Source: Adineta vaga (Eukaryota; Animalia; Rotifera). From it: a stretch of 64,000 nt of DNA. Under the pieces are notes generated by a model. That model saw nothing but the letters and a program-made list of their open reading frames with translations, made no database searches and was not told the origin of the DNA. The DNA is taken from contig CP075496.1 in the NCBI GenBank assembly GCA_021613535.1, positions 14,756,001-14,820,000 on the forward strand, read 5' to 3'. The position numbers and the translations under genes were made by a program. Shown here piece after piece: positions 1 to 64,000 of the stretch. The first letter of the stretch is position 1. The number at the start of each line of letters is the position of its first letter.

Positions 1-258
1 CGTTTCCGATTTTTTGTCTTCAATTATTATTATATCTTTAAAATTCTATGGTTTATTAAGAATGAAAGAAATAACAGTCACTCATTCTCATTAATTATTG
101 TTAATAGATAATTAGAAGAAGTAACTTTTATTTCTTCTATCTTTATTAAAACTTTTCGGAAGAGATATTCAACTGTAATTCATTGTTAATTTTCTCTAAT
201 TAATGTTCAAATATATATAAGATAAGAACATTCTTTTTTTTTTCTCATTATTATTTCT

Positions 259-1209
259 ATGTCTGTATCAGCAATACTATATGCTTTTCATAAAGATTTA
301 TTTCAATTTGGTGGTCCAATCTTAATATTCTTTGGTAGTCTTGGTTGTTTAATAAATCTGTTAGTTTTTACAAAAGATTCTTTACGAAAAAATCCATGTA
401 CAATCTGTTTTATAACGATTAATACAGTTAATTTAATTTGTTTTTATGCAGTTGTTCTTGTTACCACACTTAGTGTTGGTTATGATATTGATCCAAGTTC
501 AAAAAATCTTTATTTTTGTCGATTTCGTTTTTATATTGCTTATGTTTTATCATCTTGGGAATCAACTTGTCTTATATTGGCATCAATTGATCGTACATTA
601 GTTACGTCATCTAAAGCAAATACAAGAAAATTAAGTACACGTCGATCAATTTTAATAAGTTTAATTAGTTTACATTTATTTTGGATGATTTTTCATATTC
701 ATTCATTTATATTTATGGAAATTCAAGAATTTCAACCAAATGTTTTTGTTTGTTATTATCAATCAGGTCGATATACATTATTTATAACTTATTATTTACT
801 TATATTTAATGGATTTCTTCCACCATTATTAATGACAATATTTGGATGTTTAACAATAAAAAATATTCGTCAAGTTAGTCATAAAATAATTCCAACAAAT
901 ATATCACAAATTGGAAGACAATATATTCTTCAATCAAAAGATCGACAATTAATTCGAATGTTATTTGTTGATATAATTAGTTATACAATTAGTAAACTTC
1001 CATATGCATTTTATTATCTTTATCAACAAATAACAAAATATGAAAATAAAAATATTGAACAACAATTAATTGAACAATCTATTCTTATTTTAATTTATTT
1101 TTTATTTTTTATTGAAAATAGTATTAGTGGTTATACGAATATTTTGGTATCAAAAACTTTTCGTACAGAAATAAAACGAATTATTTTAAATATATGTCAT
1201 ATCGATTAG
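259..1209 (+). CDS. Rhodopsin-like (class A) 7TM GPCR, single exon
   Basis: 316 aa with 7 hydrophobic segments, TM1 'G..GCLINLLVF', 'LRKNPC', TM3 'CRFRFY...ASIDR' (DRY-like) and C-terminal 'SKTFR.E' helix 8. Confidence 0.85.
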   Translation: MSVSAILYAFHKDLFQFGGPILIFFGSLGCLINLLVFTKDSLRKNPCTICFITINTVNLICFYAVVLVTTLSVGYDIDPSSKNLYFCRFRFYIAYVLSSWESTCLILASIDRTLVTSSKANTRKLSTRRSILISLISLHLFWMIFHIHSFIFMEIQEFQPNVFVCYYQSGRYTLFITYYLLIFNGFLPPLLMTIFGCLTIKNIRQVSHKIIPTNISQIGRQYILQSKDRQLIRMLFVDIISYTISKLPYAFYYLYQQITKYENKNIEQQLIEQSILILIYFLFFIENSISGYTNILVSKTFRTEIKRIILNICHID

Positions 1210-1360
1210 AGAGACGTTATTTAGTATATGATTAAATTTGGAATTTTTGCATAAAATAAATAAAGAATAAATTAAAGTTAACTTTATTTCTTTTATTATT
1301 GAAAATCTTCATCTAGATGAACATATATTGTATTAACATTTAAATAAATCGTTGAATAAC

Positions 1361-1420
1361 TGATGGTGTGAAAGTGTAGATAATAGATACATGCGAAATT
1401 CATATTCTCTTTCACACCCT
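1361..1420. repeat. Telomere-like hairpin element (degenerate)
   Basis: ggtgtgaaag ... ctttcacacc 10-bp stem. Confidence 0.45.
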
Positions 1421-2375
1421 ATAGATGCTCTTAATACCCCCACTAAAAAATTATAGGCAAAACATTTTTCATAATATTAAAACATGTATTTCGAGATTTT
1501 TCAAATATTTCAGTGTGTTCTGTATATGGGTTGCACTTTACATTTACTTTACTATATAGTAACTATTTAAGTTACTAATTTATTGGGAACTATGATAACT
1601 ACTCAATAATGTATAGTATTACTAGTAATTAAGTAATTAATTTTGTATTTCAGTTTCTAAATAAAAGAGAGTATCACTATTATCTGAAGGAAACTTAATT
1701 GAGTTTATGCTTGTCTATACTGGCAGGTCCATCGGATTATAGAAGGATACAAAAAAAAATGTATTAAAAGATGATTTATTTTGAGAGGACGGTGTTTTGA
1801 TCTTGATATAAGAATCTATTTATGTGAGATTTATTATTTAACGCAATAAATTTTAGATATCTATTGAACCTGTCTTTGTATTCGTGATTGAAATAATTCA
1901 ACTAACAGCTCTGGAAAACTTTTTCTATGCTGTTTGATCATATCTAAACTAATATCATATAATAATAAACGTTCGATTCGTGCAGCGAATTGCATAATAT
2001 GAAAAAAGTAAGTAAAAAAATATTATTATTTATGTTTCAGTTATTTACTGAAGTTTAATTGCGTATGAAGTATATGACATCAGATCGACAGAAACTTATT
2101 ATACTTTGCAAAGCTTGTCAGAAAGATCTACACCTATATACAACGGCACTGAAGAACTTGGAAAAAAGTCTTGCTCCTTTTAAAAAGTCACTGACACAAA
2201 AGCATGATGATCCTGCAATACTCTACCACTTTTTTTCGAAGAGTTTATAAAGATACGGATCGATTACATTTAAATTTAGAGTATTATGACAAAGTTGATA
2301 TCTTATATCTGGTTGTCATCTTTCTAAGAAGAATGGATCTGAAGGAAATTTTTGAATAGACATCGAAATTCGACT

Positions 2376-2469
2376 CATCTTGAGGATGTATGCATTGTGG
2401 ATGTGTAAGAAATAGATATATTACTTTTACCCATACACACTCTTACAAATCCTCTCTCACCCTCACAAG
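2376..2469. repeat. Telomere-like hairpin element
   Basis: catcttgaggatgt...tgtggatgtg ... cccatacacactc...caccctcacaag. Confidence 0.6.
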
Positions 2470-2567
2470 TATGACTAATAGTGGTAATGAAAAAAAAAGA
2501 AACTCACTTCTACATCAACACTCAAAACCTTTATATATCGCGATTTGAAGAACATAAGTTACAATCA

Positions 2568-3248
2568 TCAATAAAAAATAAGATCTAGAGCAAATATTAT
2601 CAAATAGAAAATAAATATAATAGCAATGGACCATTCGATAGATGCACCAACAGATTTCAATGTCAATACGTTGTTAGGTCCTTTGATAGTACCCATTACC
2701 ACGAAAGTAATAGCCAAAGGAATAACTACACCGACGAAAATGGCACGAAGAGACACTGTAAAATTTAATTGATTTCGTGAGAATCGATAGATAATTGTAA
2801 ATATAGCAGAGAGTAGAGTGAATACAATAAATAGACCAGTGAAAGTATAATGAGCTCCGCTATGATCCATTGAATCAAAAATTGATAGAAGAATCAGAGA
2901 CGCAGCTCCAATAAAACCACACACGATGGATATGATCGATACACCGCGTTTGAATCGTCGTCGATTTTCCATATCAAAACAGAGTTTAGTAAAGACAAGC
3001 GTAAGAACGAAGAATGTTCCCGTAATACTTGTGCCCACAATAAATGCTGTTTTATGAACAGCACCCACATCAGATATATATACTACTTCACCATCGTCCG
3101 AGTTGTATTGAATGAAACCATCTCGGCCCCATAAACCGAAGAGAGCCGCTATAGTCGAGAGCCATGCAAGAGAGGCAATGACGGATGATAATATACCGAT
3201 GATCCTGAATAATAAATGTTGCCACGATGGAGAGACAGTAATTTGCAT
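2568..3248 (-). CDS. Frag1/DRAM/Sfk1-family membrane protein (fungal Sfk1-like)
   Basis: 226 aa, ~6 TM, 'VYISDVGA' motif, 'LSIFD...H..F..LF', 'SIEWSIA'; intronless. Confidence 0.75.
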   Translation of the reverse strand: MQITVSPSWQHLLFRIIGILSSVIASLAWLSTIAALFGLWGRDGFIQYNSDDGEVVYISDVGAVHKTAFIVGTSITGTFFVLTLVFTKLCFDMENRRRFKRGVSIISIVCGFIGAASLILLSIFDSMDHSGAHYTFTGLFIVFTLLSAIFTIIYRFSRNQLNFTVSLRAIFVGVVIPLAITFVVMGTIKGPNNVLTLKSVGASIEWSIAIIFIFYLIIFALDLIFY

Positions 3249-4362
3249 TAGTTAGTGTAATTATGTGCTTTTCTTTTAAATACGTACGAAGGACACTGAG
3301 GTTGTCATTGTTATTGTATTACCTTTTCTTTTCGTTCTCATCATATATTGTCTCACCTCCCAATATATTCTTATAGTGTATACATGCTCTTTCTTATTAT
3401 TCTTGAGAAAAGAACGTGTGTGTACAAATAATAAGAAAAAAGAATGAGGAAAACGAACGTACCTTTAGAACACAGGTATTGTAGTTTACCAGTTATCAGT
3501 GCGTTCAGGACATACTTTTGTTATTGAAATAAAGCTTGTATTCTGTATAATTGTCCTTTTTTTTATTTCCAATATAATTCTCCCTTTTGTTCATTACAAA
3601 GACGACAAACAACTGTTTAAAACTCAAATTTGTTTCAAAAAAGTAATCTCTCTTTTTTGGGCGTAATATGAATACTTTCGACCCTCCAGATGAAGTGATC
3701 GGTTCTAGAAAGTTACATTCTATTTTTATTTGATATAGTATTTAAGTGGAACTAAGAATACATGGCTCCAAAGGAAAATCGAAAATTTTTAGGACTCACC
3801 TACCCCATTTTTTTTATTATTCGTCAAGGACATTTTCTCTTCTCATTCAATGCTTTGTCACTGCTAGTGTTATTCACCTGAGAGAAAAAGTATTTTATAT
3901 TGTTCTTTTTAATGTTAGCTACACTTCGAAGTGCTTAGAATAGTTAAAACGTAATCATTTTGTCGAGAAAAACATTTATTTATTAAACATGTTTTTTAAT
4001 GAAAGGTAAATAAGTAAATTTCGACTTTTTTCATTGAAATGATCATCATCAGTATAACATATGTCAATAAGTAAAATAAGCAACACAAAATAAATCAAAA
4101 TATCAACATGTTAATATCACAACAATATTATATAGAACAAAGAAAACGAAGAAGATCGTCCAGTTCGATCTATAGGTAAGGAAACATTATGACGTGCAGA
4201 ATGTTACATTTCTGCTACTTTTCACGGCAAACTTAAACATAATCATATGAGCAAAATATAATATAATGTTTGTTTATACAGAGAGAAATGTATTTAAACT
4301 TTTATTCAACGATTCATAGTTATGAGAAAAAAGTCTTCTTTGATATCGAATTTTTATATTAT

Positions 4363-6297
4363 TCAACTTTCAAGAGCAAGCAAAATTCGAATGATATTGC
4401 TGTTGTCATTTCCAACAATTACATCAAGTATACCGTCACCATTTAGATCTCCAACTGCACGTGATCGTGCCAGCGCGCCTGCATTAGTATTTTTGAACAA
4501 CAGCGTAAATATGCCATCAGGGCTGCCTAAAATATATTATGTACTTTCTTATATATCATAAATGATTTCTATTCTCTACAAAATCTAGACTATGAGAGAA
4601 GAAAATTTCCTGTTGAATATTATAGAGATATTGAGAAATCAGTCTTAAGTCATGTGATAATTTGTAAAAACAGGAATACTGACCGATGAACAAATGGATG
4701 GCACCACCGCCACGCGCAACCACGTATAAATCAAGGAAACCGTCCCGGTTTGCATCGCAGGCTACTATACTTACAGGTGCATAAATCGTTTTATACAGTG
4801 TCACATTACTAAAGATTCCAAGACCATTGCCGAATAAAATAGCTAGTGAATTCTTTCCGTTATTTACCAAAGCAACATCAACGTTTCCGTCTGTATTAAA
4901 GTCTCCAGCCGCGATTCCTTGTGTAACTCCATCTGTATTGTAAAAGACAGGTATCGCAAATGATCCATTGCCAAATCCTGCCATGTATGCAAATCCTGTC
5001 GCGCCACTGCCTCCACCATTAGCCACGCCCAGATCAAAATGGGCATCGTTATTGAAATGTGTTACAATCAACCAAACAGGATTAAAGTTGCTCGTCCTAA
5101 TACTTTGTATTAAAGTAAAAGTCAAATTAGGTCCACCAAGCATAACACTAATGCCTCCGCCATAATAGTTAGCAGTGATGTAGTCGAGTATTCCATCGTC
5201 GTTAACATCGGTTGCTACAACCTGTTCTGGTTTTGTATTAGCACCTGTGGATAACTTCAATGAAAGTGGGAGCATAATTCCACCTCCTATGTTTTGATAG
5301 AACCAAATGGTGTTATCATCAGCATTACTTACCACAATATCAACTAAGTCATCGTTGTTGAGATAAGTAGTGGTAAGCGACATTGGATTGAAGCCCGTCC
5401 TATATGTTGACAAAAACGAAAATGTACCATCACCCCTACCCAACCAGATAGCGAGTAACATCTCGTTACTATACATCGCGATTAGATCAAGGTTGCCGTC
5501 GTTGTCTAGATCTCCAAGTTGAACGTCAGATGTTTCTATAGTATTATTTAAATTGACTATATCGGGAGCAACCAAAATCAAAGTGAGGTTGGATACTATA
5601 GACATACAAAAAACATGGATCAGTTTTTTAACAGAGGCAATTCAGTTAAAAATTTATTTTGCGTGAACAATACGTAGACACAAGATTGATATTTCTAGAA
5701 GTTACAGCTCATTGTCAGCAAACTATGGAGATATATCGTTTTATCTCTAAGTGTATACTGAGTTTTCGGAAATGAACAACATCTATGCGCTACACTAATG
5801 ACCGTTCTACGATATCTCGGCAGTTATGTAGCTATAATTTTGTCCAAAGTACGTCTGATGATCTTCTGATTACACGATCATAAGTCATAGAACAAGTGTA
5901 CAAAACGGTGAATCAACTCACGTTGAGTTTTGCTTAATATACTAATTGTTGTCATTTCGTTTGATGCCGAGAGTAACCGACTAGGAAAACCAAGTTTGAC
6001 TGAATATATCATACATCTATGATCGTGACTATGGAACGTAGCTGTTCGACATAGATCTATGTTAAAACAAGCCAATGTGCAATCTTCCACACTGTTTATA
6101 TTTTTAACCAGTATGTTCTTTTCGACTGGTGAGGATAAAATATTTGGCATATAAGCTTGACCGACATAAATATTACAGTATGTTGATCTAACACCAACCT
6201 GTGCATCCAAGGCTAAGCATACAAACTGACATAAAAGACAGGAGAAGGCGATGATGATGACAAGGCGTAGCATCAGAACGTCAATTAGTACTAACAT
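4363..6297 (-). CDS. Secreted PAN/Apple-domain + FG-GAP repeat (beta-propeller) protein, 3 exons (~6297-5921, ~5595-4684, ~4527-4363)
   Basis: Signal peptide and a PAN-like 'C...C.....CRTATF......C' in exon 1; repeated 'D(L/F/V)NxDGxxD' FG-GAP motifs; GT-AG junctions join the ORFs in frame; last exon ends 'GDLNGDGILDVIVGND...LES*'. Confidence 0.75.
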
Positions 6298-6309
6298 ATT
6301 TGAAGCAAA

Positions 6310-7130
6310 GGACAGGGGCGTATAAGCAATGGAAAATGGGCTCAAAGGAATTTATCAAAACTTCGTCGAGAAATTGTTCTAGGAAAGTGAGATAAGCTAT
6401 ATTAGAGCAAATTCAAGCAATACTAAGCGTATTTGAACATGCTTTCATGTGAAAATATCATAAAATATTATAGGGGCTTTTATACATATTATTTGTATTT
6501 ATAATGGGCCAGTTTTTGACTAAAACAGAAAACCTTTGAAAAATATATAAAGCTCATTTTATCTTCATTGGAAAGAGCATTAAATTCTGCATCGTTCTAT
6601 ATAAAGATCATGTCTTTAAACCAATTATTACTACTATTTTTCTATAATTTACTACTATTAAAAATATATTATTTTATACATTATTTTATCTAATTTTGAC
6701 TTTTTCAATACATTTTTTGCGTGAGCCGCTTTCGCTTATATACCATTTGATAGAGCGAAGAAAGCGCTACAAACTGGTATATAAATCATTTAATTTCGAG
6801 TTGGTCCCGGTATTCATAAAAGTCAAAAACTATGTTCGATGCACGAAAAATTCACTTTTTTTATGTATTAGTCAATTATTATTTAATTATTGTTTTTGAT
6901 AGAAGCGACAGTTAATATAATTTTCATTCAAAGGATATTCAGACATATCTCAAATAAAAAATTCTTATATCTTTTGTGTTAAAAAGCAACATTTTTCAGC
7001 CTTAAAATGATGACATGTTAATATATCTTGTAATTTTTCGACATTAGTCAATATTAACATTTTGAAATTTCTGTAAGAACAACTTTATTATTTTAATTCA
7101 ATTTGTTAGGTCAATTTCAAATGAGAAATA
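6310..7130 (+). repeat. Left terminal inverted repeat (821 bp)
   Basis: Reverse complement of 10093-10912. Confidence 0.95.
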
Positions 7131-7167
7131 TAGATATGAAATGGGTAGTTCGTAATAAAAACAAGTA

Positions 7168-9966
7168 TCAATGAGCTAGGTCTGGTGTATCTGTGGTGGT
7201 GTCGTTGTTTGTATCATCATCATCAACATTCATGTAGCTATCGTCTACGAATCCAAGTAGTCGAGCAGCAGAAAGAGGATGGATTTTAGGATTCATTTCT
7301 CCTTGTTGAACACCCATATACCAAAGTAGAGCAGTAATATGAACACAACAGCCGACTGTACGTGATCCAGATGCACATGTACAAAACCAACCTTGTATCG
7401 GCTGCTCCAAGTTGTTGTCAAATTGTACTGTTGCAATATGATGTTTCGTATTGCTGTGGCGTGAGTGGAATCGAACTCGAAGTAAATCACGTTGCTTTTC
7501 ACACAATTCAACAATGAACTCAAGATCATTTTCATCAAGGTAAGAAGATTGAAAGTGTTCATTGATATAAGATTTGCATTGTTTAATTTGATAGTTCCCT
7601 GAAAAATAATATAAACAAAAACTCTACGAGAGAAGATAGGAAACAAACCACAGCTAATGTTTCGTACATCTTCTTCAGTTAAATGTGGAAATATGCACAT
7701 TCTAGAATCATATTTTCTCCAATGCATGTTTTTATCGGCAGATATACTAATTAATCTTTTTTCAAGTTCATTTTCTTTCTTCATTTGTTCTAACATGATT
7801 CTAGCTAATTCAATTCCACTTGATGGATCTTTCATTGTTGGGTGACGAAAAGCATTATGAAGAGCACATACTATATCCAAATCATCAGGTAGAAATTGTA
7901 AAGATGAATTTTTAAGAGAGTTAAAATAATTCCATTCTTTGATTTTGCCATTCACTAAAATATCGGATGATCAACTAGAAGAAAAAATTATCTATAATAT
8001 TTACCACTTTCAATTATCCAACGGTTTTTAGTTATAAATCGGGTTCGGTTTGCTTCTTCTGTTGTAAATTGTTTTTTTCCTTTTAGAAATGCTGGAATTT
8101 GAACTTGAAAACCAAGCTCTTCCATAGAATTTACTGCATCTCTAAAGCCACGATCAACGATAACGATATCTTCGTCATGAAGCCAGTTTTTGATATTTTG
8201 ATCATTATTCTTCAAGATATGTTTGATAATGGAAGCATCATTATTTTTTCCATCGGCCAGAAAAGGTCCGAATACTGACAAAATATAACCATCCTATGTA
8301 AAATTGCAATAATGAAGCTCTCATAATAGTAAGGTAAGCATCATTTTTATAAATCCTATGATGAACTTCAGAAAGCATTCTATCGGCTACGATATTTTAA
8401 GGCTACCTTTTCCTAAATTGTATCCTTATATATTCTTTCAATAGTAAAGCTAAAACTTTTCTATAAATGTGACCTTTCAGTAGTGAACCATATATATGTT
8501 TATGTTCACATTTAAAAGAATACTTATTTTAATCATAGAAGAGGAGGACAAATTACTCTCTTTATTTAACACTTACTGTAGCGGTTATTATCATTGGTTT
8601 AACAAGGTTCTTATGCTTATGCATGCTATATGTTCTTCTTTGAAATTGATTGTCACTAGACTTTTGAATTGTAAGATATGTACCATCCATAACAATACAA
8701 AGTTGATTAGAAACATCGGCAAGTAGAGCTGTTGCAACAGCAGATTGATGATGGTCAATCACCGATTGTCGATTAATATGATCGAAACCTATATAATGTG
8801 GTACAAAATTAATTTTTAATGCTTGTCGCACTTGATTGATAACATGAGAAACTGTTCTTTTGTCTTTTAAACCAAACATAGTTGCTAAAACTCGATTAGC
8901 AAGACCCAAACGAAACTTTGCGAGGAACACTGCTAATGCAACTCGAGTAGAACGAATTTTCGAGTTACGCATGTGTTGGATTTGTTGAAGAAGATCGTTG
9001 AACTGATCTAAAAAATGATTTTATTAGATTCTATTATATATGCATGAATTAAGCTTGTTTTTTATTTGAATTAAAAGTCTCCAAGTACAGATTACTTTAT
9101 AGAAATTCGCTAACAAACGGATTATGACATTCAAATAATCCTAGATTTTTTCAACAGTACTGTCCCAGCAAATGAGATTAACCATCCTACCTTTCGATAG
9201 ACCAGTAATATTGTAATATGCAGTATCATCCAGAGAAGCATCATTATCAAAATCAAATGCTATGTTGCTTTGAGTAACTGTACGAAAGCTGTTGAATATT
9301 TTCTCAATGTCTTGAGAAGTAAAAGAAACAAGATCAGAATCAAATGGAATAATTCGATGAATGGCTTCATAAGACAATTGTCCTCTGCAGAAATGATCGC
9401 CACAACAACGAGCTCCAGGTGATATATATATTCCTCGTTTGATAAACAATGTATTCCTATCTTCTTCATTTAATCGAGTTCGATTATTGCAGTTTCTCAC
9501 TCCACAAACAATACAAGAACTAAACAGATAATAAAAATAAGATCCCTAAAAACATCTTTTCATATTTTACTTTTCATCTTTGCTACATCGATTCACTCTG
9601 ATCTTTACTGATTCAATTTGTTTTGATGTCTGAGTAGATTTTGTGTTATTTTTCTCTTCTAAACCCATATTCTATATATACAAAAAATATTTCACATGTT
9701 AAAGTTACATGAGATATTACTTCTTCAATTTCATCGTCGTTTTCATTCAATTTATCATCATCAATAAGGTCATCAATCTGGTCCTTTGTTTTACGATACC
9801 ATCTTTCATACTTTGATCGGCATCCTTTGCAAACATAAGACGTACAATCGTGTCTTTTATGACACCGAGCAGAGAGATATAGTTTCAGCAATAAATTAGT
9901 GATCGGTCGTGCATTATCAACAACTGTATTACACTGAAAACATCTTGCCCGAGGATTACGAGGCAT
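7168..9966 (-). CDS. Multi-exon transposase: N-terminal Cys-rich Zn-binding region, HTH, DDE_Tnp_4 catalytic domain, C-terminal SWIM finger
   Basis: ORF pieces 9646-9966, 9141-9500, 8562-8972 ('VMDGTY', 'YSMHKHKNLVK'), 7988-8281 ('NNDA', 'VDRGFRD', 'RWIIES'), 7293-7955 and 7168-7506 ('CTCASGSRTVGCCVH' SWIM), separated by AT-rich GT-AG introns. Confidence 0.85.
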
Positions 9967-10092
9967 TGTATATTGTCAAATTAACGGTAACGAATTGAAC
10001 GTTAAACAAAATATATATGACAGAACGGAAAAAAATGACGTCATCATCGTCAACGAATAGTTCTGTCTTTAAGTATCTTTTTTAAAATGAAG

Positions 10093-10912
10093 TATTTCTC
10101 ATTTGAAATTGACCTAACAAATTGAATTAAAATAATAAAGTTGTTCTTACAGAAATTTCAAAATGTTAATATTGACTAATGTCGAAAAATTACAAGATAT
10201 ATTAACATGTCATCATTTTAAGGCTGAAAAATGTTGCTTTTTAACACAAAAGATATAAGAATTTTTTATTTGAGATATGTCTGAATATCCTTTGAATGAA
10301 AATTATATTAACTGTCGCTTCTATCAAAAACAATAATTAAATAATAATTGACTAATACATAAAAAAAGTGAATTTTTCGTGCATCGAACATAGTTTTGAC
10401 TTTTATGAATACCGGGACCAACTCGAAATTAAATGATTTATATACCAGTTTGTAGCGCTTTCTTCGCTCTATCAAATGGTATATAAGCGAAAGCGGCTCA
10501 CGCAAAAAATGTATTGAAAAAGTCAAAATTAGATAAAATAATGTATAAAATAATATATTTTTAATAGTAGTAAATTATAGAAAAATAGTAGTAATAATTG
10601 GTTTAAAGACATGATCTTTATATAGAACGATGCAGAATTTAATGCTCTTTCCAATGAAGATAAAATGAGCTTTATATATTTTTCAAAGGTTTTCTGTTTT
10701 AGTCAAAAACTGGCCCATTATAAATACAAATAATATGTATAAAAGCCCCTATAATATTTTATGATATTTTCACATGAAAGCATGTTCAAATACGCTTAGT
10801 ATTGCTTGAATTTGCTCTAATATAGCTTATCTCACTTTCCTAGAACAATTTCTCGACGAAGTTTTGATAAATTCCTTTGAGCCCATTTTCCATTGCTTAT
10901 ACGCCCCTGTCC
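10093..10912 (-). repeat. Right terminal inverted repeat (820 bp)
   Basis: Reverse complement of 6310-7130. Confidence 0.95.
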
Positions 10913-12105
10913 TTTGTATTCTTTACGTGCGTATTTTTGTCAGTATAAATAGTAGCTGAATATAATAAAGATAATATGCAATGAAAATAATAGATTTTTG
11001 TAATTATTTTTTTCAATTACTTGTTCGAAAAAAAAATGAGGAAATATTGCAGGTAAAGAATGCACAAATAAACTAGCTCATTTTAGAAAGACAATTAAAA
11101 AGTAAAGGAGAGAATACATGAATAAAAGCGTCAGGAACCGAGAAAATAAAAAGTAGGTAGTCGAATTATTACTTTAAAAAAATCAACTATTAAAGATAAA
11201 AACTCATTTTCATGAGTGGTTAAAGTAATCGAAAAACTTGAATATTGGCGTTCAACTTGATAAATTCTACTTCTCCAAATTTGAGCGAGAAATATTTTTC
11301 AATTAAATAAATCATATGATTATCATTTGATCAACGAATGATAAAAAACAGATTAATCGTGAAGAATATATTTTGTGCGCTTACTGCGAAGTATAGAAAA
11401 AGACAATATTTATAATTCAAAAACAAAAAAGTTATCGAATATCATTCATAATAGAATGATTGCTGTAGATTAATAAAACCAACGAGACCATATAGCACCC
11501 TAAATTAATATTACGAATGATGTTGTTGCGTTTTCATTGTATGCTATTACAACCAATAAACATGAACTAGTGATTACCAGGAATATATTATCAATCTAAT
11601 AGGATCGGTCAGTGTATCCGTTTACACAATAATTTTTGAAAATCTCATCCAATTGTCATGAAATTGGGTACACAGTTTTTGTCTCATGAATATCTCTATC
11701 AATCATTCATTTATGTAGTTATAGTAGAAAATGTCATATATATAAATAAACAAAGCTGGGTGTTCATCTGCCTGAGTCTCGAGGAAAGTCGACATGGGAT
11801 TGAGACTATCAATGGGTTGTCATGGAAAGCGTGCTGAGCGAAATTTCTCCATGTCAGAATAACATGAATCACCGATGTAATTACAGTATTATTTTTTTTC
11901 AAAATTAAAATGCACGTTCCTATAACACTCTTTGATGATGAAGGCGAAGTGTAAGTGCTTTTTTAACAAAACACTCACCCGCATCCTCGATTCTTGAATA
12001 TGATTAAAAAAATGACACACAAACTTATGATAAAATGTTCTGAGTATGAGATTATGAACGTTCATTTAGACGTAAGCGTGAGAAAGTATATGACTACTAG
12101 TTAGT

Positions 12106-15100
12106 TCAACCGGAACAAGTAGATTGTCCAAGGGTCGGATCGGCGAAGTTGTTTGGACACACTAAACAAGCTTGAGATGATGTACGTTGTGGAATCGGTT
12201 GATAGGTTCCTGAAGGACAGGGTTGTACACTGCTTGCTCCCGCTAAACAATATACACCACTAGGACAAACCATACAACTTGATCGTCCAGAATATTGAGA
12301 ATATGTACCGGCAGGACATTGCAAACAAGCTTGAACCGAAACGCTACCTGTATTTGGTTGATATGTTCCCGTGGGACATGGTTGCATGCTGCTTGCACCA
12401 GCTGTACAGTAGTAACCACTAGAACAAATCGAACAACTTGACTGTCCAGAAGTTGGATTATAAGTGCCAACAGGACATTGTAAACAAGCTTGAATTGTAA
12501 ATCTACCTAAGATAGGTTGATACGTTCCTGAAGGACAAGTCAACATGTTAATGGATCCAGCTGGGCAGTAATAACCGGTAGAACATCTGGAACAACTCGT
12601 TTGAGCCCCAGATTGACTATAAGTGCCGTTAGGACACTGTAAACAAGATTGAATCGACGATTTACCTTGGATAGGTTGGTAAGTTCCTGGAGGGCATGAT
12701 AGCATATTACTAGATCCAACGGGGCAGTAATAACCAGTAGAACAAATAGAACAAGTGGATTGAGCATAGTTTGGATTGTAAGTACCACTGGGACATGCCA
12801 AGCAAGCTTGCACTGATGTAGCATTGACGTATGGCTGATAGGTTCCAGTAGGGCATGGTTGTGCATTAACTGATCCAGCCTCGCAATAAGAACCACTAGG
12901 ACATAATACACAGTTTGATTGACCAAAATTCGGATTGTAAGTACCAACTGGACATTCTAAACAAACTTGAGACGAATTATTTGGATCGATAGTTTGATAA
13001 GTTCCTGGTGGACATTGTGATAGACTGTTAGCTGCATTTTGACAATAACCGGCATACCAATACCAATTCCAAGCACAATCGATGCAAGATGACTGGCCAG
13101 CGCCCGTAGTGAATGTATTGTTAGGACATGATAAACAAGCTTTAGCTGAAACACTGCCAGTTGACGGTTGATAAGTATACATAGGACACGACTGTGGGCT
13201 GCTTTCTCCAGCTGAACAATAAGCACCGGCAGGACAATTTGAGCAGGCCGACTGTCCAGAATATTGACTATATGTACCAGCAGGACATATTGAACAATCT
13301 TGAACTGTGATACTACCACTTTTCGGTTGATATGTGCCTGAAGGACATGATACTGGAGTGCTTGATGCTATCGGACAAAATGATCCACTAGGACATATTG
13401 AACAAATAGATTGACCAGAATTCGGATTGTAAGTACCGTTAGGACATGGTAAGCAAGCTTGATCTGAAATACTACCTGGTATCGGTTGATAAGTTCCTGA
13501 AGGACATGCTTGTGGAGTACTTGTTCCACTTATACAATAAGAACCAATCGGACAAGTTAAGCAGGTCGATTGTCCAGGATTTGTGCTGTAAGTACCACTG
13601 GGACATTTCGAACAATCTCCAGTCGAAATACCGCCTTCATTTGGTTGAAAAGTTCCTGAAGGACACGCTTGCTGACTTGTTGATCCATATGGACAATAAA
13701 AACCAGCAGAACAACTATAGCAACTTGACTTACCAACATCAGAATTGTACGTACCATTAGGACATTTTAAACAAGTTTGCACTAAAGCTCTGTAAGGAAG
13801 TGCTTGATACGTTCCTGATGGACATGGTATTGGACTACTTCCTCCACCTGGACAATAATTACCAACAGGGCATACCATACAACGAGACTGTCCGAGGCTT
13901 GGATTATATGTACCATTGGGACATTTCAAACATGATTGAGATGAGATAATACGTGTGGCTGGTTGATAAGTTCCTGAAGGACACGGTTTTATAGCAGTAG
14001 CTCCAACTGGACAGTAATAACCGAGTGGACAAATCGAGCAAATGGACTGTCCGGAAATAAAATTATAGGTACCATCAGGACATTTCAAGCAAGATGCCGT
14101 TGATACACCACCCATAGAAGGTAAATACGTTCCTACTGGACATGGTAGAGTACTGTTTGCTCCAACTGGACAATAGTAGCCAATAGGACAGAATGAGCAA
14201 CTAGATTCTCCAGGATTCAAACTATATGTGCCACTTGGACATTTCAGACAAGCTTGAACTGAAGTACTACCTTGAGTTGGTTGATAGGTTCCCGCAGGAC
14301 ATGGTTGAGCACTATTTGACCCTGCTATACAATAATAACCAATAGGACAAATCAGGCAACTGGATTGTCCAATAGTTGAACTATAAGTACCAGCAGGACA
14401 GCTCAAACAAGATTGAGCTGAAATACTGCGTACTATTGGTTGATAAGTTCCTATAGGACATGTTTGAGCTCCATTTGTTGTTCCTGGACAGTAATAGCCA
14501 CTGGGACAAAGAAGGCAATTCGATTGACCTGAAGTTGTTGTATAAGTACCGTTTGGACATGACAAACAAGCTCGAGCTGAAGCACCGCCTGGCATTGGTT
14601 GATAAGTTTGTAAAGGACACGCAATTGCGTTACTAGCTCCAACTGTACAATAATAGCCACTAGGACAAATCGAACAAGTAGATTGTCCCGTATTTTGAGT
14701 ATAAGTACCGGCAGAACAATTGAGACAAGCATCAATTGATGTTGCACCTACCATTGGCTGATATGTTCCAGAAGAGCATGGAACTAAATTATTTGTTCCA
14801 CCTGGACAATAATAGCCGCTAGGACAATTCGAACAAGTAGATTGTCCCGTATTTTGAGTATAAGTACCGGCCGAACAATTGAGGCAAGTAACAATGGATG
14901 TTGCACCTAGCATTGGTTGATATGTCCCTAAAGGACATGGGTCGGGATAGGCTCTTCCAGCTAGACAATAACTACCAGTGGTGCAATTATAACAACTAGA
15001 TTGACCGTAGTTTGGTTGGTAGCTACCTTCTGGACAACTCAAACAAACTTGAGTGGATGTGTTTACATCGATGGTCAGATAGTTTCCTGGATAACACCAT

Positions 15101-15177
15101 TGAGCATTACTCACTCTAATCAGTGATATCGATAGTATGCCAATGACAAACAACTGACGAGATAAATGCATTGTCAT
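12106..15177 (-). CDS. Secreted cysteine-rich repeat protein (GCC2/GCC3, ephrin-receptor-like repeats)
   Basis: 1023 aa single exon; signal peptide; ~18 tandem ~53-aa units 'CPxGxYC...CPxGTYQP...CLxCPxGTY...GQSxC'. Confidence 0.85.
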   Translation of the reverse strand: MTMHLSRQLFVIGILSISLIRVSNAQWCYPGNYLTIDVNTSTQVCLSCPEGSYQPNYGQSSCYNCTTGSYCLAGRAYPDPCPLGTYQPMLGATSIVTCLNCSAGTYTQNTGQSTCSNCPSGYYCPGGTNNLVPCSSGTYQPMVGATSIDACLNCSAGTYTQNTGQSTCSICPSGYYCTVGASNAIACPLQTYQPMPGGASARACLSCPNGTYTTTSGQSNCLLCPSGYYCPGTTNGAQTCPIGTYQPIVRSISAQSCLSCPAGTYSSTIGQSSCLICPIGYYCIAGSNSAQPCPAGTYQPTQGSTSVQACLKCPSGTYSLNPGESSCSFCPIGYYCPVGANSTLPCPVGTYLPSMGGVSTASCLKCPDGTYNFISGQSICSICPLGYYCPVGATAIKPCPSGTYQPATRIISSQSCLKCPNGTYNPSLGQSRCMVCPVGNYCPGGGSSPIPCPSGTYQALPYRALVQTCLKCPNGTYNSDVGKSSCYSCSAGFYCPYGSTSQQACPSGTFQPNEGGISTGDCSKCPSGTYSTNPGQSTCLTCPIGSYCISGTSTPQACPSGTYQPIPGSISDQACLPCPNGTYNPNSGQSICSICPSGSFCPIASSTPVSCPSGTYQPKSGSITVQDCSICPAGTYSQYSGQSACSNCPAGAYCSAGESSPQSCPMYTYQPSTGSVSAKACLSCPNNTFTTGAGQSSCIDCAWNWYWYAGYCQNAANSLSQCPPGTYQTIDPNNSSQVCLECPVGTYNPNFGQSNCVLCPSGSYCEAGSVNAQPCPTGTYQPYVNATSVQACLACPSGTYNPNYAQSTCSICSTGYYCPVGSSNMLSCPPGTYQPIQGKSSIQSCLQCPNGTYSQSGAQTSCSRCSTGYYCPAGSINMLTCPSGTYQPILGRFTIQACLQCPVGTYNPTSGQSSCSICSSGYYCTAGASSMQPCPTGTYQPNTGSVSVQACLQCPAGTYSQYSGRSSCMVCPSGVYCLAGASSVQPCPSGTYQPIPQRTSSQACLVCPNNFADPTLGQSTCSG

Positions 15178-16265
15178 TGCAAATCTTAAATATAAAACAA
15201 AGAAATAAAGGATATGAGTGTGACCTGAGTGAAAGAATCGCTAGAAATTATACAGAACTTAATGAATCTTGGATGAGTGCGATGTGTTCTGGAGGAGCAC
15301 AAAAAAAATGTAGGTAACCAAATGAAAATAAAAACACAGTTTGACTACTTGATTAAATAGGAAGAATAACACCGGTTTTTTTTCTATTGTTTTTCTTTTT
15401 CTATACAGTGAAATTTCAGTTAATGTTGATGCTTTCCACCTCTGCAAACACTGCATAACAACCAGTCACAAACAATAAACTCGGATGTTTCTTTTGTATA
15501 TTTCGTCGAAAGAATTAATGTCAACAGAAAAGCACTTTGTCATTGAAATTGCATTAATGCACTATTTTAACCTTCCGATTTCATCACTTCTGTGCATAAA
15601 TGCATTATAAGTTCTGTGAAATAGCTGTTAGTTTTCCGATACAATGAGTAATCGGCTGAAATCTAACACACTCTTGGTCAATAAACTTGATCAAGTAATG
15701 CAACAGTTTTGTATGACACAACTTCATGTTAATAATAACCAAGAATTGTATCTATATCAACAAAAAATATACCTTACTGAATATCTAACTGACTTGAATC
15801 GATTTCGAATCTTTCGCGTATCTTTTTAAGTGTAGAAATTCAGCGTTTTCAATCTAACATACTACATATGAGCAAGAATCATTATTTCATTCTTTGAAAA
15901 TTTTCTTATGATATTCGCGAAACGGATAAAGATGATTAAATTGGAACTTTCACAATGTTTTGAGTGTAAATCTTTAAGAAAATATGAATAGTAATAGTCA
16001 TCTAAATTGTTATCTTTCAGAAAAATAACATTAGTCATAAATATGAATCATAGCAACGTTTATTTTCGTCGTTGGTTACAAAATAAATTTGGACATTCAT
16101 GTTGGTTTTTTCCTGCACAGATGCACGATTAATTTTCATCTGCTTACTGATTTCGAATGAAAAGGAGAATAGAAGAAACTGTTAATCATCTAAACATTTT
16201 TTTTGTGAAAATCATATACTACAGAAATAAAAAAACAAGCATGTCTCGTAATATAAGATAGAAAT

Positions 16266-16310
16266 TTGGGATGGGTGTCGGTCTCTTGTATTCACCCACG
16301 CCCTCAAAAT
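16266..16310. repeat. Telomere-like hairpin element, spacer type B
   Basis: ttgggatgggtg tcggtctcttgtatt cacccacgccctcaaaat. Confidence 0.7.
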
Positions 16311-16794
16311 AATACTACAATATTTTATCGAAGATATTTTCTTCATGTGCAATTATATTTGCTGCTTCTGTTCTTAAACTCACGCCATTATAGTGTAGAA
16401 TATAAATATATATAATAATTTAAGAAAATAATCTGTATAAAACAAATAATTATTCAACCGCATTTTCTTCACTGAAAATGATGCTTTTAAACAAATTAAA
16501 AATGCTTTTTTGACTAATTTAATCTACTTGACTGATTTTTTTTCTGCAAACATCGACAGGTAAAATCACGAAATTGAACGAGTTCTTTGCGACCTTATCT
16601 GTAGTAAAAGCAACATTAGTTTTCGATCTATCTGTTCTCGCTCGAATGACTAGAATTCTTTTTATAACACACCATACATCAAACGTCTATATTTAAAACA
16701 ACTAAACTTTCACTATACTGCCGACTTCATTATCATTTCACTTTTGATTTCGCTTAGAAGAGATTAACGAAACAATCAACATTAGTTTTCTAAC

Positions 16795-17817
16795 ATGAGT
16801 AACATTACAATGATTACTGCTACAGTTGTTACTGTAGATGATCAAACTCGATTAATAATTCTGTTTAATCTTTTGATCAAAACTTTTTCACAATGTCTTG
16901 ATGGTTTTGCATGGATCATTGGTAATATTGGAGCAATCTGTACTTGTATTGTATTCCATCAAGTGGCATTTCGAAAAAGTCCTTGTGCTATGTATTTCAT
17001 AGTTTCAAGTTTTTCACAACTTTTCATTTTCAATTTTGCTACTTTTATTCGAATGATTCAATATGGTTATGGTGTTCCTGTTAATTCTGTTCCATCGTGG
17101 TTTTGTAAGATACGTTTTTATATTTATTATGTTGCTATGGCTAGTGCTCGTTATAACATTATCTTTGCATGTGTAGATCGTTATTTTTGTAGTTCTCCGA
17201 AGGTTACTCATCGTCAATGGAGTTCATCAAAAATCGCTCTTCGTCTTATCATTATCAATGCTATTATTTGGATGGTCTTCTACATTCAAATTCTCGTCAT
17301 ATATGATGTTAAAAGTGACAAATGTAGAATTCATACAGTAAGCCTTATGACCTATTTTAATTATTATATCACATTCGAAAATGGATTCTTTCCAATAATT
17401 CCAATGTTCATCTTTGGATTACTTACTATTCATAATATTCATCAAAGTAAACGACGTACAAGAACAACGGAACCAGTCAATGGAAATCAAATTGTTCAAA
17501 CTGATCGTGTATCAAGAAAAGAAACACAATTACATAAGATGTTAGCCAATCAAGTCATTGTTTATATGATTTTTAATATTCCACTTCCAGTATATAGTAT
17601 TTATCGATCATATCTTTCTCTTGCTTCGTTATCAGGATGGCATGCTTTGATGGATACATTGATCAACAATTTCTGCTTTGATTTGGTATATCTTGGTTAT
17701 GCTTTAACATTTCCAAATTTCATTTTGACATCAGATATATTCCGACGCGAATTAAAACAGATCATTCAAACAAAAATATTTCAGCCATGTCGACGACACA
17801 TCACACCCGCAAATTGA
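16795..17817 (+). CDS. Rhodopsin-like (class A) 7TM GPCR, single exon
   Basis: 340 aa, 'GNIG', 'FRKSPC', 'FCKIRFY...ACVDRY', 'TSDIFRREL'; same family as 259-1209. Confidence 0.85.
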   Translation: MSNITMITATVVTVDDQTRLIILFNLLIKTFSQCLDGFAWIIGNIGAICTCIVFHQVAFRKSPCAMYFIVSSFSQLFIFNFATFIRMIQYGYGVPVNSVPSWFCKIRFYIYYVAMASARYNIIFACVDRYFCSSPKVTHRQWSSSKIALRLIIINAIIWMVFYIQILVIYDVKSDKCRIHTVSLMTYFNYYITFENGFFPIIPMFIFGLLTIHNIHQSKRRTRTTEPVNGNQIVQTDRVSRKETQLHKMLANQVIVYMIFNIPLPVYSIYRSYLSLASLSGWHALMDTLINNFCFDLVYLGYALTFPNFILTSDIFRRELKQIIQTKIFQPCRRHITPAN

Positions 17818-18021
17818 ATAACAAGAAGAATTATTGACTATGACAGACAGAGAACTCTTATCTTTTATCCTATGCTGAAACACTGTACAATTCCATTCAT
17901 ATTTAATCAAATAAAAGAAAATTATTAAAATAACATTCTTCTTTTTCTTATAACTTGTCCTATAATTGATTACATAGCTTTGAGAACAATACAAATATTA
18001 ATTATAAGAATTCTATTTAGA

Positions 18022-18081
18022 TTGAAGGGTATGAGTGTGTGTGAATACAAGAGACCCACACTCATACCCTACAACCTTAAG
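18022..18081. repeat. Telomere-like hairpin element, spacer type B (reverse)
   Basis: Perfect 14-bp stem agggtatgagtgtg / cacactcataccct. Confidence 0.8.
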
Positions 18082-18651
18082 TCATTAGCAGAGAACTTTA
18101 TAACAAATGGAATAATCCCTTGCGTCTATTTTAAAACACTTTTCGAAATTTTCTTTCAAGATTTTCGTCGTCAAACTGTCAAAATCGTTTGAAAAAGCCT
18201 TAAAAAATAGATAACTAAATAAAGGCTTCTAATATGGGAACGAAGGTTTAGTGAATATCAGTGCAAAATAGATCATTCATTGTCGCATGAGAAATTGTCA
18301 GAAACTACTGGAGTTTTTATTTGTCGAGAAAATGTTTTTCTTTCCTACTATAACAGTTCTTTGCTTTTCTAAATTTTGCTCAAGACAAATGAGTTTTGTA
18401 GCAACACATGTGAAAGGTATTATTCTATTGCATCTTTTTATAATGAAGAGGGTACGTGAGATTTATACGCAAATAACTTTGAAAATGATCGATGAAAGAA
18501 AGTGTTGTGGAAGTTATTCTGAAGAGAGAGAAAAAAAAGCGCGTAGAACAATTTCTCATGATATTTAATATAAGTATGGTAGAAAAAACTGACAATAAAT
18601 GTGAGATTTATGTAAAGTAACTCTAGTGTCTATCACAAGAAATCGGTTGAA

Positions 18652-21600
18652 ATGCTCTTGATTCGAATTTTATTTTGTTCAGTAGTTGCCGTGTCATCGC
18701 TTCAAATCAATCTTGATTTGACTGAATGGACAAATGTGAATGAAGATAATAACGAATTGTCACATGATTGTCTTCATATTGATACTTCAAATGAACATGA
18801 GAATTATCCTCGTCAAACCACTTCATATTGTTTAAGTGAATGGCCATCAACATGGAAGATAGAAGAAATTCATTATGATCAAAAATTCACTTTTGCTCAA
18901 CTTGCCAATCGAAATATAACTAGTGAACATTTATATCTCTGGTCATCTCCAATCGATACAATTGAATCTTATCAATTTTATTTAGATCAACGTTTAACAT
19001 CTACTGATTTGTCATTAGAAAGGAAAATCTATTATAATTGCAGTGAAGCACGATTTGGTCCATTATGTCAATATGAATTCGATGATCTTCAACCCAATTA
19101 TACATCAATAAACGAAATGATTTCGATGTTTTATCGAAAAAATATGTATACACCGACGAATCTGACATGTTATATGCATCTAGAATGTAATCTTGGTTCG
19201 ACATCACTCTGTCTTGATTGGAATCATATTTGTGATAATGTCATTCAATGTATGAATGGAGAAGACGAAGAACATTGTTGGCAAATGGAAACTAACGAAT
19301 GTACAGATGAGGAATTTCGATGTAAAAATGGACAATGTATATCTTCGATATTTCTCAACGATGATATTTATATTCCTGATTGTCTTGATGGATCAGATAT
19401 TTATATAGAACATGGAGTGGATTTTTATGGAGATTTCTATGAACCAACATTGAGAAGTGAAGATATCATTTGTTGGGATAAATATCATCCTTCAGTTTGG
19501 TCTAGTCTCTTATGTAGTAATAAACGTATTGAGATTTTCTATCAATCCATGTCATTAGTTAAAGCCGATTCAATGTCTGATCAATGTTGGTCAGCATTGC
19601 AATGTTATTTGCAGATTCATCATCCATCAGGTCAACTGTCCGATGAAGTTGAACAAAATAAAACTTGTCAAAAAATCATTGAAGAAAATTGTACGGATAT
19701 GTTTTATATGCCATCTGTACCGATCGCATTTGGTCATATGTATTTAGCTTATAGAAAAGAATATCTCGTCAAACAAACGATATGAACAAATATGCCTGAA
19801 TATCTATGTTATAATGAACAATTATGTCAAGGATTCAACCCAAATGACACAGTGATCGCATATAATAATAGTACTTGTCGTCTTCTTAAGGATGCTATAC
19901 CTTGGATTCGTCAGTTTACATTAGGACGAAGAGTAATTCCATCAATGATGACATTAATCTATATGGAACTTTTCAAATGTAATACACTTCGACGAAATGA
20001 TTCGACAATTTGTAATCATGTTGGCATGTATAAATGTCTGAATTCATCTAAATGTATAGCAAAAATTTGTCTTTTTGACGGCAATCGCGATTGTGATTAT
20101 GGAGATGATGAAGATGATAAACAGCAGTTTTTAATTGACACATATTGTTCAGAAAGAACATCTCAATTTCATTTGAATTGTTCAGGAACAAATAAATGTA
20201 TTTCGCGTAAGATGGTTGAAGATTCATTTTGTGATTGTGGTGTTGATGAACGTGGCATGTGTCATGATGAAGATTTAGATTTCAGTGACATTAGAAAACA
20301 AATATCATTTCCAACAATTTGTGATGGTTTTGTCGATTTAGAACCTTTGATTATCGACGAACAAAATCATACAGATGAAACAGATTGTGAACAATGGTTG
20401 TGCAAGAATATCTATACTCATTGTAATGGATATTGGAATTGTTTTAGTGGAATCGATGAAGTTAATTGCTATCCATCGTTACTATTAAATTATAATTGTT
20501 CATCTGATAATCATTTATGTGTAAAACCGAATAAAACTGACCTGATGTGTTTACCTATAGATCAAAGTAATGATGGAAAAATTGATTGTTTAGGCGCAAC
20601 TGATGAACCACAACTGTGTCGAAATAACTTTCGAGATTACGCAAGTGGATTCTATTGTAAACAACATAATCAAAAGACGGACTGTATATATCGTTCCAGT
20701 TTGTGCAGTGGACATTCAATTTGTTTAGCTAATGAAGACGAACAATTTTGTCACATGATTCAAACTAATAAACTATTCCTTAGCGATGCTTGTGGAAAAG
20801 ATCAAGTATGGATTCTTCCGGAACGTGAAGAATTTCTATGTAATCTTTTCAAACTTACACCTACTCGTAAGATGATCCATTTTCCACTTGGTCATGTCAA
20901 TAAATCTAGTAAGAATATTACTAAAGTTGACGAAATGATCAGTATGTCCTCCATCAATGAGGCTAATGTCGCACGTCAACAAAGATGCTATCGTGGTCTT
21001 TAATTTACGAATTTGGTTGGACAAAAGTAAGAATATTAGTGAGCTTACTTGTCTTTGTCCACCGAGTTATTATGGAAACGTGTGTCAATATCAGAATCAA
21101 CGAGTTAGTCTTACAATAAAACTTCAAAGCTTTTCTGATTCTTGGCGAACACCATTTGTTCTCATTGTTTTTCTTATCGATAATAGTAATGAACGAATTA
21201 TTCATTCTTATAATCAAATAACTTATTTATCGAAACGAAATTGTCATACAAAATATAATATGTATTTATTATATTCGACTCGACCAAAAACTTTATCGAA
21301 AAAATATTCAATTCATATTGATGTTTATGAAAAATTTTCTTTATCTTATCGAGGAAGTTTATTAGTTGATATACCTTTTCTATTCTTACCGATACAACGT
21401 ATTGCTGTTCTCTTGAATATTCCATATTTGAATGAAAAGACAAAAACATGTTCCAATAAATTATGTCTTCATGGTCAATGTATGCGTTATTTTGATCATC
21501 CAAATGGAGAAACATTTTGTCATTGTAATCAACGATGGACTGGTCGATATTGTGATATTCCATATAAATGTTCATGTTCATCAGATTCACTATGTCTCGG

Positions 21601-23403
21601 TATATCAGCAAATAATCGTTCAATTTGTCTTTGTCCAATTCAGAAATGGGGTTCTCAATGTTTACTTTCTGATCAAATATGTCAAAAGAATAATAGAACA
21701 TGTGAAAATCATGGTCAATGTATACCTATTGATCAGTTTAGTACATCGACAAAGAAATTTGAATGTATGTGTTCAAAAGCTTTCTTTGGTGAAAGATGTG
21801 AAATTCCATCAAATAATGTTACATTATCATTTGCAAAAGATATCGTTTTAACCGAAAAGATGTTAATTCATTTTATTGAAGTTAAAGATACAAATGCTCC
21901 ACCAGAAAAAGGAGTTACATTTAAAACTACACCTATTAACGGAAATTCAATAGTAATTTTTTGGTCAAATCCCTTTCATATTGTTTTTGTTGAATCACTC
22001 GTCAATCGATATTATTTAGTTTATGTCAACAAAATCTATCATCGACCAACAATAATTAATAAAATAATAAAATCATCAGATTATTGTCCACATATACGAG
22101 AACTATCTGATCAAACATTTGTTCAACTTCATATTCTTCGTCGTATAAAATCTTATCATAATCTATGTCAAAAACATATCTCATGTTTTTATGATGAGAA
22201 ATATTTATGTTTATGTATGAATTTTAATCAACAACGTCAAGCGAATTGTTTAGAATTTAATCATACAATTAATCGTGATTGTTCGGGAAAAAGTATTTGT
22301 GAAAATGGAGGTGATTGTTCACAAGATAGTACTACTTGTCCTCAAACATCTATTTGTATTTGTCCTTCATGTTTCTATGGAACCAAATGTTAATTTTCAT
22401 CAAATGAACATGAACTTTCACTTGATGCTATCTTAGGTTATCATATTCGACCATATATTGACATGAGACATCAACCAACTATTGTTAAATTCAGTATTAT
22501 ATTAACCGTGATTATCACTATCATCGGACTTATTAATGGAATTTTTTCGTTAATAACATTTCAAAATAAAACTATTAGAGAAATTGGCTGTGGAATATAT
22601 CTATTTGTTTCATCATTTGTAACACTCTTTACTATCAGTATACTTGTAATGAAAGTTGTAATATTGATCCTTGCACAATCGACATACATGACTAATCGTT
22701 CATTTTTACATTTTCAATGTGTCATCATCGATTATTTTTTACAAATTAGTTTAAATATGAATGAATGGTTAAATGCATGTGTAGCTTTAGAAAGAGCATT
22801 TACTGTAATCAAAGGTATTCACTTTAATAAGAAAAATAGTCGAATAGTCGCGAAATTAATGATTATTGTTCTTCTTATTGTGATATTGACTACACATATT
22901 CAAGATCCTATTCATCGACGTTTAATTGATGAAGATACTGATGAAGAAAAACGAATTTGGTGTATTGTTACTCATTCAGTAAGTGTTCAAAGATTTAATA
23001 TCAGTGTAAATATCTTTCATTTATGTATTCCATTTATTATCAATTTGTTTTCATCAATCATTATTATTGTAAAAAAAGCTCGTTTACGATCATCAACACA
23101 AACTCACAAACTTACTAACAAGTATTAATTAAACAATGGCAAGAACAAAAACATCTTTTCATCTCATCTCTTTTAATATTCATTCTAACGATTCCACGTT
23201 TAATTATAATATTTGCGGCTGGTTGTATGACGACAGCTGTAGATTCTTGGCTATACCTTATGGGATATTTTATCTCATTTTTTCCATCCATGTTAACTTT
23301 TGTTGTATTTGTTGTACCATCAAAATTATACAAACGAGAATTTCGTTCTACGATGAGGCACTATCGAAAAATGATAAAGAAACGATTACAAATGAATCCG
23401 TAA
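18652..23403 (+). pseudogene. Disrupted LDLa-repeat/EGF-repeat 7TM GPCR
   Basis: Signal peptide, LDLa repeats ('C.NG.CI...DC.DGSD'), EGF repeats, 7TM with 'CVALERA'. Broken by in-frame stops at 19783-85, 22391-93 and ~23116 and by frameshifts at ~21000 and ~23110; no splice sites evident at the lesions. Confidence 0.75.
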
Positions 23404-24842
23404 TAGAAAAACGTTTTCTAGATTCTCGCCATGATCGTATATTTCAGAATTTCTCTTTTACACATATTGTAATATCTATGATTCTTCAATAAATATAACA
23501 CACTTACCCATATATTATTGCCTTCAAAAGAGACTACAGCAAGATATTGCAGTTATTATACAGTTTTGTCGGTTTGTATTTTTGTTCAATCTTGAAGGCG
23601 AAGGTACTATTCTTGTATATGAGATTGATTGAATTATAGATTATATAATACCAATATTTAGAATTATTCTCTCAAATTTGCCATTGTTTTATCAAATGAT
23701 TTATTCATGACAAAAACTACGTCAATATCGTCAGAGTACTGTTTATTTTATATGTCTTTTACAAACATTTTTTGGTATATTTAGAATAACAGCACTCGAA
23801 AACTTCACTAAACATCGAATAATTCGAAAACAAAGAGTTACTACTTTGTACCTATCAATTGATAGGAAAATTTTTATTTATTTAGAATTATCTAATAGAA
23901 ATCACTTTCTATTAATTTATATTTTTCGCTAAATATTAAATACAAACGAAAGAATGTAAAAATAACTGCCGATAAACTTTTCAATGTTGCTATATTACAC
24001 AGATCCTGTGCTCTAAAAATACATTAATCATTGAAAATTGCGCAGTCTCTAGGAGCTGATATGAGACAATAATCTTACATCCTTGGAAAAAGTTACGCTT
24101 GAGTTTTAGTCCATTTTCCAAGTTTGAATCGTTTTGATTCATCGATATTCTGAAATTCTTAATTCAAATAAACTAATTAAATGGTGTGGTAGAATCATTC
24201 AACTAGATGGAGACTTGCACTATTAGCTGACAGATCGTATTGTTAGTCTCATTATAGCAAAATGCTACACTTCTTGATCTTGACAATTTTGTTATAAATA
24301 GTGTAATACGATCTATTGATCAGGTTAAATGCAACTGATTTCTGAATTATGAGTCATTTTTGTACAAATTCGTAATAGTTTTCGAGCAATGCGAGTCTCA
24401 GTGAATGCATTATGACAGTATCAAATATATTTGCACATAACTCAAGAATAATCGCTCGAAGAACACGCGATACCGTTTTAAAGAAAGTCTATGCACTAAA
24501 CGGTAATTTTTTTGCACTCTGTTGTACATATACATGTAATATATCATTGTTCAATAAAAATAATTAAAGTTCATGAAAAAACCATAGCAAGGACATCTAC
24601 TTCAAATTCTTTTCCTGATACATATTTTCTCATGAGTTTCGTTTGCTGCGACTAGCGTTGAATAAATCATTCGTCCGCATGTTTTCTATAGATTGATTAT
24701 GATGGGACTGAATAACAAGAAATATAATGACATATCTTCATACTGAATTTTTATTAATTCGAAAGAATAGCTAAAATAAAACGTTAGTGATAAGTTTTAT
24801 AAATACAATAGTTGTCCGATAAGTCGTTATCTTAAACGTTAT

Positions 24843-26077
24843 CTAACTATTGATTACTTGTGCAATTTTAGCCAGTATCGATTTTATACGAACATCTAAG
24901 TACATTGTATTGGTATCAAGTCGGTTCATAACATACGCAAAGGATAAGTTTTTCGACGGTGAAGCAAAACCAATACTACCACCAGCTCCTAAAATGAATC
25001 GAATTATGATTCAAATAGTAATTAAATATAAAGATATAAACTACCTGTATGGCCAAACGTTTCTGGTCCAAATTCTGGTAAAATATCGTCGAAAAGTGTA
25101 AAACCCAAACCAAATACTGTAGGTATTTGAAATACAGCGTCAATCTCATTTTTCGGTGTGTTTGATTTCTTTACCAGCTTTAAAATATCTTTATTCAATA
25201 TTCTTTTATATTTGCCATCATCTAAATCACCAATTAATGAGGAATAAAATCTTGCTATTGACCGAGCATTAGTAATACCATTTCCAGCTGGTATTTCTGC
25301 TCGATGTACACGAGGTTCATTAAACATGTTTATAAGACTGATAACAGATTCATTCAATGATTCTCTCGAATTCTGATTTAATTCTATTGGTGATACCCGG
25401 TGTTGATATTTGGATGGTAGACCAATATAGAATTCCGACATTATGTAATTTGAGATTTCCTCTTGAACAAATTGACCTAAAGACCTTTTTTTCGGGTCTA
25501 CACGTCTAACAAGTTCTCCTGCAAGCCATCCATAGGTTAATGCATGGTAACCATGAGTTGATCCAGGTGGCCATACTGGCGTTTGTTTCTCTAACGATGC
25601 AACCATTGCTGTCCAATTTACATATTGCTCTATAGGTAAAGAAGCGTCGGGTAATCCGGCACGATGTGACAAAATATCTGCTACAGTGGTATTTTCTTTA
25701 CCATTTTGTCCATATTCTGGCCAATAACGAGTAACTAATGCTGAATAATCAAGCAATCCGCGTTGAACAGCAACTGCAACTGCTGCAGCTACAAGACCTT
25801 TTGTTGTTGAAAAAACTAGTTGTAATGTATCATTGTTGTACAGTTTTGTTTTTGATTGATCAAACCAACCTCCATACAGTTCAAAAGCTAATTTACCTTG
25901 GTGATAAACTGCTATTGAAGCACCTAAATCTAGATCTTCTACAAAATTATTTCTGAACAAATTCCAGATAAACTCCCATCCGGTAGTAATAGTTCCATGA
26001 ATATTGTAATCGACAGTCTTATAACAAATGACCGACGAAACAAGAAAGAAAAAAATATAGACGCAATAATGCATCAC
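24843..26077 (-). CDS. Beta-lactamase-related serine hydrolase (class C / family VIII esterase), 2 exons
   Basis: SxxK 'FSTTKG', 'LSHRAGL', 'YHALTYGWL', 'FGHTG|AGGS' split by a GT-AG intron (~25045-24989); last exon 'GAGGSIGFASPSKNLSFAYVMN...'; signal peptide. Confidence 0.88.
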
Positions 26078-26370
26078 ACAACGTTTTGTAGTAGGTTATT
26101 TTCAAATTTAGATTTGCTTAAAACAGAGAAGGATTTAATACAATCGAAGTGCATAAATATCAGAATACAATGTTCGAGTGAAGATAATGTCATCCTTATA
26201 GAATATGATGTTTTCATCCCTAACATTAAATACAAGACGAGGCGGAGCTTAACGTATAAAAATGATCCGTGATTCGTTTTCTTCTATGAAAAGACCAGGA
26301 TGAAAGTAAGACAAGTTGCGCTGATAGAAATTTCAACCTTGCTATATGGTTTCATCAGAGAAGGTGTATA

Positions 26371-26433
26371 TGAGGGTAGGTGAGCGTGGGGTAGAACTAC
26401 CTAATCATATACAAGCACCCACATCCTCAAGAT
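26371..26433. repeat. Telomere-like hairpin element
   Basis: tgagggtaggtgagcgtgggg ... cacccacatcctcaagat. Confidence 0.7.
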
Positions 26434-26436
26434 TAG

Positions 26437-26619
26437 ATGTCTGTGACTATGGAAATTAAAATTAAAATATTTCTACTTCTGACTCAATTTGGGTCAGCTA
26501 CAGTTGGAAAACGAAAACTGCAAGTTGACTTCGGCAAAAATACACCAACGGAACGCGGGATTAGAACCATATTTGAAAGATTTTGTGAGACTGAAAGTGT
26601 TGAAGATCGATTAAGTTAA
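26437..26619 (+). mobile_element. Tc1/mariner transposase N-terminal HTH relic (DUF4817-like)
   Basis: 'V.RKLQVDFGKNTPT...I..IFERFCET.SVED' resembles Tc1/mariner N-termini; truncated. Confidence 0.55.
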
Positions 26620-27332
26620 TGATTATCTTGAAAGTCATCCAGCATGAAGCGTTCGTTCTGTTGCGGAAGGCTGGAATGATGAAAAGCTCATATAATTACT
26701 ATTATTTTTTATTCTTCTTTTTATTTTTCTTTCCTTCAGTATTCTGCTGAACCACATTCATATAGTACATCCCCAGAGAAGATTCTTCCCATTGAGAAAA
26801 ACACAAAAAGAAATGAATATGTTAAAGTTTATCGCTTTTCTCCTTTTTTTGATATGCGACTATCTTAAACTAAAAACTAATCTCTTAACCTTGCAGGGAA
26901 CAATAAACTGAATATTAATGTATATAAAAGAAAGTCGCATTCAATGTTCAAAGTTGTGAAGTGTTCATTCTTTAAACGATTTGCAATTACTGAATAAATG
27001 ATGTTCGTCGTTCCGACTCCCTTGAACCTCGACTGTCGATGATATTCAATTGTAGATAGACCACCCACACCCTCATCCATAGAATTATCCTTCAATTCTT
27101 GTAATTCATAATATTCCGGATGACTTCCTCGTAGAAAAATGAATAATTATTCAGTCTTCATTATTTTGATCAATATATGATTGTTTGCAGTCGTATCACA
27201 AGCGTAAAGATCATCACCGATACGTCAAGATTCGGTATATGTTCCAAAACCGATTGATCTAAAGCTTCCAGCTGTTCCAACATCATCGTCAACCGAAATA
27301 CAAAGTTGTCATCCAACGGCCATCGGACAGTT

Positions 27333-27394
27333 ATCTTGAGGATGAGGATAAATGAGAACATTGCCATGATCACACACATCCACACCCATCTTCA
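27333..27394. repeat. Telomere-like hairpin element
   Basis: atcttgaggatgaggat ... cacatccacacccatcttca. Confidence 0.6.
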
Positions 27395-27696
27395 GCGCTT
27401 TCGTATTCTAAGAGTATTATTAATCATAAAGAATAAGTCGAAGAAGACATATTCTTGACGAGAATAAAGTGAAGTGTAGACAGACACATGTGATTATTTG
27501 TTAGTTTTTCTTTCCTCTTCTACACATATATCAGGGTAACATGAGCGAGCTATACGATGAAAGGAAAAATAATTACCATATAAACATTCGATTTTTTTTC
27601 TTCGTGTATTGCTGCACCAGTTCGATTACATAGACGTACTTTTTTCTTTCTGAAAAAAATACTAATATATACATCATTTCTATAGAATCAATAACG

Positions 27697-28226
27697 ATGA
27701 CAACACAACAAACAAATAACGATGTCTATCTTCAACAAATATTTGATAAGATTGATAAAGGTTTATTTTTCTCATTTAATTTCTTATAAAGTTGATCTTC
27801 AATTTTTATTATATTTATTTAGACAAGACGAATAAAATATCAACAGATGAATTTCGAAAATTTGTTCTTGTCGATGAATTTTTAAAAAATTTTCGTTCAA
27901 CAACAATTGATAATTATCTTGATCAATTAAGTAATAATACAGGATGGATAACATTCGAACAATTTAAACAATTTATGCAAGAAAAAACAGGTGTGTACAA
28001 GAATCCTCTAGTTATTATGGAACTCAAACAAATTTTCCATGAAGTCGATACTAATAAAAATGGTTTTATATCACCAGAAGAAGCACGACAAGGTATTACA
28101 TTAGCACAACAATTTATATCTGGATCCACTTTTCAACAGCTGATAAAAACATTTGATGATAATCAAGATGGACAAATATCACTTGAAGAGTTTTTAAATC
28201 ATGTACAGAAAGTAGTTCAAGAATAA
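27697..28226 (+). CDS. EF-hand calcium-binding (calmodulin-like) protein, 2 exons (27697-27760, 27823-28226)
   Basis: EF loops 'DKDKTNKISTDE', 'DTNKNGFISPEE', 'DDNQDGQISLEE'; GT-AG intron joins them in frame. Confidence 0.85.
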
Positions 28227-28466
28227 AGAAAGAGGACTAAAAAATGTCTCTTTTGAATTGTGACTTTAACTCTTCTATTTTATCATTTTGAGTATTAGAA
28301 TTTTATTTTTAGTGAAACTAAATCGTTTATGCCTTTCATATTATAGGATATTCCATTTAGTTTGTCTTTATTTTCTATGTTAGATAAATGATAATACAAT
28401 ACTTTAGGCTATATTAAAAATATATTAATCCTCTTATAAGAATTATTATAGGGTCTATAATGGTCG

Positions 28467-28516
28467 TTGAGGGTGAAGATGTCGTTATTCTCTTCATCCA
28501 TCCTCACTCACAAGAT
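28467..28516. repeat. Telomere-like hairpin element
   Basis: ttgagggtgaaga ... tcttcatccatcctcactcacaagat. Confidence 0.65.
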
Positions 28517-28596
28517 TGATTATACTAGATTTAGATTTCATTGAAAGAATATTAAAGAAATTGAATTTATTAGAAAATAAAAAAGAATCGAACTTC

Positions 28597-29905
28597 TCAA
28601 TTGTTGGTCGGTTTTCCATCGCCTTTGATTATTAACTCCGGTGGCGCACGTTGTTGCCATTCAGTAAATGCACCCTAATATAAAAGATAATATTTCTAGT
28701 TTCTATATCACATTATAATTTCTGATAATCAAATTACTCAAGATAAACAATTTTTAATAAATTATTTTCTTTCTTACCATATAGACAGATGGTTCTTTTT
28801 GACCAAGTAAATCAGCAACAAAAGCTAATGTACTAGCTGTGATTCCACCTTGACATGTATATATCGTTGGTTTTGATAGATCAACACCAGCTTTGTTAAA
28901 TACTTAAATAAATAAATAAATAATTTAATTAAAAATATTCCTAATATCAATAATTTACTTTCTTCTAATTGATCTTTGGATTTCAAATATTGATTTGCTT
29001 GATCAAATAAAGATCCGTAAGGTAAATTGATGGCATTGGGCATGTGTCCAGCATCAGCACCTCAAAAGGATTGAATAAGAAAATCTATTTTTTGGATAAA
29101 TAATTTCGATATACCATAAAATAGATTAGGTGGTCGTGCATCAAATACTTTTAAACGTTCAATATTATCTTTATCTAAAGATATATTTGATACCATTTGA
29201 TCAAAATTTCGTACCATTTTTTCGTTTAACTTTACAGTAAATCTTTTCGTCTAAATAATGAAATAGTTTATTAAACATTTCTTTAATTATTATATTTTAC
29301 TTCTTCTTCTTCTTTCGAATCATTAGATTCATCTTTTTCTATTTCATTAATTTCTCTTTTCCATGCATTAAATCCACCATCGAGTATCGATAATTTATCA
29401 ACACCATATGTCTAAAAATGATGCGATTTCAATCTTTTTTTGTTTAAATTGCTCATAGTTACCTTGAACAAAAACCAAGCACGACTGGCAGCAAAGAAAC
29501 CTGATGGTGATCGATCATAGAGAACAATATGATGTTCATTTGAAATTCCTAAACGTGTTAAATAATCTTCAAAAGATTTCACATCAGGTAAACCACGTGG
29601 AATAAATGCTGTTGGTGTTGTATATTCAAGTTGATCAAAATATCGAGCTTTGGGTATATGACCTCTAAATAGATCATTGAATTATTATTATTATTACAAA
29701 TATATGAATAGGGCTACACAATTTCAATGAACAATTTACTAAAACTGATTTAAAAACAAGTAGATGATATTTACGCTTTAAAATCGGCTTCAACTTGTTT
29801 GCTAATATCTGCTTCGAGTACTGCAATCTGTTTTGAGGATGATTGTAGTAAATCTTTTAATTGTCGACATGAAAGTAATGCTGGTATTATCTCTGTTGAT
29901 GTCAT
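28597..29905 (-). CDS. Tandem-rhodanese sulfurtransferase (MPST/TST-like), multi-exon
   Basis: Hand-translated exons: 'HIPKARYFD', 'LGISNEHHIVLYD', 'ASRAWFLFK', 'ILDGGFNAW', 'FDARP', 'GHMPNAINLPY', active-site 'TCQGGITAS', 'GAFTEW'. Confidence 0.85.
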
Positions 29906-30479
29906 CTAGAAAACACAAACTGATCAATCGGGTATGTTTTTATATTCAATTATATCAGCTAGTTAATATAACTGAATCGAAAGACTATTAACTGTGAAGT
30001 TCTTCGAATTCAGCATGGCTTTGGCTTAAATCTGATGAGCTCTATTAATGACTGAACTTCATGATTAAAAAAAACAGTTTTTAGAGTAACTGTATATTTA
30101 ACAGCAAGATATATAATGTCCTTGTATACATGAATGCATACGCACTATATCATAATAATATAATATAAGTTGTACTGAATTGGATAGGCATTTTTAATGT
30201 GTACACCTACTACTCAGATTTGCGCTCATTCGTTCGATCAATATTTTTTGCCAAATCAATGCTTTTTGTGTAGAAAAAAAACACGTGTATCATAAGTAGT
30301 GTACGTTGCTTCTTTTTCTTTTTCTTTTGCAAGCAAAAAAGTTTCTTTCGTTCTATGATAAATATTACATGAGAAAAAAAGCGAGAATAGAAATAAGCAA
30401 TCTGTCTCAAGAATGAGAGTAACGAATATTACAAGAGAATGTTTCTATTGGTAGTACATAAAACGGGAGAAAAGAAAAC

Positions 30480-30525
30480 CATCTTGAGGGTGTGGGTATT
30501 CGTCTAATGGACACCCACACCCTCA
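30480..30525. repeat. Telomere-like hairpin element, spacer type A
   Basis: catct + perfect 13-bp stem tgagggtgtgggt / acccacaccctca. Confidence 0.85.
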
Positions 30526-31057
30526 TTTTCTTTCAATCTTTATTCATTGTCTATTTAATAGATTATACACATTGGAGACTTCCCTATAGTATTTGTTGTG
30601 TTCTCTTCTTCATTCTTTTATATGAATCTTCTAAATGAGAATGTGTCGATCTTTCTTTCTTCTTCTATGGTGACATCATTCGATAGAGAATTGAATTCTG
30701 ACTTCAACACAACTATTCCTGATCGGATATAGTCATTCAAAATGTATTGATTTCTTTTAAATTAATCAAAGTTTTATTTCAAAAGAAAAAAAAGGGATTT
30801 ATTAATTGAAAAATACACAATTTCGATGATGAATAAAAAGTTTGAAAATTAATTTTTAGAATTGATTTTTGATGATAATATACGAGAATTCATCTTATTG
30901 TTAATCTATACAAAAAACACAATAATTTCTATTACTTAATCATAATAAATAATAATAAATTTCTTACTGATTTTACTTTTGAAAAATAAAGACGATTATT
31001 TCTAAAAATATGACAAAGAAAATGATCGAATCAATTTAACAAATTGACGATTTATTC

Positions 31058-34000
31058 TTACTTTTTAATTCGTTTATTTATACAAATACCTATTATAATT
31101 ATAATAATTAAAAGAGCAAAACCACCAAGTATACCAGTAATAATTGGAATAAATGAATTTGAATTCTAAAATTTCAAATAACAAAAAAATCAATTATAAT
31201 ATTTTCAATTATTATATCGTTGAACTTTCTTCAATTGACGGGCACTAAATTACAAAAAGAAGTAAAACATATAAATATGATCAATATGAAAATTACTTTA
31301 ACACCTTGAGTTAGTAAATCAAATTGAATACAAACATCACTTATATTAATTCCTTTCTTTGTTGAAAATCCAATTGGTTGATTACCTGTTCCAATATAGC
31401 CAAAACAATTTTAAAACTAACATTAAAACCAATTCGATTAATTCGAATTAAATATCCATTATTAATAAAACGAATACCTTGAGATTCATATAACCAACCT
31501 TTATACCAACTTCCATTTTTTCCATTAATTACAAATGTTGGTAAATTATTTTCATATCCTAATATAATATTATTAATTTCATTTGGTATTGTACTCAATT
31601 GCCAATCAAAATTATGTGAAATATTATCATAGAATTGATCATATATACCAAGAATTGTTTCAGTTTGATTTCTTACAATCATATCAACAAACATTTCTCT
31701 TTGTGCTAATTGTATTCGAAAATTTCCACTCGAATCAACCGAGACATAACCACCACCTTGATTGTTAAATGCAAATGCATTTTTTCCATAACCACCATTT
31801 TTTATTGGAAAATCTGTTTTTCCATCAATAATAGGTGTACTAAATAAACTAGTATTAGTCATACTTTTTGATGGCATTCGTATCCAAATTGTATCATGAC
31901 TAATGATTGAAAAACCAAAACCTTGATGTTGTGACCAACCTGAACGTTTTCGATGAGAATTTTCTAATGCAATTAAAATATCATTTCTATCTTGATAACG
32001 ATTACGAAATGCATAAAATCCATCTCGATTATCAATTAACAGTGATGTTGATTGTGGATATATTATTGATGGATTTTGTGATGAAATCAAATATGGATAA
32101 TATATTATTGACCATATTCGATTATTTAAATCATAATCTTTCATAAGTGAATTTTTACCAACAACATGATCATATAACCATTTGAAAGCTGCATTCATTC
32201 GAGTATCATTTTTGTGTTCAAGTAAAAATGGTAAAAGACCAGCACAGTAAAATTGATAAGGTCCAACACCAAATTGTAATGAACTTGCATCACTTCTTAA
32301 TGAATATGTATGTAATGCAAAATTTGACCAATCTTTCGCAGACCATGCTTCGTAAAGAAGAGATATTCCAACGTCTTTTGTATGATAAATTGCTGTATAA
32401 GTTATATAACCCATACCTTCTTGCATATATCCAGATGAACCATACGAATGATCAATATGTAATTTAATTTCATTTAAAAGAAATAATATTCGTCGTTCAA
32501 CTTGGTCATTTGGATAATCATCTTCATTATAAGCATTCAGATGTAACATTGATTCAGCAGATTTAAGAATTGCTACCCAATTACTTGCTTTATCATCATT
32601 ATCAATTGAATGATCGTCTAAATAAAAAAGAGGATGTGAGTATGGGGTGAGGACTAGCTACTCATCTACATTCACAGACTGTTTTCTGAAAATGAATCTT
32701 ACCTTGATAATTACTAAAAATCATAGCAGCATATTGAAAATCTTTGATTAATTCATGTCGTTGTTGTGTAGTGAAACCATGATAAGCCCAATCGAAAGCA
32801 AGTAATCTTGCAACTGTTTTTGTACCGAAATCTAGTTTATTTGAATCATGAGAAGATATTGTATAATTCAGTTTTCCTTTCATTAATGATGAATAAGATA
32901 TATTAAGAAATGTTTGATTCCCTGTAATAGCATAAATAAATGCAGCATTACGTGCATGTCGAGCATACGAATCTGAATCAGTCCAAGGATATGTTAAAGT
33001 TTCTCGTATAAGTTGATCAAGTATAGATTTTGCTTGTGTTTGATTTTGTATTTGTTGTCGAAGTAAATCGAGACGTTCTTGTTTTAAACTAAGTTGAAAA
33101 TGTGTTAAATTAATAAGTTTACTTGTAGCAATATCATTTCCATCATCAGATATTAAGAGATAAGGACCGGTGAACGATAATGATACAATTGCTTTCATAT
33201 TTACAATTGGATAAGTACCAATTAATTGAGCATTATTACTACGAATATTTAAAATTTGATTAATACCATTATAAATTGTAACATTTGTTGCTTTACTTGT
33301 TGATTGAAGTTTCCAACTAAGATGAATATCATTTGTTCTTTTCAATGCAATTAAAATAGAAACATTTTGATAATTATTCAATAAAATTGCTTGACCAATT
33401 TGCAAATTTGTTTTATCTAAAATTGTTCCATTATCACCAAAAGCTAATACTTGATATGTATAAACTTTATTAAGACAAACAGCATTATCAATATAGTTTG
33501 ATTCATATACATTAAAACCATAATTTAATTGAGATGGAAAGGAAACAAAAAAATTCGACGAATTTAATGTTGATACAATTCCTTCACTACGATAAATTGT
33601 ATAATTTGATATATTTAATCCATTAGTTGTAAAATTCCATTTTAATTGAAGAACTCCATCAATTGTTGGTTTAACAATAAATGTTGGTGGAAGTTTTGGA
33701 ATATCAATTTGTTCAACTGAAACATTCGTAAGAAAAATTGTTCCATAAGAGTTATAAAGATATGTATGAAATTTAATATATGATGCACCAATTGGAATTG
33801 AAATGAGAATTTCTTCATAAATCCATATCATATTACCACTGAGAGAAAATCTATAATAATCACGTATCATATGATTTGTTGTATTATGAAATGATATCCT
33901 TGTACCAGCAGAACTATAAATCATTGATCCTTTACGCCACATTGATAAAATAAGAAACGTTTTGTTTGAATTTTGTTCTAATGAAATAAATTGGTAGAAA

Positions 34001-34266
34001 CCACTAGATATATTGTAACCTAATGCAGAGATTTGAACTATATTAAAACCTAAATATGCATTTGGTATAACGATAACTGTTGTATTTCCAGATGATTTTG
34101 ATATTGTCCAATTTGTTGGTGTTCCTCCTGATTCAATTTGACTAAAATTTCCATTGATAAGAAGATTTCCTGTTGATAATCCATTTACATTTACAATCTT
34201 TTCAATAATAATCAATAGAAATATGTTTATTAAATAATAATAAAGATTATTATGAATTTTAAACAT
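31058..34266 (-). CDS. Type-I membrane protein with CBM-like/FN3-like N-terminus and heparinase II/III / alginate-lyase-like module; apparent frameshift near 31397
   Basis: Signal peptide; 'NLLINGNF' CBM-like start; helical region 'ARNAAFIYAITGN...LAFDWAY...SNW...EGMGY'; intron 32702-32618 joins ORFs 32662-34344 and 31341-32549 in frame; terminal TM exon 'IIPIITGILGGFALLIIIIIGICINKRIKK*'-like. Confidence 0.6.
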
Positions 34267-35669
34267 AATATCTCTATAAATTCTATAATAAAAAAATTTA
34301 TTCAAATTGTATTCAATAGATATTAACAAAACAAGATCGAACAATAATTATCATAGGATGTGTCGTTTGTCTAGGAAAGAAAACAAGAAAATAAATTCTC
34401 TTCTATGCACTATCTGATCGACTTTTTGTGTCTTGTATGAAGCCATAAATAGTTATTAATTTTTTCAGTCAATAAGATCATTGATAATGTAATACATTAA
34501 TCAAATGTTTGGGAAAGTTATTTACGGAAAAAATCCTATCTATATCTCTTTATACTATATTAGACTTGATTTGATGGATGTTCAGTATTTCTCTTCAATT
34601 ATCTCAAGAAATCTAGATAGACGGAACTCATGGGATTTTTCAGTTTTTTAGTGAGTAACATAGAAGATTGATTAAAAGTAAAAAACATTATTGTATAACC
34701 GGGTATTTAGAATAATTCGTTTATATACATGATTTTACCTTAGTTTTGATCGTTGTTTGAATATTCGAAAATCAGGTTTTTTTTAAATGAATACTTTGAA
34801 ATAATGTTACATATTTCATCGTATTTATACTTTCAACATCCGATCGACCTGGTTCTGTATAGGTATATTGTTGAGAAAAAAGTATAAACAAAGAAGCTTT
34901 TAAAAATAAATATTTTTAGTAAAAAAGAAGAGAATAGAAGAAAAGGTACTGATGTTAACCTGCTGAAAAATATTTCAGATGTAATTTTAAAACGTAATTA
35001 AAGGGATTTTATGTTTGATGACGCAGAAAAACAAATTCACTAGAACAAATATGTGATTAACTGGTAAAGAACCAGTTAGAAATGTACCTGATTATTTATC
35101 TATGCAGAAGAAAAAAAGTATTGTTCTATTCTTTCTTATGTTATGTGATTGATCAAAACAAAAATTGAATTTAATGTAAACAATCATTGTATCCAATAGC
35201 AAGAAGAAAAGCATTGAAAATATTTTCAATCGAACAATATTTTTTATTCAACTAACCTAACAATACTTATATTAATGGCATACAATCATCTATTTGAAGT
35301 TCTTTCCTAAACTTTTAACAAAACGAGATGAGTATATTTGATAATATAGATTATAATATATTGCTCATACTCCAGATATCAATCGCCCATAGAAATGAAC
35401 ATCTTAATGTTTGAAAATTTTGTTATTTGATATGAAAGAATTTAGAATAAAATCAGTTAGTTCTGTGATATTTTTCTAACTTCATTGGAAATTAGTGGTT
35501 TTTTTCTTCTACAAATCGATGAAATACTGTCTTAGAAACCATCACTTCATTCTACTAATCGCCCACACATGTATTTCTTTTCTTTTTTCTTCTTTCTTCA
35601 TACATTTAACAGACGCTCAATGAATCATTCACATCGCGCCATAATCTCGAAAATGTTTACCTTATTTTT

Positions 35670-36200
35670 GTATACTAAAAACGTGAGTGCACTGTTGAGT
35701 CAGTCAGTGTATCTGTCCGTCTATGTACCTACATGATAACTCCTGAAAGACTGATTCAATTCTTAAGAAATTTTGTCTATAGCATTATCTCATTCATATC
35801 TTGCTCGAATTTGATGATGAGCTGAGTTGATTGTATCATTGCTGATTGACAAGAAAAGTTTTCATATGTTCCATTCATCTATTCATATATATAAAAAAGA
35901 AAGTTTGTTTGTCTGTCTGTCCACTTTGCATTCAGTCCCTGTAATAGCTAAGGTCACCAAACTTTCAATGGCCCTTCCCTATAAGTACAGGGGAAGGACA
36001 TAGGGGTGGAGTGAGGGGTCGTGGGTGAATTTTCACCCACGTGGTTATGCAATAGCCAAGGTCACCAGACTGTCTATGACAATTCCGTATGTACAGGGAA
36101 AAGTCGAGAGGGTGTGAGAGACGGAAGGTGATTGAAATTTAATTCAATTTAGAGCAGCTCATCTAATCGATCTTTAGAGTATTCATCTATTACTAAACTT
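35670..36200 (+). mobile_element. Helitron/Helentron-type non-autonomous repeat fragments (tentative)
   Basis: 'tctattcatatatataaaaaagaaagtttgtttgtctgtctgtcc' and 'gtatctgtccgtctatgt' microsatellite-like cores; ~55-bp direct repeat (35941/36049); GC hairpin 36020-36041. Confidence 0.4.
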
Positions 36201-36366
36201 TTACCCTAACCTGGCTGTGTTACACGAAAGTGAGGGCGATTCAGAACTTCTGAATTAGAATTAAGATACTCATCACCACACAATAATCGTTGAACTATAG
36301 TGTTTTATTGTGAACGCGTGTGTATTGGCGATTGATGAAACTTTAATCCGAAGTTTAAGGCTTTTT

Positions 36367-36423
36367 TGGGTGGGTGTAGATCTGAATATGGAAAAGAAAA
36401 GTATTGTCGACACCCACCACTCT
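36367..36423. repeat. Telomere-like hairpin element
   Basis: ggtgggtgt / acacccacc 9-bp stem. Confidence 0.55.
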
Positions 36424-37046
36424 AATTTATTTGAAAAGTATTTACAGCTTAAAATTTGACTCTCATTTTAAACGTTTAAACTTGAAATGTACCATAAAAT
36501 ATAAAGTGCATATTGCTTTCATTGAGAATTTAATTTTTAAAGCAAAGTGAAAGTAAGATTCCTTGTTTCAAATCGATTATTTTCACTTTTTGAAGTACAC
36601 ACAATATTTGGATTCCCATTCGAGTTTTCCTCATTTATTATTTAAACTTTTGTCAATAAAAAGTCCAGAATTTTTGGCAGTTTCAAAAATTTTTATCTGC
36701 TGAGAATGCTGAGGTATAAAAGAAACAACTTTGGACATTTGGTGAAATTCGTACTGCCCGATTAGCAGTTCATGTTTTTGCCATTCAAACAAACACTATA
36801 TCTTATCATACAGTCGCTCTCTCTAGTTTTCATCGGAAGAGAACTCGTCGTCTGAATGAAATCTGATGAGAATTTGTTTTATTACGCGAGAAAAAGACAC
36901 TCCATAAGACTTTTTTTAGTTCTACTAGGAAGAAAAGGAAAGAAAAAGACAAAAACGCAGTAGAATTTCTTTTTTTTTTCAAACACTGGAGATGGTTACT
37001 GAAAGAAAATGTTGTATGTGAAATAATTTGTTGACCAAACGATAAG

Positions 37047-39719
37047 ATGAGTACAACAACATTGACACCGTATGATTTACTTGGTGTAGAACCATTGTGC
37101 AAAGATTTAGATCTTCGATTGGCATATCGTGAACGAATTCACGATTTAAAAAAAGGTAAAATTTCTAACGATCGATTTCGACTTGTATGTCGTGCTTATG
37201 AAGCATTATCTAATTATGATAAACGTCAAAATTATGATGAAAATAAAATATGGATATCTGATATACCTCTAGCAAAATATACATTTCAACAATTAGCTGC
37301 TGAACCTGTTCTAGCGTCACAATTGAAGAATCGATTGAAACAAGCGACTCTAAAAGAAATTGATGCTCAAGATTCTAATACAGGTCACACACCACTTTAT
37401 TGTGCTGCACGTGCGGGGAATGTTGATGCAGTGATTTATCTAACAGAACAAGGTGCTGAACCAGATTTATCGCAAAAATTAGGTAGTAGTGCTTTACATG
37501 TCAGTTCTTTCTATGGACATCCAGAAATTGTTCGTTGTTTATTGGAAAGTGGAGCCAATTATACAAAATTAAATTCTTTTAAAAATCTTGCGGAAAAAGA
37601 ATCGATGAGTGATGAGGTTAGAAATACTTTTATGATTTTAAAAAAAGATCCTTTTGTTCAAGCAGGTGCAAATCAAATTAATTGGTTTAAAGAAAACATA
37701 CATCAAATTCCAAATCATATTGATGAACAGTATCATAGACAACGTCAAACATTACTTCATTGTGCAGCAAAAAAAGGCTTTTTTGATCTTGTTCAATGGT
37801 TAATTAATGAACGTCAAGCTAATCTCGATATAGTCGATATTAATTTAAATTCTGCATTACATCTTGCTTCATATGGTGGACATAAATCAAGTGTCAAATA
37901 TCTTCTTCATCAAGGTGCAAATCCGCTTCTCATTAATAAATGGGGAATGACACCTGAACAAGAAGGAATTCAACATGGAGAAACTATTTGCCAATTATTT
38001 GAATCAATGCGTAATCAAGATATGTTTGAAATGGCGACGAATGGAATTCATTGGTGGTTTGAATATTATTTTAATGATTCGTCAAATTCGACAAATAATG
38101 AAGGAACAAGTTTACTTTATCTTGCAAGTCGTTGTGGACAATTTTTAGTAGCTAAATGGTTACTCAAACATGGAGCAAATGTTAATATTCAATTGACAAG
38201 TAAATCACGAAGTACACCTTTACATGGTGCTGCTTTTAGTGGCCATTTGAAAATTGTTGAATTATTATTAAATCATGGTGCAGATGTAAATATTAGAAAT
38301 GGTTATGGTGAAACTGTTTTTGATAATGCTCAAACAGATGAAGTCAAACAATTATTAAAGCAACATCGTGAAAATTTATTAGAAAATAAATTTATGAGTG
38401 TTTATTTATTTGGAGATGGTCTTAGTTATGGTAATGAACCTTTAGCGAAACTTCAATTACCAACCGATGCAACACGTGATGATCTTCGAAAAGCAATGCC
38501 AAAATCAATAAAAGAAAAATTTAACATTTTTTCAATAGCTCGTCGACCATTACGTTTTGATAAAGAAGAAACAACAATCTTATCTGCATTTTGTCGAGCA
38601 AGATATGGAAAAACAAAATTTGTTGAATTTCCACTTTGTATAACAGTTCATGAATCACCAAGATATATGAATAGTGGTCATACACTTAGTGAAGAAATTT
38701 TTTATTTTAATTCTCGAGAATTTGATGGGAAATTTCTATCATCATGTCAAAGATCGACAATTGATGTTATTGGTCAATTTAATGAATCACAAAAATATGA
38801 ATGTTCAAATTTAACATTTACTTTTCCTGTTAATTGTACAAACAATGATATTTCAATTGATATTGAATTTGTTAATTTACCAAATTTAAATACATTTCAA
38901 TTACCTGAATGTTTATGTCTTTTTAGAACAAAATATGAACGAAAGAAGAATGATAAATTAAATGAAATGCCAAATGTTGAATTAAAAACTGAAGGAAATG
39001 TTCGTTTATATACGTGGATTGAATCTCAACCTTATTGGTTTATCGATAAATCCAAACCTCAATATTTACCATTAATTGGTGGTACACATGCGTTTATTCG
39101 TCATGTTGATATAATTCCATCTTCATTAAGTCTTCCACCTGATTTATTTCTTCAATCATCAATTGGAGAACCATTTCTTACTCGTGATCAGCCTCTTTAT
39201 TGTCGTTGTCTTCAAATTCGTAAACAAAATGCAACTAAATATCCTCATATAGCCTATCATGGAACCTCAATTGGTGTTATTCTTTCAATTCTTATGGATG
39301 GACTTGTTATGCCAAGTACGGTTGTTTCAAATGGAAAACGTGTTTTTCCTCCACCTAATCATATTCCAAGAAAAGTCACACATCATAATATTACAGATTT
39401 TTCAAATGGAGTCTTTGTTAGTCCAAGTATTTATTATTGTTCAGATCCTGCATATGCAGTAACATTTTCTGATGGTGATCAACGTATTGTAGCTGTTTTA
39501 GAATGTTCTGTTAAAAGTAACTCTTTTGATATTATTCCAAGTACTGTATCAAATTATAAACTTCATCCAACTGATGATCCCAATGGTCTTGAATGGCGTT
39601 TTACTAATCCTGCAGATATTGATATTCTATCTGTACTTTTCATTCCACAAATTAAATCAAGAATTGCAGAAGCGAAATTACGAGCGAATAAACTTGGTGT
39701 TAATCCAAATGAACTTTAA
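37047..39719 (+). CDS. J-like domain + ankyrin repeats + C-terminal ADP-ribosyltransferase-like domain (H-Y-E type)
   Basis: N-terminal 'PYDLLGV...AYR...AYEALS...R..YD'; ankyrins 'GHTPLYCAA', 'SALHLAS', 'STPLHGAA'; C-terminal 'AYHGT...GVFVSPSIYY...YA...LEW'; 890 aa single exon. Confidence 0.75.
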   Translation: MSTTTLTPYDLLGVEPLCKDLDLRLAYRERIHDLKKGKISNDRFRLVCRAYEALSNYDKRQNYDENKIWISDIPLAKYTFQQLAAEPVLASQLKNRLKQATLKEIDAQDSNTGHTPLYCAARAGNVDAVIYLTEQGAEPDLSQKLGSSALHVSSFYGHPEIVRCLLESGANYTKLNSFKNLAEKESMSDEVRNTFMILKKDPFVQAGANQINWFKENIHQIPNHIDEQYHRQRQTLLHCAAKKGFFDLVQWLINERQANLDIVDINLNSALHLASYGGHKSSVKYLLHQGANPLLINKWGMTPEQEGIQHGETICQLFESMRNQDMFEMATNGIHWWFEYYFNDSSNSTNNEGTSLLYLASRCGQFLVAKWLLKHGANVNIQLTSKSRSTPLHGAAFSGHLKIVELLLNHGADVNIRNGYGETVFDNAQTDEVKQLLKQHRENLLENKFMSVYLFGDGLSYGNEPLAKLQLPTDATRDDLRKAMPKSIKEKFNIFSIARRPLRFDKEETTILSAFCRARYGKTKFVEFPLCITVHESPRYMNSGHTLSEEIFYFNSREFDGKFLSSCQRSTIDVIGQFNESQKYECSNLTFTFPVNCTNNDISIDIEFVNLPNLNTFQLPECLCLFRTKYERKKNDKLNEMPNVELKTEGNVRLYTWIESQPYWFIDKSKPQYLPLIGGTHAFIRHVDIIPSSLSLPPDLFLQSSIGEPFLTRDQPLYCRCLQIRKQNATKYPHIAYHGTSIGVILSILMDGLVMPSTVVSNGKRVFPPPNHIPRKVTHHNITDFSNGVFVSPSIYYCSDPAYAVTFSDGDQRIVAVLECSVKSNSFDIIPSTVSNYKLHPTDDPNGLEWRFTNPADIDILSVLFIPQIKSRIAEAKLRANKLGVNPNEL

Positions 39720-39890
39720 TTAATAGCCAATTAATAAATGAGAAGCGAAAATAAAGATTCGTTTTTTAAGACCAAAGATAAAATTTGAAATAAAAATAAA
39801 AATAAGTATCGCTCATCCTACGGATTTTCAATATATGTAACGCTCGAAAGCTGAATTCAACTATTCAGTTATTCGCGGTGTATTAGTACA

Positions 39891-39939
39891 TTGATGGTGG
39901 GGGTTAAGAATATAGGCTCAAGTATACCCACACTCTCAA
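39891..39939. repeat. Telomere-like hairpin element
   Basis: ttgatggtgggggt ... acccacactctcaa. Confidence 0.65.
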
Positions 39940-40137
39940 CCATCAAACATTTTGCGATTATTTATTTTAAATAAATAATATCAGAAGCTAACAATGCACT
40001 TGAAACATATTCAGATATTGATAAAGGTAGTGATGAATCCGAGTTTGAAGAAAAAAATAAAAACAAAACAACGATATGATCAATGGTAACTAAAAAATTG
40101 GATTTATTGTTAACGAAATTTGATAAAATGGAAACTT

Positions 40138-40188
40138 CATCTTGAGGGTGAGGGGTGGGTGTTCAATAGACGAATGCCCACACCCACA
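40138..40188. repeat. Telomere-like hairpin element, spacer type A
   Basis: catcttgagggtgaggggtgggt gttcaatagacgaatg cccacacccaca. Confidence 0.8.
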
Positions 40189-40924
40189 TGCTTATATGGT
40201 AAGGACTTCACCTGAAGCGGAGTTGGAGTGAAGTACATAGTGGAAGTTGCGTATGAATGGGTATACACGACGAGTTAGATTGCAATCATATGCAAGAAAC
40301 TCTGAAGCACATTCTTGTTTTTACTTCCTAGCGTTTTCAAAGCTGTGGGGTTTACATTATGCAAGTTTCGAAATCATCATCGGATATCTCCACTAGTTGA
40401 ATATATATCATAAAAAATAAATGGAATTGAATTCAAACAACACATAAGTTAATTATATTTGATTAAGGAGAACATATTGCGAATTCTCGCTTAAGATATT
40501 TCACACTGATTATCCTCAGAGTGATTTATTGAAAGCGAATGATTATGTAACGGAACCTGATGATGGCCCATTGAGGCAATGACCAAACAAGTCGTATGCT
40601 AAACTTTGAATTATCTTTTCTCTTTAAACTCACCCTAACTCACCGTTGACAGATTAATGTATAGCGTTACCTTCATTCGGAGCTTGGGATGAAAAATGTA
40701 GGATTTAGTCTGATCAACATATAAAACATACATTTGATGTAGAATAAAAAGATTGTAATAGTCTGTAATAAAACTCTCTTCAATCAATATTGATATTTTG
40801 TTAAACGTGACCTGATATAAACCACTAACTATATTATTCATTGCATAACATACGAGAGAGTTGGCGCTATATTTTTAAAACTATTTCAAGGATTTTTCTC
40901 TAACTAAATTGTTGAAAACTTATC

Positions 40925-43900
40925 ATGCATATTGGTAATCAATGTCGTTTAGGCGCCATTCTTGTTGCGATCAGTTATGTGATTGGAGACACTTTCTTCG
41001 AGAACCTTCAATCACGCTTTGCCGTCAACGATCGTTTCGCAATTACTGCGCAAAATTCAATCAGTCTTCTCACTTTCTTATTCACAACCGATAACATCAG
41101 TTGTCAAATGCTTTTTTCCAGTTTGGGAATAGAGTTCATTCAAGATATTGCTGTTGGTCGAAAGGAAGTTGGTGAAATTTATACTTTTGCATTTATTGCA
41201 AAGCTAAAAACATCATCTGGTCGCCATTTAGTACTAGGAATAGGAGAGCGAATCCCTGAATGTTTGAAATTCACTAATATGTTTACACTTAATTTAACCA
41301 ATGCCGCTGATCCTGGTAATCAATGGATTCTCGCAATGCATCCTGCAGGTGGGCTAGCTTTGGTTGTTAGTAACAGGTTCGGTTTTTTCCTAAACTCAAA
41401 TCGAGTGGCAGGCGAGTGGCTTCGTTGGGAAGATGGAAAAGGAAAATTTTATCCTAGAGCAATGGATATCAGCAACGATGGTTTTATTTTTGTTGCCACT
41501 CATACTCATTTTATGAATGGACAGATCGATAATGACGATCCAGATCGCAAGGTAATTCTAGTAGACATGCCAATACCATCCCTGTTCTGCTTCAAACTCG
41601 ATGGAGGGATCATCTCTCAAAAAGTTCTCCAGTTAATGGGTGTTATCGATCTTCTTTCTGAAGGCATCGACTTTCGCCAACAAACAGTTATGACGATATC
41701 TGTTGCTGGAGCAGTGCAAAATAGAGATTGGTCTGTTATGATTGGACTTCCCTATATGGACACGGTGTTTCTGGTTAGAGTCTTAATCGATGGTTCATTG
41801 ATAGCAAAAATGCATCGATCACCGCAAAAAGGAGTCAACTTTGGTCATTCGATTTATATGACAGAAAACAGAACATATGCTGTCCTTGCTTCTTCCCTTC
41901 CAACGTTACCGTGGTCCAGTTCGCGTGTACAAGCAAGTATCTTTAGATTTATGACCGAGTTCTCTTTTGAGCTTTTTATCAGTACCAGAGCACTTCAGAG
42001 AAATCATGACTAGCTGTCAGAAAATAGTGTCAACGCAAGCGTGAATGAATTCTTTGAAATGACTCGAGTTCATCAAAACATGAGAGCCCAAGCAAAATAA
42101 CTCTCTCAAGCATACTAGATATTTTTTTTATTTACAGTTTTATTCATTTCCAAATCAAGACTCTTTGTCTAACGATTCCTCAGACGCGATCAGCCCGCCA
42201 CCATATTACGTTTTTCCCAACAATCAACAAAAACTGCGTCGGCACTTCGGATCAGAGCTGCGACCTTTCCGTCTGATGTATGTCACTGGTTGGGCTGAAG
42301 GTTTTGCCCTGGTCGTCGATAATCAGAATGTCGAACGGGCTATTCTGCTTCCGATGAGTCCTCCTGGAACGGTTTCTACTGTACCTCCCGTAAATGACAG
42401 CGATATCGAAATTTATGGCTTCCAACAGTGCATGCCTGGAACGCAAAAGATTCATTTTGGTTTTGGAATATGCGATCTCTGTCCACCCGAGACAAAGAAC
42501 AATGGCAGTACAGGCGTCCAGTGTGAAATATGTATCGATACTAATTCTTCACTATGTTTTCGAGCTTCTAGTGGCGAAGTGCATAGAAACAGTCTTACCA
42601 ATTATGATCAAGCTGATCCATATCCTGAATCGCCTGATTCTGCGTCGTTTGACGATGTTCTCCTGAACAATGTCTTCAAATGGATCGACATGTCTTCAGG
42701 AATACTATGTATGCTTGTATCACCAACTTTCTGGGCACTGATCGCTCTTGCATTGGGAACAGTTCTCTTTGCCATTATGATCATTCTAAGTTTTTTCCCT
42801 AGTATGAAGCATCGTCGAAAGTTTTTGCAGAGAATTTTTGTACGCCTGGACCTAGTCGGAGAAGGAGAACTCTGGTTGGGTGGTTTAGTCACTCTAGCCA
42901 TCGTTTTTTTGATCACTTTTACTTGTAAATTTAGCGATGCATTCGCCGATCTGTATCCTATTGAACAGGTTTTGTCGAATATTAATTCTTGCTACCCGAA
43001 TTTAGTCAATGCAAAATTCAGTAGTACTCTCCAACTGCTTATCATTCGCAAACATGATCAAGAGAAACCTATTTTCGATATGCTCGATGATCAGAATATT
43101 ACACTCACTGCGGAATTTATCAGTACCGATTTCCAGTGCTCCAATGTATCAGTGCAACAAAACCTAGATCGAGATCAGATTCTAATGGTCCCAGAGCACA
43201 GTATCAATTGTTCCTATGTACGAAAAAATGCGGGCATACTCAGCGTGTCCACTGTTTTACCTCAACATATTGTCACGATGCAGTTCAATTTAGTGGGTCC
43301 CTTTTTCGTCGGCGGTCTTCGGCTATGCTTTTCAGGACCTATGATGATGGCGGAAAAGGGAAAATATGCTGTAAGGGAATTGAAATTTTGTCGGTTTCTA
43401 TACACTCCTGATCAAGTTCTCTCAGTCGATCTCACAGTATATACTGAAATGACAAAGACCATCAATCATACATCCACCGCACTGTCAAATCATAAAGGAG
43501 ATTTGTATAGTGGCTTATGGCTACCGACGCTGACGATAAAGAATGCTCTTTGGGATTCACATATTTACAATAATGACGAGAACAAGTATCTTCGCTCTCT
43601 CAATTGGCATTTGAAGCTTATTGTCGACATTGCGGAGTCCAAATTCTATATGAAAAATTCACAAGAACCCATAGCAAGGAGCTATGAGATTGTCTTCAAA
43701 ACTTTCCTATTTTCAAGTAAGACCACTTTAGACTGAGACGTAGGCCCGTGAAAGTTCCAGTTCAGTTCAGAGAGCTGCAACTATGTATTAGTTCAAATTC
43801 GGAAGAACGATAGGTTACACTCTGCCCTACTTTCTGGCCTCTAGATGCATGAGTCTGATCACTAGATTCAATTGAACACGTTTGGACCTTAGATATTTAG

Positions 43901-46900
43901 ATAGCGAGAATAGGATCCATGGATGACACAGATATCAGGTTAATAGTTCTTAAGTGAAAAAGTCACTACGTTGGGATTCTGTATAGAATGAAACTGAGGA
44001 CCAGAAAGTAGGGCAAAGTGTAGACATTCCGAAAGAACTATTTTCTTAAATCTGTTCTCCATCGATTCGCCATTGGGAAAGAAATATACGATGGAACATG
44101 ATCTAGTTAAAGACTACTCTGTTGTCACATCTGATGGTTTAGTGAGTGACTCGTTACGACAGTTTCATTTGTTTGCGGCCAATATTACCAAAATTGATTA
44201 AATCAATGAAAATCGTAAGCGATGAAACAGTTTTAGAGAGAGTAGTTACCAAGGCAACGTCAATACAATAGAGAAAATGATCTTGAATAAAATCGAAAAT
44301 TCTCGCTAAGGTAAAACAATACAACATAGTATGAACTTTACAACTCAAGCTTATACGAGAGAAACATACAACACTTCAGATTCTTAGATGTTAGAGATAA
44401 ACGATTCTTACGTAAAACATAGTTCGAGATGAACAAAGCACTTTCACTTGGAACGCTGGTAGCGGACACTGCCAAGTATTTCCTAGCTTGTGCAGCCAAG
44501 AAAGGCATAGTCGTATCTTGTTTTTGCGAGCAGGTAGAGAATTTCTGGTTGCTCTTGGAAAGAGATGCTGTTCTTGCGATTTCATGTTGAATTATTGGAG
44601 TACGACATTTATCAGCAGTATCTCCAATTGAATTCACTTCACACTTCGTTAAAAACTTGTTCTTCGTCTCACTGCTCTTTGATGATATGGATTTTGACGG
44701 TGTCCATAACACAGAGACACTTGATGAAACATTTTGAATAATCAAATTTCTTTTTTGATATTATTTAACGTCATTCAAGACAATTTTCTCCGCCTTTAAT
44801 TTAGGTTTTCAGGACGACACACCGTGAACAAGTGGGTCTAAGAACGCTGCGCTGAGCAGTTTTTACGCTTGTTTCGTGTCAGACGCTGGGAAAACGTATT
44901 CGCCAAATCTCTTTCAATGCTTGCAATTGCACTACCGGTTCGATCATTTAAAGAGTTGTAGAGCGAATAGATCACCGGATTATCCAAAGATAAAGTTGGA
45001 TAGGATTTTCGCGACAAAAGGAGTGGTCTCGTTAAGACCACGAATCGCCTCCTCTCCAAAATCTCCTTTTGATATTCGAAACTGTGAGTTTGCATGCGAT
45101 TAGTTGATTTCTATCAAAATCGTACCGTCCCAGCTCATCCCGGATGACCACGATCGATTCTTGAAAAGCCACTTCTATGAGCAGTGTCCGCTTCTACTAT
45201 TTGGGTCGTTTCTTTTTCACCACAAGTATCGTTCGGATTCCGTTGTTCATCATCTGTGAGTCCTCTTTTCTCTATCAAATGGTAAATACAAGAGTATCTG
45301 GGTGTTCTTCTTTCGCTTTTTTCTTTGCGTGACTGTAATGAACTTGAGAAGAGAAGTGCCTGTGAGACAATGATGCACACTTTATTTGGCTTCTTCACTT
45401 AACAAGCTGTTCTTTATTAATAAGATACACGCTTATATAGACAACGGAGAATAATGAATACCGGTAGTAGGGATGCACCAATTCCAATTCCATTCAATCT
45501 CAATTCCAATTCTAGGACTGGAATTGGTTCAAATCGGTTGTTGTTGGAATTGGAATTGGTTAGGATTGGCGTAGAATTGATTGGAATTGATTTGGAATCG
45601 ACTCAAAATGATTAACAACTGAAACATAACCAATTTTACTTTTGATCCATTTCAACTAAAGCCATGTAATTTTCACCAACTATAACCATTTTTTGTTCAA
45701 TCCCGTATCTAATTTCACCATTTTGTCGAAGTTTTTGATCGTATCGAGGCGATTCGAAATCAATTCCAATCAATTCCAATTCCGATCCCAATTCCAGATC
45801 AATTCTATCCAATTCCATTTCCAATCTCAACCAATCCCTTTCAATCTCAATTCCAATTCTAACCAATTCCGATCAATTTTAGAATTGATATCGAATCGGA
45901 TTGGAATTGTTGCATCCCTAGATATCGGTCAGGTATAGCGGCCACGCTTGCATAGACGAGTTATAGGTCGTATACAGGCCAGAATATAGCAATATCCCGC
46001 TACAGTGATAATATTAATAGTCGAGATCTCTTAATAGGCCCCTCCGACCACACTCGACCTGCTGAGTTATGTAAATAATGTCGGTCCAGACCCAACTATG
46101 GATCATTCAATACTCCTTTGAAAGTTCTACACGAGGGTACGACTAGCCCCGAGAATATTCGAGGCGAAGACGATTTTCTCGGGTCCGGACTCTGTGAGAG
46201 ACTGATAAAGCTGTATTTTTCCAACAATGCAGAACCGATTCTCACTGAATGAGTGATATTTCAGATGGAATGAGACCCAGATTCGAAATCAACATGAAAA
46301 AGTGAGTCGGGCAGGTCATCTCTCCAGGGTAAGTGACGGCTTTCGTTTTTCTGCGAAACTTCACTCATGGTACCCCCAGCTTCACGTCATAAAAGTAATT
46401 ATTTGGATCACGTATTTTTTCTATCAAAAATGGTATGATAGGATCGGCAAAATGAAAGTCGTCCCTTACCCTAGAGAGATAACCTGTCCAATTTAGTATT
46501 TCATTTGCACTTGCGCTCGTTAGATGATATTTATTCCGCAAATTCGTTTTCTATTGATGTCTATGTTCGTGTTGGTGGTGAAGTCTTTTTTGGACGCCAA
46601 CGGATGGTTGGGATTTATCCAGGGCTGACAAGCCTCCTGATTTCCATTTTTCTCCTGATCGAAAATCTTCTGATTTTCATCTTTCTTTATTCAAGAATCA
46701 CTGACGCATTTGGCTTCTAGAATTTTTAGGCAGGAAACAAGAGAATATAGTCAGAACTAATTGAATTTGTATTAACTATTGTGGGATCGAATGTTTTTTG
46801 AGTCACCTTATAGTCACATGAAGTTATTAGAAAACAATAATAGAAATAAGACGACAAACACAATTTAAATGAAGTAGAGGTGCAAACTAAATGAACACTT

Positions 46901-49086
46901 ATTTAATGTGTACACAGTTTATGATAAACTTTTAACTAGATCAATTCTACTCAGAAAAATCCCATCGTCAGATAAATATAGTTTCATTGCAAAAGAACTG
47001 CGAATTTATAAGTAAATACTGGATTACGTATTTTCTGCTCTATATTTCGCTTTTAATTGAAGAGTGAATTTTGGTTTTCGAAGAACGATCTGCAAAATAA
47101 ATATAGAAGTAAATTTTGTGAAATTATTATTTCTTTGAGTTTTTCTTTAGTTATATGAATTCTTCTATCATTAATTTATAATGGAAGATTGACACGTTTC
47201 TATACTTATCCACGTACACTGAGCCTAAAGTTAAATTTTATTCCGTTTTTTTTTGTAGAGAAGAGTCTTGCAAGAATAAATTGTTTATCGAGTTGTCTAT
47301 CTGTACTTTACTCATTGATCGGGAAAAAAGTAAAAACAAAAGAGACTGTTTTTACCTGATACTTGAAGAAAAGGTAATCTAGGATAAAAAATCTAAATCT
47401 GATAATCGTTTAAAAAGATCGGGTCCTATTCTTTGGGACAAAGAAACATATTTTCTTTTACCAAAAAACAACAGTATTTGGTAAGAGTTAGTCGACGAAT
47501 GGTCTGAGTCGTAGGGCTCGAATATGAGGCCAATTTTTGCAAAATGTGTAAATGAAAATTTCAGTAACAGTGTAGGCCATTGTTTCCGCCAGAAACCTTA
47601 AAGCGAGTCTTTAGATGAGCGTTACTTGTTTAGAAACAATTATATAAATGCTATTGAATATCTAAAGAAAATTTCCGGATATTCCCCCTGATTTAGAAGA
47701 CGATTTATCGTGTTAAACTCTTGATTTTTTCTCAAAAATACGTGATTTCTAAAAATTTAATTCATAAAGCCTGGATTCACCATCGTTCATCACAGCACTG
47801 CCTGTTCTGCAACGAACAGTATTGCACACCGCGTTCGTTCGTCGCTTAATGTTTGCCGCAGTCGAGTATTTCTCGCTAGTTGATTTCTCTTTTTCAACAG
47901 TGAATTTTGATGGTGGTTTACCCATGGATATTGATTATCGATAATACAAATTTCGTCCACGTTATAATATTCCACTCTCAGTCTCGTATTAATTTAGAGA
48001 AAACGAAGTTCTATGCACATAGAGTTATGTGTAACCGGATATTGCTATATTCTGGCCCGTATATGACCTGTAACTCGTCTATGCAAGCGTGAACGCTATG
48101 CCTGACCGATATCCATTGTTCTTCGTTGTCTATATAAGCGTGTATCTTATAAAAAAGAACAGCTTGTTACGCGAAGAAGCCAGATAAAGTGTGCATCATT
48201 GGTGCTAGCCACAGGGAAATCTATACTGCTCGGCATCTACGAGAGGACTTTTCATTTGACAAGCGTTTTACTAGCCTCAGCACAAATGATACTCCATAAA
48301 ATTTATTTACAAGTTCAGTCTGAATGCTCGTATTTAAATTTTAACTTAATGTTCTTTTTCCAGTTCTTTGCACGGGAACTTGTGCACTATGGAAGTCCTT
48401 TTGAATTTGAACTAATCCAAGAAAAGACTGTTTTCAACTGTAACTGTTAGACAGTTACAGTACTTTCGAGACAGAAGTAATTCAAGAAAAAATTTCTTTG
48501 AATTAGAACTGATAAAGAACTATAGTTCTTTCGAAATTGAACTCATACATAGTTACAGTTCAGAGCTCATAGAAACTGTTGAACTTGAACTGCCGTAAGT
48601 CTGCTGAGACGAGCACGTTCGAAACATCATCTAAGTTTCGTTGAGAATTACAACTATTGAATTTGTTCTATAATGTCGAGTTCAGCAAATCTGCCAATTG
48701 TTTTTGACTTCGCCACTGAACTTTTTGACATAAATTCTTGACAGATAGGCGTAACGATTGCTAGCATTCGTTGTAGCTCTATATAGTTTTGAATGTTGTA
48801 GTTTATTCTGAATTACGACATATGAAATCATCAGAGTTAAAACTTGAAAAATAAGGAAGTATCTTGCATAGTGTTTGATCCATTAAATCTTAGATGACAG
48901 TAGTTGGAAATTTAGTATTTCTTCTAACATACTATAATGTTTCTATTAGCATTATTTCTCGAATTATTTGGTATACTGTTTCTGTTTGGTAAACTGGCAA
49001 TTGTTCCTATTGTACAATTTGTTCATAGGAATCGTTGTTCGCCGAAGCAAAATAAAGAAGCTATCAATATTCATGCAATAGTTTAG
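40925..49086 (+). CDS. Large membrane protein with Cys-rich (ephrin/TNFR-like) motif and several TM segments; exons 40925-41932, 42138-43716, 48950-49086
   Basis: Signal peptide; GC-AG intron 41933-42137 keeps frame; 'CMPGTQK...CDLCPPETKN...C..C'; donor tcaa|gtaag at 43717 and acceptor tattag|c at 48949 give an in-frame TM tail 'TLFLELFGILFLFGKLAIVPIV'. Confidence 0.7.
43818..44020. mobile_element. Tc1/mariner-type MITE nested in the hAT
   Basis: TA|cactctgccctactttctgg ... ccagaaagtagggcaaagtg|TA. Confidence 0.75.
45468..45920. mobile_element. Non-autonomous hAT-type MITE rich in AATTCC/GGAATT subterminal repeats
   Basis: TIR tagggatgcaccaattccaa / ttggaattgttgcatcccta; degenerate 8-bp TSD aataccgg (45457) / gatatcgg (45921); empty site preserved in the inverted paralogous copy near 48110. 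Confidence 0.8.
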
Positions 49087-50580
49087 GTGGATTATAAACT
49101 AAATATGGAGCATGCTAACGATTAAAATAACTAACAGTAAACTTTAATCAATTTTATACTATGATTACACGTATCTACGTTGCTTAATGGTGCCATTAAC
49201 GGTGAATCATTATTGAATAGAGATTTTCAAAATTCTATGGATTGTGCTGTATATTTTTCAAATAAAATGCTTCATTTCCTGACACAATCAGTTTTCTTCA
49301 TGAATGGACATCGTTTTTCTGAGTTACTTTGTACTGCACCGACGAGGTGAGGGTGACAAGGAGATAATTATCCTCACTCTCACACATTCATCATCGTTCA
49401 TCATAGTTTCAGTTGCTAGTAATCGCTGAAACAGTTCTGTTCTAGCTCATCACATGCTCATGTGAGCGTTCATTTAGTGGAAAATATGTTTTTCTTTATT
49501 TTCTTTCGTTTGCTGTCCGACATATGCAGTGAGACAATTTGTATAAGAGCAAAGATCCATAGTACAGGGTGTTCGGGAAGTTATCTACAAAAATAAATTC
49601 GAAATCTTCACTACGTCATAATCGGAAGAGGTCAAATTCTGCCCATCGGCGGGCGGTTATTTAAAGCTTTTACTAGTTTGATAGTAGTTCAACAGAAATC
49701 ATTAAAAGTACTACTCTCAACGATGGTAAAAATTCAGACTTTTCTCATTTTAGAGAAAGTAACTTAATTGTCGAATGTTTCCTTTGTTGGTGTTTTGAAA
49801 AGTTTCGCAATGATTTACATCATATACTGATATTATGAATACGTCTTTCATACATTATTGAATTAGGCAGCAATGTATAACCTTTCGCTCTTTCAATGTA
49901 ACATATACGAATCATTTCGGTGCTGCTTCACCCCGAATATGGGGAAGGAGGCTTTTTTGATATTGTAGAGCTTTACTTGCTCTTTTTCCTAGTATATGTG
50001 GCTTTTCAGCCATTTTCGATTCGCGCCTGCTAGGTCGCTAGGGATGGGTTTCTGGTCATTTCTAGGCCTAGTAGTTCATCTTAAACGATGATTTTTCTCG
50101 AGGTCTATGAGAAAAACACCGGAAAACCATCATTGCAAGTAGGTCTCGCATACAGAAGCAAAACATCTCTCAAACATGAAACTCCACGGAACTCTCCTCA
50201 TCTGACAGTAGCCCCAAAATATTTCAAAGTAGATCAAAGTTTCTGTTGCTCTAGAATCATTCATCATATCTAATTCGAGTGGGATATGGCATCTCATAAC
50301 ATTGGGTGACCAGGTTCACTGTTCCTTTCATCTTGCCCCACACCCATTGGATGTCTTTCCAGTGCAATAGTATTCGTATTCAGTCAGCATAGCAAATGTG
50401 TGGAACGGCCCATTGTGAGAGTGGCGAACCATGCAAATGCATGTTAACGATCTTTCTAGTATCTTTACGTGTCGTAAAAGGGTTGTGAATGAGCACACAT
50501 GAGTATGAATGATCGAGTTTAAGCCATTTATGTGTTTCGTGTACTGCAACATTAATCCACTGTGGACCATCCACAGAATA

Positions 50581-50617
50581 GAGTGTGAGTGTTGAGAGAC
50601 GCATCCCACACCCTCAA
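50581..50617. repeat. Telomere-like hairpin element
   Basis: gagtgtgagtg ... cccacaccctcaa. Confidence 0.6.
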
Positions 50618-51045
50618 AGAAACAAAAAACTGATACTCAAATGTCAACCAATGTGTCTAAAAATTTATTTCCATCGTTTACAACATCAAATGTAAATATA
50701 AACTAAAGAGAGTTAATTATCAGGATTTTTTAAAGTTCTATATGAAATGTTTTTCTATAGGGTCCACAAATAACTCTCATTGATCCCAATACACAAACAA
50801 CATTTATTTGGCTGATATGGAGTAAGATATACAAAATTTCGTGCAAGTAATCAATACAAAGAAATACAAAATAAGAAATGCAGTCGAATAAGAACAAAAT
50901 TTAATAAAACAGTTATTAATAATCAGATTTGTGATAAGAAATAATTTGTGCATATGTGTGTAAATATAGAACAATTCTGAAAAAAGATTGTCTAGAGTTA
51001 GAGAATTTTGAATATGGAAAGAAAAATATACTTCGTGCATATCTA

Positions 51046-51663
51046 TTAGATTGGTAACAAAGTTCTTGCGTTTTTTTTGAAAATTTTCTAAAATACTTCA
51101 GAAAGCTCTGGAAGTTTCCATATTAATGGTATATCAATGGAGCATGAATCTCTTCCGAATGATAATAAATTCATCAATATAGATGTTCATCCCTTAAAAC
51201 AACTGGTCGAAGGAGATCTTCGGTTAACTGCACGTTGTTTAGCAGAGCAGCCTGGATGCTCTCGTACTGCGGTTGGAGAAATACCTGAACGAATCAGGCA
51301 AAACATGGAGATATACAGTTTGGATACCCCTTGAGTTATCACCTCATCCGCTTCAATGTATGGTTGATGCTTGTATGGATTTAATGACATTTCGCAGCAA
51401 CTATTAGTGACTTCGCAATCTTATTACCGGCGACGAGAAGTGGGTGGTGTATATTAACTATACGCACAGACACCAGTGGCTAAGTCCTGGTCAAAATTCG
51501 CACGACTTCTAAGAACGAAGGATTCCATCTCTGCCAGAGCGTTAGCGACAAGTCATAGACATGAGTGATGATTTTATAACTGAAAGCCAGTTGTGCTGTT
51601 GAAGTTAGAAAATAAAAATAAAATTTATGAAAAAAAAACGCGAATCTTTTGTTGCCAACCTAG
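51046..51663 (+). mobile_element. Internally deleted mariner (Mos1-like) element
   Basis: TA-flanked TIRs ttagattggtaacaaag / ttttgttgccaacctag; relic motifs 'LKQLVEGD.RLTAR.LA', 'WIPLELS', 'ITGDEKWV.Y'. Confidence 0.85.
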
Positions 51664-52795
51664 TACTTGCAATGTAAAAAAGAATGAAATATTTAATCAA
51701 TTTTTTATGAGAACTTTGACAGGTTTCCGATCGAACTAAGAGAATGAATGTTTTTTTATGCAACAGACATACATTATCGATCGGTAATAATCATGTCTCG
51801 AGCAACATATGGAAAAAATGAATCATCGAATTCTGTGTGTGTGATGTTTTACTTTTTTTCTGTTTTTATTCAATCATAATTTTTCACCAGAAGGTAAAAA
51901 AACTGTTGGCATAATAAGTGCAAGATTCAAAAACGAACTACGAAGCATTCTGAACATATTCCCCCTAAATACTCAGAAAGTTTCGAAAACGTCTGATCTC
52001 ATAAATGTATATATATATACTAATTAATGCTGTACGAAACTAGCTAAAGATAGTTAGAATAAAATAAGTGAGATTCTTTCAAAATCAGATAAGATTAGAC
52101 ATTTTAGTTGTTACTATAAACCACGAGTGTTTCTAAACTGCCCATCATCTAAAATGTTCTACCTTTCCATAAACATGTTTAATCCTAATTTTGACCAGAC
52201 CATTCTAAAGTACATGCTGACGTTTCTATAGAGTTTGACAGGGAATAGTTTGGAATGAATTGAAGTATATTATACCCGTATTGTTTGAAGAAAAATAAGT
52301 GAGTGTAAGTTTTAAGTTGGAGGTTTTTAGGAACCCCCTTTCAACCCCCCTCCCCCGCCCCCGACAGACGTATTTTGATTACTGACACTACACTCTGTTC
52401 TCGTTACGAAAACTCGATTAATAGAGACAATTTTACAGCTATACTCTTGAGGGCAACAAATTCTTATAGTAAAGAGTTTTCTAAATTTTAGCTTATGCAA
52501 GTTCCACATTTTAGTCCTAGAGGGATTGCGCTTAGAAGCTTTTCTAATTAACATGTCTTTTCTTGCAAGATTATGACCATGCAAGTATGGATGTGTTGTA
52601 TTTCTAGTTTGACAACACCTCCAGCTACTCATCTGCAGTGTCATATTGAATTGAAAAACCCAGTGTATGTTCACAGTTTACTTCCCAGCGGAGCTCACCG
52701 TCACTCACTATTGCTGTTTTATTCGTTTTCTATTTCAAGTGCGCACTACTATCTCCTCAAACAAAGATCTCGAGCAATCCAGTTTGGCATCGATT

Positions 52796-53770
52796 ATGTC
52801 TACTTATGGAACAATGTTTTTTATCAATATGTTACATTTCATTTTCTGTGTTGTTTTCACTTGTTTATGTCATCTTTTTCCATCGACAATTACTCGATTG
52901 AATAGTCAAGCGTTTGCATCTCAAATTGGTCGACATTTTGGACAACAATCACATCATTTTCAACATCTTATCTGGCATATCTATCATAGATCAACGATTG
53001 ACCGTGTTATTCACGTGATCACAATCGTTTTGGATACATTGATTTGGATTTTCTTTGTAATCTATTATTTACCTATCTGTTTCCAATTGCTCGTCCTGGC
53101 TATACTTATTTTTCAAGCTTTATCTGCTCAAATCCGCTTTATGACGAATGATCATGGCAAGATTTCGAAAACGAAGATTGATCAAAGTATATGTCTCGAT
53201 TGTGATACATACCATGAGTATCCGGAAACTATTGGACATTATATTTCATTGTTTCAATTACAGTGGACTTGGAATCACGAATATGTAGGCATTTTATCTT
53301 CGTTTGTATGGATTGCATTGTATTGCAGCGGACATATGTGTCTAATACTCGTTAGTTATTCTTCATTATCATTACCATACATCCTTGAAATAATGCATGC
53401 GATCATTCTTATCAACACGTTTTCTCGAGTCATTGGTCATCTTCTGGAACCTATTCCACCATTTTTAATTGAAAATGAACAATTTTTACCATGGCGTAAC
53501 ATTAAAATGCTTACTATTATGGTCTGTGATCGTGGAGAAGTATTTCGTTTATTTCAAATTACTTTCACTGGATATTTGAGTGAATATCAAGCTGGGTGGC
53601 CGTTACGATTTCCACAAGTGTTTATACATACATGGATTTCTCTGTTGATAAATTCAAATGATGGGAAATCGATTGTGCGTCATTGTCGTGAACAGGCTTG
53701 TCGAATCCGATCAAAGGGATGGAAGGCTACACATCTCACTGAAAATATGTTTGAAGCCTTATATCATTAA
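52796..53770 (+). CDS. Multi-pass membrane protein, possibly DUF962/Mpo1-related
   Basis: Long ORF (track 52667-53770, likely start MSTYG); His motifs 'WHIYH..IDRVIH' and 'IGHLLEP.PP' resemble DUF962; several TM segments. Confidence 0.5.
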   Translation: MSTYGTMFFINMLHFIFCVVFTCLCHLFPSTITRLNSQAFASQIGRHFGQQSHHFQHLIWHIYHRSTIDRVIHVITIVLDTLIWIFFVIYYLPICFQLLVLAILIFQALSAQIRFMTNDHGKISKTKIDQSICLDCDTYHEYPETIGHYISLFQLQWTWNHEYVGILSSFVWIALYCSGHMCLILVSYSSLSLPYILEIMHAIILINTFSRVIGHLLEPIPPFLIENEQFLPWRNIKMLTIMVCDRGEVFRLFQITFTGYLSEYQAGWPLRFPQVFIHTWISLLINSNDGKSIVRHCREQACRIRSKGWKATHLTENMFEALYH

Positions 53771-53803
53771 CACTTTTCTATTGGATCCGTTTCGAACGGA
53801 AAA

Positions 53804-53854
53804 ATCTTAAGAGTGGGTGTGGGTCTCATGTATTCTGACCTACCCACACCCACA
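53804..53854. repeat. Telomere-like hairpin element, spacer type B
   Basis: atcttaaga + perfect 12-bp stem gtgggtgtgggt / acccacacccac. Confidence 0.8.
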
Positions 53855-54299
53855 GTTTGATCTTGCCTAAAAAATAATCAAAACAAATCAGTAGAATTCA
53901 TCACTAGCATTTCTGTAGACAGTACAACATTTTATTATAGGTCTCCTAAGAAACAGTATATACTAGTTTGACAATCGTGCAAACTTTTCTATTATTATTA
54001 TTGGAATAATCGAACTTTCTAATAAAATAATTGACACAAAATTGGTCTCGCACATTTCTAATTGTGACATATCGGAAAAAAGAAGCCATATAATATTGTT
54101 ATATATAATGAATAATGTGTCTCTTTCATCGTTCTGATGTAAATACTATTTGCTTTGCCATGAAACCTTTCGTTTCTTTTATGATAACGGTTAGTCGACA
54201 AGGAGGGAGACAAACAAATTTATTTTTCTCGTTTGATATAAAAACATATGAAGACTACGTTTTATTTCATGATAATAAAAATAGAAAAGGACATCAGAC

Positions 54300-56060
54300 A
54301 TGCAATTGGAATCCTTAGTCAATGAATTATTACTTGATCTATTTAAATATTTCGATGCTGTCGATCTTCTTCGTGCTTTTTATGGACTTAATTCTCGTTT
54401 TGAGAATCTTCTCTTCTGCCGCTATCAAAGTTTTCATCTCGACTTAAAATCTATTTCGAAAAAAGATTTTGATTTTATTTGTCAACAACATCTATCAAAG
54501 ATTATCGATCGAACAATTTCACTTCAACTCTCCGATGATGATGCTACACCAGGACAAACTGATTGTTTTCTTTCTTATGGTTTTATTCTTCGTCAATTTA
54601 GTTGTTTAAAGTCATTTTCATTATTAAATATTTATTCTGAAAATGCAATCAACAAATTACTAATGGAATTAAATTATCTTGAACATCTCACTTATCTCAA
54701 AATTAATACATTGGCTTATCGCCTTGAAAACGAAAATATTGAGCATTTTTTTCAGACCATTTTCAATCTACCCTATTTGACCTATTTTTATTTGAAAAAC
54801 TCGATGTCAAGCTATAATATTTGTTTGAAAACTTCCGAAGTGATTAGTTCATCGCTCCAGCATTTTATAACTGTGGATAAGACTTTTTATTTATGTGAAT
54901 TATATAGTTTATTCAAATCAACATCTCATCTTCAGCATCTGCGCATAAATATTAAAAGAGATTCTAATTTTATACCACACCCTCAAATATCGTATGTTGT
55001 TTTAACATTGACCGTACTGAAAATTTCCTTCGAAGGATCATTTACTGAGATGAGAAATCTTTTAGAAAATATGCCAAATTTATGTCGTTTAAATATTGAA
55101 ACACGGAAGTTGGACATAAATGGACATCATTGGAATGGAATTATTACCAATATTTTATTAAAACTGAAAATATTTCAACTTCGCATGCAGATTGATTTTC
55201 GTAATAATAACAATAGAGAAGAAGAAGTCGATGAATTACTTAATTCATTTCGCACTCCATTTTGGCTTGATGAACGTCAATGGTTTGTTCGATGTGATTG
55301 GAATTCAGAAATGAGATCTCACTGCACAGATCAAGACATAGTACTCTATACCTTACCTTATGCTTTTGATACTATTCTACAAATTACTTCGAATTGTTCA
55401 AAATCAACTTGTCCTCAAGATAAAAACTATTGGTCATATGATTGTGTGCATCATTTTTCATTTTTTACTCAAGGTGCCTTCAAATATTTATCTCATTGGC
55501 CTATTCAACTTTCTAACATTGAACATCTTACATTAAATTTTCCTTTCGATAATTCAATTTGGTCCATCTTTCCAAGATTAGATAAACTTATCTCACTCAA
55601 TCTATTTGGATATGAACATAATGTTCAATCTCAATTACAAACATTATTCGATCGTACACCATATCTCTATTCATTAACAGTCTACAATATGTATTTTACA
55701 CGATTATCTCTTACAAGTAATTCAATTCGTCGACTGAGTTTTTTATGGTTGGACGAACCTTTCGATGTAAACCAATGTGTTGAATTGTGTCGTTCATCGC
55801 TTTTTCAACAATGTGAAGTTCTTCAAATAAACATTAGAAATCGAAATAGTATACTTGATCTCATCAAAGAATTGCATAATCTTCGAGTATTAATTGTTAA
55901 ATGTAAAGATGACAAATGGAAAGGAGAAAATCAAATATCATCATTCACATCATCCAAACAAAAAGATGTGCTTATGAAATGGTTAAATGCTCGTTTGCCA
56001 TCGAATTACTATATTACCAGAGCTGGATATCGTCTAATTAGAGTGTGGATTGGTTATTAA
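54300..56060 (+). CDS. F-box-like / leucine-rich repeat protein (rotifer-expanded type)
   Basis: N-terminal 'LESLVNELLLDLFKYF...LLRAFYGLNSRF'; LRR-like 'L..MPNL..L.I'; 'FRTPFWL', 'LYTLPY'. Confidence 0.8.
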   Translation: MQLESLVNELLLDLFKYFDAVDLLRAFYGLNSRFENLLFCRYQSFHLDLKSISKKDFDFICQQHLSKIIDRTISLQLSDDDATPGQTDCFLSYGFILRQFSCLKSFSLLNIYSENAINKLLMELNYLEHLTYLKINTLAYRLENENIEHFFQTIFNLPYLTYFYLKNSMSSYNICLKTSEVISSSLQHFITVDKTFYLCELYSLFKSTSHLQHLRINIKRDSNFIPHPQISYVVLTLTVLKISFEGSFTEMRNLLENMPNLCRLNIETRKLDINGHHWNGIITNILLKLKIFQLRMQIDFRNNNNREEEVDELLNSFRTPFWLDERQWFVRCDWNSEMRSHCTDQDIVLYTLPYAFDTILQITSNCSKSTCPQDKNYWSYDCVHHFSFFTQGAFKYLSHWPIQLSNIEHLTLNFPFDNSIWSIFPRLDKLISLNLFGYEHNVQSQLQTLFDRTPYLYSLTVYNMYFTRLSLTSNSIRRLSFLWLDEPFDVNQCVELCRSSLFQQCEVLQINIRNRNSILDLIKELHNLRVLIVKCKDDKWKGENQISSFTSSKQKDVLMKWLNARLPSNYYITRAGYRLIRVWIGY

Positions 56061-58006
56061 GTTAACAATAGTTCGGGGTATTTCCATCTTGATAATTTGA
56101 TACGTTCTTATTCTTTCAAATGATTTGTTTAATATATATTTTTTTAAATATCTACATTTAACTTGATTGAAGGTGAGGATGCATTTTGATGGTTAGGTCT
56201 CTTCTTTATCCACATCTACACTCTGCTAACAACTTTTCATCATAAAATAACATCTGATTGATCAACATTGTGAACTATTTTGTACAAGAGAAAAAGTTGT
56301 ACAACATAGACGAGATTTAGTTGGAAGATTTTCGAAATGACTAAGTGACAACTAATTCACTAGCAACAATTAACACATTCTTCATTCGAACATGTCAATC
56401 ATACATCTAGAAAAGGAACTTGTTTTTGAAATGTTAGAATAGTATAATATTCGACTTAGAGCGTTTTAAATGATGTTTATTTTTACTTTTATCTTGGTCA
56501 ATATTTCACATTTATGTACATCTCGATAAAAGTCTTTATGTTGGAAAACATACTGCAAACACATCTTGAACTTTTGGAAAGCAATCGATGTAGTGTATTT
56601 CGTATGAAATTCACCTTATGAATAATCCGCGGCAGAACACAGTATTATAGTCTTTAGTACCATATATCTTACCGTACCAGTATGGTATACTATCAGCATC
56701 GCGCACCCATCAGTCTCTTATTTAAAGTTTTTGAAGAAACAGCTCTCGCAACTCCTTATGAAAGATTTGAGATCTTTTTTGAAATTTATCCATTGATTTT
56801 ATGGATAGAAATTGGAACTAATCGATGATGACATTAATGGTTATATTTTTAATATGTTTAAATATGTGAAAACTAGTCATAATTAGATCCGATAAAGTCC
56901 TATTATTACTTTCTGATAAGTCGCAAAAGTGAGAGTATTCACTCTTCGATAATACTTAAAAATCTATATTGAGTTATCCTTTGACAAATTCAAAATAGTG
57001 TCGTTTTATTTTCGTTTATTCTGATTTTTAGTATATGAACAAGAATAAACTTTTTGTTGCAATCATGAGAATCATATTGAGTAGCAACTTTAACTTTTAA
57101 AGCAAAGTTAAGTGTCACGTCTAGTATAGATTCAATATATTTTATTCATAATCAATCACATACAAATTCGTACCCGTACTCACACTTCTATCTTTTTTTA
57201 TCGAAATCATGATTCTTCGTCATTGTTTCTCATCCACATCCACATCCTTTTGGCTAAGCTCTATATCTTGCTGTTGAGATATTTTTAACGGGAAGTATAC
57301 TTCATTTGACAACAAAATTATATATTTATATGCGTATAGGTTGAAAATGATATTAACTACTTACCTTCAGGTAGGTATAAATATCTCGATAGCTCTTTTC
57401 TTTTCTCTACTTTGTAATACAAAAGTGTCGTTAAATATTATTATTCTTTTCTTTCCTTTTTACATACTTTTTATTAGCGTTCTTATTATCAATTTGTAGA
57501 GAAATATGACGAAGCATATTTTTTCTTTACAAAAGACGTAAAACAGCAATGCAATCTCATCGTTGATACGATGAAGAGAAAGTTTCTTCTTTGCTTACGT
57601 AGTATTGAATTCTACTTCGTAAAATATAAATACCAGATCGATGATGTAAAAGTATGAGGAAAAGTCGAAATTTTCCGAACATTATCCATATATTGCTGAT
57701 TAAATAAAATTATTAAACCAAATAACCACTGAGTTTCTATCTGCGAAGCAACACGCAAAGTCACGTGTACACATAGTTTTGTAAAAGTACTTTCCATTCG
57801 CTCATATACATTAACATGTTATTTTTTTTTCTATTACGTTTCTTCTTCATCCAAAGAACGCAAAAAAACTGCACTGTCATGTAATAATAATTCTATAGAA
57901 TACTCGACTAGAAAAAATGCTCGTCATCAGCAACATGTAAACAACAAGGAATATATATATTTAATGTTTCATACCGGAATAATTCTCACAGAAAGAAACA
58001 AACACG

Positions 58007-59490
58007 ATGGGTGTTACCGGATCACGAGAAAACAAAGATAAGAAGCCTGTTGTACTCATCGTTGGTGGTGGATATGGTAAGTAAATATTTAATAGTATGT
58101 ATTTTTGTTTATTATTTTAACTGTTAGGTGGTGTACAATGTGCTAAATCATTGGACAAAACTGGTCAATTTTTTGTCGTACTTATCGATCGTAAATCCTA
58201 CTTTTTACACAATATTGGAGCATTGCGTGCCAGCGTTGATCCAAGTTTCGCACGGCAGATATTAATTCCGTACGATCGACTGCTCACAAATGGTTTGTAG
58301 TTTATACTTGATTGTTTGTTCTTGTTTGATATCTGTATTCTAGGATGTTTTGTACAAGCCGAAATCGAAATGATCTCACCTGACGGTGTCAAAGTTCATG
58401 GGCGTGACCAACCGATTCATTTCAACTATTTGGTCATTGCTACTGGTTCATCATATGCTTTTCCTGGAAAAGTAGCTGAAACTAATCCGCCTCAGGCGCT
58501 TGTACTCTACGATAATGTTCGACAGAAAATCGAACGTGCTCAAAAGATTCTGATTATTGGTGGTGGGCCTGTCGGTATTGAAATGGCTGGTGAAATTGCA
58601 ACAGAATTTCCACAAAAAGATATAACACTTGTACACAGCGGTGTCACATTACTGTATCCGAATGTTTTCAATCCAGATATGTATACTCGATTGCAGACAC
58701 AACTCGAACGACTTGGTGTCAATATTTTACTCAACGATCGTATCGATTTGAATGCATCTACTTATTCCAAACAACAATCAAGCTTTATTGAAGGTGAACA
58801 AACATTCATAACTACAAAAAGCAAAACAAAGATCACAGTTGACTTGACATTTGTGTGTACAGGTGCAAGAGTGAATAATAAAAGTCTAAAATCAGGTCCG
58901 TTGGCTAAACATCTCGATACAGATAACGAAGGTCGCTTAAATGTCAATGGTTATTTACAAGTAGAAGGTTACACAAATATCTTTGCCATCGGTGATATCA
59001 GTAATAAGGAGAATAAACTCGCCTATCTTGCAGGCAAACAAGCTGACTATGTGGCATCGCTGATTCCACGAATTGAATTGAATAAAGGCTATCCGGATGA
59101 ATATCGTTCTCAGAAACATCAGACGATGTTTGTAACACTAGGTCGAAATGGAGGCGTAGGTCAATTGCCAACCAAAGGTGGTACGGTTGTTGGTGAGTAA
59201 AAATATATGCGCTTGATACTTAATCATAATTGTGTTATTAAACAGGATCTACAATTGTTAAGTTTTTGAAATCGAAAAGTATGTTTACTTCACAACAATG
59301 GTCGTTATTAAATCAAAAGATGACTCATTCAATACCATCAGCTGATAAAGATCAATCGAACCATAATTCAGATTACGAAAATAAATTGGACTCGTTGAAG
59401 AACGTCATGGAATTGACAGAAGAAGACGCTCAACAATTGCTTGCCGGTTTGCCTGCAAAAGAACTGACGCCTGGTCAAGATTTTATCTGA
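58007..59490 (+). CDS. AIFM2/FSP1-like FAD/NAD(P)H oxidoreductase, 4 exons
   Basis: 'MGVTGS' myristoylation-type start; 'IVGGGYGG' split by an intron; 'ATGS', 'IIGGGPVGIEMAGE', 'IFAIGD'. Confidence 0.8.
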
Positions 59491-59615
59491 AAATGATCAA
59501 TGATATATAACAACCTTGACTTAATCTCAGATTTTAATAATTTTTGTTCGTTGGTATTGTAAAATTATCTTCACTCACATTTCTTTAATACCGGCGACAG
59601 AATAAAGAAATCATT

Positions 59616-59678
59616 TGTGGGTGTGGGTGTGGGTGTCCAATAGGCGAATATCCACATCTACACCCACACTCTCAAGAT
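59616..59678. repeat. Telomere-like hairpin element, spacer type A
   Basis: (tgtggg)3 tgtccaataggcgaata tccacatctacacccacactctcaagat. Confidence 0.85.
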
Positions 59679-59843
59679 TTTAACATTTTTTTTTCAGTTA
59701 TTTCGTACTTCTCCAGATATAGCAATGGTAAGATTTATTCGCTAATATATAAGCTGATCAGTTATATCTTGAATATTTATTTCAGTTTAAAACGAATACT
59801 ATAATCGTAAAAGTAGCATTTATTTTCAGAGCTTAGTATTTAA

Positions 59844-60998
59844 TTAATTTATTTTTGGATTTGTTGTTGTTATTGCCTCAATGATGGAGATAGGGCCTTC
59901 CGTCTTGTATACATGTTTTAATTCATAACCACTTTTATTCAACAGATTGGTATATTCCGATAAACTTCTCTCTTTAGCTCCTAGATTTGATAACATGTGA
60001 ATATCTGATACATGTGCTTCCCAATTATCTTTGTTCTCTGACGTAATTATTGATTCAATTATAAACACTGTTATTGATTTTTTCATTTGTGTTTCATTTG
60101 CATTCAGTATAGATTTTAAGATTTCAATCGATTTTTCATCATTCCAATCATGAATAATAGCTTTGAATATGTAAGCATCACCTGATGGTATTGTTTCTGA
60201 TTTGAACATATCACCACTGATAAATTCATAACGATTTATTTCGATTTGTTTTCGTTGAAATTCGTTCGGATTGATTGTTTTGGCGTTTTCAATAACATGA
60301 TCTAAATCAAATAATATACCGTATAAACTCTGATATTTTTCCATAATTGATGATAGTAGTGTTCCTAATCCACCACCGATATCAACTAATGTATGAAAAC
60401 GACCAAAATCAACTGTTGAAATTATTGCTGTTGCTGTATAATTTGAATAAGAAAGCATTCCATTATTGAAAATATGTGCATATTCTTTATTTTCTTCTCT
60501 TTTCATATATTCAAACATGTTACAACCGAATGCTTGTTCAAAACAATTTCCATTTCTGTTACCAAATTTAATTATTGATGGAAAATATGAATAAGTTTTG
60601 TCTGTAATTGGATTTATAAATAGTCGAATTATGTCAGGAATTTTTGACCAATGATTACTTGTCAATAATAATCCATCTTCAGTCAATTGAAATCGAATGG
60701 TTTCTTCTGGTTGATTTGAGTTTTTTTCATCAGTATTTATTTGTGTAATAATACCAGCATCAGCAATGACACGTAATAATCGATAGAGATATTCAGCATT
60801 CCAATTGTTTTTAGGTAATTGACTTAATTCTAATGCTGTAATTGGCGTTTTGTGATCAGCCATAAGATCAGGAATACCTAATTCACAAAATGTCCATATA
60901 GCATATTCAACTATTCGATGACGTATTAATGAGAAATATTTTGATAAACCATTGAGTTCCATAGGAGAATGAATAATTTGATTGGTATTTTCTGCCAT
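59844..60998 (-). CDS. SAM-dependent O-methyltransferase (Methyltransf_2 / COMT-type with dimerisation domain)
   Basis: 'LVDIGGGLG', 'LFDL', 'GDMF', 'IIHDWND', 'GAKERS'; intronless. Confidence 0.9.
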   Translation of the reverse strand: MAENTNQIIHSPMELNGLSKYFSLIRHRIVEYAIWTFCELGIPDLMADHKTPITALELSQLPKNNWNAEYLYRLLRVIADAGIITQINTDEKNSNQPEETIRFQLTEDGLLLTSNHWSKIPDIIRLFINPITDKTYSYFPSIIKFGNRNGNCFEQAFGCNMFEYMKREENKEYAHIFNNGMLSYSNYTATAIISTVDFGRFHTLVDIGGGLGTLLSSIMEKYQSLYGILFDLDHVIENAKTINPNEFQRKQIEINRYEFISGDMFKSETIPSGDAYIFKAIIHDWNDEKSIEILKSILNANETQMKKSITVFIIESIITSENKDNWEAHVSDIHMLSNLGAKERSLSEYTNLLNKSGYELKHVYKTEGPISIIEAITTTNPKIN

Positions 60999-61598
60999 TA
61001 TTTATTCAATTGAATATGAATGAATAAATCAATGAACTAGAGAATAATATTTATTAAAAGCGAAAAATATACTTGCAACTTACTGAGAAAAATTAGTTTG
61101 TTTGGTTTTTATTTGAAAGTGACTATCTTTGAGTGATGAGAAAAAGAACACGTATTTATATATAAGTAATCATACCGTTTTCGCTTTCTTTTTTCTTTCT
61201 ATGTAAATCGACGCGAGTACGCGTGCTTATTCGTACTAAATGTATGCGTGTTTACTAAGAGGTGAGAGTATGAGTGCTGAATGAATGAAATAAGCAACAC
61301 CCTTCAGTGAGAAAGTTAAAATTGGATGATTTATGACTAGAAGTGTAATCATTTACTTAAAAGATTATCATGTATAGCTGTGCATAACAAGGATTAATTT
61401 GTCAAACTGAGACCAAAAATGGAATATTTTGTTCAAGCATTTGATTCACTTTACTGAAGAGCTCATACAACGGTAGATTGCAATTGCTTGTATAATTCTC
61501 TATCAACAATTAAGATTGGGTCTGAAAAACTAATACAGTCAATACAATTATTTACAAAGGCGTATAGAGAAGTTCAAATTCAGACGTTTTCTATAGCC

Positions 61599-61666
61599 TG
61601 AGGGTGTGGTTTTGTGTGTATCCCTTATTCATTTGAGCCCATATCCATACTCCCACCTACACCCTC
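61599..61666. repeat. Telomere-like hairpin element
   Basis: tgagggtgtgg ... cccacctacaccctc. Confidence 0.7.
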
Positions 61667-62548
61667 GAAAAAAGTTTTCGCAGAGAGAAAGAGAGGACTT
61701 TTAGACTTTCTGAAAGATTCTGCATCTCTGATAACAACATTGATTAATCTTTATGATAATTTAATTATTATTTGTCGAATATTATCAATATTGATTATTA
61801 AACATATGCTATATTTTAAACGAAGAGTTCATCCTATAATGGATTAATATCTTATCAACTGTCATTTGTGGATGTGCATAGTTGTCTTAATGCACATTCA
61901 TCAATACACACTATTTAATTTAATAAAATACTGAACAATTCTTATGCCCTGTCTCTCTGTGAATATAAATAAGGTTATAATAATAATCCAAAAAACATAA
62001 TGGAAATTAGATGAGATTAGTATATTTAAACATTACAATAGATAAAAAGTTAATTTGAATTTTATTTTAGAAAATATTTCTTGATTATTGTTTACGTATA
62101 ATTTATGATAAAACCAATAGAACGGTATGGAATGCCTTCTTTTAACCCTTGTTATTCTAGTGTATCATCAAATGGATCTTCACTAATTAATTGCCAATGA
62201 TCAAATAAACATTGTAAAATGCTTTCATTAGTTTGATTTAAATAAAGATCTTTAGTAAAATCTATAAATAAAACGAAATATGAACAAAATTCAATATTAT
62301 ATAATTCTTATTAAATGATTTACAAACAAGTAAGTAAGCTTTAATTATCAATTGAGAATTGTCTATAAGATCATAATTATCTAAAATAAATATCAATAAT
62401 TCATTTAATATTTTTTTACAATTTTAGTTAGAAAAACTTGTATTTCTGATAAATAAATTGGTTCGAAAAGTCTTAAATGAGCTGTGAGTATTACCGCATA
62501 TATAACTCGTCGAATAGTTGAAATTATTTGTTCATCTCCTCGATGTAT

Positions 62549-62597
62549 TTGAGGGTGGGTGTGTGAACATATCTTCTTCACACCCACCCTCAAGATG
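62549..62597. repeat. Telomere-like hairpin element
   Basis: Perfect 15-bp stem ttgagggtgggtgtg / cacacccaccctcaa + gatg. Confidence 0.85.
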
Positions 62598-63120
62598 GTT
62601 TTTATTGTACCATTTTTAATTAAATATTGATCAATATCAATTAAACCATAAATATTTCTATATGATCACTTGAATATTTATTATAAAAATATCATCTTTT
62701 TTCCTTCATAAATTTTGAACTCATAAATCGTACTATTTGATTTGTATAAACAATAACAGAAAAGATACAACCAATAGGATAAAAACGATTTTTATTAGAT
62801 TATCATACCATTTTTGAAATATAGATCATTAATGGACCATTATTTATTTCAGTACGATATTTTTGTACAATAATCGACGATGATAAATGAATAAGAAAAT
62901 AGAAATGGTCTAAATATAATTATTTTTCTTATTAAATTCAATACATCGATAAATTTTATAAAGTATTGAAGATATTTGTTCTTATTACAAATTATTCTCG
63001 AATGATGCCGATTATTATTTATATCAAGAAATGAAATATTCTAAGAAGTATTACAGAATTGTTTTTATTTAATAGAAAAGTATAATATCTACATCTATTT
63101 TCATAGATAAAATATACAAT

Positions 63121-63576
63121 TTAATTTTGAATAGCAGGTATATTTTGTCGTAAATCACCTTTAGCATCAATAAATAAGATTTGAAAAAGAATAAATAATG
63201 AATATCGTTCGATACTAATAGATTGATTATCTAACATTTTAATACTATTATTATCTAATCGTAATTCTTTAATGTCGAATTTTAATCGCTGATAAAATTC
63301 TCGTAATGTATTGGGTTGTTGAATACCTAATATTTGAAGACTAATAGATAAATCTGAAAATAAATTGTAATCATTGATATAACCACCACATTCTGTTGAT
63401 AGTTTTTCAATTTTTGATATAATACTATGACGATATTGAACTGATGCATAAGATGTAATATTTATTTTTTTCATTAGTAATATTTCATCAGATGATGAAT
63501 GTGAACATCGAAGATGAGAAATATAAATGAATAAGTTTTTGTTTAGAAACATCTGACGATAACAAATCAGTTTCAT
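63121..63576 (-). CDS. Small hypothetical protein, bacterial-like
   Basis: 151 aa intronless ORF; 'GGYI.DY.LFSD.SIS...GDLRQNIPA' core; family assignment uncertain. Confidence 0.5.
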   Translation of the reverse strand: MKLICYRQMFLNKNLFIYISHLRCSHSSSDEILLMKKINITSYASVQYRHSIISKIEKLSTECGGYINDYNLFSDLSISLQILGIQQPNTLREFYQRLKFDIKELRLDNNSIKMLDNQSISIERYSLFILFQILFIDAKGDLRQNIPAIQN

Positions 63577-64000
63577 TTAGTTAAATCTCTATGAAGTTAT
63601 GTACAAAAACTTAGCGATTCTTCTGTGCTTTCTGTCTGAATAGGAACTCATGCAATATCATGAAAGATCAATAGATGTCGTATAAGTCTGAACATTGATA
63701 CTATAGTTTGTATAGATATCATCTATAGAAAAAGATCATTCTTTCTCATCTAAAAGTAATAACTGTGAGAAAAAAAGAAAAGATTCTATACAACTATGGT
63801 TTGATAAAAATCAGAATAAAAATTTTTATTTTTCTTCTTTTCCTTACACCCACACTCACAAGATATTTGCGTTATTTTGATAAGCTTTTCAGTGTTATTG
63901 GAACATGTCCCATCTTAAGGTTGTAAGAAGTGGACAGTCTGTATTAAAATTAACAGCAAATTATGAAAATTCCATTGAGAAAAAGTAATTGTCTTTTACC

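Follow-up and report, generated by a model that had tools for sequence, protein, structure and literature searches.

Hairpins built of telomere repeats are dispersed through a 64,000-nucleotide stretch of chromosome 4 of the rotifer Adineta vaga (hereafter the window), 405–469 kb from the right end of the chromosome, and are most probably traces of earlier breaks and of piecemeal assembly rather than switches. We put at roughly 55% the probability that each unit is a junction scar, left where two ends, once each had acquired a short telomeric tract, were joined. This reading draws on the geometry of the units, their site at rearrangement junctions, the lack of target-site duplication and the decay of old copies, all of which we observe.

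Direct reading of the coordinates gives about 18 clear and about 5 weak copies in the window, each unit spanning 40–90 bp and running from a G-rich telomere-like arm through a spacer of 8–30 nt into a C-rich arm. Clear hairpins lie at 2376, 16266, 18022, 26371, 27333, 28467, 30480, 36367, 39891, 40138, 49344, 50581, 53804, 56167, 59616, 61599 and 62549; copies at 1361, ~11935 and ~61259 are weak or decayed, and those at 32630 and 50277 are doubtful. Allowing up to 2 mismatches, the 12-mer TGAGGGTGTGGG matches the window 24 times against 0.89 expected, a count reached by 0 of 100 shuffles, and together with the coordinates this excess establishes the dispersed family as real. Also real are two half sites, at 27061 and 63846, both with the C arm only, and the flanking ATCTT/AAGAT, which reaches further outward as judged by CCCACACCCTCAAGATGGTTTT (148 genome matches at up to 2 mismatches, against 0 for a control). 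The original prediction further held that transposons and exons lack copies; a 4.6-kb transposon at 6307–10915 is indeed free of them, and for exons the statement extends to those defined by open reading frames and a few RNA contigs. A palindrome at 36000–36040 was rejected as a member and is part of a dispersed repeat of about 490 bp. The individual features, in window coordinates and without assigned strand, are as follows.

1361–1422: decayed hairpin by direct reading, 10-bp stem GGTGTGAAAG/CTTTCACACC still present
2376–2468: hairpin by direct reading, outer motif CATCTTGAGG on the left, C arm long and decayed
11935–11985: weak decayed copy, ~120 bp past the stop of gene 12106–15177 (− strand)
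16266–16309: hairpin, CTCTTGTATTC-type spacer that is the reverse complement of the 18022 spacer
18022–18077: hairpin, perfect 14-bp stem of atypical units, folding z −7.1
26371–26435: decayed hairpin, CCTCAAGAT on the right, folding z −0.2
27060–27080: half site, C arm without G arm
27333–27394: decayed hairpin, ATCTTGAGG on the left, folding z +0.6
28466–28517: decayed hairpin; 13 nt to its right, chromosome 5 homology (near 2.19 Mb) begins
30480–30527: near-perfect hairpin, full left outer motif AAAACCATCTTGAGGG, 13-bp stem, folding z −6.3
36365–36424: hairpin beginning at the natural right end of the ~490 bp dispersed repeat (35885–36370)
39891–39944: hairpin, F1-like spacer; left border of a 200-bp fragment (39938–40139) homologous to chromosome 1 at 17.82 Mb
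40138–40189: hairpin, left junction of the 10.4-kb segment; chromosome 1 homology stops at 40139
49344–49386: moderately decayed hairpin
50580–50618: hairpin, right junction of the 10.4-kb segment; chromosome 1 homology picks up at 50615
53804–53854: hairpin, 12-bp stem, 35 bp past the stop of ORF 52667–53770, folding z −4.0
56167–56219: decayed hairpin, ~100 bp past the stop of ORF 54300–56060
59614–59680: hairpin between convergent genes; a spliced RNA contig of the + strand gene reaches up to it, and RNA of the facing − strand gene ends at ~59762–59769
61257–61306: weak decayed copy
61599–61667: hairpin with a second allele in DNA run X8
62549–62598: hairpin, 15-bp stem, folding z −6.2; 55-nt insert in an eEF2 pseudogene (− strand)
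63841–63866: half site, C arm followed by AAGAT

Genome-wide searches reveal a strict polarity. The arrangement GGGTGTGGG N6–36 CCCACACCC occurs 673 times against 5 in reversed order, and TGAGGGTGTGGG N8–30 CCCACACCCTCA occurs 27 times against 0, bearing out the proposal that on either side the G strand runs inward to the spacer, as in an end-to-end fusion. Across 264 kb surrounding the window, G-then-C pairs account for about 70% of strong telomere-like tracts, and only 1–2 tracts are tail-to-tail. The units number hundreds to thousands in the A. vaga genome and are concentrated in gene-poor subtelomeric thirds, with all 27 of the strictest copies lying within 3.7 Mb of a chromosome end. As anticipated, the arms are made of the repeat that forms A. 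vaga telomeres: the terminal array that caps chromosome 4 on the left has the same unit types, mainly TGTGGG with some TGAGGG and TGGG. Both TGTGGG, the A. vaga telomere repeat (PMC8494291), and TGAGGG are present in A. vaga telomeres, and both occur at Terminon 3′ ends (PMC6431247).

Segments of differing history meet at the units, as had been suggested; this is seen at an eEF2 pseudogene, a 10.4-kb segment and the ~490 bp repeat. In the pseudogene, tblastn and DNA alignment to the real eEF2 gene reveal the 55-nt insert of hairpin 62549 in place of ~735 nt. Hairpins 40138 and 50581 bound the 10.4-kb segment, which is set between chromosome 1-like sequences: window 39938–40139 corresponds to chromosome 1 17821430–17821229 and window 50615–50966 to chromosome 1 17820482–17819927, pieces whose separation is 747 bp on chromosome 1 and 10,475 bp in the window, and the homology ends 1–3 nt from the two hairpins. 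At 61599, run X8 contains a second allele (depth 57, against 64 for the reference form) in which a 32-nt G tract replaces 61522–61623, starting from a TTGGGT seed 77 bp deeper in the left flank and leaving the spacer and C arm unchanged. This allele, its G tract re-made on one side, is what breakage with re-healing was expected to produce. No direct repeat of at least 2 bases flanks any of the four copies that have both full ends. The junction evidence comes from four loci in one window; elsewhere, neotelomeres and Athena fragments have been described at A. vaga breakpoints (PMC13564844), and Penelope-like elements that lack an endonuclease use broken ends as primers and switch templates (PMC3846280, PMC6431247).

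The arms and spacers each have a recurrent sequence signature. Arm starts are nested truncations of the outer motif AAAACCATCTTGAGGG, beginning with ATCTTGAGG in 11 of 66 and, as scored by eye, with (T)TGAGGG in about half. This motif also occurs where Terminon retroelements meet telomeric tracts, and CCCTCAAGAT, common to hairpins and to Terminon 3′ junctions in the A. vaga genome, follows (ACACCC)n at hammerhead-bearing Terminon 3′ ends. The one lone outer-motif site found, on chromosome 5 at 9282545, has GGAT in place of the common GGTT. Spacers form conserved families that recur in either orientation, and the F1 spacer core CAGRCTATACTCTTAA lies inside a hairpin in 14 of 14 cases. A half unit comprising outer motif, G arm and F1 spacer is fused directly to unique DNA 2.5 kb past the window end. 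No hammerhead was found upstream of an F1 spacer genome-wide, nor in the window, its flanks and 262 kb of other loci, and true Terminon ends were found elsewhere; our searches returned no source RNA or gene for the spacer or bridging copy.

Under the junction-scar reading, two DNA ends would each gain a short G-strand telomeric tract on the 3′ strand and then be joined, giving two facing tracts across a short spacer; these ends could come from the two sides of a single chromosome break, or one could be a chromosome end and the other a free fragment. The tracts would be templated on RNA by telomerase or by Athena/Terminon reverse transcriptase, the broken end annealing at a variable point of an RNA reading ...CCCACACCCUCAAGAUGGUUUU, which would explain the nested truncations of the outer motif followed by TGTGGG repeats. 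Counting against this reading, the true telomere junction on the left of chromosome 4 starts with something other than the outer motif. Because two G-rich 3′ tails cannot pair together, a bridging step that copies spacer and C arm from an existing unit or RNA is probably needed, and such copying would explain the recurrence of spacer families in both orientations; plain end joining does not predict these families, and they count against the junction-scar reading. Once formed, a unit would be neutral in non-coding DNA and then decay, and, as a palindrome with telomerase seeds on either side, it may break anew. We tentatively consider that bdelloids might possess a distinct form of mending, in which free ends, own or foreign, are capped by a leader-started, RNA-templated telomere seed and stitched head-to-head via a templated bridge. 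If this were true, the hairpins would preserve a fossil record from which breaks and captured fragments, horizontally acquired genes among them, could be counted, and the leader would point toward the template region of telomerase RNA.

Near-identical spacer cores at many loci and in both orientations would also be expected if the whole palindrome were a tiny non-autonomous mobile unit, whose hairpin RNA or DNA copy mimics the (ACACCC)n 3′ end of Terminons, is copied onto exposed ends by Terminon reverse transcriptase and is captured at breaks without duplication. The units have a defined palindromic terminus, the same repeats stand on Terminon 3′ ends (PMC6431247), and Penelope-like elements self-prime inverted junctions and act in trans (PMC3846280). 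In hairpins 18022 and 62549, moreover, the two arms mirror each other's irregular units, which whole-palindrome copying fits better than two independent additions. We nevertheless judge such a unit somewhat unlikely: arm length and unit order differ widely among copies with a common spacer, outer ends are truncated independently on each side, one allele is altered in one arm only with loss of flanking DNA, half units are present, and neither a master copy nor a hammerhead was found beside a spacer. Insertion of single units, in addition, does not account for two hairpins bounding the 10.4-kb segment. Very improbable, in our estimate, is the idea of cut-and-paste MITE or foldback transposons with telomere-like terminal inverted repeats, or of enzyme-handled recombination sites resembling attC or REP. 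Telomere-bearing transposons exist in ciliates, and a short dispersed intergenic palindrome with conserved ends would fit the description, but all four complete copies lack a duplication, one site has a ~735 bp deletion, and the ends are ragged and asymmetric, with the two sides truncated to differing extents in place of the uniform complete termini of MITEs. Over 264 kb we saw no longer partner element sharing these ends, the covariation of structure-specific sites is absent, and a linear element bearing its own telomeres would have the reverse polarity. Nothing points to site-specific recombination of the attC-like kind once proposed.

Quite unlikely, too, is that the hairpins are selected cis-elements, serving as paired telomere-protein sites at boundaries or insulators, as transcription-ending structures or as pre-placed healing sites. 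Telomere-factor sites are promoter or boundary elements in yeast and plants, and the hairpins are sited in non-coding DNA, often 35–250 bp past stop codons; one R. magnacalcarata copy is identical across three assemblies, and an RNA contig reaches hairpin 59616. However, DNA contigs also stop at hairpins, so that the end of the RNA contig there is probably an assembly break, and the units are rare in gene-dense chromosome cores. Their spacing appears random in non-coding DNA; on a rough gene map they occupy divergent, convergent and tandem regions at 0 to 3 per region, often two and sometimes none, with exponential-like distances. We saw no positional conservation around the single gene comparable across species, whose neighbourhood is not syntenic, and no hairpin near its orthologue in A. 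ricciae and Rotaria Silwood2. Arm complementarity averages 8.9 within a hairpin against 8.0 between arms taken from different ones (12 of 2000 permutations score as high), leaving the suggested maintenance of symmetry marginal. In about half of the copies, folding does not exceed that of shuffles, and decayed copies lose their fold rather than keeping a stem by compensatory change. Since stems barely beat cross-paired arms and old copies are unfolded, selection for structure is not supported.

Several known systems resemble the hairpins in part. Human 2q13 is a head-to-head telomere array from a chromosome fusion, and such arrays share the inward G strand on both sides; they are single, long and flanked by subtelomeric DNA of two former chromosome ends, whereas the hairpins are 40–90 bp long with a spacer of non-telomeric sequence, occur in great numbers and lie beside ordinary genes or gene fragments. 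Vertebrate ITS and TERC-ITS also consist of own-species telomere repeats at internal sites, inserted in one step at breaks with no target duplication and often with flank loss (PMC2246262, PMC8537989), and the hairpins similarly lie at break-repair junctions at the eEF2 deletion, the 10.4-kb segment and the TTGGGT seed, with no target duplication in the four complete copies. Beside vertebrate TERC-ITS stands a constant sequence that is copied by reverse transcription from the part of telomerase RNA adjoining the template (PMC2246262, PMC8537989); the A. vaga outer motif ATCTTGAGGG, likewise constant and with nested starts, may have a comparable origin. By contrast, vertebrate loci contain a lone tract of a single orientation and are few (41 TERC-ITS loci in 22 species; PMC2246262, PMC8537989), and A. 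vaga has two facing tracts (~70% of strong tracts), spacer families and hundreds to thousands of subtelomeric copies. Athena/Terminon elements bind exposed G-rich ends via (ACACCC)n or (TCACCC)n at the RNA 3′ end and build subtelomeric chains with host genes captured between telomeric tracts (PMC6431247, PMC3846280), but their copies have direct-orientation tracts, a hammerhead ribozyme and coding sequence, whereas the hairpins have inverted tracts with neither ribozyme nor ORF. Work on A. vaga neotelomeres (PMC13564844) offers a further likeness, in that deletion breakpoints bore telomeric repeats and Athena fragments, and interspersed repeats were viewed as possible scars; it concerns clipped reads at a few breakpoints and describes no two-armed palindromic unit, outer motif or spacer families, and we met no account of this two-armed architecture in the papers that we read. 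Related units are present in A. steineri, Rotaria and metagenome contigs.

Direct reading of the predicted sites bears out the existence of a family of telomere-like hairpins in the window, with about 18 clear units, five weak or doubtful ones and two C-arm half sites, in which one arm lacks its partner. The predicted inward polarity also holds: a G-rich arm, a spacer and a C-rich arm follow one another in invariable order among the units read. The 12-mer TGAGGGTGTGGG, allowing up to 2 mismatches, has 24 matches in the window against 0.9 expected. Across the genome searched (six contigs, 100.8 Mb), the pattern GGGTGTGGG N6–36 CCCACACCC occurs 673 times and its reverse order 5 times, and a stricter two-sided pattern occurs 27 times against 0 reversed, with all 27 matches less than 3.7 Mb from a contig end. 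Because just about two window copies satisfy this strict pattern, rough extrapolation suggests that the genome total probably runs into the thousands. In the 264 kb around the window, G-then-C pairs hold about 70% of strong telomere-like tracts. Contig 4 is 15,224,634 bp long, and the window therefore lies 405–469 kb from its right end. The A. vaga AV20 genome has six chromosomes and the telomere repeat (TGTGGG)n (PMC8494291), and the sole terminal array that we read lies at the left end of contig 4 and consists predominantly of TGTGGG, plus occasional TGAGGG and TGGG units. That end is the only one of 12 contig ends in the assembly used to terminate in telomere repeats; the last 3 kb of the contig 1 right end hold a tandem repeat of about 530 bp without a terminal telomere array.

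The palindrome reaches further out than the arms, its left side carrying AAAACCATCTTGAGGG and its right side the complement. This outer motif, or leader, searched as CCCACACCCTCAAGATGGTTTT with up to 2 mismatches, gives 148 matches compared with 0 for the control, and nearly all sites carrying it in the genome are hairpins. Arm starts are nested along the leader consensus, with ATCTTGAGG as the first bases in 11 of 66 arms; by eye, (T)TGAGGG opens about half of the arms and plain repeats open the remainder, and inner arm units are predominantly TGTGGG. Spacers recur in both orientations (for example CAGRCTATACTCTTAA, GTGAAGAAGATATAC, GTTGGATAGATGTAGTAC and CTCTTGTATTC), and exact cores of one recurrent family, F1, lay inside hairpins in all 14 cases inspected. 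Copies with the same spacer differ in arm length, which varies freely among them. No source gene was found for any spacer. The idea that spacers are RNA tails of Terminon/Athena elements (bdelloid Penelope-like retroelements) downstream of the hammerhead cleavage site was dropped as evidence and survives as an idea only: the spacer of hairpin 59616 shares GGATATT with one tail, and chance would give an estimated 18 or so shared 7-mers of this kind, no Terminon bears that tail, and no hammerhead lies upstream of the F1 spacer.

Stem symmetry, which had been proposed to be maintained, is hardly so. The best ungapped complementarity averages 8.9 within a unit versus 8.0 for arms taken from different units, a within-unit value attained in 12 of 2,000 permutations. 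Five of ten folded copies have folding z scores of −3.7 to −7.1; the other five range from −2.4 to +0.6, three of them folding no better than shuffles. Irregular units are mirrored in both arms in two copies (18022 and 62549). Overall, the stem pattern looks like neutral sequence decaying and not like selection for a fold.

Sequence comparisons at four loci, all in this one window, tie the units to rearrangement junctions. Hairpin 62549 lies within a minus-strand eEF2 pseudogene and is flanked on each side by matches to exons of the real gene; a 55-nt insert stands where the real gene has about 735 nt between the matched sides, and its ends are unequal, one carrying the full leader and the other TTGAGGG alone. 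Hairpins 40138 and 50581 flank a 10.4-kb segment: window positions 39938–40139 and 50615–50966 match contig 1 at 17821430–17821229 and 17820482–17819927, leaving a gap of 747 bp on contig 1 and 10,475 bp in the window. Homology to contig 1, located on that side by match coordinates, ends a few bases from both hairpins, and the outer motif is present on the host sides of these junctions and absent from the segment sides. At hairpin 61599, the DNA run X8 carries a second allele in which a 32-nt G tract, starting directly after the flank TTGGGT, replaces 61522–61623, with the same spacer, C arm and right flank; allele depths of 57 (second) and 64 (reference) are as with two haplotypes. Hairpin 36365 starts where a dispersed repeat, about 490 bp long, naturally ends, which is only suggestive of a junction marker because it is a single coincidence. 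A half unit consisting of leader, G arm and F1 spacer abuts unique DNA directly, 2.5 kb past the window end. No ohnologous or paralogous synteny for presence/absence scoring was found for 48–64 kb.

We favour the reading that the units are junction scars, in which two ends each received a telomeric tract and were then joined. Its direct support is the inward polarity, the location at junctions, the lack of duplication and the decay, and it is further directly supported by the ragged, independent outer ends and by one arm remade alone. Cut-and-paste transposition does not pass the duplication test, as all four copies with both full ends lack a target-site duplication. Mobility of the whole palindrome as a unit is a stronger rival, accounting for both the spacer families and the mirrored arms, but it leaves unexplained the one-sided changes, the half units and the paired junctions at the 10.4-kb segment. 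We disfavour selected cis-elements, given that old copies have decayed, that units are scarce in chromosome cores and that, on a rough ORF/Pfam gene map, copies lie in divergent, convergent and tandem regions alike with exponential-like spacing.

For the favoured junction scars, we infer two steps. Each end would pair over a few bases with an RNA that reads ...CCCACACCCUCAAGAUGGUUUU, and its extension would yield a variable portion of the leader and then TGTGGG repeats; the template RNA, if any, would contain CCCACACCCUCAAGAUGGUU. As two G tails cannot pair, a bridging step is invoked, in which an existing unit, as DNA or RNA, would serve one tail as template for a spacer and C arm, or else a jumping reverse transcriptase would reach the other tail, the ends then being sealed. 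This second step, proposed solely to explain the spacer families, is the weakest part of the mechanism.

Published work on related systems bears on this process. Terminon/Athena elements use (ACACCC)n or (TCACCC)n to prime on exposed ends, and their copies come to enclose captured host genes (PMC6431247); related reverse transcriptases prime themselves, switch templates and produce inverted, palindromic junctions (PMC3846280); and A. vaga lines show breakpoints with telomeric repeats and Athena fragments (PMC13564844). At breaks in vertebrates, telomerase inserts repeats accompanied by a copy of a template-adjacent piece of its own RNA (PMC2246262, PMC8537989), the closest parallel to the A. 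vaga leader. A hammerhead core followed by C repeats identified 25 Terminon/Athena 3′ ends, and because several of these run on into CCCTCAAGAT, the leader apparently denotes the inner beginning of telomeric tracts generally, beyond hairpins alone. In a chromosome core, contig 5 at about 9,282,482–9,282,566 holds a lone CCACACCCACACCCTCAAGATGGATTT without an upstream G arm, with TATAAATA about 20 nt before it. This site has the minority GGAT, most arms having GGTT, and is a weak lead as a candidate gene for a template-bearing (telomerase) RNA.

Bdelloids withstand massive chromosome breakage and carry unusually numerous foreign genes near telomeres, and the units, if they are junction scars, would bear on the question of how broken or foreign DNA joins their chromosomes. 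Units with the same leader occur in ten metagenome contigs, including an allelic pair differing by a 12-nt arm indel, and A. steineri has four in the 21 kb examined. G-then-C pairs lacking the Adineta leader occur in Rotaria sp. Silwood1 and Silwood2 and in R. magnacalcarata; no units were seen in A. ricciae (20 kb) or Didymodactylos (25 kb). From their presence in Adineta and Rotaria, the architecture is, on these small samples, common to at least two bdelloid families, and the leader seems Adineta-specific. Short or interspersed telomeric repeats have been reported in bdelloid subtelomeres (PMC2861651, PMC8494291, PMC7943196, PMC13564844). In the literature examined, neither the two-armed unit nor its leader and spacers are described, an earlier account in the 2007/2017 Athena/Terminon work being possible. 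If the units are junction scars, they provide a sequence signature that could be counted and dated across the genome, compared across haplotypes and species, and searched for in reads of irradiated or desiccated lines, and the fixed leader ATCTTGAGGG would be a handle on the telomerase RNA or another template. In practice, the units fragment short-read contigs and inflate the simple counts of 'telomeric repeats' that serve as a proxy for subtelomeric context.

The original prediction also noted no hairpins in the two large transposons, and one large transposon is indeed free of them:

6307–10915: transposon, 4.6 kb, with 825-bp terminal inverted repeats that are 99.9% identical

Three further copies on contigs 1, 3 and 5 have 100% identity, indicating a very recently active transposon. 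The dispersed repeat of about 490 bp at 35885–36370 ends in a T run, has at least 35 copies in core and subtelomeric DNA, has no Rfam match and may be a SINE or MITE. It carries its own G/C-rich palindrome at 36000–36040; a repeat at 36052–36366 bounded by hairpins on both sides was rejected, as the left 'hairpin' is this part of the repeat itself. The Rfam scan gave nothing beyond one tRNA and one sub-threshold match to a miRNA precursor family (54871–54937; 28.6 bits versus a cut-off of 44, E 0.25), which lies within the ORF at 54300–56060 and is probably due to chance.

The read data are assembled contigs in all runs. One RNA contig extends to hairpin 59616, and RNA of the adjacent gene stops at a distance of about 90 nt; this hairpin interrupts DNA contigs too, so the RNA contig end is uninformative about transcript ends. 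Low-depth contigs from runs resembling RNA contain the eEF2 pseudogene (62066–62900, minus strand), with two joints that look like introns, at 62261/62330 and 62380/62438, possibly because sequence of the real gene, which is highly expressed, cross-maps to it. Genes of the beta-lactamase family and for an O-methyltransferase share one subtelomeric region here, separated by 34 kb (25022–26077 and 59844–60998), and in Rotaria sp. Silwood1 the distance between them is 5 kb (10001–11161 and 16588–17970); the O-methyltransferase has numerous bdelloid paralogs and relatives of bacterial type.
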